A model generated the notes under the pieces. The model was not told the origin of the DNA and made no database searches. It was given only the letters and a program-made list of their open reading frames with translations. A program made the translations under genes and the position numbers. A stretch of DNA of 63,475 nt, filler included, from Cercozoa sp. M6MM (lineage: Eukaryota > Protista > Endomyxa: Ascetosporea), in the NCBI GenBank assembly GCA_040357565.1. It is 10 parts of 10 records of this genome, joined end to end, with 100 filler letters (N's around TTAATTAATTAA, not from the genome) between each part and the next. Parts side by side here need not be neighbours in the genome. Positions count along the whole stretch, not along the records: positions 1 to 6,674 come from JBDODJ010000707.1; positions 6,775 to 10,082 come from JBDODJ010001508.1; positions 10,183 to 16,010 come from JBDODJ010000841.1; positions 16,111 to 19,329 come from JBDODJ010001553.1; positions 19,430 to 22,886 come from JBDODJ010001447.1; positions 22,987 to 43,578 come from JBDODJ010000198.1; positions 43,679 to 51,397 come from JBDODJ010000600.1; positions 51,498 to 57,121 come from JBDODJ010000872.1; 2 more parts are not named here. The stretch is one strand, 5' to 3'. Positions 1 to 63,475 of the stretch are shown in pieces. Each line of letters opens with the position of its first letter. Position 1 is the stretch's first letter.

Positions 1-47
<47 letters not shown>
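1..47. repeat. (CA)n microsatellite at contig start
   Basis: Direct reading of the sequence. Confidence 0.95.
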
Positions 48-48
<1 letters not shown>

Positions 49-99
49 AGTTAGTCTTCAGTTTGCACTTTTAGACAGATAACATATCGAAAACTTACT

Positions 100-928
100 C
101 GGTGCACACAGTTCCGCAAGTGCCTCGTGTGACTCGGCAACGATCTTCGATGGCCGAGTCGAAGTCTTCAAAAAAGTTGTCTGGCAGGGAAGCGAACTCA
201 ATGAGATACGCCGCTAGTCGTGTGCACAGGGCCAACGGGTCTGCTCAGCAGAAAAGAGTTCGTCACATTGATAAAGGTAAGGTTGGTCCTCAACGTGGAC
301 ATTCGCTCAAAAGAATCGCCCAAAAACTGACGAAACACGCCTGCCTGGAGTCGCCTCCACAGTCTAATCGTGACACCAGAGTTTATTTGGTGCTCACACA
401 TTAGCAGAGTTTCATGCAGAGGTGCGATTTACTTCGTCAGCGTCAGAAAGAATGATTGCAGCCGCCAAACTTTTCTGCAACAGCGCATCGGTGCTTAACG
501 ACGACAATCTATCGCCTACTTCCTCCGATATGCTTCGTAGATCTCTGCATGCGTTCAAAGTAGCAATAAACAGAACCGAAACATACTCGTACTATCAAAT
601 GACCCGCCATCCCTGAACACAGGCGTGAAATCGGTCAGAAGTAGGTACATGTAGTCTTCTAACGTCAGTTCGTTCGGCTGTTGTTGCTCGTGCGTCTCCT
701 GTGCCTCTTGATTTTGATTCTGAAAGAGTTGTCGCGCGCACTCTTTCGGCAGCACCTCGACGGCGTACGCCAGCGACATCCAGTAGCGCGCGGGTTGCGA
801 CGAACTGTATCATGCAACACAACAACTTCCATCTCTTTGCCTTTACAAAAGAAAAGAGCAACGGACAGGCGAGGGTGCAGTGCATCCAACAACGAGTAAC
901 AAGCTCGGACACCAACAGCGTCCGTCAT
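100..928 (-). CDS. Hypothetical multi-exon protein, probably truncated at the contig start
   Basis: Open segments (SLAYAVEVLPKECARQLFQ..., DLRSISEEVGDRLSSLSTDALLQKSL...) separated by GT..AG intron-like stretches; no family recognised. Confidence 0.3.
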
Positions 929-1106
929 CGCGTCGCGCTAGTTAGACCCAAAAAGCACGCGAGCAGGAGTGATTCTACGAATTGTAGTGCTCTGCCCCAT
1001 ACTATACGTCTCTAATGCGTTCAGTTCCCTGGTTTGTTTTTTTGCTTAGGAAATGACCATCGATCGTCAAAAAAATATTGCGATTGGTATTACTCTGCAC
1101 GGCTGA

Positions 1107-3187
1107 ATGACTTATAGCCTGTTAACCAACGAGTGCGATGGCGTCTTCGTCGTGACTCGGAGGATACCGCGTAGTCTGCATGAAGGCAGCCTGCCCAGTG
1201 TCCTGGCGCGACTCGCGCGACACCATGCCTGCTTCATTATTGCGTTTCATCAATCCGAGTCGAGTCAAGATTTTATTCAGTGCGAAATTCCACCTTGATC
1301 ACGAGTAAGTGTTTTATTCGAGGCGCTGGTCGCAATGAGAAGCACAAGTTCAGCTGCGAGGTATTCTCTTTCACTGACAGGTACAGTTTGATGGGGCAGA
1401 GTACCGAGCGATTTCGACTTGATGAAAACAGAGAGAAGAATCCATGTTATTGCAGTCGGCTGAAATTCGCAAAACAGACATGTTGTGTTCTCCAATATGC
1501 AAATTAATAAGTCGAGTCAGTACGGCGACTTGACGAAAGAAGTTGACGCAGAGAAGCCACCATTCGCCCTGGAAAAGCAGTGCATATGAACAGTACTTCA
1601 ATTCTTCACGGATGTAAAAGGTGTTTGCTCACTTCGGCGGAATAGTAGTGTTCTGGCAGCAAAAAAGCAACAACGGTGCTGATGCACTGTGTCACAACTG
1701 ACACAATGCAAACTGGAATCAAACGCGAGAAGGCCACTGACCCTGCGCACAAGTGGAATATAAACTTATTTAACCTCAATCTCATCTTAAAAGCATACAA
1801 CGACGCAGAACAATGGTCAGTCGCAGGTCTTTCATTTGACGGGCAGTGTTGAGCATCTACAGGTGCAGATACTCGCAATTGTAGCTCCTATAAAAGGTAA
1901 TGTACTTGGTGCAGCCTGCGTAGCAGCGGTATCAACATCAGTGAACACGCAAATGTTTCCACCGTCTGGAATACTGTGAGTGGGTTTTGTCAGCTCAGAC
2001 TGTACTCGCTTTTGATCACGTTCGAATGAAACCGTACTTCGCAAGGATTCAAAGACGAACACAATATCTTCGACGCCCAAGACGCCCATGCAGATCGAAA
2101 ACGCCAACGAGGGAGCAATCTGGGGATAAAATCGACAGTATGATAGGAGATTTTTGTTTGATTATGCCTAAGAAACTAAAGGTACCAATGAAAAAACGGC
2201 GTAAACACGAATTGCACGCAGTGTCGATTCTTTCCAGATGCGCATTCGTGGCTGCAGATTCAATGTACGAACATAAAATCAAACAACTGAAGCTTAAGGC
2301 GAAGGCAGCTACATTCTTGCTTGCAGCATGCATGCGCGAGTGCATCGTGTCAATCGACAAAAAGAGTGCAGTTGTAAGCACCGCGATTCTGCATACGGTA
2401 CAGCAGCTTGCTCAACATCAATATACCCGGGAGAAATCAAACCTCGCAACCACTACATTCGCCAGAACAGAGAGTGTCCTAAACGCTCTCTCGTCCCAGT
2501 ACACGTAGCTCTTCTTTCGAGAGACGCACCCCATCGTTGTCTATACTAAATCCTCCAATAGTGATAACCGAACTCTTTCAATCACAACATAAGCAGACAA
2601 GCACCTCATCGTACACGGCGATTGTGTAACTTTGAAAATACGAGAGTGCCAACGCTATGCCTAAGTTACAGCATAAGTGTATGACTGTGTTCCAAATCCA
2701 ACTGAAGGCACTTAGGCTTCTCATACCATACCCGATTCGCCGCTTTGAACGACCAAAACTGTCAACAACTACAGTACGATAAAAACCTAACAGTTTTTCG
2801 CTGGATGAGATGATGAAACAAGAGTATACAGCATGTAGCAGCGCTGCTTCCCAGCCTCGTGAACCCGCACGGTCATCTCGTGAAAGCAATACAAAGGACA
2901 AGAACTTGCTGTTAACACACGGCGAAGTCTGTCGCACATTGAGGCGATGTAAGCAGGAGTCACTAAGAGTAGAGCCAGAGACGGAAGCACCCGAAAAGAC
3001 TATATTGTACTTCAGTAAACAGTTTCCCAGGGTTTGTGAACTTAGATTTCGCCCTGAAGGGGTGTTACTATTACGCACACGGGAAGCGGGAACGCTCTCT
3101 TCGTATTCTGACAGCAACGGCTATCCACCACTCGATTGGAACGAATGGTTGCAGCTGAAACTCAAGTTCAACCGCCTCAAACGATAG
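1107..3187 (+). CDS. Hypothetical multi-exon protein
   Basis: Chain of + strand open segments (1107-1298, 1987-2508, 2810-3187) ending in TAG at 3185-3187; no recognisable domain and splicing not resolved. Confidence 0.3.
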
Positions 3188-3423
3188 CGTGACGTTGTTG
3201 GCTTCCATTGGCGTTCTGTATTCCCCAAACTCTAAGCCACGATACAAGCTTTACCTTAAGCCAGGAAACATGTTACTGTAAACTTAGTTCCGGAGTCGTC
3301 CGCGCGGAACTGGCGGAAGATGCAACTGAGTGAAACACCGGTACCGTGACTGTCAGCGGTGACAGTCCACTTTACTGCAGTATATTTATCGTGAAATAAA
3401 ATGAAAGCAACTGAAGTTGGTCG

Positions 3424-5666
3424 TCAGTCACGGAGATGCTCCCCAATGCGGAGACCATGTTTGTGGATAACTGCTGCCACCTCTGGCGGTAGGGGCACCT
3501 GAGTGCTCGCAGGTGTGGGCTGCTCCGTCGGTGATTTTATTGGAGTGTTTGTCGGTACTTTTGGCATTTTAGGGCTGCTCAAGGCATTTTGGGGCAGTGA
3601 AAAACAGGAATACTCCTTTCCAATCTGTAGCGCTGGGCCGTACCTTGGAAGTTTCCTTGCGCTCGGCTTTCGTCTGTCATGATCATCTATCGAGCGCTTC
3701 TTCTGAGATGGCGTCGTCGTGACAGATTCCGACAAGCGACGAGCTCGAGGCCCTGTTGCTCTTAATTGAATTCGCGGTTTGGTGACTTGAGCTCCTGCAA
3801 CTGGTTGCGCTCGTTTTGGGATCAAGGTCACCCTCTCATCCGGACGAGTAGCTTTCGTGGTGTCTTTGGCACTCTGCAGTTGACGGTGCTCAAGAGTCAC
3901 CGGTCTGACCGAGGTCACTTCCGTCTTGCTTTGGAAAAGAGTGGCAATCGAAAGGCGATTCGACTGTTCAAACTGACATTACCTGTCACTCAAAATTCGT
4001 TCGCGCGGCGATAGCTTTTTCGGCTTTATCACGTGCCCGTACGTGCGCCGCTCAATTTCTTTTCGTTGCTCACGGATCCGGATGTGTTCCTTTCGTAAGT
4101 TATCAACTGCTTGCTGCTTCTCGTGTTGTGCTTCAAGCCTCAGCTTTTCGGCTGGCTTTCTGTATCTTTCGTGCTTTTTCAGACGCGAATCAACCTCAAA
4201 ACGCGGCACTCGGCCTGGAAGAAAGAAACGGTGGTGCTCGTATATTTGAGGGAGAGGCAAGTGTAATTTATCACTCCAAAACAGTTTCTGTTGCACCTTT
4301 TGTTGGAGAACGAGGCGGCGACGACGGTTGAACGGGAGCTTTGTAGAGTGAGGGCGGTATCGGACTTGCGCGAAAACGCGTTTTTTCCCATTCACGTCTC
4401 CGTTGCTGTAGTTCAATACAATTTTGCAATTTCCTCCTCGCTTCTTCTTCCTCTTCTTTTTCTTGTAAGTGTTGCTCAAATTTACGCCGGGCGAGGCTTC
4501 GCAGATAAGTGCGATGCCCAGTAGCTGGTCCCTTTGGCCTAAATTTACAGTACCCGTTTAGTACGCATTGGTGTCGTTGGGAGTGTGAACGTTGCGACAA
4601 AAAGAAAACAATAAGTTGAGGTTTACACAGTGTAGTTTGTGTTGTGAAGCATCCAGATTTCACTGTCGCGCAGAATCGGTGCGTGATGGGACCCAGTCGA
4701 AAACACGAAGTTCTTACGCGCTGTAGCGGTAGCGTCAGGTGCGTGTGTGCATGCTCGATACCGGTCATTCCGCAGCTTTAAATCCATCGAAGGAATGTGT
4801 TGTATTCTATAGCATAGGGTCCACCAAGGATTCAACAAATCTGGGTGCACCCTTGTGAGCCAGATGCTATGAGCGGCATCAAGCAAGTAAAGTTTACATT
4901 ACCGTGAATGCAGAATGGCGAGTGCTTCGCCCACTGTTGGCGCTTCTTGGCTATAGCTGTCCGCAGACACAGAAGAAGCCTCAGTGTCCGACTGCTGCGC
5001 CAGTTGGCTTTCATCCGCTGTATTAAGTGTTGCGATAAGCTCCACTTCTCTTCGTCAATTGTGGCAGACAAGTTTGTAGTAAATAGGATGCCAATTTAAT
5101 CAAAGCAGATCGGGGTACAAACGCGCTCGCATCTCTGACCACAGCGACGCTGTCTTGCAAAACTGCTGCATGGCTTTTTCGCAGCCAAGCTCTTCAACTT
5201 CGTCGACCATTGCACCCAATGATTGCCTTGCTGTGAAATAAAAGCGTGGGACAGATAAATTTACATAAAATATATGTAGATATAAATTTATAGCGCCAAC
5301 AGAGAAATTACTCTCTTCGAGAAACGCCGTTGCGGCGGTGAAAAACCTAACTCGCAGCACGCTTCCCTCCTGACTGCACAAAAACGTGAAAGTGTATATA
5401 CCAACCCCATTCCCTGTTCGAAATGCACAACTGCCGTGACCCCCTTACCTTTTCTGGAGTTTGTGAAGAATAAAGCGCGACGTTTCAGTGAGTACGTTGT
5501 TGAGCTCGCAGATACGACTTAACAACGCAGGCTCACGTACTTCGCTGACAGGTGCGTCGGTGTGACTTTGCTCCACTGGCAGCTCGCGATGTTGCTGAAG
5601 GGAAACTTCAAGTTCTGACGCAAGCGACAAGCCATCATTTTGCGCCTCCGCCACTTGCTCAGACAT
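3424..5666 (-). CDS. Hypothetical multi-exon protein(s), partly coiled-coil and basic
   Basis: ATG at 5666 (MSEQVAEAQND...). ORFs 5100-5381, 4832-5071, 4623-4886, 3979-4479 and 3424-3918 can plausibly be linked by introns such as GTAATG..CAAAG near 3980. May be two genes. Confidence 0.4.
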
Positions 5667-6284
5667 TTAACTGGACTGTTTCAACCTCAGACAGCCAACC
5701 TTGAGGGCTGAAGTGTTATTCCGAGCCGAGATCATTTAAATTTGTCAGTGGTCAGGGTCAAGACGAGAAACTGTGCCGTGACTGTGCCCGATCCGCGCGG
5801 AACCGACGACGACCCAAGCCCCGTCCAAGTGTCGCAAGGAACTTGTCGAAAATGAAGGCGTTTTCGTCGAACTCGCCGAGTCGTGCTATTTTTGGCTTCT
5901 TTCAGTGCGCAGCGTTCTGTGCTCTGCCAGTGTACCGCGAGTACCACAGTTCGACGAGACGGCACAGCTTGAACTCAGTTGCAGCATTGGCATGCTCGGT
6001 AGTGACATGTCCGTGCGTGGAGAAACTGGTAGCTTTAGATGTAAAACTTATATGCCGCCAGGACTGTCTTGTTTAACCCACGTCAGTTGGACGGACGTGA
6101 CTGACTCTTGCTAGTGCCGTTGCTCTCTACTAGTCTGTTACAGACGACTCAAATTAAGCAATTTCCGCGGGTCTACCATCGAAGGAAAAGAGAAAGAGTT
6201 TCGTCTAAAAGAAAGAGCTTGGTCTAACTGAACTGACGACTTACTTCTTTTTTTTTTTACTTCAAACATACGGGACTGACTGAC

Positions 6285-6674
6285 TTACATGATGAGGCAC
6301 TTCTTCTTCTGCACACAGCGCAAAAGCAGCAGGTGACAATGGCGGGTCTACAGTAGAGTACAGCGTATGCTACCTTGGGAGAGGCGGGCCTCGACAACGC
6401 GGCGCGAACGGCCTCGTCTAAGAGCTCCGTGAGGTTCTTCTGCATCAGGGCCGAGCACTCGATGTACTTGACGGCGCCTATCTCCTCCTGCACCGCCAGG
6501 ATCTCGTGCTCGGCAACAACGGTCTGGTCTGCATATAATTTACATTTAAAAAGTGACTAGTCATCATACCCGCAATATCAATACACTATATTATAAAAAG
6601 GATATTATATGTATATAAATTAATATATATACGTATATATCTGTAGACTCGACTGTATGTACCATCATCGGCCC
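6285..6674 (-). CDS. Rac/Rho-family small GTPase, 3' part (5' end lost at contig end)
   Basis: [30 protein letters not shown] (G5 region); last exon KKKCLIM* gives a polybasic stretch plus CAAX box. Confidence 0.85.
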
Positions 6675-6774
6675 NNNNNNNNNNNNNNNNNNNNNNNNNN
6701 NNNNNNNNNNNNNNNNNNTTAATTAATTAANNNNNNNNNNNNNNNNNNNNNNNNNNNNNNNNNNNNNNNNNNNN
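6675..6774. other. Artificial contig linker N-TTAATTAATTAA-N (also at about 10127, 16055, 19374, 22931, 43623, 51442, 57166, 61405)
   Basis: Identical six-frame stop 12-mer inside N runs, nine times; genes are truncated at these points. Confidence 0.97.
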
Positions 6775-9303
6775 AATCCTCCTCTGCTCCGGCCGGAGGA
6801 GTCTTTCGTCTTGCCGGAGCATTCTACCTAATCGTAGCTGGTTTCCATTTGAGTCCTTTTGGCGGCGTTGGTGGACCCTGTGCCCTTATCGCATCGATGC
6901 GGGTTCGATTCTCAGTGAGCACATTTTTTACTTGGGGTGGAGCCCCTTCGTTTTCGACGTAAAACACAAAGGGAATTTTCCCTTGACAAAAGCCAGCAAA
7001 ATCCCAACAAAGTCCTTGGACTGCCGTAACGTAAGACTAAACTAGACTCAGACGACTTACCGTTAGCCAGCACGGTGCGTGTGACAACGAGACTCCTCCA
7101 TCTCCACGTCAAACGTTCCATTGGCCTGCTGGCCCTCCATCCATTTTTCGCGGAAGTACAAAAGCCAAGATGCGTTTTTCGGTCGCTGCTGATTCTAAGC
7201 CACACACGTCAATGTGCAGCCAGCACAATCAACCCGAAGACAAGAAACTCACCGTCTTAGGGTCTTCGATACCAGCCTAAACAAACACAAACGAGCCTCT
7301 TACAGATAACAACGCAAGTCCGTCAAAAGTGTACCATGCGCAGCATGCCGGTACAAGTGAAAAAGAAGGTGGGACAAGCTGCTTTTATTGCCGCGTTTTT
7401 CAGCGACGCGATCCGTCGATCGCTATAGCCAGCCGTGGTGCAGATCTCAACAAACGCGTTCATTCCCTAACCAGGAACCAAGCAAATCTAGCGCGGATCA
7501 ATGCGAGACAGAGAACTAAATCATACCTTGACAACCGCCTCGCGAAGTCGCAACTCCGCGAACTTTTCAACTCGATCGGCCGCCTTTTCCAGGGCGGAAT
7601 TCAACGGGTTCAGCCTCCTCGCAAGCGCTTGCTTTAAGTCCTACGAAAAAAAAGTTTCCTTGAAATAAAAACACAAGTAAGTTTACTAGGTACAGGTTCG
7701 CTGAGTTTTGCGTGAGCAACGTCGATAGCGCATTGAATTGTTTCCTGAATTACATTTAATACATGCAGAGATAGAAACTAAAACTGTTGTCCGATAAAAA
7801 TAAAAAGTTTTACGATAATTATGTCGGGATTCTCAATGCGGTACTTGTGCTCTGAGCGAAGCTGATCAACAATGCACGAAAGTGTGTTGCTTCCGAGTTG
7901 TAGCTTCAGTTTGAGGGATCGTCCGCGAGAATGCTTGCCCTTCGGAAAGACGTCCACGCGGATTTTCGATGGATCACTATCAATAACGCTCGCGCACACC
8001 TAAAACCCGACAACCGAACGGTTTGATAATGCGCGAGAGCATATCGAAGTTGAATTACTCCAAGGTGTTGAAGGTGCGTGCTCGTTCTCTGGAAGGATGA
8101 ATCATCAGTCTGTGCATAGTAGTTGTGGCACACGGACAGCAGAAGGTAATTAGGCATATACCGACACAGCACTGGCGCTCGAGACTGAAGAGCCAACCGA
8201 AACCATCGGCAAAGTGTCCGTCTGTGTGTGTGCCTGTATGTATGTATGTGTGTGTGTGTGTGTGTTAGCTCAACATACAAAAAAAGGATGTTCGAGTAGC
8301 TGAATCGCAGTCGGTCGTTGAGTCGGATCGGATTCGAGGCACTTTGACACAAGAGAATGGAGCATGTCGTTCTTTTGGACATGATTGCGGGCCTCCTGCA
8401 GTATTGTAGAATCTGCTGAGAAGATTCATGCAGCATATGAAAAACAAAAATAAGGTACCCGCTTAGATTTGGGGATTATGCCAGTGAAAAGTTGAACCGC
8501 AAACACGCCAAAGGCAAAAATGTCGATCTTTTCATTAGCATTGTTTCCCTCGCGCAACTCTGGTGCCTTAAACTGAAGTTTCACACAGACATCCACATAT
8601 ACACTACGTCACACTTTCTTCAGCTCAGAAGGATGATACATCTGGAGTCCCAACGTCGCTCAGATATTCCGTATGTTCCACGTGCTTGGACAGACCAAAG
8701 TCGCCAAGGCACACGCGACCGTTGTAGCGAAGAAAGACGTTTTGGCACTTGAGGTCGCGGTGTAAAATGCGCGGATTTTGAGTGTGCAGGACATGTAAAG
8801 CCTCCAAAACTTGCTTGCACCACCCCTTCATCAGACTGTTGCTGAAACGGAAATTGCAGTTCGAGCGCAACTACGTGTTCCAGTGCCAGATAACTCCAAA
8901 TGCAGGAGATGACGATCGAGATAGTACCAGATATTTTCGGACATCTGCCAAAGACCCTTGACACAGCTCAGTAGTGAATGCGACATTGCCCGAGTCATCC
9001 TCCCAGCTGTCCAACACCCGCAAAAAGAGTTCTGGGTGGGATTTATTGAGAGCCTACAAAGCGGTGTAACACAGACCCACGCACACAAGCAGGGACACAC
9101 AGGCACATGCAACAATGCACCCTGAGGATCGACACTTCACTCTCAATTCCTTGGATAGCTTTTTCCGCCAATTGTCTTGCGCTGTTGAGCTCACACAGCG
9201 CAACCCTTGCACCTTTTTCCGGGTCCCACGCTTCATACACGTTTTTGAATCCTCCGGTGTTAATCTCGCCCAGACGCCAGTATCGCGACGTACTAACAGA
9301 CAT
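6775..9303 (-). CDS. WNK-type (With-No-Lysine) Ser/Thr kinase, multi-exon; 3' end uncertain
   Basis: GGFKNVY (Lys in Gly-loop), VALCEL (Cys replacing the beta-3 Lys), ILHRDLKCQNVF, GDFGLS, spliced GTPDFKAPE, KIDIFAFG. Confidence 0.85.
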
Positions 9304-10182
9304 CGCTTCGCGCACGTACAAGCCCAACGCTCGGCCGGCACTGCGAAGTCCAACGCGCAACGAGCGATCATCCCTTGCGGTTCGTATCGATATACTGATC
9401 AGGCAGGGCGACGATTGATACCAAGCTATCGATCAATTCCTTTCTTCCACTCTTCTATTCTTTGGACCATCTGTCGTGAGGGCGTGCTAGTTATTGGTAT
9501 TGGTACCATCTGTCGGTATGGTACCGGTATTTACGCATTCTGTCAGCCGTTTTAGCACGGTGGTCGCCGATGTCATGACGGGTTTGCAAATAGTCAACCG
9601 GAAAAGATGCTTACCCGGGCAACGATAGAAATACTGTACCCGTAAATTCTCGTACATACTCAGTACGAATCTATCTCCCCTTTTGGCGTCCTCCAGGCAG
9701 CGAAGTCGAATTCATGGTTGGTAGGTAGCGGGCTACAAGTCAATTTAGAGAGGCGTTGTAGATGCCCCATCGTCCTCCGCTCCGCTAGGGAACATAACAA
9801 AAACAAAAACTCTATGAGTGGTGGCCCAGTCTATCAGGGACTCTCGGTCCACCTGCTGGGAGACTAGTTTGTCCTTCAACAGTACCAGGAGTCCCGTCTC
9901 TTTTTTGGCACGTTTGATGCATTGCGTATGGCATTTCTGCATCTAGTCGCGTGATTTTGCCATCGTCAGATCGCAGTCTTCCGTTGGCCGGTCTTCCTGA
10001 TGCCCAGTTAGCCAGCTTCGCCTCTGGCGAGGCTGCCGTAAACTTATTTCTGCTCTGTTTGAGGGGGGGGGGGGGGGGACAGNNNNNNNNNNNNNNNNNN
10101 NNNNNNNNNNNNNNNNNNNNNNNNNNTTAATTAATTAANNNNNNNNNNNNNNNNNNNNNNNNNNNNNNNNNNNNNNNNNNNN

Positions 10183-12705
10183 CACGTGTGAGTGTGAGTG
10201 AGACAGGCGACGGCAAGGTGCGCGTGTACGTGTTGCCGTCGGCGACAGACGGCGCGGCGGCGCGACTGATGAGTGTGCCGCCGCTACTGACACTGGGCGA
10301 CTCGACTGGTCAGTTTGTGGTCACCCACGTGGTCACCCACGTGGTCACTTAATCACTGTGGTCATCCACGTGGTCACTGGGTCAATGTGGTCACCCACGT
10401 GATCACTGGGTCAGTGTGTGTGTGCAGGCACTGTGTTCTGGCGCGTGCAGTTCAGTCCGTTCGCCGACCGTGTGTGGCTGTAGTTTTACCCTCGCCTCCT
10501 CTTTTACTCCATGTTTACCGCCCTGTTTACCCCCCCCCCCTGTTTACTCCTGTTTACTCTCCCTGTTTATCCATTTTTACCCCCTGTTCACCCTCCCTGT
10601 TTATCAACCTCTTACCCCCTGTTTATCCCCTGTTTACTCCCTCTGTTACCCCCTCTTTACCCCTGTGGTTTGGGCAGTTGTGCCACGTCGCACTGCGGTC
10701 GCGTGGCGGTGTGGGACCTCGCGCTGCTGCTCGATGAGGAGACTCGCGGCAAGGACAGTCAGAGTGGGGACAGTCAGAATAGAGAGGGTCAGAATGAGGA
10801 GGGTCAGAATGAAAACAGTCAGAATGAGGACGGTGCCATGTGCGATGACGGTGACACTGACGGTGACACTGACACTGATGCTGATGGCGACACGTGCCAC
10901 GAGCCACTGCAGTGCTGGCAGGCACATGCCAACACGGCCGTGCGCAGCGCGTCGTTCGCGCCCTTCGCGGCGCACCTGCTGGCCACCTGCGTACCATTCG
11001 GACTGCCCCTTTGTCCACATGTACCCCCTTTGTTTGTACAGGCACAAGACGGCACACTGGCCATCTGGAATGTGCGAGATCCGCGACAGCCTTTGTTAAG
11101 GGGGCGGTAAACTCCCCTCTCTTTTTCTACTTTAGTACTGACAGACAATTGTGTAGTGCGAACCAGTCGCCTCTGTTGGATGCCGTGTGGCTGCCTGGTA
11201 CGATCCGACAGCTCGTTTATGATGAGATTTAAAATCACTGCCCAACAGGCCAACAGTCGTTGCTGTGTGCGTCGGAACAAACTGCGAACTTTCGGTGTCT
11301 GCGCTGCTTCCATTTTGATCATGTACAGTCACTCCGCGAATCCAGTCTTAAACTGACCTTCGGATTTCTGTGTTTTTGTGAGTTCTTTTTCTTTTTGTTT
11401 TGAAGGCGCCAGCGACGCAGTTCGCGCCGGAACTGGAGAGCGCCGAGATGCCGGACAGTGCGGCCTGGCAGGTCAGTGTCAAGATCGACGTGCAAAGTAC
11501 GCAGGGCCTCGCTTTGTCAAGTCGGCGCGGCAACACTCGCGTTGAGTCGCTTCGATCACTCATGCAGTACGGTAGGAATTTTCTTTTTTGCAGATTCATC
11601 CCAGACTGTGTTGACTGACTTGACACTGCGACTTGACAGAGACACACACGAAAGTCAAAAGAGTAGTCACCAGTGACACGCCGATCTTGGGTACCTCATC
11701 TGTGTTCAAGTACTCTGCTTCAACTGCTTTCTTTCAGCTGTGTGGTCATTTTTTTGTGTGATCAGTCTGTGCGGCTGCCTACAGCAGTGGCGTGGTCTAC
11801 CTGTACGAATGTTTGCTGGGTGACGCCTACTGGAAGCCGCGAAGCTTCGTGACGCAGTGTTTGCATCATATCTTGTCAGTAAACGTTCCGTCCGCGCGGA
11901 AGGTACTGTCCATTTGAAGAAACGCTGATGTCGGGTTATCTTTGCGCGTTCTAATAGCTGGAACTCACACTGGCACCGGGTTTCACACCGAGTCTGGGTG
12001 TGGTAGGTTCGCATACAACCTTCGGTGAACCTGTGCTCACTTTGCTGTGAGAGTAGCCTCGTCCGCGTAAGAAAAAGAAACACAAGGTCGCGGCCGACCT
12101 GAACAAAGAGGATAAACAGCGGGAAGAGCGACCGCCTCGGGTACTGCTTACTTTTGTTTTGTACTTTCCAGTTTGGCTGGTTTGAACGCGTGCAGAAGGC
12201 AGAAAACCCGCTCAATGACACGCTTAACGAAACCACTGTCGTTTATGGGTGCAAACTTTCTTTCTTCGTGTGTTTCTTTTTGTTTCTTGCTAACTTTAAT
12301 TGTTAACATCTTTCTTTAGCGTGGTACAAGCTGGCGCGGACGAAACGCCGGCGCAGCCGCAGAAGGATTTTGTCGTGCTTAACGACGAACTGGTACATTT
12401 GAGTCATAAACTTAAGTGCACATGAACTCACCACACCTGTCTGCTGTTGCAGATCAATCAATGGACAGTCGATCTCAATGGCAATCTGACTCGCCACCGG
12501 GTTGTTGCCATGGTAGCACTCTGTTTTGATTGCTCAATACACGACGTATGATTGTTCGAAGGGCGGCAATGCCGGTCTTGTCCGCGTCAGTTTCGTGCTG
12601 CGTTCGCCGCTGGACGACGAGCCTGACTCGGACGAAGAAGCCAGCGGAAGCGACAGCGGCGCTTCAACTGACGACGGTTACGGTTCCTCAATCTTTGACT
12701 TCTAG
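10183..12705 (+). CDS. WD40 protein similar to TFIIIC subunit GTF3C2/Tfc6, 5'-truncated
   Basis: PLQCWQAHANTAVRSASFAP..LLAT-CAQDGTLAIWNVRDPRQP and C-terminal VAMGGNAGLVRVSF resemble my recollection of GTF3C2 WD repeats; TAG at 12703-12705. Confidence 0.6.
10314..10665 (+). repeat. Intronic simple repeats: GGTCACCCACGT units (10314-10412) and TTTACCCC tract (about 10483-10665)
   Basis: Direct reading; lie between WD40 exons. Confidence 0.8.
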
Positions 12706-12820
12706 CTCAATCCAAATTAGTTTGAAAGCAAACAAAGCGCACCCGATAGTCGAGTTTATTGCTGACCAAGTTGTGTTAAAAGTTTGGAAAGTATGGTCCT
12801 GTCTGTAGATTGTGTAAAAA

Positions 12821-12852
12821 GGTGGTGTAATTTATACACCGGAAAGGAAGCA
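12821..12852 (-). terminator. H2B 3' stem-loop element
   Basis: Minus strand TGCTTCCTTTCC-GGTGTA-TAAAT-TACACC-ACC, about 85 nt after the stop; near-identical to the H2A element. Confidence 0.7.
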
Positions 12853-12924
12853 CTAGGGCATTCCTTGCAAGAGGGTTTTGTTTGCAGATACACACGAGAG
12901 TGTTTGCAAGTAGCCAACCGAGGC

Positions 12925-13284
12925 TTACGAGCGGCTCGACGTGTACTTGGTGACGGCCTTGGTGCCCTCGGAGATGGCGTGCTTGGCGAGCTCGCCAGGC
13001 AGCAGGAGGCGCGCGGCCGTCTGGATCTCTCGCGACGTGAGCGTCGACTTCTTGTTGTACTGCGCCAGGCGCGAGGCCTCGAGCGCCAGACGCTCGAACG
13101 TGTCGTTGATGAACGAGTTCATGATCGACATGGCGCGCTTGGAGATGCCGACATCCGGGTGCACCTGCTTGAGCACCTTGTAGATGTAGATGTTGTACGA
13201 CTGCGTCGGCTTGCGGCGAGCGCCAGCATGCTCGGCAGCGGCAGCAGCCGGGACCTTCTTGGCCGGGGTCTTCTTGGCGGGCAT
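12925..13284 (-). CDS. H2B: Histone H2B (intronless)
   Basis: [10 protein letters not shown]...[39 protein letters not shown]...[30 protein letters not shown]. Confidence 0.98.
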
Positions 13285-13384
13285 CTTGTGCTTGTGCTTG
13301 ACTTGCGGAGAATGAAAAGAGAAACTCTTTTGGGTGGAAACGATCACCGATCCCACACAACAGTGGCGCACTCCTCGGCACCCA

Positions 13385-13731
13385 AAAGTTGCTGAGTGTG
13401 CCACCATTTTGCCAAAAAACTCTCTTCTGTGCGTTCTAGAGCCTAGAACTTGGTTCATAATCTTGAGACTTGCTTTTAATCAGTTCAAAGTGATATAATT
13501 TGCAGCTAATGAACCAGGGACGGAGAAAACTGGCGTTTATTTTTGGCAACTTTTTTGGCGGGATTTTGTCGTGAGATAATGTTCTGCATTTTCTCGATAC
13601 AGACACTACTAAAACGTTTAGAGGTGTGGGCGCAAATTTCCCAAATATTTTCTATCCGTGGTAGTGGCCCAGAGCCTCTAAGAGTGTTTCTGAGAGTTTT
13701 TTGGCAAAATGGTGGCACACTCGGCAACTTT
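13385..13731. promoter_or_regulatory. Bidirectional H2B/H2A promoter with 40-bp inverted repeat arms (13385-13424 and 13692-13731) and an E2F-like site TTTGGCGG (13554-13561)
   Basis: Arms are 39/40 identical as reverse complements, each about 100 nt upstream of a histone ATG. Confidence 0.7.
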
Positions 13732-13837
13732 CTGGCGGCTGGGACTGCACCAGTTTGTTTGGCGGTATGTGAGGTTCACACTCAACACTACTGCATCTCG
13801 CAAAGTATAAAGGTTCTCAAAAGCAAGACAAGCAATC

Positions 13838-14284
13838 ATGGCAGGCAAGGGCAAGGTACTCCAGGCTTTGGACATCTTTTGTGCTGACACATGTACTGAC
13901 ACATGTGCCTTTTAGGGTAAGGCCACGGGCAGCAAGCAGCAGACGCGCTCCTCGCGTGCCGGTCTGACGTTCCCGGTGGGTCGTCTGCACCGCTTCCTCC
14001 GCGAAGGTCGCTACGCGGCGCGTGTCGGCAGCGGCGCGCCGGTCTACTGCGCCGCCGTGCTCGAGTACCTGGCGGCCGAGCTTCTCGAACTGGCTGGCAA
14101 CGCCGCTCGCGACAACAAGCGTCAGCGCATCATTCCGCGTCACATCCAGCTCGCCGTGCGCAACGACGAGGAGTTCAACCAGCTGCTCGGCCAGGTGACG
14201 ATCGCGCAGGGCGGTGTGCTGCCCAACATCCACGCCTCGCTCCTGCCTAAGGAAAAGAAGTCCAAGAAGAGCAAGCGCGCCTAA
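13838..14284 (+). CDS. H2A: Histone H2A with one 60-nt intron (13856-13915)
   Basis: MAGKGK|[29 protein letters not shown]...[22 protein letters not shown]...[11 protein letters not shown]; intron GTACTC..TTTAG. Confidence 0.98.
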
Positions 14285-14339
14285 GTCTCCCTTCGGCTAC
14301 CACAACGCAACAACAATCCAAGGGACATCCTCAATCACA

Positions 14340-14371
14340 TGCTCCCTTTCCGGTGTATTTATTACACCACC
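14340..14371 (+). terminator. H2A 3' stem-loop element
   Basis: TGCTCCCTTTCC-GGTGTA-TTTAT-TACACC-ACC, about 67 nt after the stop. Confidence 0.7.
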
Positions 14372-14507
14372 AAAACCCAATACCCAATAATGCAAACTGG
14401 CCCCCGCTTCGGTTCTTAAAAATATTTTGCCCCCCTTAAAAGTCGCTTTGAAAATGTACATAGTGTTGTGACACACTTCTTTTAGTTTCGTTTTACAGTG
14501 TGCACAA

Positions 14508-15503
14508 ATGTGTGCGCAAATGTGTGTCCGGCAAGCGCTCAGACTAGCGCGCCCACAGCGATCATTCTTTTCGACTGCGCCGGTGGAATTGCGCGAAACG
14601 CGGCATTTACCCGTACTTGCTTTGTCCCGAGTAGTTTGCACAGTGTTGTACGGTCCCGCTCGATCAGAACGTTAACGCCACGCGCATGTTCAACGCTGTG
14701 GCCGGTACACTTCGCCTTGTTGACTCGTTTTTTCTTTCGACATCATGTCCCTTGTCAGGTGTCGATCGATACCACGAATTCCTGCCATTTTGCCGGTCAT
14801 CCGACATCATCGATGTGCCAATGACTTCAGTTCATTTTTTTTTTTTTTTTTGTTCAAGGCTTTTGTTTTTTGTTTGAGACAGTTTCACACAGAGGACGAA
14901 GACGAGAATGCATTTTTCGCCTGTCCTGCAGAGGTGAGTTGTTGACAGTTGACGCGTGTTGCTGTTTGTGTCTTTTTATTTGCGTGAAAATCAGGCGCTA
15001 GTCGACGTCGAATTCGATGCCGAGTTGAAAGTTGGTTTTCTCTTGTTCAACGAGTCCTACACGTCGCGAGTGAGGTACTTTGACTCGAGTTTTCTTGCCT
15101 TTGTGGCCTGTTCAGCCGTTTTGCTGATCCTGCCTGACTGTTGGCGTAGTGTCAATCCAACTGAGGGCATTGTATGTGCCATTGCCTCTGACACGGCACT
15201 GTTCGACACTCTCGAGAATCGATGGCACGTCAAGTCGGATGACAATGGTACAAGGTCCTAATCGACCAAATGTGTGAGTCTATGTGCTAAGATCTTTGCT
15301 TAGGAGGATGTCACATTGACTTTCTCGTGAAATTCGCCTTTAGGGACGCCAATCAGCAGGTGCGTCAGTTGTTTTGTTTTTTTTTTGTTCCAAAACGGAA
15401 AAGGATGGCTGTACACTTGCAGGCCACGGCGTCGCAGCTGCTGACTGACATGACCAGCAACATGGCCGACGCCTTTGTCGAGCGCGCGCGGCGACCATTG
15501 TAG
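14508..15503 (+). CDS. COQ10: Coenzyme Q-binding protein COQ10 (START/polyketide cyclase fold), multi-exon
   Basis: Mitochondrial-presequence-like RLARPQRSFFST; VDRYHEFLPFC; AELKVGFLLFNESYTSRV; LFDTLENRW; AFVERARR*. Confidence 0.85.
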
Positions 15504-15577
15504 CGATCAAACTGACATCGGATTGACGTGAACCCTGATGGCTGAAAACTTCATTCCTTGGCAGTGCTAAACAACTA

Positions 15578-15725
15578 TGTTCCAGCATGATCTACAGTAT
15601 TCGCGCGGAAGCCATTTTAAGACTTACAAAAAAAATCTCAAGAGAGGTTGCGTGGACCCGCCGGGTATCATGACCTACTGAACACCTGTGTTTGAGGAGA
15701 AAGCCTTGAGCAAGCTTTTGCAGCT
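15578..15725. repeat. Dispersed three-box non-coding element, copy A
   Basis: Shares three ordered boxes with 42028-42154 on another contig. Confidence 0.7.
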
Positions 15726-15851
15726 ACTTGGCCACACTCCCTCTACGCTAAGAACAGACTTTCTAAAGTTCCTTAATTTTGTTTTTGTATCACTGGCAAA
15801 GCACCCTCAATTTACCAACTATACCGTAGAGTAACTGTAACTAAGCAAAGC

Positions 15852-15998
15852 TCAGCGAGCCGAGTCAGCAGTAGGCGTTTCTTCGGCGTGTTCGGTCTCG
15901 TCGGGTGGCGGTTCGAGGTTGTCGACTGACTCGTCGAGCACGCGACGCATGCGCTGCCGCAGCATCTCGTCCAGCGCCTGCTGCACTTCCTGCTCGAC
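15852..15998 (-). CDS. Last exon of a hypothetical gene (truncated by contig end)
   Basis: VEQEVQQALDEMLRQRMRRVLDESVDNLEPPPDETEHAEETPTADSAR*, downstream of a poly-C tract on the coding strand. Confidence 0.5.
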   Translation of the reverse strand, partial: VEQEVQQALDEMLRQRMRRVLDESVDNLEPPPDETEHAEETPTADSAR

Positions 15999-16110
15999 GG
16001 GGGGGGGGGGNNNNNNNNNNNNNNNNNNNNNNNNNNNNNNNNNNNNNNNNNNNNTTAATTAATTAANNNNNNNNNNNNNNNNNNNNNNNNNNNNNNNNNN
16101 NNNNNNNNNN

Positions 16111-16917
16111 AGTAGTGCTTCTTATCCCCCTAACGCAGGTGTCGGATAAGGAACTCGGCTACCTGTCGGACCTGCTCTACCGGTAACCTTGAATCTCTAC
16201 CCTGCCTCTTTGGTCGCTGCGTATCCTTGGTCATCTTGCACCCAGAGTCAAGGCGCGTATCGTGCGTGATGACATGCGTGACGGCACTACCGATATGGTA
16301 CCCCCCCCCCCCCCGTTACCTCCCTTGTTGTTCTGCTTGTTACTCGCTACTGTAGCACGTGCTGGAGGCCTTGCTGCCGGTCGTGAACAGTGTCGGTTTT
16401 GCTAGACGTGTGCGCAACTGTACTCACGGTAGGACCTGCGTTTCTCACTTTGTGGATTCTCCTCCGCGCGGACGGTGATTGTCGTCGTCATAGGTGTCGC
16501 GCAGCCGCAGCTGGTGTTCTCGCACTGGGAAGTTGTCGACGAGGACCCACTTTGGGTGCTTCCTCTCTTTTCGGGGTGAAGGGGTAGGAGTAAGCATGTA
16601 ATTTGCGGCGTCTTTGCAGGTACCGAAGACGGAAGAGGAACGCGAAGAGTGGGGCCATGGGCGACAGGCCGCCGACCAGGTACCGCTTACCCTCCCCCCC
16701 CCCCCCCTCCGAATCTACACACCATATGTGCCATCTCACAGGTCTTCAATGCCGCGAAGGAACTTATGCGCAGCATCCGCAAGCGCAAGGGTGCAATGAC
16801 ATTCTGAGCAATGTCGTATGCATCATGCTCTTTCCTTGTTGAGTAGGCCTCGGTATGCGCGACGAGAAACTCGTGACGGACGCAGCCAAACAGCGCACGC
16901 GCGGCAAGGGCCAGTAG
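16111..16917 (+). CDS. EFL1: Elongation factor-like GTPase EFL1/Ria1, 3' part
   Basis: Spliced [73 protein letters not shown], matching the EFL1 C-terminus. Confidence 0.85.
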
Positions 16918-17189
16918 TGTAGGCCAGCGCCCAGCACAACAGTCTTATTTAGGTATAAGACTGTCTGCTCTGCACCACATGCATGTCACTGAGTTCCAGA
17001 TAATCATGCGAACTACCATTACTTTGGGGCTGAATCTGAACATCAAGCGATGTACTCCCTGAACGACGGAGGTTGAAATTTTATTCGGTTTAGTAGCAAT
17101 CCAAGTGATATTTAACCACAGGCATCACTGCTAGTTTTTCCGTCTTGGACGAATGCTCAAGCAGCCACACTGGCGGACGCGCGAAGCAC

Positions 17190-17526
17190 TTACTTGTACT
17201 ACACGCACAACACATATCAGGCGGTACGCGAAGAGAAAGGTTTCATCCAATTTCATCCAACGCACCTTGCGGAAGCCGAGCTCCTTGGCCTTGTCGCGGA
17301 AGCAGCGACGGCAGATCATCATGTCGTACTTGCGGATGAGACCGAGGCGCGACGTGCAGATACGGCTGCACTCAACAAAAACGTCGAAACGCACAAAACA
17401 TACAAAAACGACAGCTGGGCAGCCAAAAGACTTCCAGCACACTCTGCTCTGGAGACAAACGTACCACTGGCGCGAGCCCTTGCCGTAGCCACGCGGGTGA
17501 GAGAACCAAGTCGACTGGACGCCCAT
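17190..17526 (-). CDS. RPS29: 40S ribosomal protein uS14/RPS29, three exons
   Basis: MGVQSTWFSHPRGYGKGSRQC|RICTSRLGLIRKYDMMICRRCFRDKAKELGFRK|YK*. Confidence 0.97.
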
Positions 17527-17865
17527 TTTCTTTATTCGCACAGGGGCTTCTACACACGAGATACAGATAAGAACATTAAAAACAACAACGCACGCACAGC
17601 TCATGCACACACGCAACAAGGCAGAAGCACAGCACCTCCAAAAAATCACTCAAAATGACAAAATTTTCGTGACGGGGCAGCGCGGGCACAGAGTGCACGG
17701 GACACACCGGTACAACAGTCAGAGTTGAGCCTACCTTGAACAAAGGTGTTTGCGAAACTTGGGCTTCGGAGCGCCGAACTTTTTTAGTAAAATCGCGCAG
17801 GGTTTTGTGGGCAGCGTTGGCAGCTTCTGTGCCGCGTGTGTGCGTGTTTGTAGTGCATAGACAGC

Positions 17866-18590
17866 ATGGCCAAGGGAAATAGTGCGTTTTTGCTAGTCGG
17901 ATCATCACACAGTAATATTTTTACATATTGTTGCTTGATTGGGTAGAGGGCAAGACGTCGTTGCCGGCGCCTCCCGGCTACATCCGCGGCAGCTTCTCTG
18001 ACGCGCCGTTCGACACGAGCGACGACTCGCAGCTGCAGTTGAGGAGCAAGCAGGCGATGGCAGTGGCGCGCTCGCCTCTTGGCTCCTTGTTCCAGACGGC
18101 GCTCATGCTGTGGATGGCTGGCAGCTCGCTGCAGATCTTCTCGATCATGGTATGCGTGCTGTGCCTGTCTCACAATGACTGTACGCGTTTGTAATGTGCG
18201 TTAGATGATCGGCATGGCGCTGTTCCGACCGATTTCTGCTCTGTTTAAGATCAACCAGGGTACAACAGTCGGTTGCCTCCTTGTCTCCATCTGCTCATGT
18301 TGCGTGTGTTGTTGGCACAGCTTTTCGCAGCTTTGACGGCAGTGGCGTCGATCTCGCGCTGCCAAAGCTCGTGTATGCGGCGCTGCAGCTGGCTGGTCTT
18401 GGAATCGCACTGTACAAACTGCACGGAATGGTACCTCCGCACCCTTTGTCGTCGCTGCTATTATAAAGTTGCATCACCAAACTTCCCTCCCGCTGCTTTT
18501 TCGCAGGGGGTGCTTCCAACAGCCGCCTCGGTGGCGCAACGGGCACCTCAGGAGTCATTGCAGACTGCCTTCGTGCGTATACTAGGATGA
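17866..18590 (+). CDS. EMC4: ER membrane protein complex subunit 4 (TMEM85)
   Basis: LPAPPGY; KQAMAVARSP..LMLWMAGSSLQIFSIM|MIGMALFRPISAL; LYKLHGM|GVLPT. Confidence 0.9.
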
Positions 18591-18778
18591 TGCAGAAACA
18601 GTTTCACCGGTTCAAACAAACGAAACTCAAATAATTATTCGTTCGTACAATTGTATTTTTATCAACTGAAATACTCCCACGACGGACGACAGCCGGGGAT
18701 ATTTTTTAGGGGGTGTTTTGGACGCAAAAAGAACTCGATGTTTTGAGAACTCTTAGAGACCTCAGGCACTCTAAAGTC

Positions 18779-19222
18779 ATGGAACGTGAACACAGCACGC
18801 GCACGAGCTACGTTGGCGAATTGTCGCGCGATATCGGGGCCGATCTGGAGACCATCAGCAATCCCAAGTACAGTGTATGCTGCCTTTTTTTCTCACATTG
18901 CATTCCCCGCGGCTGTGACTCGTAACGTCGGATGCGCAGGGCGCCGAATGCATGCGTTTTTTTCGGGCAACGGTTGAGTGCGTGATGACTACTTCGTGCT
19001 ACGCGGTACCCTTCACCTTCATCCAGCACAGAGAGCAAACGAGTGCGTTCGATCCATTGTTTTGAGCAGCGCGAGGGCACGGTGCAAGCGTGCATGAAAG
19101 ATGTAGCGGTGGGCCATGAGTGCGCCGACGTGGCCGCACGGTTTCGACACTGCCAGCGCAACGTGGTACGATTCCCACCCTGCTATCGTTCGTGCGATTT
19201 TAAAATCTGTTTCCGATTGGGT
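18779..19222 (+). CDS. Hypothetical protein, 5' part (truncated)
   Basis: MEREHSTRTSYVGELSRDIG... followed by short exon-like segments that run into a (GT)n tract and the contig end. Confidence 0.3.
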
Positions 19223-19329
<107 letters not shown>

Positions 19330-19429
19330 NNNNNNNNNNNNNNNNNNNNNNNNNNNNNNNNNNNNNNNNNNNNTTAATTAATTAANNNNNNNNNNNNNNN
19401 NNNNNNNNNNNNNNNNNNNNNNNNNNNNN

Positions 19430-20306
19430 GGGGGGTCAAGAGGGGGGTAAAGAGGGGGTAAAGAGGGGGTAAAGAGGGAGTAAAGTGTATTACGTCGCAC
19501 TGCGACTGCGCGATCGCGACCCACTGCAACCAAGCCGGGAGGGGAGGGGGGTAAAGGGGGTTGGGTAAGGGGTAAAAGGGGATGCGAATACGTCTTGTCC
19601 TTCGAACGCAGCAGTTTCTGACGCAGCACTTCGGCCTTCTGTTCTCGGGGGGGGGCGCGGGGGGGCCGGGTAAGGGCGCGGGGGGTGGGCCTACCTCAGC
19701 TTGCAGACGCGCCTTCTCTTCCTTCTTCTTCTCCTGCTCGTACTCGGCCCTGCAGACACACATGTCGGGGTAGGGGGAAGGGGAGGGCAAGGTGGGCACA
19801 GGGGAAGAGAATGAAGGAAGCAAGACTTACTGCAGCTCCTCGTCGACGTAGGAAACCACCAGTTTGGCCGAGTCGAAAGTGGCGCCGTCCAGACAACTCA
19901 GCGACAACGAGGCCTGTCCAACGCACAGTAACGGGAGGGGGGGGGTAAAGAGGGGGGTAAACTACCTGCGAACGCAGCTGCAGCGACACGAGAGCCTCGC
20001 CTTGAGAGTCGAGTTTGAGTCGCAGCACGCGTCCAAAGGCCGAGACCACCTCGCGCAGATGGTCCTGCCCAGGTGTACATCTTGTGTATCCCTTGCCCAT
20101 AACACAGGGTTACCTCAGTCACATGGCGCGACAGATTCTTGATGCAAATTTCGGTGCCCGCATCTTCCTGGCCAGCACAGGCACATCCGCACAATTCCGC
20201 CAGACACGCCAAAACAACGACAGAAAACAAATCCTTGCAAACACACCTCCTCGTCGGAAGACGAATCGAAGTTGTCGACCTCCACGTCCTCGGTAGCTGT
20301 TGTCAT
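19430..20306 (-). CDS. RRM-domain RNA-binding protein (RNPS1-like RRM), 3'-truncated
   Basis: Spliced TEICIKNLSRHVTE|DHLREVVSAFGRVLRLKL..., then LDGATFDSAKLVVSY; acidic N-terminus. Confidence 0.65.
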
Positions 20307-20570
20307 TACGACTCGGCACTGAAGCACACTACAGTACGTTGGCAGCAGTCTTTGCTGTGCGCTCGACTTTCCTTTACTTAATCTATTGTACAGCCTGGAT
20401 CAGCAAATAACATTGACACAACTGATTAAAGGGGCACCGACGCAGCTCTCTCTAGAGACACTAGCGCCCATCAACAGGCGTGCCTGGGGTTTATTCTAGC
20501 GTTTGGTGTGCTAGATTGTTGCGGTGCCCTTTGAGGATTCTTTGAAAGTCTGCGTGTACGTAGCAGCCTG

Positions 20571-22835
20571 ATGGCCGCGCCTAGCGAGCATGTCGTCCGC
20601 AGGCGGCATGCCGGCTTGCAGCAGTGGTCGCAGCCGGGACTGGAAGATCGAGTGGCGCGAGCGACGGCGTTGCCGGCATTGCATCGTTCGCGACAGGTGT
20701 CGTTTTTCTCCCTCATTTTGCCGGCCGCTTTTTCCCGCTGTTTTCCCTTCCGCTGATGCTTCCGCTCATGTGCCAGTGCTGGTGAGGTCGTTGTTGTGGT
20801 TTCTCAGGCTCTGTGGCGCCTGGTGTTTGGCGTGTGCTTCGTGTCGCTCGCGATGTTCCGCGCGGACGCAGTGGCCGACGCTGTGAGGCAGGTAATGCAG
20901 GCGTCGCTTCCGCGCGGACAGTCGCTGCTGGCGCTATGCTTGCTGGCGGTCGGTGTGCTGTGCCTGGTGCTGCCGCTGCGCGTGCTGCTGCAGGAACTGC
21001 GCGGCCAGCGCGCACTCGAGCTGCCCGAGGCCGTGCGCAAACTCGTCGGCGCGCCTACGTTGCCGCGCGGTGTCAGGTGCGTTTTTACCCCCCCCCCTCC
21101 TCTTTACCCTCTCTTTACCCCCTCTTTACCCTCCTCTCCACTCCTGTCGCGCTGTTTCTGTTACCTTTACTTCTACCCTGCCCCCCCCCTGGCAGTGCCG
21201 ACAAAGACACAGGTGCCGAGGCCAAGATCGCGCCGATCCGCGAGGTGCGGCAGCGCGTGCCGCCACCGCGTGAACTGGCGTCGCCGTCGGAGGAGCAGCA
21301 CAGGACAGCTAGGTCGGGCGGCGCTGCTGTAGTTCGGCTTTATATATGTTATATGTATATGTATATATTTGTAATTAAACAATATATATATATATATTTG
21401 ATATGTTTGTATCTTGATATGTTTAGATGAGTGATGTATGTAGGCCACACTGAGTGCGTCACGTGCCTCACTGCTGGACGCGAGTGTCGTCGTGGAGCGG
21501 CAGCAGGTGCAGCGCCTGCTGCAGCAGTCGTCGCGTCGCACCTGGGCGACCACGACCTACACGATGCCTCTGGCGGCCGGTCCGCTGGCCGGTGGGCCGC
21601 ACCGTCTGCGACCCAGTGGCTACTCCACGGCCACATCAGCAGCGACGGTGACTGCGGCATCAACGACGGTGACTCCCGGTGTGACTGGTGCTCTTGTCGC
21701 CGACCCCGCCTTGGTGCCCTCCGTCAAGTCCGCGCCGACGTACTCTTCCATCTTACCCCCCCCCCCCCCCCCCCCCCTTCCCCCCCCCCCCCCCCGCAGG
21801 AAGGAGATGGAGCAGCGCGAGGCGAGGGCGGAAGCGACGGTGCAGGACCCCTTCCTGGAGTCGCGCGGCGTCAGCGCTGCCCAACCGGCCACTGTGCCTG
21901 ATGAGGAAGGTACCTTGTCTCGAGGGGTACTGGGGAGAGGGGGCAAGACTGATGTCTCTGACTGGTAGAGTGGGACAGTACGGAGAAAGAAGCTGCCGCC
22001 AAGGCGCGCAAGTTGTACCGACGACTGCGTGTGGATGTAGTTATACCCCCCTTCTACCCCCTCTACCCCCCTCCTTACCCCCCCCCCCCCTCCACCTTGG
22101 CAGGGCGACACGCAGCTGCCGGCGTGGGGCGAGCACGTGCGCATCTGGCTGCGCACACATGTGCTGCACGTGTTTCTGCAGAGGTGTGTCTGTTTACCCC
22201 CTCCTCCCTGTTAACCTGTATACCCCCTGTTAACCCATCCCCTGTTAACCTGTATACCCCTGTTAACCTGTATACCCTGTTAACCCATCCCCTGTTAACC
22301 TGTATACCCCCCTGTTAACCTATACCCCGGTTACTTCTCTGTTTACCCGTTGTTTTACCCCCTACCTAGGTGGCAGAAAAGCGACAACGAGATTCACGCG
22401 TTGTTCGACGACGTCGTCAAGGAGGCAGCGGCAGCACCGGCCTCTTTCGCCGCAACGACAGCGCCGACCATGTCCTTCGGCTTTGGGGCTGCGCAAAACA
22501 ACAACAACAACAACAGCAACAAGACGAGCAGCCCTGGCAGTCATGTCGAGATGCTCAAAGCTGTCGGCGTCGATGCCGAGTCGCGCGCGGATTTTTTCCT
22601 CCGCGCCAGTGCCGCCATCACGCGCGGTAGCGTTTATACCCCCCTCCCTACCCACCTACCCCCACACCCTACCCACACCCCCTACCTGTCCCCTACCCTG
22701 ACAGGCAGCCGCGCGGACGAGGTAGTGTCCACACGGCGGCGACTGCACAGGTGCCTGCTGCGCGCTTTCTCGTTCGCGGCACCGGTCGGCGGACAGGTGC
22801 CCGACCTCGTGCCTGATGGCACTGTGCTGTCTAGG
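20571..22835 (+). CDS. Membrane protein with two N-terminal TM helices, possibly TMEM209-like; 3'-truncated
   Basis: Hydrophobic LVFGVCFVSLAMF and LLALCLLAVGVLCLVLPL, a Ser/Thr-rich linker, then WGEHVRIWLRTHVL; the family call is tentative. Confidence 0.45.
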
Positions 22836-22841
22836 GGTAGT

Positions 22842-22886
<45 letters not shown>

Positions 22887-22986
22887 NNNNNNNNNNNNNN
22901 NNNNNNNNNNNNNNNNNNNNNNNNNNNNNNTTAATTAATTAANNNNNNNNNNNNNNNNNNNNNNNNNNNNNNNNNNNNNNNNNNNN

Positions 22987-24050
22987 GCGTGCACACAGGC
23001 CACTGCGCTCAGGTACATGTCTGCCGGCAGGTCTGGCGAGTTCAGCAGCAGCTCTTGCTCCAGTTCCTTGCATTCCTACCAAGGCAACTCGAAGCAACTC
23101 AACTCAAAGCAACTCAACTCAAAGTAACTCAACTCAAAGCAACTCAACTCAAAGCAACTCAACTCAAAGCAACTCAACTCAAAGCACAGCTTTCACGAGA
23201 ATTGGAGGTACATCAGGTGACAACGTGAGTCCGTGTAGCTGATGGTTGTGCAGCACGCTGTAGAACACGCCGCCAGGCGCAACGTCGAAACCGTGAATGA
23301 CAGGCCGATGCTGCTCCGGCAGAAAGCAATGATGCATGCTGTTCTCCTGCGCTTGCTCGTACAGCGTCGTCAGAGCTCCCTATGTAACTCAAACGTAACT
23401 TCGTACGACTCAACTTAACTCAACTCAACTCAACTCAACTCAACGACTCAACTCAACTCAACTCAACTCAACGACTCAACTCAACTCAAGCAACTCAACT
23501 CAAGCAACTCAAAGCAAAGCAACTCAACTCAAGCAACTCAACTCAAGCAACGCAAAGCAAAGCAACTCAAAGCACAGACTACAGTAAGAAAAGGCAGTCG
23601 TTCGTGAACGTGATCGTAGTCGCAGTGCGTCCAGACTTCGTACAGCAGGCGATAGGCCTGAACTGCGTCGGCGNNNNNNNNNNNNNNNNNNNNNNNNNNN
23701 NNNNNNNNNNNNNNNNNNNNNNNNNNNNNNNNNNNNNNNNNNNNNNNNNNNNNNNNNNNNNNNNNNNNNNNNNCAACTCAACTCAACTCAACTCAACTCA
23801 ACTCAACTCAACTCAACTCAACTCAACTCAACTCAACTCAACTCAACTCAACTCAACTCAAATGAACTCAAATGAACTCTCATTTCAACTCAAATAAACA
23901 CCAGTGCTTTTGAAACACAAAGTACCAAGACTGATCGCCGGTCTTCTTGGCCAGCTGGGCGTCGCGCATCATGACATCGGTGCTGGCCACATGGCGCACA
24001 TGTGCGCGACTCAGAATTTGCACACGCCTCGCTAACACTGCCCGCTGCAT
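22987..24050 (-). CDS. Hypothetical protein with presequence-like N-terminus, 3'-truncated; introns filled with (TTGAG)n
   Basis: MQRAVLARRVQILSRAHVRHVAST...; exons DAVQAYRLLYEVWTHC, LYEQAQENSMHHCFLPEQ, ECKELEQELLL. Confidence 0.55.
23085..23895. repeat. (CTCAA)n / CAACTCAAAG intronic repeats (three blocks)
   Basis: Direct reading; the same unit occurs in UTP3 introns (36381-36470, 36707-36871). Confidence 0.9.
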
Positions 24051-24287
24051 TTATAGCACAATCTTAACTCCAAAGAAGTTACTCTGGTCTCTACTAAGTG
24101 TGTCTGGACCTTGGCGATCGTTTCAATAAAATAATTAAAAACTGCATTTTGACGTCAGCGACACTTTCCACGCTGTGCTTGAGTGTGCTTTAACCTGCTT
24201 TAGCTTGTTTTTCGGTGTCAGTTGGCACTAAGTGTGTCATTCTGGTTGATCATCTGACAAGGTGAACCAGATTGTTTGGAACAAAAG

Positions 24288-25193
24288 ATGGGCGCCTCTC
24301 AGTCCTCGCTGACGCCTGAGGACATTTCCGAGCTGCAAGACCCGTCGATTTCACAATGTACACTTGTTTCTGTGAGGATATTGTTTCAGCAAACAACAGA
24401 AGAAACTTTGCTTTTTAATGTGTACAGTTTCTGACGCCGAGATCAAGGCGCTGTACGAGCGCTTCAAGCGTCTCGACCGCGATGCGTCGGGACTCATCAG
24501 TTTCAACGAGTTCCACTTGATTCCGGTATGTTGATAAAACCTCAAGCTCATAAAAACTGAGGTCAGCTCTGCAGGAACTCTCGATGAACCCAGTCGGCAT
24601 GCGAGTGATCGAACTGTTCGACGAACGCGAAGAGCGCGCACTCGACTTTAAGAACTTTGTAAAGAACTTTGTAAAAGCTGGTGTCTGGCGCTTTCCGGTC
24701 TGTCTTCCATTTGCTCTCGTTGCAGGTGAGTGCGCTATGGACCATGGACAGGAGAGCAGAAGCATCGCTGAAGCAGGCGTTCGCGTTCAAGTTGTACGAT
24801 GTCGATGAGGACGGCTTCGTCTCGGTCGAGGACGTTGCGTCGATTCTGCGCGTACTTTCTTCTTTTTTGCCGACACTGTGACTTCCGTTTCAATGCGCTG
24901 GGAATCGAAGCTGATGTGCGGAGAGTCGATGGACGAAGGCGAGATCCTTCGCATCGCCACGGCCACAGTGGTACACTCGAGAATTGAGTTGTCTCACTTC
25001 GAGATTTGTCTGTGTGTGTCTGTGTCTGTGTCTGACGTCTGTTGCGCTGCAGAAAAGGCACGACCTCGACAAGGACGGACGTTTGTCGCGACAAGAGTTC
25101 GCCGAGGCATTGCCGACCGAAGAGTGCGCTCGATTGCTGAGCATGCGGCCACTCAAGGAGAACCTCAATTCGCATCTGCAGCCCGTCAGCTAG
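24288..25193 (+). CDS. Calcineurin B / CHP-like myristoylated EF-hand protein, six exons
   Basis: MGASQS N-myristoylation motif; LYERFKRLDRDASGLISFNEF; IPELSMNP; FAFKLYDVDEDGFVSVED; DLDKDGRLSRQEF. Confidence 0.9.
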
Positions 25194-25711
25194 CGTCGTT
25201 GGTTAGTTAAGTCTCCTAGGAAACCAACTATGTAGTTTCCCTGCACTTGTCTGGGGTGAGTCACAAGAGCATGGCCGAGTCTACCGCCCACTTAGGGTAG
25301 TGTCAGCTAGCGTAGTGCTCCGCTTGGTCGAGATCAGCCGCAGCCCTTTTGTTTTATTCTGCACTCGACTGTACACGACAGTATTCGATTGGCACTGTAC
25401 TCGACTGTCGTGTAAATAATACGATAGCAATGACACGATAGCAATGATGGGTTTCAATCCGTTTCCCGCCGTTTATCGATCGCGCAACGAGTTCAGTTCG
25501 AGTTAACACTTTGGTTTAGCGTCAGCTACATTACATCCAATAGACGGACAGACAACGCGAAAACACTCGATTGGTTCGCGTCGCGACCTGACTGGCTTTC
25601 GTAAATTGACGTCCACGCGGAAGATTTTTGAATGACAGATTTTCCAAACAGTGTCACAAAAATCTCCTCACTTCTCCATGAGCGTAGGCGAGAAGGTGCG
25701 TGTTGAGAGAC

Positions 25712-28700
25712 ATGGACGATGATGAAGAGTGCTTCGCTTTCGAGAAGTAAATCTGGCAAGTCACGTCGCTCGTCGCAGTCGGCTCATGCGCGAAAGCAAC
25801 CCAATAGGACCGCACAACTGATGCAACGAGCGCGTCACTTAGACCTGTATGATACACAACTAGTCTTCGCTATCTTTATGCATAAATGTATGCTGCTGCA
25901 AATTGAAAAACAGCTTCGATGTTGGTCCCCGCTTTCGAAGCGCTTGGCTTTTGAAATTTAAATCGCTCGAAACGGTAAACTTGTTACTATTGACGAGTGT
26001 GCAGCACCTACAGTTAACGATTTCTCCGTTCATTCCTGGATTGCAAACACAGTTGCAACTCCTGCGATGCAAGTTAGAGAATGCGGATTTGTCGTGCTTT
26101 CATCACTTGCATCGACTCAAGCGAGTATCTATCTGCGATAACAACATCACCGCACTGCCCACTGCCTTTCTTTCAAGCTGCTCTCGTTTGGAAGCGCTTG
26201 ATCTCAGGTACCGACTATTAAGCCTTGCGTCTTTATATAGTTTAACTCCCCACTTGTGCAGTTGCAACAAACTCAGATCCATCAGGCCTCTTTCAAAGAA
26301 CCTGCGCTCACTGCGAAATCTGTCGCTGTCGCAGAATCTCCTCACCAGCGAAATCGTGCTCGATCTGGCAGAGCTGGAGTTGCCAAAGCTCACCACTTTC
26401 GATCTGAGTGGCAACCGGCGGATACGTACTCTACTTTTAGATCCAACGAGTCGAAAAGATGGCGAAGACGCTTCATCGGACGAAGTGGATGCTTCAGTAA
26501 GCACATCGCTGGTGCGCGATCATGAGGGCAAGGCTGCTCCTGAGGTCTTGCAGCTAATTCGCGCCCTCGGACCCAATCTTCGAAGTGTCAACTTTAGTGG
26601 AACGTCTCTTGCTACATTCAACGACTTGGAAGCTCTAGCGCAACTGTCATGGATCAAGCATGTGCAATTTCGTCATCCGTGGTATCGTGATCCGCTCTTA
26701 CCCTGAAACAACTGAAAGCAGTAAATTTATGCTTTACAATTGTATCGCGACATTGACAGCGCCGTACCAGCACCGTGCACTCGCTTGTACAATTATCACA
26801 CGTTTGCCTTGCGACTGTTCGTGCATTTGGAGTCACTCGACGGGGTGCGTCTCGATGCGACAACGAAACTGCTCGCCCAAAGTACTTTCACGAAAAAGCA
26901 AATGTTTTACTTCATGCAAAGCAAGTTCATACGGCGGCATGTTCATTCTGCTGGCATGATTGCGTAAAATGTTTTTTCAGCGTAAGTTTACGAATGGCCA
27001 ACCCTTTACGTTGCTGGTATTCAAACTTGACAGTCGCAAGATTGCCAAGCATATGGAGGAATCGACACAAAAGCGCTTGAGAAACCTGCAAGGCACAATT
27101 CGGGAAGTCGAGCGAAACCTATACGCCAGCTTTGCTGCCGGTCACACCACGTCAGACACGTTGCACAGAAAACTGTTAGACAAAAGGACGCAACTCATGC
27201 GTGAAGAAATGGTCGTCACAAGGCGAGAACTTGACTTTTTTGAGGACTTCAAGCACCTCACCGCTCTTTTCCTCGCCGAACGAAAACAGCAACTGTCCAT
27301 GTTAAAGCATGAGCTGAGATCAGGTACTGTAGAGTTGCAGGGGGTTTGTAAGTTACGAATTACTCACACTAAATTTACCCACTGCGGCAGGCGGCAACTT
27401 GCGATTCGAGGAAGCGGACTTGAACTCAAGCAGCGAAGTGGTGCCACTACAACGCTTGCTCAACGAAGGAGACGTAAGTGCCCGAATAAAAGTCGCCGAT
27501 TTCGCTCACGTTGCTGATGACGAAATCTCGCCAGATGGCACCGTCTTGGACGCCGCCAGTTTGGGAGATGAGGTCGAGATACGAAGGGTAACGTTTGTCC
27601 GAAGTCGGGTGGCGCTGCTGCGATACGAGGACGCAGTTGCTCGCATCATTTCTGAGAATGAAAAGAAGCCCGAGCGACAAAGCATGACACCAACGGCGAG
27701 GCGGTTGTTTCTTGTGTTTGACCCACCAGCCGAGGACACCGACACGCCTTTGTCGCAGCAACACTCGCAACTGAAAGCGAGAGCATTGGAGATGTGCGCG
27801 AAGGGCGTCGACTCGATCAAGTCGTCGAATCCGCTCGAGCTCGATTTTGAACTGCCGGCGCACGTGGCGTTGACGGATAGTCTGGTACACGCGAATGCGG
27901 CCTTTTTGAAACACAGATTGCGTCATGTCGCGTCAAAAGGCGTGACGAAGGGCGATTCCGTGCCTATGAGAGGCTTTGCTGTGGTGTGCAAGTGCAGTTT
28001 TGTTGCCGGTAGAGTCCGCACCCTCCAGGAAGCAAGAGAACTTGGGTACCACGTAGTCGAATCCTACCAATACTGTCAATTGATAGTCCCCGGGCTCCAT
28101 AGGGACCAGACGGTGAAACGATTGGCGAGCAACAATTTCATTGACGCAGTGTGCTTGAGCAAGCGTTTGACATTCCCTGCCTGTGCGTCAAAGACCACTC
28201 AACAAGAGTCAAGCATAGTGGCTCGTGATTCCGTGCATTTCTTCTCCTACTTCAATTCGGATCTGATCGTGCCTGAAGCCTTGGTGGTAGCGCAACTATG
28301 CTGTAAATTTGTTGGTGTAATTTACTTGCGGGGTGGCTGTATCCTTCCAGGAGTTTGATTGGACGTCATCGAATTCTGCCGACTCGCAGCTGGAGACGGT
28401 TTCATTCCGAGAGGTCCTGCGCTCGACAATCTCGCTACCGCGTTCGAGATTCTATCAGGCCGACTGGGACGCCATTCTAGACGTTTGCTCTTCCAACGAC
28501 TACATGTTGACCACGCTTTTCGCTGGGGAACTCAAGACATCATTGCGAAAGCACGGTGTCTTGCCAAGTCAACCAAGAGATGCTGAAGACGATGACACGA
28601 CAACAACGCGCCTCGACAAGAGAGCAACCACCTGTCCGAGTGCTTGGATGCTTGCACAATTTGTTTTGACATGGTAAAAGTTATATCTACTCGTTGTATT

Positions 28701-31700
28701 TTGGGACGAACCACCGATGCATTTTCGACTGCAGGTGCCGCCATCAGTGTGCACCTATGTACGTCTTACCCGGTGACATACCAACATGCACGCAAGTTCC
28801 TCCATTGCCTCTTGCTGCAAGCCTCAGTTTCCACAACCAATCAATTGAATCGTTGCGTCAGCTGGAGAACATCGAAGGCTGGGTGCACACACGCCGTTTG
28901 TGCGTTAGCTTCAATCGATTCACTCAACTTGAGAAGTTGTTCAACGAAATGTGCGAAGTTGGAGCGACGAATGTGGAGACGCTCGATGCGTCGCACAATC
29001 TGATTTCTTTGGGGTCAGGACCAAAGAGTCCAGCAAAGTCGCTTTCGTTACCAAAGCTGCGATCTCTGAACCTCGACTTCAATCGCTTTGGGACACTGAA
29101 AGACCTGTTGCAACTCTGTTCGCTCCTTCGATTGCGAGCGCCAAAGCTTGAGGCTTTGTCACTTCGTTACAACAGATTCTCGGTACACAAGCAGTATGAG
29201 CTGAGCTCTTTCTGTAATCAAATTCCCGGTATCATTCGCTGCGTAAAACAGAGAGACGACGAAAGAGTGGAGAAAACTTTGGCACAGATGATTCCTTCAT
29301 TGGTTAAGATCAATGAGATTGATGCCGAAACACTGCGCCAATCGCAGCAAATGCGCGAGTTAGGAACACAAACAATGCTGTCACGTGTCCTCGGCGCTGC
29401 TGTGTTTGAGTATAGCACAAAAGAGTTGGTTCAAAGCGCACGCGAGCAGTCGTTGACCAGCAGCAATCCACCGTCGATAGCAAGCAACGAAATCGTGACG
29501 AGTTCTTCCTCTTCTGAAATGCAGTTGCGCAAGCTGTCACAGATATGTTCGCTGAACGTGGACGGGTGGAGTTTGCAACAGTCGCACCAACAAACAACAG
29601 TTCCGCTCTTGGAAGCACTGCCGCTGCTGCAAATGAAAGGCTTGCGGTCTCTCAGTTGCTGTGACAATGGCATCATCGATGTTTCACCTTTGGCACAGCT
29701 GACGCAGCTGGAAGAACTGTCGCTTGAAAGAAACGAAATTTCAGACATTTCATCGCTTGCAAATTTGACGCAACTGCAGCGTGTCGAGTTATCGCACAAC
29801 AGACTTACGTACCTTCCGCTTGATGTGCTCGAAGCTTGGGCCGACACATTGACAATGCTGTAAGCATTTAATACTCTCACACAGTCTGTGATACACGACA
29901 AAAAGTGCGCCATTCTTCCGGTACATGTTGTGCAGGTCAGTTGAACATAATCGCATCGACGATAAGGCACTTAAAGTGTTTGGATCGCCGACAAGTGAAC
30001 GCAAGGATATTATGACATTTATAGAGGTGAATTCTACGGCTCTTTTTTGGTTTCCGCGGGCTTTGGCCTTCGGTGAGTGCAGTTACTCTGTTGAAGTTAT
30101 TTTACGTCTCCGCGTTTCAACAGCCGCACCGAGAAGAAGTGCCGCAATGCGTGTCGATGCGAGTCCTCCAGGAGTTGTATATCTCAGGAAACAACATTCG
30201 CGAGCAGATTTCGTTTTTGCGCTTGAGCGGCTCGCAGCAGCTCATAATTCTCGACACTGCACAGAACGACGAAATGCACAACAGGTCACAATGGCGTGAG
30301 TTTTGCGCATACCATCTGCCTCACGTTCATGTCTTGGACGGAGTCCCCGTTTCGCCAGAGGAACGTGTTTCTGCTCAGAAACGATACCATGGTATCTCAC
30401 ACACCTCACTTGAAACTTAGGTTACCGAAAAACTGTGAGCACAGGTCGCTTGTCGCGAGAGTATCTGCAGTGCTACCTCCCGTCGGCAACGCCTTTGCAC
30501 GAGATTCAAAAACTAAGCTTGTGCCAGCAAGAGGTAAAAATACTCGACAGGCATTGATTGACTTGCAATAAATTCGCTGTATCCAGTTGAAAATTCTCGA
30601 CACAAATGCTCTTTTGCCGTCGCATTTCACATCGCTGACGGAGTTGGACTTGAGCAGCAACAAACTGCGCTGTATCGATGTCCCGCTGTTGCAACTTCGC
30701 TCGCTTCGAACGCTCTGTCTGCGCGGCAATGAGATTACAGCAGTGGCTGACGATCATAGTTTAAGCGAACTCGGTAAACTGACTGCACGATGTTGTTCAC
30801 ATTTCGAAGTGATATGAGGTGTTCGTTGACCAGTACATCTACGCAAACTGGACCTGTCTGGCAACCAAGTATCTTGTCTAACGGAGCTACAGTTGGACAA
30901 CTGCTCACACCTGGTACGAACCTCAGTCACGTGTAATCTGCACGATCTATGACGGACAATATACCCCCCCCATACGATAAAACAGGAAGAACTCGACGTC
31001 AGCAACAATCAGCTGCAAAAAGTCAAAGAGTTTTGCCACGCGCATGCTCGTGCGGTATAATGCACGTACAGTACAATTAAACAAGACCTTATTGCACGTG
31101 GTATCTTTCTTTTGTAGTGTCACGGTTTACCGAGGTTACAGCACTTGGATCTCTCGGGGAATCGAATTTCGGTGATTGAAGCGGCAGCACTGTCACCTTC
31201 CCGAGTGCCGCGACTGAGTTCGCTGTGCTTGCGTGCAAATCGCTTGCGGCACTTGGTAGTTATGTCTGCAGTGACTACAGCAAATCATCTTCTTTGGGTT
31301 CATTTTGATGCGGTAGGAGTGTTTCGTAGGAGTGTTTCGCGATGGCCTCGCAAGTGCACGTGCTAGATGTGGCACAGAACAGAATATCGGACACTTCGCA
31401 ACTCGGATTCTTGTGCCAGAGTATATTGGAGTTTTATCGCTGCATGACTATGGAAGGGCTAACTTGTGTGTCTACAGTGGTAAATTGCACGCATTTGAAC
31501 ATGCAAGGAAATCCAATTCGAAGGCGACGAGGCTTCCGATTGTCTGTGTTGCTACGTCTGCGATCCCTATTGGTGCTCGACGAAGTCAACGTTCTTCCAG
31601 TACACGATCTTTCCCATTGCAGAAGCTGCTCCAACTTCACACGCTTACGATACGCCTGTGCGAAGGAAGAGCGCGCAAAGGCAGACTACAGCCATCAGCA

Positions 31701-32812
31701 AATCACCGTGCCGGCTGAGATAGCGAAACGAACGACATTGCTCAACGCTGATAGCGACAGTGCTTGTGCCCAACACGAAACCCTACGAGTATCGACACGA
31801 ACGTTGCACACCAGTCGCGACGCAGCCATTAATCCTGACAAAACCGACGCTGGCAGCAAGAAGCAACGAAATGCAACTGTTTCTCCAACACACCAACGAA
31901 GCCGCTCACTCCCGGTCTCCGATAGCCGGTGAGTTTCCTAACTTAAAACTGATTGTTCCGGTCTACTGTGATGTTGTTGAACTCAACTCGATCTTTGAGT
32001 GAGTAAACTTAGAACCGAGTTGTCGCTTACTTCGATGTCGCTAGGCGTCGGCAACAGCACCAATAACAGCAGCGCACACGATGCTTTAGATGAAGCCTAT
32101 TCAAAGGCCAATCCGAAACGATCCAAAATCGGCTGCTTGCGCAAGCGAAAAATGCCGTACGTAATGTCTAAGTTTAGCTACTTCAGCTGAAGATAAACTA
32201 TCATGCAATTCGCTGTAAATTTGCATTTACCGTGCGTTTTGTTTATCCCAGGAGACAAATGATGCGGCGACCAAGCTTCACCCTGTCGCAACAATCTTCT
32301 CTGGCGACACTTGACTTCACCGGTGATCATGACAAGACTGTAGCTGAAGAGCCTTCAAGCACACCGACAACGAGCAACAAAGACAACGAAAACACCAGCA
32401 CACTCCAAAAGGTGCAAACTCGCTGTACTGTATAAACTGTACTTGCAGTTTCGTGAAGATGCACTTGCACAGGGAAGTGCAAGCCCAGTGTATAGCGACA
32501 AAGCGTACGAGGCCGATGAAGACGAAAACGCATGCGTTGCTGAAAGTTTTGCACCAGGCGTGTCGCCGCTGCTAGAGGATGTCACCTGCGAAGCTGACGC
32601 ACTGCTGCGACAACTTCACTCGCGCAAACGGCCAACATACATCGTATGTTGACTGTGTTGACACGAACAGCAGTGTCGCAGCTTAGATTTGAAAGTGTTT
32701 GCAGCGAGCTCAAGGACACAAGGCTCCTTTGTCGCCGCAAAGACGTCAACGTCGCTCATTTCTGTTGCGTCAGCGGCACAATCTCGCCCCTGCACAACTG
32801 CGACACGATGAG

Positions 32813-32862
<50 letters not shown>

Positions 32863-32872
32863 NNNNNNNNNN

Positions 32873-32924
<52 letters not shown>

Positions 32925-33414
32925 GACGACATACGGTAGGCCTTCAATGAACGCATTCGAAAGGCGATGCACTCGCTTGAGGCACTCTCACTCCCGCGCA
33001 TGCAGCACTCGCAGCCGACGCAGCAGTCACCTCTGATGCGACCTGGCAGTGGCAATAGGTACTGTGGCATTGGTGATACCTGCAGTAAACCTTCTATATC
33101 AAATGCGTGTGATCGCTACAGTGTGAAGCCTCAGAATCGCTCTCGTCCGGGAAGCTCGAGCTCGAGGCACACGCACTCGACACTGTCAGCGGTGCGACGC
33201 AACCGACGCGGCCCGACCACACGGCACCGCAAGCGCGCCGCCATTGTCGCTTCTGTTGTACTCTGCCACTCTTGTACTCTTAGTGATCCTTGGCCGACCC
33301 TGAAATACTCTCGGGCGTGTTCTCCATTAGGCCCACGCGTCTGCACAGCACCAGGGACGCTTCGTGTCAGGCATGAAACTGTCTCGCCATATCGGCACAC
33401 TTGAACGAGAGTAA
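25712..33414 (+). CDS. LRRC9: Large leucine-rich-repeat protein, LRRC9-like (many exons; 3' end uncertain)
   Basis: N-terminal LRRs, PCTRLYNYHTFALRLFVHLESLDG..KKQMFYFMQ, GGNLRFEE, a central non-LRR region, then many LxxLxLxxN repeats; this architecture matches LRRC9 as I recall it. Confidence 0.65.
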
Positions 33415-33611
33415 TGTCCCAGTTGAGAGATGTAAATTTACACAGTAAACTTATTTGGCTCATCTGCACGAGAACTGAGCGCGGAAAGATGCGTTAAACA
33501 TTATCCTCGTGATTTCCGCAATCGATTTGGCCGTCGCGTATTTTGTGCACGCAACACTTATTCACGTACAGCTAGCACAGCAAAAACTAAAAACAGTGTC
33601 CGTCTGATGGA

Positions 33612-35373
33612 TCACTGCAAATGAGGCGGCAGCTGTGGTCCGATCGGCTCACTCCGACTCGCGCCAGGCTCTGCCGGAGCCATAGTCGGACCAATTGTCC
33701 CAGTTGTGCCACTGTTTGGACTGAGTTGGACGCGGCGTCGTTTCGCACAGGGTTCCAACGATCGGTCGGCACGAGGCAGCCGTCTGCGCACGGCAGCTTT
33801 TCGCTCGGCCGACAGGATCAGGTCGGGAGCGTCCGCGCGGAAGGTCCATGCCAGTGCCCATCGTGACTGCTTGCCCTGGGTCAGCACGGTGTCTCTGACC
33901 ACTGTGGCACCTTGTGCACGTGCCAAACGACGCAGTGGTTTCACCGACGACTTCTTGCCCAGCATCGTTGTGAACCATGTCGCTTCCTGCCAGGGGAGGG
34001 GGTAAATAGGGGGGTAAATAGGGGGTAAATAGGGGTAAAATGGGGGTAAATGGGGGGTAAAATGGGGGGTAAAATGGGAGGTAAAATGGGGTTAAAATGG
34101 GAGGTAAAATGGGGGTTAAAATGGGAGGTAAAATGGGGGGGGGGGTAAAATGGGGGGGGGGGTAGATAGGAGGTAATCGAGGGGGTAAACAAAGGGGGGT
34201 AAGATGTAAAGTACCTTCTCGCAACTCTCGCGAATCATGTTGCCGACGAAAGCGACTTCGCCTCCCTCACACACCAGTTCCGAATGCTGACAAGACAACA
34301 TGTTACCCCCCCCCTCCCACAACCTCTAATCGCAGAGTACCGTGGCAGGATTCGCGCGTCTTCTGTTCAGTCCTGTCTGTTCGAGACTATCGAAAAACTG
34401 CACCCGTTGGAGAAACGACGCAAGAAACGACGCAAGAAACGCCCAAGAAGTACAAGAAACGCCAAGAAATACACAAGAGTACACAAGAAACGCTGAAGCA
34501 AGAAATACAGGAGGATTGCAAACAGTGAAATCGACGGGAAAATGCCGTTTTTCGAGACAGGAAAAAATCGCGTTGCGTCCGCGATCGTTGTGAACGAGTG
34601 CGAGCCGAATATTTTTCGTATTTTTCGCCTGAATCTCCGCGCGGGCGTGTCGCAAACTTTCCGTGTCGACCTCGGTTCCAATAACTTGGATCTCGGGCAC
34701 GTAGTGCGCGATCAGAAGCGCCAGGATGCACGAGGCCCCGGTGCCGACGTCGATGGCACGTGCATGTTGGAAGCCGCCGAGTTGTTCCATCAGGTCCAGA
34801 CACCACAGACTGCACACACACACACACACAGTCTAGTTCCTGACTGATAGACTGGACAGACAGAGTCTGTGTACACGTAGTTCAGTCGCATCGGCAGAGG
34901 CGGCACCAAGTTCCTCCTGTAGCAAGTTTCACAATTCGAAAGAAACGCTGCTGTGGGCAAACGCTGCTTTGGAGAAACGCTGCGATAGGTGATTTTAAGC
35001 TTCTCTTTTTACTCTGGCAAATCCCATTCAACGTCGAAATCGCGTTTCAAAAGTGCTTTCGTCAGTGCTCTGTTAAAAAAAAACACTTTTTCGATTTCGT
35101 ATTTCGAACGTTTTTATTACCGATTGGCACGGTCATCGAGCCAGTCGATTCCTGCAGTGCCATCCGCGCGGACACTAAAAGTACAAGGAAAAGGTCAAAA
35201 AAAAATGATACAAGAACAGTGCAAACGAAAAGTACTGCACAAATTCAGCAAAGAATGGAACGTCTTTGGCCAGTTGCTGCGCAAAGAAACACACGTTGGG
35301 CACACGATAACACAAACCAAACACTCGATACGGCAAAGTCAGGAGCCTTTCGGTATGGATTTCGCGGATGCAT
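33612..35373 (-). CDS. METTL16: U6 snRNA m6A methyltransferase METTL16 / RlmF family
   Basis: MHPRNPY..PDF; LVPPLPMRLNY; IDVGTGASCI; CNPP|FF; GGEVAFV; WFTTMLGKKSS; QGKQSRWALAWTF. Confidence 0.93.
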
Positions 35374-35581
35374 GACCACTGCACTTAGTGAAACACGATC
35401 TTAGGTCTAAACTCCACTCTTTGATTCTGGGAGGCTGGCTGATCGAACGATGGGCACAGTTTACCCAAGCAGGCTAGCAACCACTAAGTAAAGTCCTGAG
35501 GAGTCACTGTACGCAGACGAGCTTACTTTTAAGTACGGTAACATAATGGATAAAATAAAACCCTGGTTCTTCGTGTACGGT

Positions 35582-37887
35582 CTAGCGCCGCAGGTCGACC
35601 GAGTGCGACACGTGCGGGTTGATACCGGTCTCGAAGCCCTGGTAGGGACCCTTGGGCGCCTTGTATTCGCGCACCACGGTGCGTCGTTTCGCCAGCGCCT
35701 TGGCGAACTTGACGCGCATCTTCTTGCGCTATGGGCAGATGGGGTAAAGGGTGGGGGTAATGGGGGTGGGAAATGGGGGTGGGATGGGGGGTAAACCAAC
35801 CGGGTTGCGCGACAGGCGCGAGCGGTAGCGCATGAGGCCGCGATTGTCGATGATGGCTTTGGAGGCCGCGCGACGGTGCAGTTCGTGCTGCTGGCCGTCC
35901 TTGCCGTGCTGCACAAAGGCCTGTGCCAGGTCGTCGTCCTGTCGGTAGCCATGCCACTTGCGCGTGTACTTCTCGGCACGCTCGGTCTTGCGTTGCGCTG
36001 TCTCGTCGGCCACGGACTGCATGAAACGCAGTGCCTTGGCGTGCACACTTTCCGCTTCGCTTGCTTCGATTTCGAGTGCTGCTTCGCTTTCGAGTGCTTC
36101 GCTTTCGAGTGCTGCTTCGCTTGCTTCGCTTTCGAGTGCTGCTTCGCGTGCTTTGCTTTGCGTTTTCTTTTTCGCCTTTTTCGCCGACTTTTTCGCCGCA
36201 GACGTTTCTTCGTGCGTTTCTTCGAGCTGCTTCTTGCGTTGCCGCTTGGCAGCTTTGCGCTCGAGTTGCGACAGGAGCTGCAGCGTCTCCTGCTGCAGCG
36301 ATCCGTCCTCCAGCAGCGAGTCCAGCGAGTCCAGCAACTGTTGCGTCTGTAGCAGTCGCTTCACCACCTGTCTCACGCGAAGCAACTCAACTCAAAGCAA
36401 CTCAACTCAACTCAACTCAAAGCAACTCAACTCAACTCAACTCAAAGCAACTCAACTCAACTCAACTCAAGTCGAAGCAAAAGCGAAAGCTACCGGGTGG
36501 TCAGTCTGCCTGGTGCCGCGGGCCTGCATGAGCAGGTAGAACAAGAGCGACGTGCAATGCGCCGACGCTGTGTCGAAGCGCGCACGCAGCACGCGCAATC
36601 CGCGATGCGACGCGAGCTCCTTCCGGTAGCGCTTCTTGAGCGCCGACGACTCACTCAGCAGCGCTTCCGCTCGCTGCAAGATCGTCGCTAGTTCTCTCAC
36701 TGAGCAGCAACTCAACTCAACTCAAAGCAACTCAACTCAACTCAAAGCAACTCAACTCAAAGCAACTCAACTCAAAGCAACTCAACTCAAAGCAACTCAA
36801 CTCAACTCAACTCAACTCAACTCAACTCAACTCAACTCAACGCAACTCAACTCAACTCAACTCAACTCAACTGAGAAAAGAAGCACCTTCGACAGAGAGC
36901 TCGCGGAAGGCGTGCGTCATTCCTTCGACTTCGGGTGCGAGCGTCTGCAGACGACGGAGCGCGTCCTCCTTGTCATCTACGCGCTCCTCACTGCACCGAA
37001 GCAAACTCATGAAAGCACCCCAAAGCAAAGCTTTTTGTGAAAGCAAAGCAAAACTTAAAGCTTTGAAAACCAAAGCTTTGAGACAAAGCTATGAAACAAG
37101 CTTCGAAAGCAAAAGCTATCGCTGTGAAAGCTTTGAAAACGCACGGCATCGAGTCGAGCGTGTCGAGAGAGGCCTCAACGTCGAGTAGCTTGAGTGCTTC
37201 GGCCTGCTCTTGCTCGCGCTGCAGCAGGAGTTGCTCCAGATCGTCCTCGTAGTCCTGCATCTCAGCTTGCTCGGCACGCTGCTGCTGCAGTCGCGCGGCT
37301 TCTTCGACTTCGTCCTCGGCAGCACTGTCCTCGCTATCGACGACCTCGTGCAAGACATCGGCACCATAGTAGTTCGTGGCACGACGGCCCCATTGCTTCG
37401 TCAGCAGTTGCTCGCGTCGCTCGGCGCGCTTCTCTTCATCAGCGTAGCGCTCCTGTCGCTCCTCGCGTCGCAGTGCATCCACTTCGTCCTCCTCGTCCGA
37501 GCTTTCGGCCCACTCATCCTGCCAGACACCAAAGCTTTCATTTCACCACTATTTCACATTTGCTTCGAAAGCTTTTGTTTCGAAAGCTTTGCTTTGCTTC
37601 GAAATCTTTGCTTCGAAAGCTTTGCTTCGAAATCTTTGCTTCGAGAGCTTTCGCGCTTGCTGTGAAAGCTTTCAAGTGCAGTTTGCAGCTACCTCTTCGA
37701 CGTGCGCATCGGAGTCGTCTTCGGAAACGGCGCCGTACTCGTACAGATCCTGCGGCTTGGCAATCGGCTCGTCGTCTGCTCGCAGACCGACCGGCTCAAG
37801 CTCGACTCGCTCGTGCTGCTCTGCAAACGCGTCCTCGGCGCTCTGCTCTGGCATGCGCCCACTGGGGCGCCGACTCTTTCGTCCCAT
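35582..37887 (-). CDS. UTP3: SSU processome protein UTP3/SAS10
   Basis: Acidic N-terminus, WGRRATNYYGAD..EVEEAARLQ, Sas10/C1D region (LLFYLLMQA..HPVV), C-terminal NRGLMRYR..RNP|RKKMRVKFAKA..YQGFETGIN..HSV. Confidence 0.9.
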
Positions 37888-38254
37888 TTGGCCTTCTGTC
37901 GCGGCTGCAGTCACGGCAGACAGTAAAAAGGGCCTCAGGAAAAACGCCACCAACAACACAAACACCACGAGACTCGCGGGTCAGTACAAAAATGTGCACG
38001 TGTGTGCTTGCTACCTTTAGTCACCTAAGGCAAGCGCGCAGAATGGCTTAAGCTTACAAGATTCACTCGCGCGACCGGAGCGCTGAAGCTGTACTCAAAA
38101 TTAAAAAACTGCTTGGTTCTGGGTTTTGGGTTTTGGCTCTGGGTTTCGACCAAACCCGGCAACGGGCCTTACCAGCTGCCCTGCGTGCGTCATTTCGGAC
38201 TTCTGTATGGTTTTCATTTTGCTGAGCATTTGGCTCAACTGACAAATTGAACAA

Positions 38255-39728
38255 ATGACCATCCTGCGCTCACTGGGCTTGGTTTACCTCGCAGGCTGCG
38301 GCCTTGGAGTGTACGCAATACGCAATCCGTTTCGAAAAACGCCGCGAGCTTGCACTGATGCGAAAGGGCACACTGTCAAGTGTTTCTGGAGCAAGGGCTA
38401 CAAATGGCTGTTTAAAGGTATCGGTGCTGTTGACCAGTGACGGAAGCAACGATTTGACTCTCCTGTCAGGCAACAAAGACGACTGCAGCCTGTGTCTTGA
38501 CCGTGGCAAGCTAAAGTTCAACTTGTGCAACACTGGGCGACCCGACCGACTGAAGGAAGAAAGCAGCAACAAAGAAGGCGCCTTCACCTGTCCCCAAGCG
38601 ATGCGGTTCGTACGCATCGCAGGCAAAGGCAGCAAAGTCAACAAGGATGAAATGCCAGCGGTGAACGAAGCCACTCAAATGACTGCACACATTCAACTGA
38701 TGCGCATTTTCCACGAGTGGTATGTGCGAGCAAGACGATCGGTCACCAACAAGCGTACCTGCCAGTTCACTTGGTTCTCCGCTTGCCAGCATTGCTACTC
38801 CAAGTTCCTATTGCTACTAGTTTCTATTGCTACTAGTTCGTATTGCTACTAGTTCCTATTGCTACTAGTTCCTATTGCTACTAGTTCCTCTTGCTACCAG
38901 GTCTGCAACAGAAAGTCAGAGATGCAGACAAGTACGTTTGGCATGGCGGAATCGATTATGGAAGAACACAAAAAGAAGATTTGTGTCGCATTTGTCATCT
39001 CAGTAACCTCAGGCTCTCACTTTAGCTTTCTTTAAAGAAACACTGCACTTTGTGTCTTCCAACATTCTGAAACGACTGTCTCTTTAGGAAAAACCGTTGC
39101 AACGGAAAACTGCGTCTATCTGTCGCTTCGAACAGAGTGTATGCAGGAACAACTGCCACACCCGATGTTCGTAGCCGTACACCAGGACCACGAGGACTTA
39201 GTGGACCTCTTGTTGCCCAAAATGTGTTCTTCCAGTCGCACCGAATGCGATAAAATGACAGTCCTTATTCGAGACTACCTCAGCAACAAGGTGCTCTCGA
39301 GTAGGACGGACCTTCTCAGTTGATCGGTCAAACCGTGTGTTCTGCAGCACAACAGCCAAGAGCGAAAACTCAAGGCCAAACTGTTGCAAGTGATCTACTC
39401 CTCGTGGAAGGTTCGTCAGCAGGAACGATACAGTCTGTCGCTCATTCGGTAAAGACTATCTCGCCTTCTCAGTCCTAATTCATGTGCAAGCAACAGATAC
39501 CCTCCGCAACTGTGCCGTCAATACTGCGATCGGCGTCATTTAGTGGAAGGCGCAATTAAAGGCATCGCCGAACGCTATCCGCTGTCGGAAGTCTGCTCCT
39601 GTGAGGAGACGCACACGCCTGAGTTCGAAGCCTCCCTCGACGACAGCACCAGCAACATGAACACCAAGGCACCTCCGCCGTACGATCTAGGTGAGTCCCG
39701 ACTGACCGTTACTGAAACCTTGCGGTGA
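38255..39728 (+). CDS. Hypothetical protein with N-terminal hydrophobic segment and Cys-rich region
   Basis: MTILRSLGLVYLAGCGLGVYA..., multiple exons joined by GT-AG introns; no family recognised. Confidence 0.5.
38805..38900 (+). repeat. Six 16-bp tandem units TTCCTATTGCTACTAG at an intron 3' end
   Basis: Direct reading; the final unit ends CCAG, the predicted acceptor. Confidence 0.9.
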
Positions 39729-40276
39729 ATGAGCGCTAGCAATGATGCATCACGGCGGTAGTTTAGCTTAGTTTGTTCAGTCCACTTTGGAAAAACGGGA
39801 TGTTATTTTAGTTCCCTCACCTGTTTCACTTACACTAAAACGACGGGTGTGGCCGGCTTTCTCGAGGCAAGGTCAGAATCAAATCGCCATGTGCACAGCG
39901 CTAGTCACTTCTGTTTCAGCAGTATCTCGTGTTGAGGCAAGGAAATGCACTCTTTCGTATTCTGTAGCACATAATCGGCGAAAGTAGTTGATGGTGCTGA
40001 GTGACTCAGATTTCGAGCTAAACAATTTAAACTTACCTTTACTTGAATGCAAAACGGGCGACGACATTAAAGCATCCACTTTGGGAAAACAACCCGGATT
40101 ACAATTGTACAGAATTTTTCTGACTCTCTCGAAATTGCTGAAACGCACTAAGCCGCCGATTCGTCAGTTTTCAGCAGCCAACAAAAACTGAGCCCAGAGT
40201 CGGAACATTGACTCATGGCGTCAGCTTGCGTTTTTTCGAACTCCTAGTTACAACATTGGCTTGACAATAGTGACTT

Positions 40277-42002
40277 ATGCCCGTATCTGCGAAAAAACAG
40301 GAGATCCTGGCAGCCTCTCAAGACCCGATTTTCGACAGTGGCGCGTTTGATGCAATCCAAGTAAGATTGTGCTCCTCACTGCCGAAGAAAGATGACGAGA
40401 GTTTGGTTGAAGCGCGATACGGCGGAGCAACGCCGCGCGTTAAAGTTTGAACTGCCAGAGTACCTGCGCACTCCAGAACACCTCGAAATGGTCGAAGGTT
40501 TCTTTGAGGTCGAGGGTACCCAGTTAGTCCTGAATATAAATATGCCCCGTGTGAATCCTTTGTGCCCTGACTCTGCTTAACGTTTAGGGAGACAGCTTGC
40601 GTATCGCGTGTGGCGTCCAAAGAACACGGAGGTGCAAGTGATGCTCGTGCGTGTCCTGGGTCTCAACGACAGTGCAAGGTACAAGGGTGCAAGACTTCAG
40701 TTGTTGCAGAGTCTTGTCCTGCTGTGATTGTTGCCTCTTGTGCCTCTAGATGGACGACACAGCTCGAGTTTCATCGCTGGGCGACCGAGTTAAACGCAGC
40801 AGTGTCTGTTTCTTTTGTGTGTGTGTGTTTCTTTTGTGTGTTTCGTGTTATGTGTGTTTCGTGTTATGTGTGTTTCGTTTTGTGTGTGTGTGTTGGTCAT
40901 TTTGCCTGGCGTTTCTCAACAGCTGCGTGGTGGAACCGTCCGGTCACGGCCTGAGTGACGGTTTGTGGCTCGATCTGCCTCGTGGCCTGAGCGGAATCGC
41001 CGACGACGTGGTGCGCTTTGTTGAGTTCGCACGCGATCTGCACCCCAAGGTTGACCCTAGTGAATTGTTTTCATGCCGGTTGCCATGGTGTACCCCTCTT
41101 TTTCAGGTGCCGCTGTTTGTGCTCGGCGAGAGCATGGGCGGTGCCGTAGCCTTCGATCTGGCCACAAAGCACGCTGACACTCTTGTAGTCTTTCAAAGCC
41201 ATACTCCCTTCCTTCCGTACTAGTCGATCCCTCCCCAGTCACGTCTAGGCCACCGTGGTACGATTCTAGCGGCTCCGATACTCGGCATTGACGTGCCGGT
41301 ACGCTGTGTCCTAGCACTCTTGTATCCTAGCACTCTATCCTGGCACTCTATCCTAGCACTCTTGTATCCTAGCTTTATTTTATCCCAGCTTTATTTATCC
41401 TAGCTTTATTTTATCCTAGCACTATTGTATCCTAGCTTTATTTTATCCTAGCACTCTTGTATCCTATCACTCTTGCTCTCCAGCCGGCCCGCGTGGTGTG
41501 GATGCTAAGGGCGCTGTCGTTGCTGGTGCCGAAAAGACGCATGGTGACACGTGCCTCGCTGCTGTGTGGACTTTGCTGGCACCAGGACCTTCGCCTGCGG
41601 ATTCGAAACGGGCCGTTCTTCTCGCCGGGCAAAGTGCGACTGCGTCTGGCGCGTGAAATGTGTCCTTTGACCTGCACTTTGACCTGTCCTTTGACCTGCC
41701 CTTTGACCTGCACTTTGACCTGCACTTTGACCTGTCCTTTGTGTTGTGATGCTTCCAGTCTGGTCGCATTGACGCGGATCGAGTCGGAACTGCACACGCT
41801 CGAGACACCGTTCCTCGTGCTGCACGGCAGCGAGGATCACGTCGCATGTCCCAAGCAGATCCAGCGACTCTACGAAACAAGTCGCGCGGAGGACAAGACC
41901 ATGCACCTCGTGCAGCAGGGTCCGCACTGCTTGTTCTTGGAACCCTCGACGCGCGATCACGCGCATGATCTCGTAGTCGACTGGGTGCGCCAACGCCTTT
42001 AG
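40277..42002 (+). CDS. Alpha/beta-hydrolase, monoglyceride lipase / caffeoylshikimate-esterase-like (start uncertain)
   Basis: LAYRVWRP; GHGLSDG; nucleophile elbow GESMGG; FLVLHGSEDHV (Asp); GPHCL (His); DWVRQRL*. Confidence 0.88.
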
Positions 42003-42027
42003 CTCCGTCCCGTCCCGTCTCCACTTG

Positions 42028-42154
42028 TGTTACAGCATGAACTACTGTATCCGCGCGGAAGCAAACCTTAGAAAAATCCTCAATTGCAAGAGAGGTGTCG
42101 TGTGGAAGAGTTTGACGTGTGTTCGCTGAGAAGCTGAGCAAGCTTTTTGCAGCT
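42028..42154. repeat. Dispersed three-box non-coding element, copy B (contains TCCGCGCGGA)
   Basis: Matches 15578-15725 in three ordered boxes. Confidence 0.7.
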
Positions 42155-42517
42155 GAACTCAAAGAAGGGCTCTCTCGACCAGAGGCCCTTCTTTCTTCTT
42201 TTCCTTCACGCCAACCCAAGTAATTTACTTCTCGTCTGAATCCTCACTACTCAGTTTTCGCGCGACGTTATTCCGTCAAGAACCCTTTTTACTGACTGTC
42301 CTTCCTTCTGACTACTGGGCCGCTCATCCTTCCCGACCAGTCTACTTCCTGTACTTTGCCGACCCTATCTTGGGGTAACTACATCTGAACTGACTACGTC
42401 CACAGACTCAATTCTTCTTCACATCGATGCCATTTGTTTCTTTAGTCTTTTTCCTGGCATAGTACTTTTTTGCACTACCAAAGCCTCAATTTCTGAAAGG
42501 CTGCGGTAACAAAAGGC

Positions 42518-43578
42518 TCAATTTCTGACGTGAAAGGCTGCGGTAACATCATCGGTCGGGTCGGGATAACAACCGACGAGAACTGAAAAACTCGACTCTA
42601 GAAAAACGGAGAAACGGTGTAGTGTAGGGCGCGGTCTGGCTGCTTCGTGGCAGTCCAGGACAAGTTGCTGTGCTGCAGTACTAGCAAAAGCACCAAAAGC
42701 AAGAGTAGCGGCGCCGGGGACAGCAGGAACGAGAGGACCTGAGAAAAGGCGTTTCTTGCAAAATACAGAAAACAATTCTGACATTTGTACCGACTGAAGC
42801 GAAAAGCGCGTATCCTGGGTGGCTGAAGGCGTCACAACCTATTTGGAGTGCAAATAAGCGGTAGGCAACGCATGGAGTGTGTGTGTGGCAGTACCACAAT
42901 ATCGCGAGGCGATCCCGCAGCGATCATTTGCGTTTCTGGCGTGCGTTTTGCCAGTTCGGTCTGTTGGAGCCGTGTGACCAGTCGGTCCAATTTGACGTCC
43001 AATTTGGCGTCCAGTGAGTCAGTCAGTGAGTCAGCAATCGCAGTCTGCAGGTGTGCAGCCACTGTGGGTGCCAACCGGCCTGTGTCCAGCTGACTGGTCA
43101 GCCGACTGGTCAGATCAGCGTTGATTTTGTCGGTCACTTGACTGGTCAGCTGACTGGTCAGAGTGCTGGTCAGCGTGCTGGTCACAAGGTCGGCCACGTC
43201 ACGTGCCACGACGGTCCAGTCGACTGCAGCATTCTCCGAGGACGGTGACGGCGTGACTAGCTTGTCCTCCTCGTCGTCCTACTCGTGCACATTCTGTGTG
43301 TCAGCAGTTTTTACTTAAGGCTGCGTTGTTACAAAGTGCAGCGACTTGCGCTCGCTCTGCGTGCGACGCGGGTCTGCGGACTCTTCAGTTTCGGGGTGGG
43401 CTACAAGTCTCTCACTGTGCAAGCAGTACCACTGACCGTCATGCGACGTGGTGGCGGTGTGGCGAAACCGTCTCTGGGAAGAGGGGTATAGATGAGTGTG
43501 TGGGGGGGGGGGGTAAAACTGTGGTACCTCTGCAGGTGGTGGAAACGTACGATTTCCTCGTCAGGGAGGTCCGCCAGC
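42518..43578 (-). CDS. Hypothetical protein, 5'-truncated, with LTS[TQR] tetrapeptide repeats
   Basis: Exons LADLPDEEIVRFHHLQ, DDEEDKLVTPS..VTSTLTSTLTSQLTSQ.., GPLVPAVPGAA; 3' end uncertain. Confidence 0.5.
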
Positions 43579-43678
43579 NNNNNNNNNNNNNNNNNNNNNN
43601 NNNNNNNNNNNNNNNNNNNNNNTTAATTAATTAANNNNNNNNNNNNNNNNNNNNNNNNNNNNNNNNNNNNNNNNNNNN

Positions 43679-43749
<71 letters not shown>

Positions 43750-45449
43750 AGGCATACCGCAGCGTGTTGTGAAAGCGCGGTGTCACAAAGGACAAGCTCT
43801 GGTGCGTTGCGTTCTCGTTGACGGTGAAGCGACTGCTGTGCACAACTGTGTCTCTCGAGCTGTTCTGCGTGTTGCTCTGACTCGTGTTGCCAAGGCTGCG
43901 GTCAACTTCGCTGTCGTTGTTCGTGCTGCTGACAGCCAAAGCATCTGCCATCTTGAGGGCCTGCACATAGAGTCGTTCGAAAGGAATGAAACTCCCGGAA
44001 GAAAATCACACACCTTGTCAGGCAAGTGTCTGTCCAGGTAGACTGTCGCTCGACACAGCAGATGCGCCGCGGCAGCGCAACGAACGTCCAACGAAGCCTC
44101 CGGCAGTGCTTTCTGCAACAACATCCAACAAGAGCGTTCATTTAAAAGCAAAAAAATAAAGGAAAAAGACCGAAAGACACCTGCGCATCGTTGACAACGC
44201 TGTCCTCCGTCGAGAACGAGAGCTTTTTCGCGAGAATCGACTCTTCTTTCGCCTGTTGCGACCATGCATTATCCATTATTTCAAAAAACAAGCGTACAAG
44301 AGAAAACACTGACCTCAGAGGCAGCCACGGCTAGTCGCACGCGCTGAGTCGTTTCGGTACGCAGCGCTGGCGGCACACACACGGCAAACTCAGCGCTCAG
44401 ATCAGTGCCGAACGCATCGCGCTGGTCCTCCGGACTGCTATCGTACTCGAGTCGGCTCTGCGCAGTGTATGCACATTCGAACAATCCACCTAGCAAGCAC
44501 GAGACAACTCAAAGTACGAGCTGTCGAAACGCGAGTGCGTGACACGGATTCTTTTTCAGCACCTCTTGAAGCACACGCTTCACTCTGAATCAATTTCACA
44601 GCGATTGATACACTTTACAAAATGGGTGGAAGAAAGTGAGTATTTGAAACAAGGCTACAAGTGGTTCGTGCCATTGCGAGTCGTCGTCAGTGCGCGTGCC
44701 AGCAGGTACAAGCCTTCGGCACCGTTTGTGCCTGCCGAAAGCAACAGTCACCAAAAAGCTGTGTCAGAATCAAAGCGATTAATGAATAATACCAAAATTC
44801 GGAACAACGTGTTTTCCTTCGTTGAAGGCCATTCCTCCCAGCAGTGACATCTCTGACACAGCGAAAACATCCGCATACTGCTCAACTCAACTGATTTCAA
44901 GAAGGTGCACAAGCTACCCACATCAGTCCATTGCTGCATCGCCGCTGCAGCACGAGCGTACACGTACCTCAGCTGCGCAGAAGCAGCCAAGTCAATTGTA
45001 TTAGATCGTCCGCGCGGACGGTTTAACAGGCCGCCTTGGGTCCGTGTGAGAGGCGTATTTCCGACAAAACAAAGCGCCGGCCGACGCTGTTTCACCAGTT
45101 CGATCACCTGCACCAGAATATGAATATGCTTACATTTTTAGACTACCAAAAGTGAGGTCAGCTTCTCAACTCTTACCTGTCCCGGGCGTCCCTGACGCAG
45201 CCACACGCGACAAAGCAACGCTGCGGCATCTGCTTTCAAACAACATATCAGATTCGGAGCCAAACCGAAAATTTGAAACTTTGACCATCGTGCTATTCAC
45301 TCTCAGAAAGTTAAGCAACATATCCGTCAGACACGGTAGTTACCGTGTGATGCGTGATCGGCCGCGTATACACGCTCAGCCAAGAATTCAGCTAATTCGA
45401 GATTTTCGGCATCGAGCGCTTCGTGTACTTGCTGCACAAAGGCGATCAT
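43679..45449 (-). CDS. APC/C TPR subunit, CDC27/APC3-like, 3'-truncated; true start may lie further upstream
   Basis: EALDAENLELAEFLAERVYA..DAAALLCRVWLRQGRPGQ|VIELVK..QLRYVYARAA resembles the CDC27 N-terminal TPRs. Confidence 0.6.
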
Positions 45450-45770
45450 CGTTGCCCACACGCACCAGTATGCACACTGCGCGTATCCGGCAGAAAAGTC
45501 GGGAGAGCCGGAGGAGAGCCGATTTTGAGTCGGAAAGACCACGGCCTGTGCCAGAGCTTGTTGCACCTATTGCGACTGTTCCGCGGAGACGGCGTGCATA
45601 CGAGTGCCCGGGAAGTTTGCAGACCCGTCTGGCAGAATAGGCGCGTCGCAGCATTTGTGAATAAACGCACAACAGCACCCGCAAGCGCGAGCACGTGCTT
45701 GATCTCTTTGCAAAAGCGAAAGCACTCGTTTTTGCGAAGTCGCTCGTCTTTGCGAAAACTGTGTTGGCCG

Positions 45771-46627
45771 ATGCGCCGAGTCGAAGTCCTCGCGTTTCTC
45801 GCGCTGCTATTGCAGCTGGTGGTTGCACACAGAGGTACAGTTTTTGTGCGAGTGTGTTGCGCGAGAGGGTGAGTGGAGTTGGTTTGGGGGCAGAAGATGA
45901 CAGAGATGAGGACAGGGGCGATGAGCTGCCGCCGGTACAACTGCCTGCACTCCAAGTTGTTTGTGTATGTGTGTGTGTGTTCTTTATGATTGTGGTTGAC
46001 AGGTGCTGCCGGAATCTTTCTGGTTGACGATCGTTGTGCCGACTGTTGGAACGATCTTGACTGTGCTGATCAATCTGTCGCCCTTGCCTGCTGTGGTACA
46101 TTTGTTTGTGTCTCTTTTTATAAGCTTATTGTGCTTTGTGCTTTATTTTGACTGTACGACCTGCAGAGGAAAGTCGTCGGAGAGCGAATGATCGGTGCAG
46201 TGAATCCGATGCCGTTCGCTATGCTGTGGTACTTTGTTGCTGCTGCGTGTTGGTTAGTTAACATAGTGCATGTGTGTGTGCGTGTGTGCCCAGTGTCAAT
46301 GGATTCGGCGGTGTGGCCTACGCCATGGTGATCAAGGACTCCTTTCTCTTCGTCGGCAATCTGGCCGGCGCACTCCTTGGTACGACTGCCGCGTTCGTGT
46401 GCGTGGACATGAGTGCGTGGACATGAGTGGTGTTGCACAGGCCTGTACTACTCGTTCCAATGCACGCGTTTCTCGTCGACAAAGACGCTGAACACGATCA
46501 TTACGATTGTTGTGGGCGGTACCTCTCTCTCTTTCTCTGCCCTATCCAGTTGTCTAAAGTGATGTGTTGGACAGGCTTCCTGCTGTTCAGTATCGTGGGC
46601 TTTGTCGTCATCATGCAGTGGGTGCCT

Positions 46628-46713
<86 letters not shown>

Positions 46714-48050
46714 TTCTCTCGTTTCCCTGTCTTGTAGATACTTGAGGAGTTGGTGTCTGTCTGTGTAGGGCGACGACCCGCACATGCAGCAGCTGGTGAT
46801 GGGCTTCGTGGCCGTCGGTGCCGGCATCGTGTTCTTCGCGTCGCCGCTCTCGCGCATCGCTCGCGTCATCCGAAGCTGGAACGCCGCGTCGATCTACCTG
46901 CCGTTGTCGGCGCTCCTGGTGGTCAACTCGCTGCTCTGGGTGGTCTACGCCATGGTGCTGCGGTAGCCCTGTCTCCTGTCTCTGCGTGTGCAACTAGCAC
47001 TGTGCAACTAGCACCCGAGTCTGCCGGTGTGTGCAGGGACATCTTCATCCTCGTGGCCTACGGCAGCGGTCTGGCTCTCAACGTCATCACCTGCATCGTC
47101 AAGCTGCTGCTGCCGTCGCGCGCGGACAATGGTTTCATCCGTTTCTTTTTTTGTTTTTTGCTTCTCACTGCGCTTGCTTGTTTTGACGGTATTTTCTTGA
47201 GCAGGCGTTTTGGAGTTCAACGAGGGCGACGACGAAGATGCCGAGATTCGCAAGGAGTCACGTAACACAACTCAAACTAACACAACTCAAACACACGTAT
47301 CACAACCCCGAATATGCAAAATTCTTGCTTGTGTCTTCAGTGGCCACTGTGGGTGATCTCGAGGCGCCTTTACTGTCGGATGGCAGTGCTGCTTCAACTC
47401 CCGATGTGTGTTTTTGCATTTAGTTATCGCCTCGAAACTGCTTATGATGCTATTTCGTATTTTTCTTTCCTTGCATCCAGGCGGACGACTTTGAAGTTTT
47501 CGCCGATATGCCTGTACCGATTGCGCTGTCTTTGTGTTGATTCTGATAAGTTTAAAATGCATGATTGCAGCCGTTCCGCACGACGCGACCGCGATTGGCG
47601 GCGCTCAAGCAAGGAGCGAGGTTTTTGCTCTTTCAATTTTCTTCAGTTTTCGTGGTTTGATCGACGAGTGATTTCTGCGGGTTAGACGGCGCGCATTGTC
47701 GACACCTGGTCCAATGTCGCCGAAACTAACGGTATTGGAGTGTTTCGAACTTTTCTTAGTGATTTTTTGTCTTGCAATTTATCAGCTGAAGGAATTTGTT
47801 TTTTCTTTGGCAGCCCAACAAGAGCATTCCGACGAAGCAGCAGGACATGGCGACCGTGACACTGCCGACCGAGGAGGAACTCAACCGCGGCGCCATTGCC
47901 GTGCTGCCTTCGACGCCGGTGCTGAACCGCGCGGCCGGTCGCTTTTCCTCGAACCGCTGGGCGGCGCCTTCGCTCGGTGATGTGTCTGACGCCGATCTCG
48001 ATGCCGCCAGCGACGACGACAACTCGGTTCCCTACTCGCGCATCAACTAA
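45771..48050 (+). CDS. SWEET/MtN3 sugar transporter with N-terminal signal peptide and long C-tail
   Basis: NLSPLPAV..NPMPF..FVGNLAG (repeat 1); FFASPLSRIARVIRSWNAASIYLPLS..NSLLWVVYA..DIFI (repeat 2). Confidence 0.88.
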
Positions 48051-48170
48051 CTGTCACTCTGCTTGTCATCTAAGTGTTGATTGTGAGATTGTCACTTTTA
48101 GTGACAACGACTACAGAAAAGTAAGAATGTCCCAAGTAAGAATGTCCCGGTCGCGGTAAGGTTGTATAAT

Positions 48171-50501
48171 TTAGTTGTTCGTTTGACGTCGCAATAACCG
48201 AAATATCAGAAGAGGGAAGTTACCCCAAGGTAGAGCCGTCGTTACAGTTGAGAGTGTTGAGAGGTTTGTAAAAGCAAACCCTCTTGCCTGCTCAAGATAG
48301 AGCAAGTCAGTTGCTTTGGTGTCAACAAGCACGGTTCCTTTGAGGTATACCTGGCATTGGAAAGAGGCCTTTTTTAATTCTTGCCGCAGTTTCGAGCTGC
48401 TCGCCACTACCAAACACGCTAGGCAACAAGGTTGCCAGCTTTCGACCTTAGCAAAACACAGACGCTGATTGGACCTCGCTGAAGCGAAGGGATCCGTTCA
48501 GTTCAGAATCAAAACTCCGACACGAGATCGTGAACCAGCTGGTGCCAACTCAAGTCGGAAGTCGCATTTTCAAACGAGTCGGCAAGGTGACGCAGCATGA
48601 GATCGAGCATACGCCGGTACTCGGGAGCACTAGTGTCGATGGTATCAACAACACCTGTGGAGCCTGAAGTGCCCTGGAACTCGGCCGGCAGGCATGACAA
48701 GACTCGCAGCAGATTGAGCATCGGTGCCATCGAAAGCATCGCTGTGGTCTCGACTTGCTCGGTTCGGATACGGTCCACCAAGAAAAAGCCTCCTTTCATC
48801 CATTGCTCAATGTCTCGCATCCACTCAGTCGTTAGCAACATGTGCAAACCGTGATTCGCTCTATTTAAAAAGAAAACCAAACTAAACGATCAAAACTAAC
48901 TCAGTTTACGTTAAAGAGTACCGATCAAGTGCATCACGTCCTTTTCGCGTGCGACACCAGTCAAACTCGTCGTACAGTAGCTTTTTAAAGTGCTGCGCCT
49001 TTAACACGACCTGCCAACAAGCTTGTTAAGAGCGAGTTAATCAAGCGAGCAACTGTCAGGTAAAATACCGAAGGTGTCGATGCCCAGTGACGCACGTGCC
49101 ACTGAGAAAATACAAGAAAATGACGCAATAAGCTTTCGTGCTTTAAACCACCCGTACCGATACAGTGTGCTCCATTATATTGTCCAGCGACGAGTGCGCC
49201 TTCAAACGGAATATCAGTTGTAAGTTAAAAAACTGAACCAAAAATGAAACTGTCGTACCACAACAGTGTCGTAGTTGTCGTACATCACATCATCCATGTC
49301 GAAAATGTAGTCCACTTGCTTCAGAGACGGCAATGCCTGTTAAAGCACTCCACGTGAAACACTCAACTGGATCTTTTTCTTTTTACCTCAGCTGTGCGCT
49401 GGTACCGATCGAACCAAAACATCAGCTTGTGTCCCTTGCTTTCGAGATGCTCGAGTGTTGTGTCAGCAGGGCTAGCGACCAGGTCACTTTTGGTTGCCAA
49501 CCACTCCTGTGGCAGGTGCAACTGCACACTGAACCAAGGGGAATTGAACACGATAAACTTCAGCTTTGAGTCCGAGAAAAAGAGCTATGAACAAAGCGGT
49601 ACCTTTCTAGCAGAGCCTGCACGTGAGACGCACATCGCTCCAGCGAAATTTGAGCATTTGACGTACACTAGACAACCAAAAAACGTTCAACAAAATGATG
49701 ATTGGTCAAACAGGAGAAACGCACAGCGAATTGAGCCTCCAGAAAGATCACTTCGCGCGGATTTTCAATCAAGAATTCGCGCACTTGCTGTGCCATTTTG
49801 TACATATACAGACTTGCTTAAAATCACACAAAGGTGTACCTGCATTAAAACATCGATGCGAGTGCACCGCACGCTGTGATGCTCCACCAGATATCTGCAA
49901 GCAAACTTGAAAACTTGACAAGAGGACAAAGCTTGAAATTAAAAGAGTGACGAGAAAACTACCGTGTGCCAGGCACGTTTGGGTGAGAAGGCGTGTCCGG
50001 CAAATCATGATCGTCATCGAGAAGAAAGGGACGCAGATCAAGGTAACGCACACCTCGCTCCAGCTGGTTTCGAACGCTCACCTGCCGGCAAAATAAATTA
50101 ATTTGAATGAAGAAACGTTCAAGCTTGAAACTCTTTAAAACTTCAACTTTGCTGGGATACTTTCTGGTTTTGTAGCATGACATTGACGCACTTGGACCGT
50201 GGCAGCAGCTTGAGGTACTCATCGCCGGGAACAATGATATCCTTGTTGTCAAAGACTTCGCCCGTGTTGGCGTGGTGTGACCCTAGCACCAAGGCAAGGT
50301 ACACAAAGTATTGGCTATGTAAAGAAAGTGGCACCAACTAGCGTGAGCTCTTTCAACTTGGTCTGCAGGAACAGAGAGCCCACGTTTGGGTCTTGCTCTA
50401 AAAGAACGTGAACAATCCAGTTCGAGAAGGAACAAGGTCAGTTTACTCAAGGCAGTCATCCAGTGAGGCAGATTCTGCTCCCAGAAGGCGGGAGAGGCCA
50501 T
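48171..50501 (-). CDS. PI-PLC X-domain (PLCXD-like) protein
   Basis: LPHWM; GSHHANT; VRNQLERGVRYLDLR; HSH; ENPREVIFL. Confidence 0.75.
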
Positions 50502-50848
50502 TTTGGCAGGCACTTCGAGTGCTCGCGCCGCTACTGAACGAACCAACACTTTCATTCCAGGAGCAACGCTGCACTGTTTCATTTCGCCCCAGTACCCACA
50601 CAGACGCCTGCGAAGGCGGCGATCAACCACATTGTGGCACGCACAATGTTAAATAACGCGTTCTAAAGTGCCTTTTACAGTTATACAGTACACTGTGACA
50701 CCAAACTCCGGAAGTTGAAACACCGAAACGGGAAACGCAGCGTTAACTAATTTGTGACCAACATGCACACACGATCACTTCCTTCAGCAACAACTCGAGT
50801 CGCCAACGTTGTTATTCTTGTTGTCTGGGGATCCCACACACGCACACA

Positions 50849-51330
50849 ATGAAACTGCTTGCTACACTTCTCGCTGCTGCCTGCACGGCGTCGAGTGTCG
50901 ATTTTTCTGGGTATAACAATGCTGCACTCTCTCTCTCTCTCTGAGTTGGTGGGGTGACTGCTTGATAATTGCACACTTGCACGAGTGATGCACATTCCTA
51001 TCGTACATGTGAAGTTTTGTGTTTTTTTGTGTTTTTTGCGTTTCTTGGTTTTTGAGGGTGTCCCTTACTGTGTAGCCACAAGGTGCTGCGTGCCCGTCTG
51101 CCGTCGAGTGAGCAGGGTGCCAAGCACGCTGCTGCTCAGATCGAGCTGCTCGTTGAGGTTGGGCTTTTTTAGAGGGACTCGCTTTTGGTGATTCGTGGGC
51201 ATTTTCTGTACAGAACGGTCAGGTCGACCTGTGGCGCCATCCGCGCGGAAGCGGCGATTTCGTCGATGTGCGCGTGGCGCCCGAGCACTTGGACTCGGTG
51301 CGCATGGCGTTCGGCGCCGTCAACGCCGAG
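50849..51330 (+). CDS. M14A carboxypeptidase A/B precursor: signal peptide and activation peptide only (truncated)
   Basis: MKLLATLLAAACTASSVDFSG|HKVLRARLP..LLVE|NGQVDLWRHP..VDVRVAPEHLDSV. Confidence 0.75.
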
Positions 51331-51497
51331 GTTTGTCCCTTATGCCCAAGGCCAACCTCAACGGGCAGCGGGGTCTGGGGGGGGGGGGGGGGGGGGGNNN
51401 NNNNNNNNNNNNNNNNNNNNNNNNNNNNNNNNNNNNNNNNNTTAATTAATTAANNNNNNNNNNNNNNNNNNNNNNNNNNNNNNNNNNNNNNNNNNNN

Positions 51498-52068
51498 CCC
51501 CCCCCCCCCGAAGACAGAGGCACCTGAGCAGCCGCAGTTTTCTCCTCCTTTTTGATGGCGCTGCGTCTCTCTGCGTGTGTTCCAATAAGCCCCATTACAC
51601 CCGACCCCTTAACCTCCTTAACTCCCACCCCTAACCCCTTAACTCCCCTAACCCCTTAACCCCCTAACCCCCTTAACCCCACCCCTAACCCCCTTAATTC
51701 TACCCGTAACCCCCTTGACTCTCCTGTACCGCCAAAGAGCTCGCGCGCGTTGGCCATGGCCGTCAGGTTGAGCGACACGTCGACGCTGACGGTGGCGGGC
51801 TTGCCCTCTGCTTGGGACAAACGTACGGTACACACACAGAGAGTACACACAGGGTGTACCGTCATCGCAGTGATCGACGGTGGGATCAACGAGTGCCACG
51901 GTGATCTTGCTCTCCTTGAGTTTGAGTGCGCGGATCACGCCGGCCACCGGGTTGCCGCGCTGCGCCTCGCCCTTGATCAGCTGCGCCAGGTCGTTCCAGT
52001 CAATGCCACGTGCCTGCACAGCGATCACAGAGAGATGACAGCCTCAGTGTCACTGCTCCAGACAGACA

Positions 52069-52125
<57 letters not shown>

Positions 52126-52126
52126 G

Positions 52127-52157
<31 letters not shown>

Positions 52158-52351
52158 AGAGAGAGGGAGAAACGCACCAGCTGATCGCGCACGGCGTCAC
52201 ACGCCGCTTCGACCACGTCAGCGTTGAGTTGCACCACCTGGGGTACGGGGTAGGGATGTAGGCAGGTAGGTAGAGAGGGAGGGAGGTAGGTAGATAGGTA
52301 GGGAGGCAGGTAGGTAGATGGGTAGTTAGATAGATAGGCAGATAGATAGGC

Positions 52352-52421
<70 letters not shown>

Positions 52422-55400
52422 GCAGATAGATAGGTAGATAGATAGATAGATAGGTAGATAGAGAGACAGGGAGATAGATAGATAGACAGGTCGATAGATA
52501 GACAGGGAGATAGATAGATAGGTAGATAGGTAGTTAGATAGATAGGTAGATAGACAGATAGATAGGTAGATAAGATAGATAGATAGATGGGTAGTTAGAA
52601 GATAGGTAGATAGGTAGATAGATAGATAGGAAGGTACCTCAGCCAGGTGCCGCCGGTGCGCCTGCGTCTGCCGCAGCGATTCGATGCGCGCGCGATTCTC
52701 GCTGCGCACTCGTTCTACCTTGGCCCAGGCCTGCAGGGGTACGGTAAAGGGGGTAGGGGCAGGGAGTAAAGGGAGGTAGGGGTAAAGGAAGTTAAAAAGT
52801 TACCGCATTGGTCAGTTTCTGCAACTTAAGTTCCGTTCGTTGCGACTACTCAGACAGGCAGGGGTAAGGGCAGGGGTAAAGGGGTAGGGGTAAGGGGTAG
52901 AGGGTAAAGGGGTAGAGGGGTAAGGGGTAGAGGGGTAAGGGGTAGAGGGGTAAGGGGTAGAGGGGTANNNNNNNNNNTAAGGGGTAGAGGGGTAAGGGGT
53001 AGAGGGGTAAGGGGTAGAGGGGTAGAGGGGTAGAGGGGTAAGGGGTAGAGGGGTAAGAGGTAGGGGCAAAGGGAGGTGGTAAGGAGCACCTCCGACTCGG
53101 AGAAGAACTCGTCGCACGCTGCGTCGAACGTGCCAAACTCCTTGATCATCTTGCTGCGGGGGTAGGGGGTAAAAGGGATAGGAGGGTTGGGTAGGGGATA
53201 GGAGGGGTAGGGTAGGAGGTAGAGGGGTAGGAGGTAGAGGGGTAGGAGGCAGAGGAGTAGGAGGCAGGGGGGTAAAGCACCTCTCGTCCTGCATGAACTG
53301 CGCCAACGGGAACGGCAGGAACATCTCGTACACGATGTGTTGCTGTCCATATGGGGGTACACCGTTTACGTGGCTACAACTGGTCTAAATGGACGGGCGT
53401 GTCCAAACGTACCGTGTACTCGGCGGCGTCGGCGGCGTCGGCACTCGTGGCGGCGACGGCGACGCCGGAATCGTTGTTTCGCTGGTCCGCCGCACTCTCC
53501 GTCAGCGCAATGGCTACACAGTGGTCACATGATCGATCACATACGATCATAGTGATCAAAGATCGATCAGAATGATCATATTCGATCACAGTGGTCACAC
53601 ACGTACCCTCGGTTTTCTGCTTGCGTCGCGGACCCTTGCGTTTGATGCTCGCGGCCGCTTTCGGCACCATCTGGTACACACGGGACAGATACACATGTAC
53701 AGTCGACCCGGGGCTCGTCCATTTGGACCGGACGGACCGTCGGTTTGGACACAAGGCAGCGGTACCTCGGAGCGAGCGACGACGAATCCGCGCGGCTCGG
53801 ATCGCACCAGTTCCAGCACGGTCTGCGACTCGCTCACTGCCTCCTGCGATTCGGCACACCACATACACGTGCGCACGAATGATCGGTGTGCATGATCGGT
53901 GTGTGTGTGTGATCGATCAACCGTCAGACACTGACTGAGTGAAAAGCGATCACTGGGTGGAAGTGGAGACTACCTGGACACGCGACAGAAAGGCCTCGTC
54001 GTCCAGGTCGATCTGGTCGACACAGAGTGACGGTGACAGATCGCACTGCACCAAACCGTGATCGCACATGGCCGGACCCGACTTGAGTTCACTGCGCACA
54101 CGTGTGTTCGTTTCGCCTTTTTGTATTTTGCTCAGTGACCACAGAGAAACAGAAAGCACCGAACAAGCACGCGCGAAAGCGAATATTTCTCGCGCAGTTT
54201 TTTCGGCGAGATTTTCTTGGTTTTGCGTCCCTTTTTTTGTTCCCTAACACGCGGCCTTAATCATGTGTCCACACACTGGCACAAATGGACCCCCGGTGCA
54301 CATGTGTCCGTTTGTACATTGGTCCCTCCAGTGCCTCGGCGTATTGCTCCTGCGCATGTCGCAGCCAGTCGCGCAGCGTCTCCAGCGACGGCAGCTCCCT
54401 AGAAGCACAGAGGTGCGGTAGGTATCGAGGGGGGCTGGGCAGAGTTTAAGGAAGGCTACATCGAAGCCTCGCGCTCTACAGGTGTGCGGAAGACAGAGCC
54501 GACAGACAGCGGGTCCTGGAGGACAGGCAGGCGGAACAGGATACAGTAGTATAGTATGATAGTCTAGGACAAGGCAAACAGAGTGTGTACAGCGTCATGT
54601 TCGGCGTTTCGCACGAGTGCAATGACGCAGAACTCGTTGTCGCACAGCAGAATGTTGCCCAGACCGAAGAGTTGCAGCACCAGGTGCGTTTGTCTATCGG
54701 GGAGGGGAGGGGGTAATAGAAGGGTAAAGGGTATAGAAGGGTAAAGGGTAATAGAAGGTAAAGGATACAGGGTAGGGGTGTTGAAAGGGTTAAAGGGGTT
54801 GCCAAAGTGGTTAAAGGGGTTGCCAAAGTGGTTAAAGGGGTTGCCAAAGTGGTCAAAGGGTTGTAAAAGTGGTCAAAGGGGCTGTTGGAAGTTAAAGGGC
54901 TGTGAAAGGTATAAGTTGCACCTCTCCTCAGTGCCGAAAGTGATGCAAATCACGCGATCCACGCCCATCTGACGCACGCCCGTGATTCGACGGTTCTTCA
55001 AATGCTTTCGCAGTTTCGCTGTTCAAGAAAGCAAAAGACATAGCAAAGAAACAGACCAAAAGAAGCAGAAACAAACAACAAGAGCTACCAGCAAACGCAT
55101 TCGGAGCATCCGTGGTCTCGCGCTGATACTGCGTACAGTGCACTCGCACACCCGACTCCACCAGCAGCAGCTTCTTGTTATCGCCGCCGCCCTGTCAGAA
55201 AACGTAAGCAACATGCACCAGGCATACAGCAAACAAAAGCACAGGAAAGCTAAAGCACCGTTTTGAACAGATAAGTCGTGCTGTTGACTGAGTAAATGTT
55301 GCCCACACGAGCGCCTTCCTGTGTGGAAAAACCGCAACATTGTAATCACCCAAGCAGCAGAATTTATTCAGCGGAAACTGCACCAAAACGGGCTTTAGGT

Positions 55401-55500
55401 CGGAAACGATGGCCGCGAGGTCCAACGTCGTGAAACTACAGCATATTGCAAAATCACGAACATTCATTGAAGCGAGGCAAATGTACCGTCCCTTGCCCAT
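51498..55500 (-). CDS. NEMF: Ribosome quality-control protein NEMF/Rqc2, 3'-truncated
   Basis: [105 protein letters not shown]. Confidence 0.92.
52068..53276. repeat. NEMF intronic simple repeats: (GA)n about 52068-52170, (GATA)n about 52328-52630, GGGGTA[A/G]A tracts 52740-53276
   Basis: Direct reading. Confidence 0.9.
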
Positions 55501-55753
55501 TGGAGCACGCCTATAGTAACAAGCAGAAAGCTGCACAACTCCACTGTGCTGCGAGTTTAGTCTCGTGCTTGTGGGAGCTTCTGGCTTCAACTCAGTTTGG
55601 GAATCACACGAGCCAAACTCAGGCAGAACTGTGAAACGCCAGTTTTGAGTCGCTCAGGCTAGCGCCTTGGTGTGCTTGTGCTAGGTGTATAGTCGTGAAG
55701 TGCCTCTGACTAGATTTAAAGCTGATCAAGACTTGCAGCAACGCAAGTCCCGC

Positions 55754-57121
55754 ATGGATGTCGCTGCGCGGTCGCAGGAGTTCGCGCGGGCGTACGCTCT
55801 CGACCGGTTGCAGCAGGTGCAGATTGGTCTAGTTTAGTTTTTGCTCTGACGGACTTGCTCTTAATCGGCGCTACTGCAGGCTCTGCGTGAGGCAGGATGG
55901 GTGCACGCGATCGCGATCGTTGATTTCGACCTGCGCGAGGGTCAGGTATCTTGTGGCTTGTAGCTTCCGCGCGGACGCCAAGTAAGGTGTGTGTGGGCAG
56001 ACCCTGCAACTGATCTGGCCGGTCGACGCACTGAAGCGAGAGCGATCGGCACTGGCGAAGCAAGCGTTTCCCGACAGCAACGCGACCAGTCTGGGCGACA
56101 CGGTGTTCGTGACGCGCTTTCCGCGTGCCGACGGAAGCGCCACTTTCAACGCTTTTGTCTGCTTTCGGCAGGAACGAGACGACTCGCTTCCGCGCGGACA
56201 CTTTCAGCAAGCTTTCGTTCTGGTGAGTGAACTGCTTCGGCCGCAGGTGCTTCTGCCGACTGTTGCTGCCATCGGACGCGGCTTCTTTCCGCTGCGACAC
56301 GATGCGCAGGCTGCGAACGCGTTTCTCGCATCCGCACTCAGTCAAATCTCGACGTGGAGGTACCAAGCTCTCCCTCTTTTTTAATGCAAAGCTAAAAGTT
56401 TGCTTTGATCTGATTTCGAAAGTGAAAGCTTTGTTTGTAACAGCGAAAGCTTTGATTTCGAAAGTGAAAGCTTTGATTTCAACAGCGATAGGTTTGATTT
56501 TTAAAGTGAAAGTTTTGATTAAAGCTGAACTTAAACTTCGCAGTTCTGATTTGGAAATCAAAAACTTCAAAACGAGCGACTTTTTGATTTTGAATCTTTG
56601 AGTTGAAAGCTGTGTTGTTCGAAGTTGCAGAGCTTTGCCTGTGAGCAGCAGCGAAAGTTCGGCCGAGTCGAGTGGCGAAACGCTGAGTCTGCCGTTGCTA
56701 GGAACCGTGATTTGCACCGAAGCAGTCGGCGAAACTGCCGCCTGGCAGTACACCCCGACGACTGAAGCGTATGCAGCTTTCTTGTGAAGATTAGTTCGCA
56801 CTTGCTGACGGTGCAGGGATCATCGAAGTGACGATCATCGAAGTGACGATCATCGAAGTGACGGTGCGAGTGCCGCGAGCGATCAGACGCACGTGCGACA
56901 TCACGAGCCGAGCGATCGTGAGATCGAGTTTTTGCAGGTGCCGTTCTCGCGCGTGCTGTCGCGTGCTCGACCGATCCGTGCGTTTCTGGACACAAATACC
57001 AAAAAGAGACTTGATACTTTTTGGTATTTTTGGCGTTTCTGCAGAAATGGAGGTCGGAAACGGCCGCGGCGACGTGTTTTGCGATCTGACTGGCATGCTG
57101 TGGCATCTGGTAGCTTGGTCT
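55754..57121 (+). CDS. DENND6: DENN-domain Rab GEF DENND6/FAM116-like, 3'-truncated
   Basis: WVHAIAIVDFDLREGQ|TLQLIWP..AFPDSN..GDTVF..CFRQERDDSLPRGHFQQAFVLVS..QISTW. Confidence 0.85.
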
Positions 57122-57221
57122 NNNNNNNNNNNNNNNNNNNNNNNNNNNNNNNNNNNNNNNNNNNNTTAATTAATTAANNNNNNNNNNNNNNNNNNNNNNN
57201 NNNNNNNNNNNNNNNNNNNNN

Positions 57222-57825
57222 GGGGGCGGTACCCTTGTTCCTGACAAGGAAGGTGTGCGCAGCGACGTCGAAGGGCAGCGCCGAGGCCACGTCGCGCGAC
57301 ACGTGGCCCTGTGTCCAGTCACACACACACACGTGGTCACTCAGGTCACGTGGTCACTCAGGTCACGTGGTCACTCAGGTCACGTGGTCACTCAGTCAAC
57401 TCTGACTGGGTGAACTGAGAGGTCACTGGTACAATCACGGTGATGGAGTGCACGGAGGGACGGTTGGCCGCGTGCAGTGCGCGCACGACGCCGTTGTCAC
57501 CGACGGTGCGATCATTGTGACCACCGTCATTGCGATCATTGTGACCACCGTCGCTGTCACCGTCACTGTCTGAGTCGCTGTCGGTGTGACCACTCCGCGC
57601 GGCCTCCAGCGGCAGCACCGTCACCGTGTCGATGCGATAGCGACGCAGACCATGCGACGGCGACACCTGGACATCAGTCACTCAGTCAGTGGTCAGTCAG
57701 GGTGTCCGCGCGGAGCACCTGCTGCTGTACCTTGAGCTGCCAGACACCGGCCTCGGAGCACGCGGCGGCGTCGAAGCGCGTCTCAACGACGCCGCCGCTC
57801 TGCCCGACCCGCGTCAGAACCTCTG

Positions 57826-57858
<33 letters not shown>

Positions 57859-59201
57859 ACATGCGGTCACAGTGAGCACGTGGTGATCGCACAGTGACCA
57901 CGTGCACGTGGCTACAGGTGTGCACCCTCGGTGGCACGTGCCGTGACATCGATGAGCGAGCGGCCGATGTGGTGCGCCGCCAGCGAGATCGACGTGCGGC
58001 CTGCCCAGGCCAGGGTGGTGGTTCTACCCCCCTGCCCCTGCAGAAAGAGAGAGAAAGAGGAGAAAGAGAAGGAGTACCGGTGAGTAACACGGAGTTGCTG
58101 GTGCGCGCACTGGCAGAGAAGTGCGGCGTATGCGCCCAGAGACACTGGACGCGACCATGTGCCGCCCTCAGTCGCGCAAAGATCTGGTCCCTGCACCCAG
58201 TCGCATGCATCATCTCGTCAGACAGACAAAGATCACACAAGGAAATAACCCTACCGGACACGTTCTTTGTCATCGGCAGGCAGAGGCGACACGAACACAA
58301 TGACACTGTTCTGGTTGCTGCATTTGTTGTTGGAGTCGGACGAGCATAATGACATGGTGTTGCTCTCGGTGTTCTCATCAGTATGGGGGTCCCCTGTGCT
58401 GCCCGTGAGTCCTGTCAGGTAGGAGTCGATCATCATCAGCAGCAGTCGGTTACGCTGCAGCAGCTCGGCCGCCTCCATCTGCCGCTCCGGCAGCTGCGGC
58501 ATCTTGGCACGTTTGACCACCTTGCTACGGGGGGGGGGGGTATCTATTGGTGTATGAGTATAGGTATAAGTTTCCAGTACCGGATCCACTTGTCGCGGTT
58601 CTTTCGGCACGTGACTTGACTCAGCGTGTTGCTCGGGTCCAGTGAGTTGAACACGTAGGTCACACTGCAGACACAATCGCCAGGAGTACACGGTAACACA
58701 ACTGAACTGAAAAGTACAGGTTCGACATATCGTTCTCGTCAAACAAGCCGCGTCGCTTGAGTTCCGCCAGCAACGGCGTCAAGATCACCTGTGCCGCCAC
58801 CTTCTCGTCATCGGACCCTACTGCGACTGGGGATAAAGCACCCCAACGACACAAAACCGATCAGACAAGGCACACAGTTTTGGCGCAAAAGCCACCAAAA
58901 AGATCGCCGAATAGTATGGAATGTTAATCACTCAAACATGCTCAGTTCTATGCGTTTACTCACCTCGAGTGCCGGCACGGAGGGCGAGCCAGACGCCAAC
59001 TGCATCAATGCACAGGTGCAGCTTCCGCCGCGCTGACATAGTATGTCGTGCACGATTATAACTCGTGTCGTTTGACGAGTCGGGAGCGCCTTGAATGGTC
59101 GGTGGCGAGAGATTGTGCACTTTTTGTGTTCCGACTCTGCTTGGGATCGTCGGGAGAGCCAGCAGGCAAGTCGGTTTGACTGACCCAGTGGTGACTTGCA
59201 T
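57222..59201 (-). CDS. Hypothetical multi-exon protein, 3'-truncated
   Basis: ATG at 59201; ORFs 58956-59201, 58660-58854, 58251-58742, 57686-58378 and 57388-57681 are linkable by GT-AG introns. Confidence 0.5.
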
Positions 59202-59289
59202 TGCAGTGCCACGTGCTCAAACACTTTCAATTCTGTGTTAACTGGGCATAAGAAACGTTTTGGGGCTGTTAGAACGTGGAGTTTGGCAT

Positions 59290-61220
59290 AATGATGCCCA
59301 GCTCGGTGCGTTCATTTTTTTCATGATCGCTATGAACCATTGCCGTGTATATGTGCGTGTATGTGTGTTTGCGTGCAGGTGTTGGTGCCATGCAGCATCG
59401 TCGTGTTGCTCTATGTGCTGCCACGGATCCTGGTAGAGCTTGCCTCTCCTAGTGTGTACCCTCTCTCTATGTTGTGTAGGGCTGGATCGTGACTCGCGTG
59501 CTTCGCTTCGTGTTCGGAAGGGTGCCATTCGTGTTGTGTGTTGTGTCGGTATAGAAGGTTGTGCGTGCGCAGAGACTGCGTGTGCGACTGTCGGAGACAG
59601 GTGGAGCGTCTGTCCGTGCCACGATCGGTATGGACAGTGCCCCTGTGTGTGAGGTCGGTGTATGGGAGATATTCGAGTGCAGGGGCCGTGTCATGGCGTC
59701 CGTCATTTTCGCACCCGTTCACTCTGACAGTTGAGAACGTGTGCTGTCAGGTGTCCTTCATGGACCGGTCGCACTTTGATGTACCCTGTCTCTGAGGATG
59801 TTGTCGCTGCTACCCCCTGCCCTGTCCCGACCCTTAGTGGGCCTCGCTGTCGACGCTGTCGCAGGTGCTGCAGAACCTGCCGTCACAGCCGCAGATGCCA
59901 GCGTTTCTCAGGGGCCTGTGCTGTCGGGTATGTCGCTTGCCTACCCCTCCCTTACGCCCGTACCCTTACCCCCCTTACCCTTATCCCCCTGTACCCCTAG
60001 GCCACGGCATCGCCGCGCATGCGTTCGCTGGCGGCACGTGCGGCGTGCTTCCTGCTGGCACGTGTGTCGGTGCAGCTGCGACAGGTACTTTTGTCCGCGT
60101 GGACACGTGTCTCACTGACTGGGGGCAGGACTAGCTGACTGTGTGACTGACTGTACGGTGAACACGTGCGTACAGGTGCAGCTGGCCGTGCGCTTCGCGT
60201 CGGCCGAGCGACACGTGGCCTCGCTGAGTGACGACACACGTGCGTGTGGTACCTTGTCTCAGTGATATTGATACCTGACCACGTGGTCACACGGTGTCAC
60301 TGACTGGACTGACTGACTGACTGACTGACTGACTGACTGACTGGGCCACGTGTGTGAGTGCAGGCGGCACAGTGGACACGGAGAACGCGGCCGGTGTGTC
60401 GCTGTGCGTGCTGCTGCGACAGGTGCGACTGCACGTGGCCAACGCGCGATCGCACGTGCGACTGACGGTGCAGGTACTGCCTGTGACGGTGTCACTGAAG
60501 GGCGTGTCCGCGCGGACGTCCTCCACCGGCACGCACCGTCGTCAGACACTGGCCGAGTTCGGACGCACCGACCTGCAGCTGCACCTGCCGCTCGGTTCGC
60601 CGCCCGGTCCGCGCGGACGCGCCTCGTCCGACCTGGCACCCACGCTGCCCGAGCATGTATCTCACCCCCCTTTACCCCCCCTGTTACCCTTGCTTTACCC
60701 CCCCTGTTACCCTTGCTTTACCCCCCCGTAGGGCATCCCGGCCGGGCACACGCGAATCGATGTGTCGCACGGGGACACACGTGTCTTTGTGTCGCCCTTC
60801 CTGGCGCGTGCGGTATTCTTTACCCCGCTCTTTACCCCCCTCTTTACCCCCCCTCTTTACCCCCCTCTTTACCCCCTCTTTACCCCCCTTTTTACCCCCC
60901 CTTTTACCCCTCTATCCCCTTATCCCCCAGGTATCGGCGGCCCTGGCGTCGATTCCGGACTGCAGCGAGGTGCAGGCACTGATGGCAGGCGACGGTGGCG
61001 ATCAGAGTGGACACGTGCTGACTGGGCGCAGCGACGGTGACACGGAGGGTGACTCAGACGGTGACACTGAGGGCGAGACACCAGTGGTCACGTGGAGTGT
61101 CGACTGCCGCTCGCTCAGCGCGGACGTGTTCGAGAGCGACGCCAGTGCCGCCGCCGCCGCCGCGCTGCACGGCGACCTGGTGCGCGTCGTCTCGCTCGCC
61201 GGCGCTGCCGACGACGGTTT
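59290..61220 (+). CDS. N-terminally anchored, beta-rich protein, possibly FMP27/BLTP2-like lipid-transfer protein; 3'-truncated
   Basis: Spliced VLVPCSIVVLLYVLPRIL|GWIVTRVLRFVFG (TM) followed by alternating beta-strand patterns (LRQVRLHV, VTVSLKGVS); the family call is tentative. Confidence 0.4.
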
Positions 61221-61460
61221 TACCCCCCTGTTTACCCCCCCTGTTTACCCCCCTGTTTACCCCCCCCACTTTACCCCCTGTTTACCCCCTGTTTACCCCC
61301 ACTTTGCCACCCACTTTGCCACCCACTTTGCCACCCACTTTACCCCCCTGTTTACCCCCCNNNNNNNNNNNNNNNNNNNNNNNNNNNNNNNNNNNNNNNN
61401 NNNNTTAATTAATTAANNNNNNNNNNNNNNNNNNNNNNNNNNNNNNNNNNNNNNNNNNNN

Positions 61461-63475
61461 CCCCCCCCCCTTTGCCCTCTTACCCCCTCTTACCCCTCCC
61501 CCCTCTTATCCCCACCCCAGGTGTTCTGGGAGAGGCTGGACGACCTCGTGGCGGCCGATGCGAAAACGCCGCGGCCACTGCCGCCGCCCGGTGCGTTTCT
61601 TGCTTTTGTTGTTTCTATTGTTGTTTTTTGTTGTTGTTTCTTTTTGTTGTTTCTATTGTTGTTTTTGTTGTTGCTGTTGCTTTGTTGTTTTCTTTTTGTT
61701 GTTTTTGTTGGTTTGTTGTTTTTGTTGTTTTTTGTGTTTCTTGTTGTTGTTTCTTGTTATTTCTTGTTGTTGTTTTCTTTTTGTTGTCGCTTCTATCNNN
61801 NNNNNNNNNNNNNNNNNNNNNNNNNNNNNNNNNNNNNNNNNNNNNNNNNNNNNNNNNNNNNNNNNNNNNNNNNNNNNNNNNNNNNNNNNNNNNNNNNCCC
61901 CCCCCCCCCGTGTGAAGCTCTTCCCGTCGGTGCCGTGCGAAGTGATCGATCGCATTTCGGAGGTTTTACCCCCTTTTTTACCCCCCCCCTTTTTTTATTC
62001 CCCTTTTTACCCCCTACCCTTTGACCCACCTGTACCTCCATTACTCCCATTAACTCCCATTCACCACTTTACCTCCTCGGTTGTGGTAGTTCTTTGACGC
62101 GATCGAAGGCGAGGATGGCAGCTTGGCACGGTACTTGTGTGGACAGGCTTGCTGGCTTGGGGTATTTTGGGGGGAGAGGGTATTTTGGGGGAGGCTCCGC
62201 GCGGACGGGAGTGACTGTGCAGTTACTCGGTGCTGGTGAATGCGCGCGAGTTGGTACAATATGTGCGCGCGTTGGCTGACGACTCCGGCTGGTGCGACCT
62301 GGTAGTTCACCCCCGTTTACCCCCCTGTTTTCCCCCCTATTCACTCCCCTGTTTTACCCCCTGTTCACCCCTTGTTTACTCCCTGTTTACTCCCTGTTTA
62401 CTCCCTGTTTACTCCCTGTTTCCTCCCCTTCTTACTTACCTATTTACCCCCCCTGTTTATCCCTGTTTACCCCCCTGTTTATCCTTGTTTACCCACCTGT
62501 TTACTCTGATACCTACCTTTGCCTTCTTAGTCCCCTTTACCCCCTAACCTGCTTTACCCCCCCCCCCGTAGCGGCACGAGAGAGTCTCAGTGATGACGAC
62601 GTTGACGCGACTGTGGCAGCGTCAGGCGGCGGTACTCTTTTACTCCCTTTACCCCCTTTACTCCCCCTTTTTCCCTACCCCTTTACCCCCTTTTCCTCTA
62701 CCCCTGTTTGCCCCCTTTGGCTCTTTTGAGCCCCCACCTCCACACTTTACCCCTTTACCCCCCTAGTGCTCGTTCCTGATGAAAGCCGAGTACTTAAATG
62801 ACATCGCACATGCCAAGCTGCAGGTATTACTCCCTTTTTACCCCCCTTTACCTCTATACCTTTTTACTCCCTATACCCCCTGTACCCCTTTGCCCCTTAT
62901 ACCGCCCATTTACCCCCTTTACCCCTTTCCCCCCTTTTCCCCCTTTACCCCTTTACTCCCTCTACCCTCCTTTACCCCCTTTACCCCCTTTACCCCCCCC
63001 GGGACAGTCGCTGGCGCCGAATCCGGCGAAAGTGCGGCAGCGCATTCGCGAGTCGGACGCGCTGTTCAAGCGACTGGAGGTAGCCACTCTGGACCGTCCA
63101 TCTGGACCGTCCATCTAAACCGTCCATCTGGACCGTTCATCTGGACCGTTCATCTGGACTGTACATCTGGACCGTTCATCCGGACCGTTCATTTTTTGGT
63201 ATATTGGACAGAAGCGGGCAGCGGAGGGCAAGGACACCAACGAGCGTGAGGAAGAGGTTACCCCACTGTTTACCCCCCCTGTTTACCCCCCCCCCCCCCT
63301 GTTTGCCCCCCTGTCCCTGTTTACCCCCTGTTTACTTCCTGTTTACCCCCCTGTTTACCCTCTTAAGCCCCCCTTTTACTCCCCTTTTTACCCCCTGTCT
63401 ACCCCTGTCTACCCCATGTTTACTCCCTACACCCATGTTTACCCCCCTGTCTATCCTGTTTACCCCCCCCCCCCC
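61461..63475 (+). CDS. Internal fragment of a hypothetical gene: short exons among TTTACCCC- and TTG-rich introns
   Basis: Exons VFWERLDDLVAADAK, LVNARELVQYVRALADDSGW, FLMKAEYLNDIAHAKLQ, SLAPNPAKVRQRIRESDALFKRLE. Confidence 0.55.

Follow-up and report, generated by a model that had tools for sequence, protein, structure and literature searches.

Short motifs that are hyper-abundant irrespective of reading frame are known from bacteria, and what one of them, HIP1, does remains under debate thirty years on. Cyanobacterial HIP1 (GCGATCGC) is a short, GC-rich perfect palindrome (PMC4390886, PMC5861425, PMC13756078). HIP systems are enriched 15- to 300-fold and occur in all frames and in non-coding DNA, with enriched one-off copies and about one copy per gene. 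Further hallmarks of HIP systems are a cognate orphan DNA methyltransferase with methylation of the site, positions that stay conserved between related genomes, a periodicity of 10-90 kb, and one-off copies that differ mostly at their ends and least at the centre. HIP1 extends beyond its core as a softer palindrome of 10-14 bp (PMC4390886), spreads by substitution (PMC13756078) and shows conservation that favours selection over biased repair (PMC5861425). The uptake sequences of Pasteurellaceae and Neisseriaceae (USS/DUS; PMC1626085, PMC2817400) are, like HIP1, among the closest known systems to the motif described here; their hallmark is sequence-biased uptake by a competence machine. No eukaryotic HIP-like case was found among the listed papers on HIPs in eukaryotes, subscription journals aside.

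We analyzed a window of 63,475 nt including filler from Cercozoa sp. M6MM (Lemnamoeba sinaloensis, Rhizaria), a marine amoeba. The window consists of ten contigs, the longest of 20.6 kb, joined by N44-TTAATTAATTAA-N44 linkers (62,355 non-N bases), and covers ~0.25% of the genome. One of its exons matches a protein that bears the label Cercozoa sp. M6MM, whereas a search with H2B gave no placement of the organism. A sequence-only reading had reported 17 exact copies of the 10-bp palindrome TCCGCGCGGA in nine of the ten contigs, at about 1 per 3.6 kb and far above chance; all were found again at the same positions, and all motif statistics given here rest on these 17 sites. The density is 1 per 3.67 kb (17 in 62,355 non-N bases), i.e., 273 per Mb, which, scaled up from the window alone, extrapolates to ~7,400 copies (4,300-11,800) per 27 Mb. 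The contig at 6775-10082 holds no exact copy. The exact copies, given without strand (signs refer to the genes), are the following:

3299..3308: exon or non-coding, in or near a minus-strand gene
5792..5801: non-coding; the ATG placed by hand at 5666 (-) lies 130 bp downstream
11891..11900: inferred exon, frame Ser-Ala-Arg (+), GTAC donor 2 nt downstream; exon without Pfam match
16463..16472: within inferred intron 16429-16493 (+); the gene matches EFG_C weakly
20857..20866: inferred exon, frame Arg-Ala-Asp (+), of a 20.5-kb gene; no Pfam match
20909..20918: same inferred exon, 52 bp from the 20857 copy, frame Pro-Arg-Gly (+)
33832..33841: METTL16 exon (-), Phe-Arg-Ala-Asp; PF05971; gap-free against human METTL16
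35163..35172: inferred short METTL16 exon (-), Val-Arg-Ala-Asp; 25-aa query without match
42050..42059: non-coding, ~50 bp beyond the stop of a Hydrolase_4 gene
45009..45018: inferred exon (-), frame Pro-Arg-Gly, of a TPR-like gene
51240..51249: carboxypeptidase activation-peptide exon (+), Pro-Arg-Gly; PF02244; gap-free alignment
55966..55975: intron 55946-56000 of the P0121 gene (DENND6/Avl9-like)
56189..56198: P0121 exon, codons Leu106(T)-Pro107-Arg108-Gly109
57705..57714: inferred intron 57730-57667 (-)
60507..60516: exon (Ser-Ala-Arg) or 72-nt in-frame intron 60474-60545 (+)
60608..60617: inferred exon (+) with frame Pro-Arg-Gly; the 60507 copy is 101 bp away
62196..62205: inferred intron 62131-62222 (+)

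The same reading had proposed comparisons with Markov models and with other GC-rich palindromes, the latter as a possible refutation. On the window, Markov models whose training left out the sites predicted 0.043-0.171 copies at orders 0-5 and 0.49 at order 6, against 17 observed; dinucleotide shuffles (n=100) gave a mean of 0.09 and a maximum of 1. The excess over chance in the window is 100- to 400-fold. None of the remaining 159 palindromic 10-mers with eight G/C occurred more than twice (141 were absent, 15 were found once and three twice), and ACCGCGCGGT, GCCGCGCGGC and CCCGCGCGGG had no copies within the window.

The copies lie in different sequence contexts and reading frames (Pro-Arg-Gly at five, Arg-Ala-Asp at three and Ser-Ala-Arg at one or two, with six non-coding). 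Exon status is backed by homology at three of the nine sites classed as exonic (33832, 51240 and 56189), which supports the earlier claim of three exonic frames as far as Pro-Arg-Gly and Arg-Ala-Asp are concerned. The Ser-Ala-Arg frame is known only from inferred exons (11891 and 60507), because the 60507 copy may fall within the 72-nt in-frame intron. Among all Pro-Arg-Gly words (96 possible, all frames), a single 9-mer accounts for 38 of 84 occurrences. Intronic positions had been claimed for 16463, 55966 and 57705, and all three were placed in introns (inferred for 16463 and 57705). Of the three sites called intergenic, 5792 and 42050 are non-coding but close to a start and a stop codon, respectively, and 3299 may be exonic or non-coding. 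The label "CDC27-like" for the gene at 45009 was not confirmed, its sole domain match being TPR_4 (E 0.087). Only 1 of the 17 sites lies within 300 bp upstream of the 20 hand-placed start codons, a zone making up 7.5% of the sequence. The 500-bp stretches that follow start codons, 16% of the sequence, contain six sites (P 0.04; post hoc and with an incomplete gene list), which hints at a gene-linked role.

Three exonic sites could be compared with homologs, and at all three the motif is present without an indel; the remaining six exonic sites lacked a homolog suitable for comparison. In the carboxypeptidase, residues 2-30 match positions 21-49 of the PF02244 profile with no gap across the motif, and the alignment with 1pyt_A is also gap-free, though this match is weak (E 0.35). 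At the METTL16 site (33832), residues 3-53 align without gaps to residues 246-296 of 6du4_A (human METTL16). In the DENND6-like protein (56189), the Arg encoded by the motif is present in 143 of 143 homologs and the Gly in 140, and the 23-residue span over the motif has the same length in 136. Because the proteins align gap-free at these three sites, the copies there were gained by substitution rather than by insertion or artefact, as is described for HIP1. His110 of the DENND6-like protein, whose codon provides the preferred flank base, is found in none of the 143 homologs.

The flanks had been described as mostly unrelated. They are indeed non-homologous, but they are not random. Over 34 half-sites, position +1 is A or C in 27, +2 is G in 21 and +3 is C or G in 27. 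The dinucleotide [A/C]G follows the core in 18 of 34 half-sites, compared with a background of 0.15-0.22 (P 2e-7 to 1e-4), with 11/18 in coding and 5/12 in non-coding context (P 0.04). A soft palindrome thereby extends to ~16 bp, [C/G]-C-[G/T]-core-[A/C]-G-[C/G], which recalls the soft extension of HIP1; beyond the core, the two flanks of a copy do not complement each other (3, 7, 4 and 6 of 17). One-mismatch copies are also in excess, with 11 in the window against 1.6 expected:

7953..7962: position 4, G to A
15600..15609: position 2, C to T
21729..21738: position 8
22708..22717: terminal position
25612..25621: position 4, G to A
34636..34645: terminal position
49752..49761: position 2, C to T
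53787..53796: terminal position
57594..57603: terminal position
60094..60103: position 7, C to T (mirrors G to A at position 4)
61115..61124: position 3

Folded onto positions 1 to 5, the deviations of these 11 copies number 4, 2, 2, 3 and 0, and three copies carry T at C7 or the mirrored A at position 4. The flanking [A/C]G is present in 8 of their 22 half-sites (P 0.006-0.02). Enrichment is thus graded, from ~260-fold for perfect copies to ~7-fold for one-mismatch copies, and two-mismatch copies show no enrichment in the window (1-fold). The strongest evidence that a protein reads the motif comes from the biased flanks and this graded one-mismatch enrichment, neither of which the sequence-only reading had noted. 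A hairpin or RNA element was rejected as a candidate, with folding z values between -1.7 and +1.3 at 17 of 17 sites.

Within the window, the statistical profile matches that of HIP systems, in line with the earlier proposal of a frame-independent, DNA-level signal comparable to HIP1 and uptake sequences. Like HIP1, TCCGCGCGGA is a short, GC-rich perfect palindrome; as in HIP systems, copies occur in all frames and non-coding DNA at about one per gene, and one-off copies are enriched. It differs from HIP1 in its sequence, its strict 10-bp core and its setting in eukaryotic nuclear chromatin with spliceosomal introns. The HIP1 word GCGATCGC falls outside the 25 most frequent palindromic 8-mers of the window, and the host is rhizarian, not cyanobacterial. 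As in the criterion for uptake sequences (PMC1626085), perfect copies outnumber one-mismatch copies (17 vs 11). Unlike USS/DUS, the motif is a palindrome and shows neither a paired-terminator arrangement nor a hairpin. Fungal zinc-cluster regulators use everted CGG half-sites, and the core of TCCGCGCGGA can be read as two outward CGGA half-sites around a CG spacer. In contrast to zinc-cluster sites, this spacer is fixed (CG lies in the middle of 17 of the 18 TCCG-NN-CGGA occurrences in the window) and the sites are not promoter-bound. The CGCG element of BANP (PMC10206803) is likewise a 10-base CGCG-centred palindrome in a eukaryotic nucleus, but it sits at transcription starts, whereas most copies here lie in gene bodies and one of 17 is promoter-like. 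BANP's BEN domain is reported to occur in metazoans and viruses (PMC10206803).

We tentatively read TCCGCGCGGA as a site that a two-fold symmetric protein recognizes and that has built up through biased repair or conversion. The strict 10-bp core and the softer flank contacts suggest a dimeric reader, which would bias repair or gene conversion towards TCCGCGCGGA, so that point mutations would pile up copies in exons, introns and spacers. Candidates are a methyltransferase or a factor that protects or marks the strand or allele bearing the site. Such a reader would work as a ratchet, as proposed for HIP1 and uptake sequences, and copies would be retained where synonymous codons or variable residues permit. 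The ratchet may serve a function, such as strand or self marking, without selection on each copy. Several observations count against this reading. CpG is not depleted over the window (observed/expected ~1.0) and shows no local excess near the sites; no DNA methylase, repair factor or reader was found among the 150 longest of the 206 open frames in the window; and the conservation data for HIP1 as well as the excess after start codons point the same way. Conversion is further disfavoured by the available part of the genome report, in which the strain is essentially haploid and neither DNA uptake nor sex is described (PMC13746701).

Alternatively, the copies may be selected binding sites of one abundant chromatin-organizing or general regulatory protein, such as a nucleosome-excluding factor, a condensin/cohesin loader, or an origin or kinetochore anchor. 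We consider this possible, if doubtful. It would account equally for the strict core, soft symmetric flanks and graded one-offs, and BANP sets a vertebrate precedent for reading a CGCG-centred 10-bp palindrome. The extrapolated copy number is near the 8,704 genes given in the available part of the genome report (PMC13746701), the slight surplus of sites after start codons would fit, and selection of HIP1 for chromosome structure has been argued (PMC5861425). With a median intergenic distance of only 162 bp, sites of this kind would need to be located within genes. Against it stand the single site in the 300 bp before start codons and the uneven distribution over the 20 start-placed genes, most of which have no site and some two. 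Moreover, perfect copies exceed one-offs, unlike at ordinary regulator sites, and the sites are out of phase with the weak CpG periodicity described below.

A mutational sink intrinsic to the sequence, without a dedicated reader (a Z-DNA-prone CGCGCG core, or template-switch perfection of near-palindromes), appears improbable. Palindromic 10-mers (100 vs 67 expected) and 12-mers (40 vs 18) are mildly over-represented in the window, and simple repeats abound in the genome (PMC13746701). However, TCCGCGCGGA is the only one of 160 equally GC-rich palindromes affected, CGCGCG apart from the motif reaches at most 1.6 times expectation, TCCGCGGA occurs once and TCCGCGCGCGGA never in the window, and no hairpin is formed. 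Scars or decayed remains of mobile elements (excision footprints or MITE ends), as proposed for GCGCGCGC in another genome, are very unlikely. Young elements also show more perfect than mismatched copies, and ten unclassified TIR families are listed in the available part of the genome report (PMC13746701); yet a 10-bp insertion would shift the frame, and the three exonic sites are free of indels, one of them on the conserved Arg-Gly of the DENND6-like protein. Furthermore, no site falls in the 20 largest direct-repeat families or the 25 longest inverted pairs of the window, and the flanks lack complementarity past the core. The view that this is not a codon, tandem-repeat or single-transposon effect thus agrees with the Markov counts, the gap-free alignments and the repeat survey. 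The assembly is a draft, but a library, assembly or contamination artefact is hardly credible: in eukaryotic genes with introns, the motif codes in frame for invariant residues, no copy sits at a contig end, and an adapter would not yield soft flanks and one-off copies.

Returning to the reader-driven ratchet, the motif might represent the first HIP1/uptake-type signature in a eukaryotic nucleus, although we advance this with reserve. A dedicated reader or methylase, acting through biased repair, would have placed ~7,000 copies of a 10-16-bp palindrome in genes, with enough force to alter protein sequence (His110 of the DENND6-like protein), and the motif may help the amoeba to distinguish its DNA from that of ingested bacteria or viruses. 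If true, nuclear genomes can be overprinted as bacterial ones are, and the motif would point, in Rhizaria, to a new reader of DNA, a new methylase or a new bias in repair. Judging by titles and abstract openings, none of the listed papers on the 10-mer TCCGCGCGGA gives an account of this pattern, and the available parts of the host's two genome papers do not mention the motif. New here are the substitution origin at three exonic sites, the biased 16-bp flanks and the graded one-mismatch excess.

Scans for two copies (viral contigs and metagenomes) or three copies (GTDB), a design insensitive to a rare or low-density dispersed motif, yielded 34 and 22 viral stretches, at least 120 metagenome stretches (40 with short flanks only) and nine GTDB loci, all local repeats or GC-rich chance pairs. 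No second organism with the same dispersed motif was seen in the viral and GTDB scans or among the metagenome matches listed. Across the scans, the most dispersed matches listed were L029 (five copies, 76% GC, 0.42 expected) and L016 (four, 0.96 expected). Whole-genome counts in five of the nine GTDB genomes gave 1-23 copies per Mb, compared with 273 per Mb here.

CpG dinucleotides in the window showed a periodicity of 172 bp that was matched in 0 of 60 shuffles and, under other settings, in 0-15 of 150. It stems from a small number of repeat-rich segments, and the motif copies do not keep phase with it; we therefore rejected it as a sign of linker methylation. When the window was divided into 500-bp tiles, 11 of 16 sites fell in the GC-richest third (expected share 0.42; P 0.03, post hoc), a crowding that a recombination-linked process might give.

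A pattern search of the whole window, whose parts are joined by one constant linker, returned 17 exact matches to TCCGCGCGGA in 62,355 non-N bases, at the positions claimed in the sequence-only reading and, as it also held, in 9 of the 10 contigs. The claimed excess over chance was equally clear in the window: across 100 dinucleotide shuffles the motif averaged 0.09 copies and never exceeded 1, and Markov models trained without the motif sites predicted 0.043 to 0.171 copies at orders 0 to 5 and 0.49 at order 6. Among 159 other palindromic 10-mers with eight G/C, 141 were absent, 15 occurred once, and 3 occurred twice, so that none exceeded two copies in the window. In a dispersion ranking of all 10-mers of the window, simple repeats alone rivaled the motif. 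Its core is strict: TCCG-NN-CGGA carries a central CG in 17 of 18 occurrences, CCGCGCGG is flanked outside by T and A in 17 of 23, TCCGCGGA occurs once, and TCCGCGCGCGGA does not occur in the window. The over-representation of the motif in the window is real.

The copies are distributed as follows.

Positions of the 17 copies (exon and intron classes assigned by eye, apart from homology-backed sites)
20909, 45009, 51240, 56189, 60608: exonic, Pro-Arg-Gly frame (five of nine exonic copies)
20857, 33832, 35163: exonic, Arg-Ala-Asp frame (three of nine)
11891: exonic, Ser-Ala-Arg frame (one of nine)
16463, 55966, 57705, 62196: intronic (four copies)
5792, 42050: outside coding sequence (two copies)
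3299: ambiguous
60507: ambiguous, may fall within an in-frame intron of 72 nt

The proposed frame independence was thus recovered, with copies in three frames and in non-coding sequence, although these classes are largely by eye. The earlier placements in introns (16463, 55966, and 57705) and in non-coding sequence (5792 and 42050) stood, while the intergenic call at 3299 and the Ser-Ala-Arg call at 60507 became ambiguous. Among the 9-mers able to encode Pro-Arg-Gly (96 possible words), counted on both strands and regardless of frame, the motif's word accounts for 38 of 84 occurrences; the shares are 38 of 148 for Ser-Ala-Arg and 26 of 51 for Arg-Ala-Asp. A ribosomal protein S29 exon encodes Pro-Arg-Gly without the motif; the peptide therefore does not force it, in agreement with the view that this is not a codon effect. 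Within 500 bp downstream of any of 20 hand-placed start codons, a zone covering 16% of the sequence, there are six sites (P = 0.04, an optimistic value given that the placements omit one start and several genes); the 300 bp upstream of these starts contain one. Local GC content at the sites was 0.57 versus 0.52, and 11 of 16 tiled sites fell in the GC-richest third of tiles, with 42% expected (P = 0.03). Histone and ribosomal protein genes contained no copies.

The symmetry of the motif extends beyond its core. In the 34 half-sites (flanks read outward from either end), positions +1 to +3 hold A/C in 27, G in 21, and C/G in 27. The dinucleotide [A/C]G follows the core in 18 of 34 half-sites against a background that varies with context from 0.15 to 0.22 (P = 2e-7 to 1e-4, with about 180 dinucleotide-position tests possible); it was found in 11 of 18 half-sites at coding and 5 of 12 at non-coding sites (P = 0.04), and in 8 of 22 at one-mismatch copies versus 55 of 410 at three-mismatch controls. 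The site that is putatively recognized is, judging from these flanks, longer than ten bases. One-mismatch copies were also enriched (11 versus 1.6 expected, P = 1e-6), while two-mismatch (22 versus 24.7) and three-mismatch copies (205 versus 210) were not. In the 11 one-mismatch copies, the changes fall 4, 2, 2, 3, and 0 times on folded positions 1 to 5. An identical C-to-T change at C7 recurs in three of them (0.08 expected) and, in these small numbers, could stem either from a methylated base that was deaminated or from a variant that is tolerated. In folding tests of the 60-base contexts, none of the 17 did better than shuffled sequence (z scores from -1.7 to +1.3), and an Rfam search at the motif gave no matches. 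From the strict symmetric core, the softer symmetric flanks, and the graded enrichment, we infer a possible trace of a dimeric DNA-binding protein.

Three exonic sites could be aligned to homologs. Residues 2 to 30 of the carboxypeptidase activation peptide match PF02244 profile positions 21 to 49, and the alignment to 1pyt_A is gap-free (E = 0.35 taken alone). Residues 3 to 53 of the METTL16 last exon align without a gap to human 6du4_A 246-296, spanning the motif's Phe-Arg-Ala-Asp. The third site lies in exon 56001-56222, identical to part of P0121, a DENND6/Avl9-like protein labeled Cercozoa sp. M6MM by its source, all seven pieces of which map to the window. From the best 150 of its 286 homologs, 149 were fetched, of which 143 span the site and 6 were dropped; five of six tested have Avl9/SPA/DENN domains. 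Among these 143, a 23-residue span around the site has equal length in 136, Arg108 is present in all, Gly109 in 140, and Pro107 in 30; the motif therefore relies on synonymous codons where the residues are invariant and, at a variable position, on a residue that is tolerated. His110, whose codon begins with the preferred flank base, occurs in none of them (Tyr in 98, Phe in 31). As a product of flank preference this residue is suggestive only, since P0121 departs from the consensus at neighboring columns too (e.g., Gln113, shared by 5 of the 143). No repeat family touched a motif site among those displayed (20 direct families out of 60 or more, and 25 of 962 inverted pairs), and left and right flanks were not complementary (3, 7, 4, and 6 of 17 at positions 1 to 4). 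At the three alignable sites, the copies thus appear to have arisen by substitution, not insertion. The gap-free alignments, the repeat families, and the flanks argue against an adapter origin as well as against transposon scars or MITEs, and the earlier exclusion of a single-transposon effect held.

A search for places where two or three copies lie close together returned 34 and 22 viral, at least 120 metagenome, and 9 GTDB stretches, which were local repeats or GC-rich chance matches; the same signature was not seen in a prokaryote or virus among them. Five of the nine GTDB genomes, counted whole, held 1 to 23 copies per Mb versus 273 in the window. Three metagenome contigs of about 50% GC (L056, L123, and L131) have in common an element with two copies 31 bp apart in a longer inverted repeat; it resembles a prokaryotic REP-type or MITE-type element. 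The genome of L157 (G004) has 50 copies versus 7 of the reversed control word; three of the L157 copies have common flanks, and the excess is therefore likely a dispersed repeat.

M6MM was described under the name Lemnamoeba sinaloensis (Apofilosa, Rhizaria); its genome has a 27-Mb assembly of six chromosomes, 8,704 genes with 13 introns per gene and a median intergenic length of 162 bp, 53% GC, abundant simple repeats, 33 repeat families (ten of them unclassified TIR), and MSH2/3/6 (PMC13746701). Extrapolated from 0.25% of the genome, the motif would number about 7,400 copies (95% range, 4,300 to 11,800), which is directly checkable on the published long-read genome. The word "palindrom" is absent from the accessible text of PMC13746701 and PMC11069148, and CCGCGCGG was not found in four supplements of the former.

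CpG observed/expected ratios were 0.9 to 1.1 in nine contigs, i.e., without depletion, and 0.66 in the last, repeat-rich contig; no CpG excess was seen near motif sites in the window. CpG autocorrelation at 160 to 172 bp was initially significant, then not robust. Over the whole window it is weak (amplitude 1 to 2%, peaks near 170 and 345 bp) and stronger than for other dinucleotides, and could reflect exon-intron rhythm or nucleosome-linker methylation. The motif is not in phase with this periodicity, and the linker-methylation model reportedly proposed by Huff and Zilberman in 2014, of which the signal is reminiscent, is unsupported here. The 150 longest of 206 open frames, a set that short exons would escape, contained no DNA methylase, no transposase and, histones aside, no DNA-binding family, and four supplements of PMC11069148 (GO enrichment and small tables, no gene annotation) contained no DNA methylase terms. 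DNMT6 has been reported from Rhizaria (PMC9998398), with no bearing yet on M6MM; the accessible text of PMC12344493 mentions neither CGCG nor Rhizaria.

The closest known system is cyanobacterial HIP1, which is enriched 15- to 300-fold in every frame and between genes (PMC5861425), has spread by substitution (PMC13756078), and has soft palindromic extensions, its ends deviating most (PMC4390886). The amoeba motif resembles it in enrichment, occurrence in all frames and non-coding sequence, substitution, and soft palindromic extension. The sequence marks of the HIP1-like reading thus stood in the window, and by this likeness the motif may work as HIP1 does. For HIP1, a ratchet of methylase plus mismatch repair has been offered (PMC4390886), and a ratchet driven by biased repair or by conversion would pile up the amoeba motif likewise. 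We tentatively place this first, at somewhat below an even chance, because thousands of position-free, sharp-consensus sites within genes would be hard to keep by site-by-site selection. A close second, possible if rather doubtful, is that selection maintains the copies as sites for a chromatin factor or a general regulator; for HIP1 itself, a case has been made for selection linked to chromosome structure (PMC5861425). Both the ratchet and the selected sites need a reader of the motif, and such a reader quite probably exists. The nearest eukaryotic look-alike is the BANP-read CGCG element, which is located at transcription starts and whose reader domain has been described in metazoans and viruses (PMC10206803). 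No eukaryotic nuclear case of an iterated palindrome appeared among the papers listed in the literature searched (the 10-mer, iterated palindromes, and related terms, outside subscription journals), and within that range the statement that no eukaryotic equivalent has been described was borne out. By analogy, the pattern, which is real in the window, can be described as a HIP-like nuclear signature of a eukaryote.

Other features of the window were also recorded. A second palindrome, CACGTG, shows local crowding: it occurs 24 times in contig 9 (57222-61360; 4.7 expected), with 10 copies in 60000-60500, 6 times at 10183-11000 (1.1 expected), and 31 times over 1-57121 (23.7 expected); four copies lie within a 17-bp tandem repeat, the others have varied flanks. 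On visual reading, intron donors are mostly GTAC, a word with 262 occurrences in the window. Simple repeats specific to the gene (TTTACCCC-type, CAACT, AGAT) fill many introns, a type tending to recur across several introns of one gene. After masking of the motif, the next dispersed words were AGAAACGC (18 clusters versus 3.4 expected) and TAAACTTA (10 versus 0.9), probably intron signals. The gene at 35529-37887 (-) matches Sas10 (PF09368, E = 8e-4). The H2B and H2A genes are divergent, and in the region that separates them two related copies of about 35 bp, seen by eye in opposite orientation at 13384-13420 and 13689-13725, are a likely histone promoter element.
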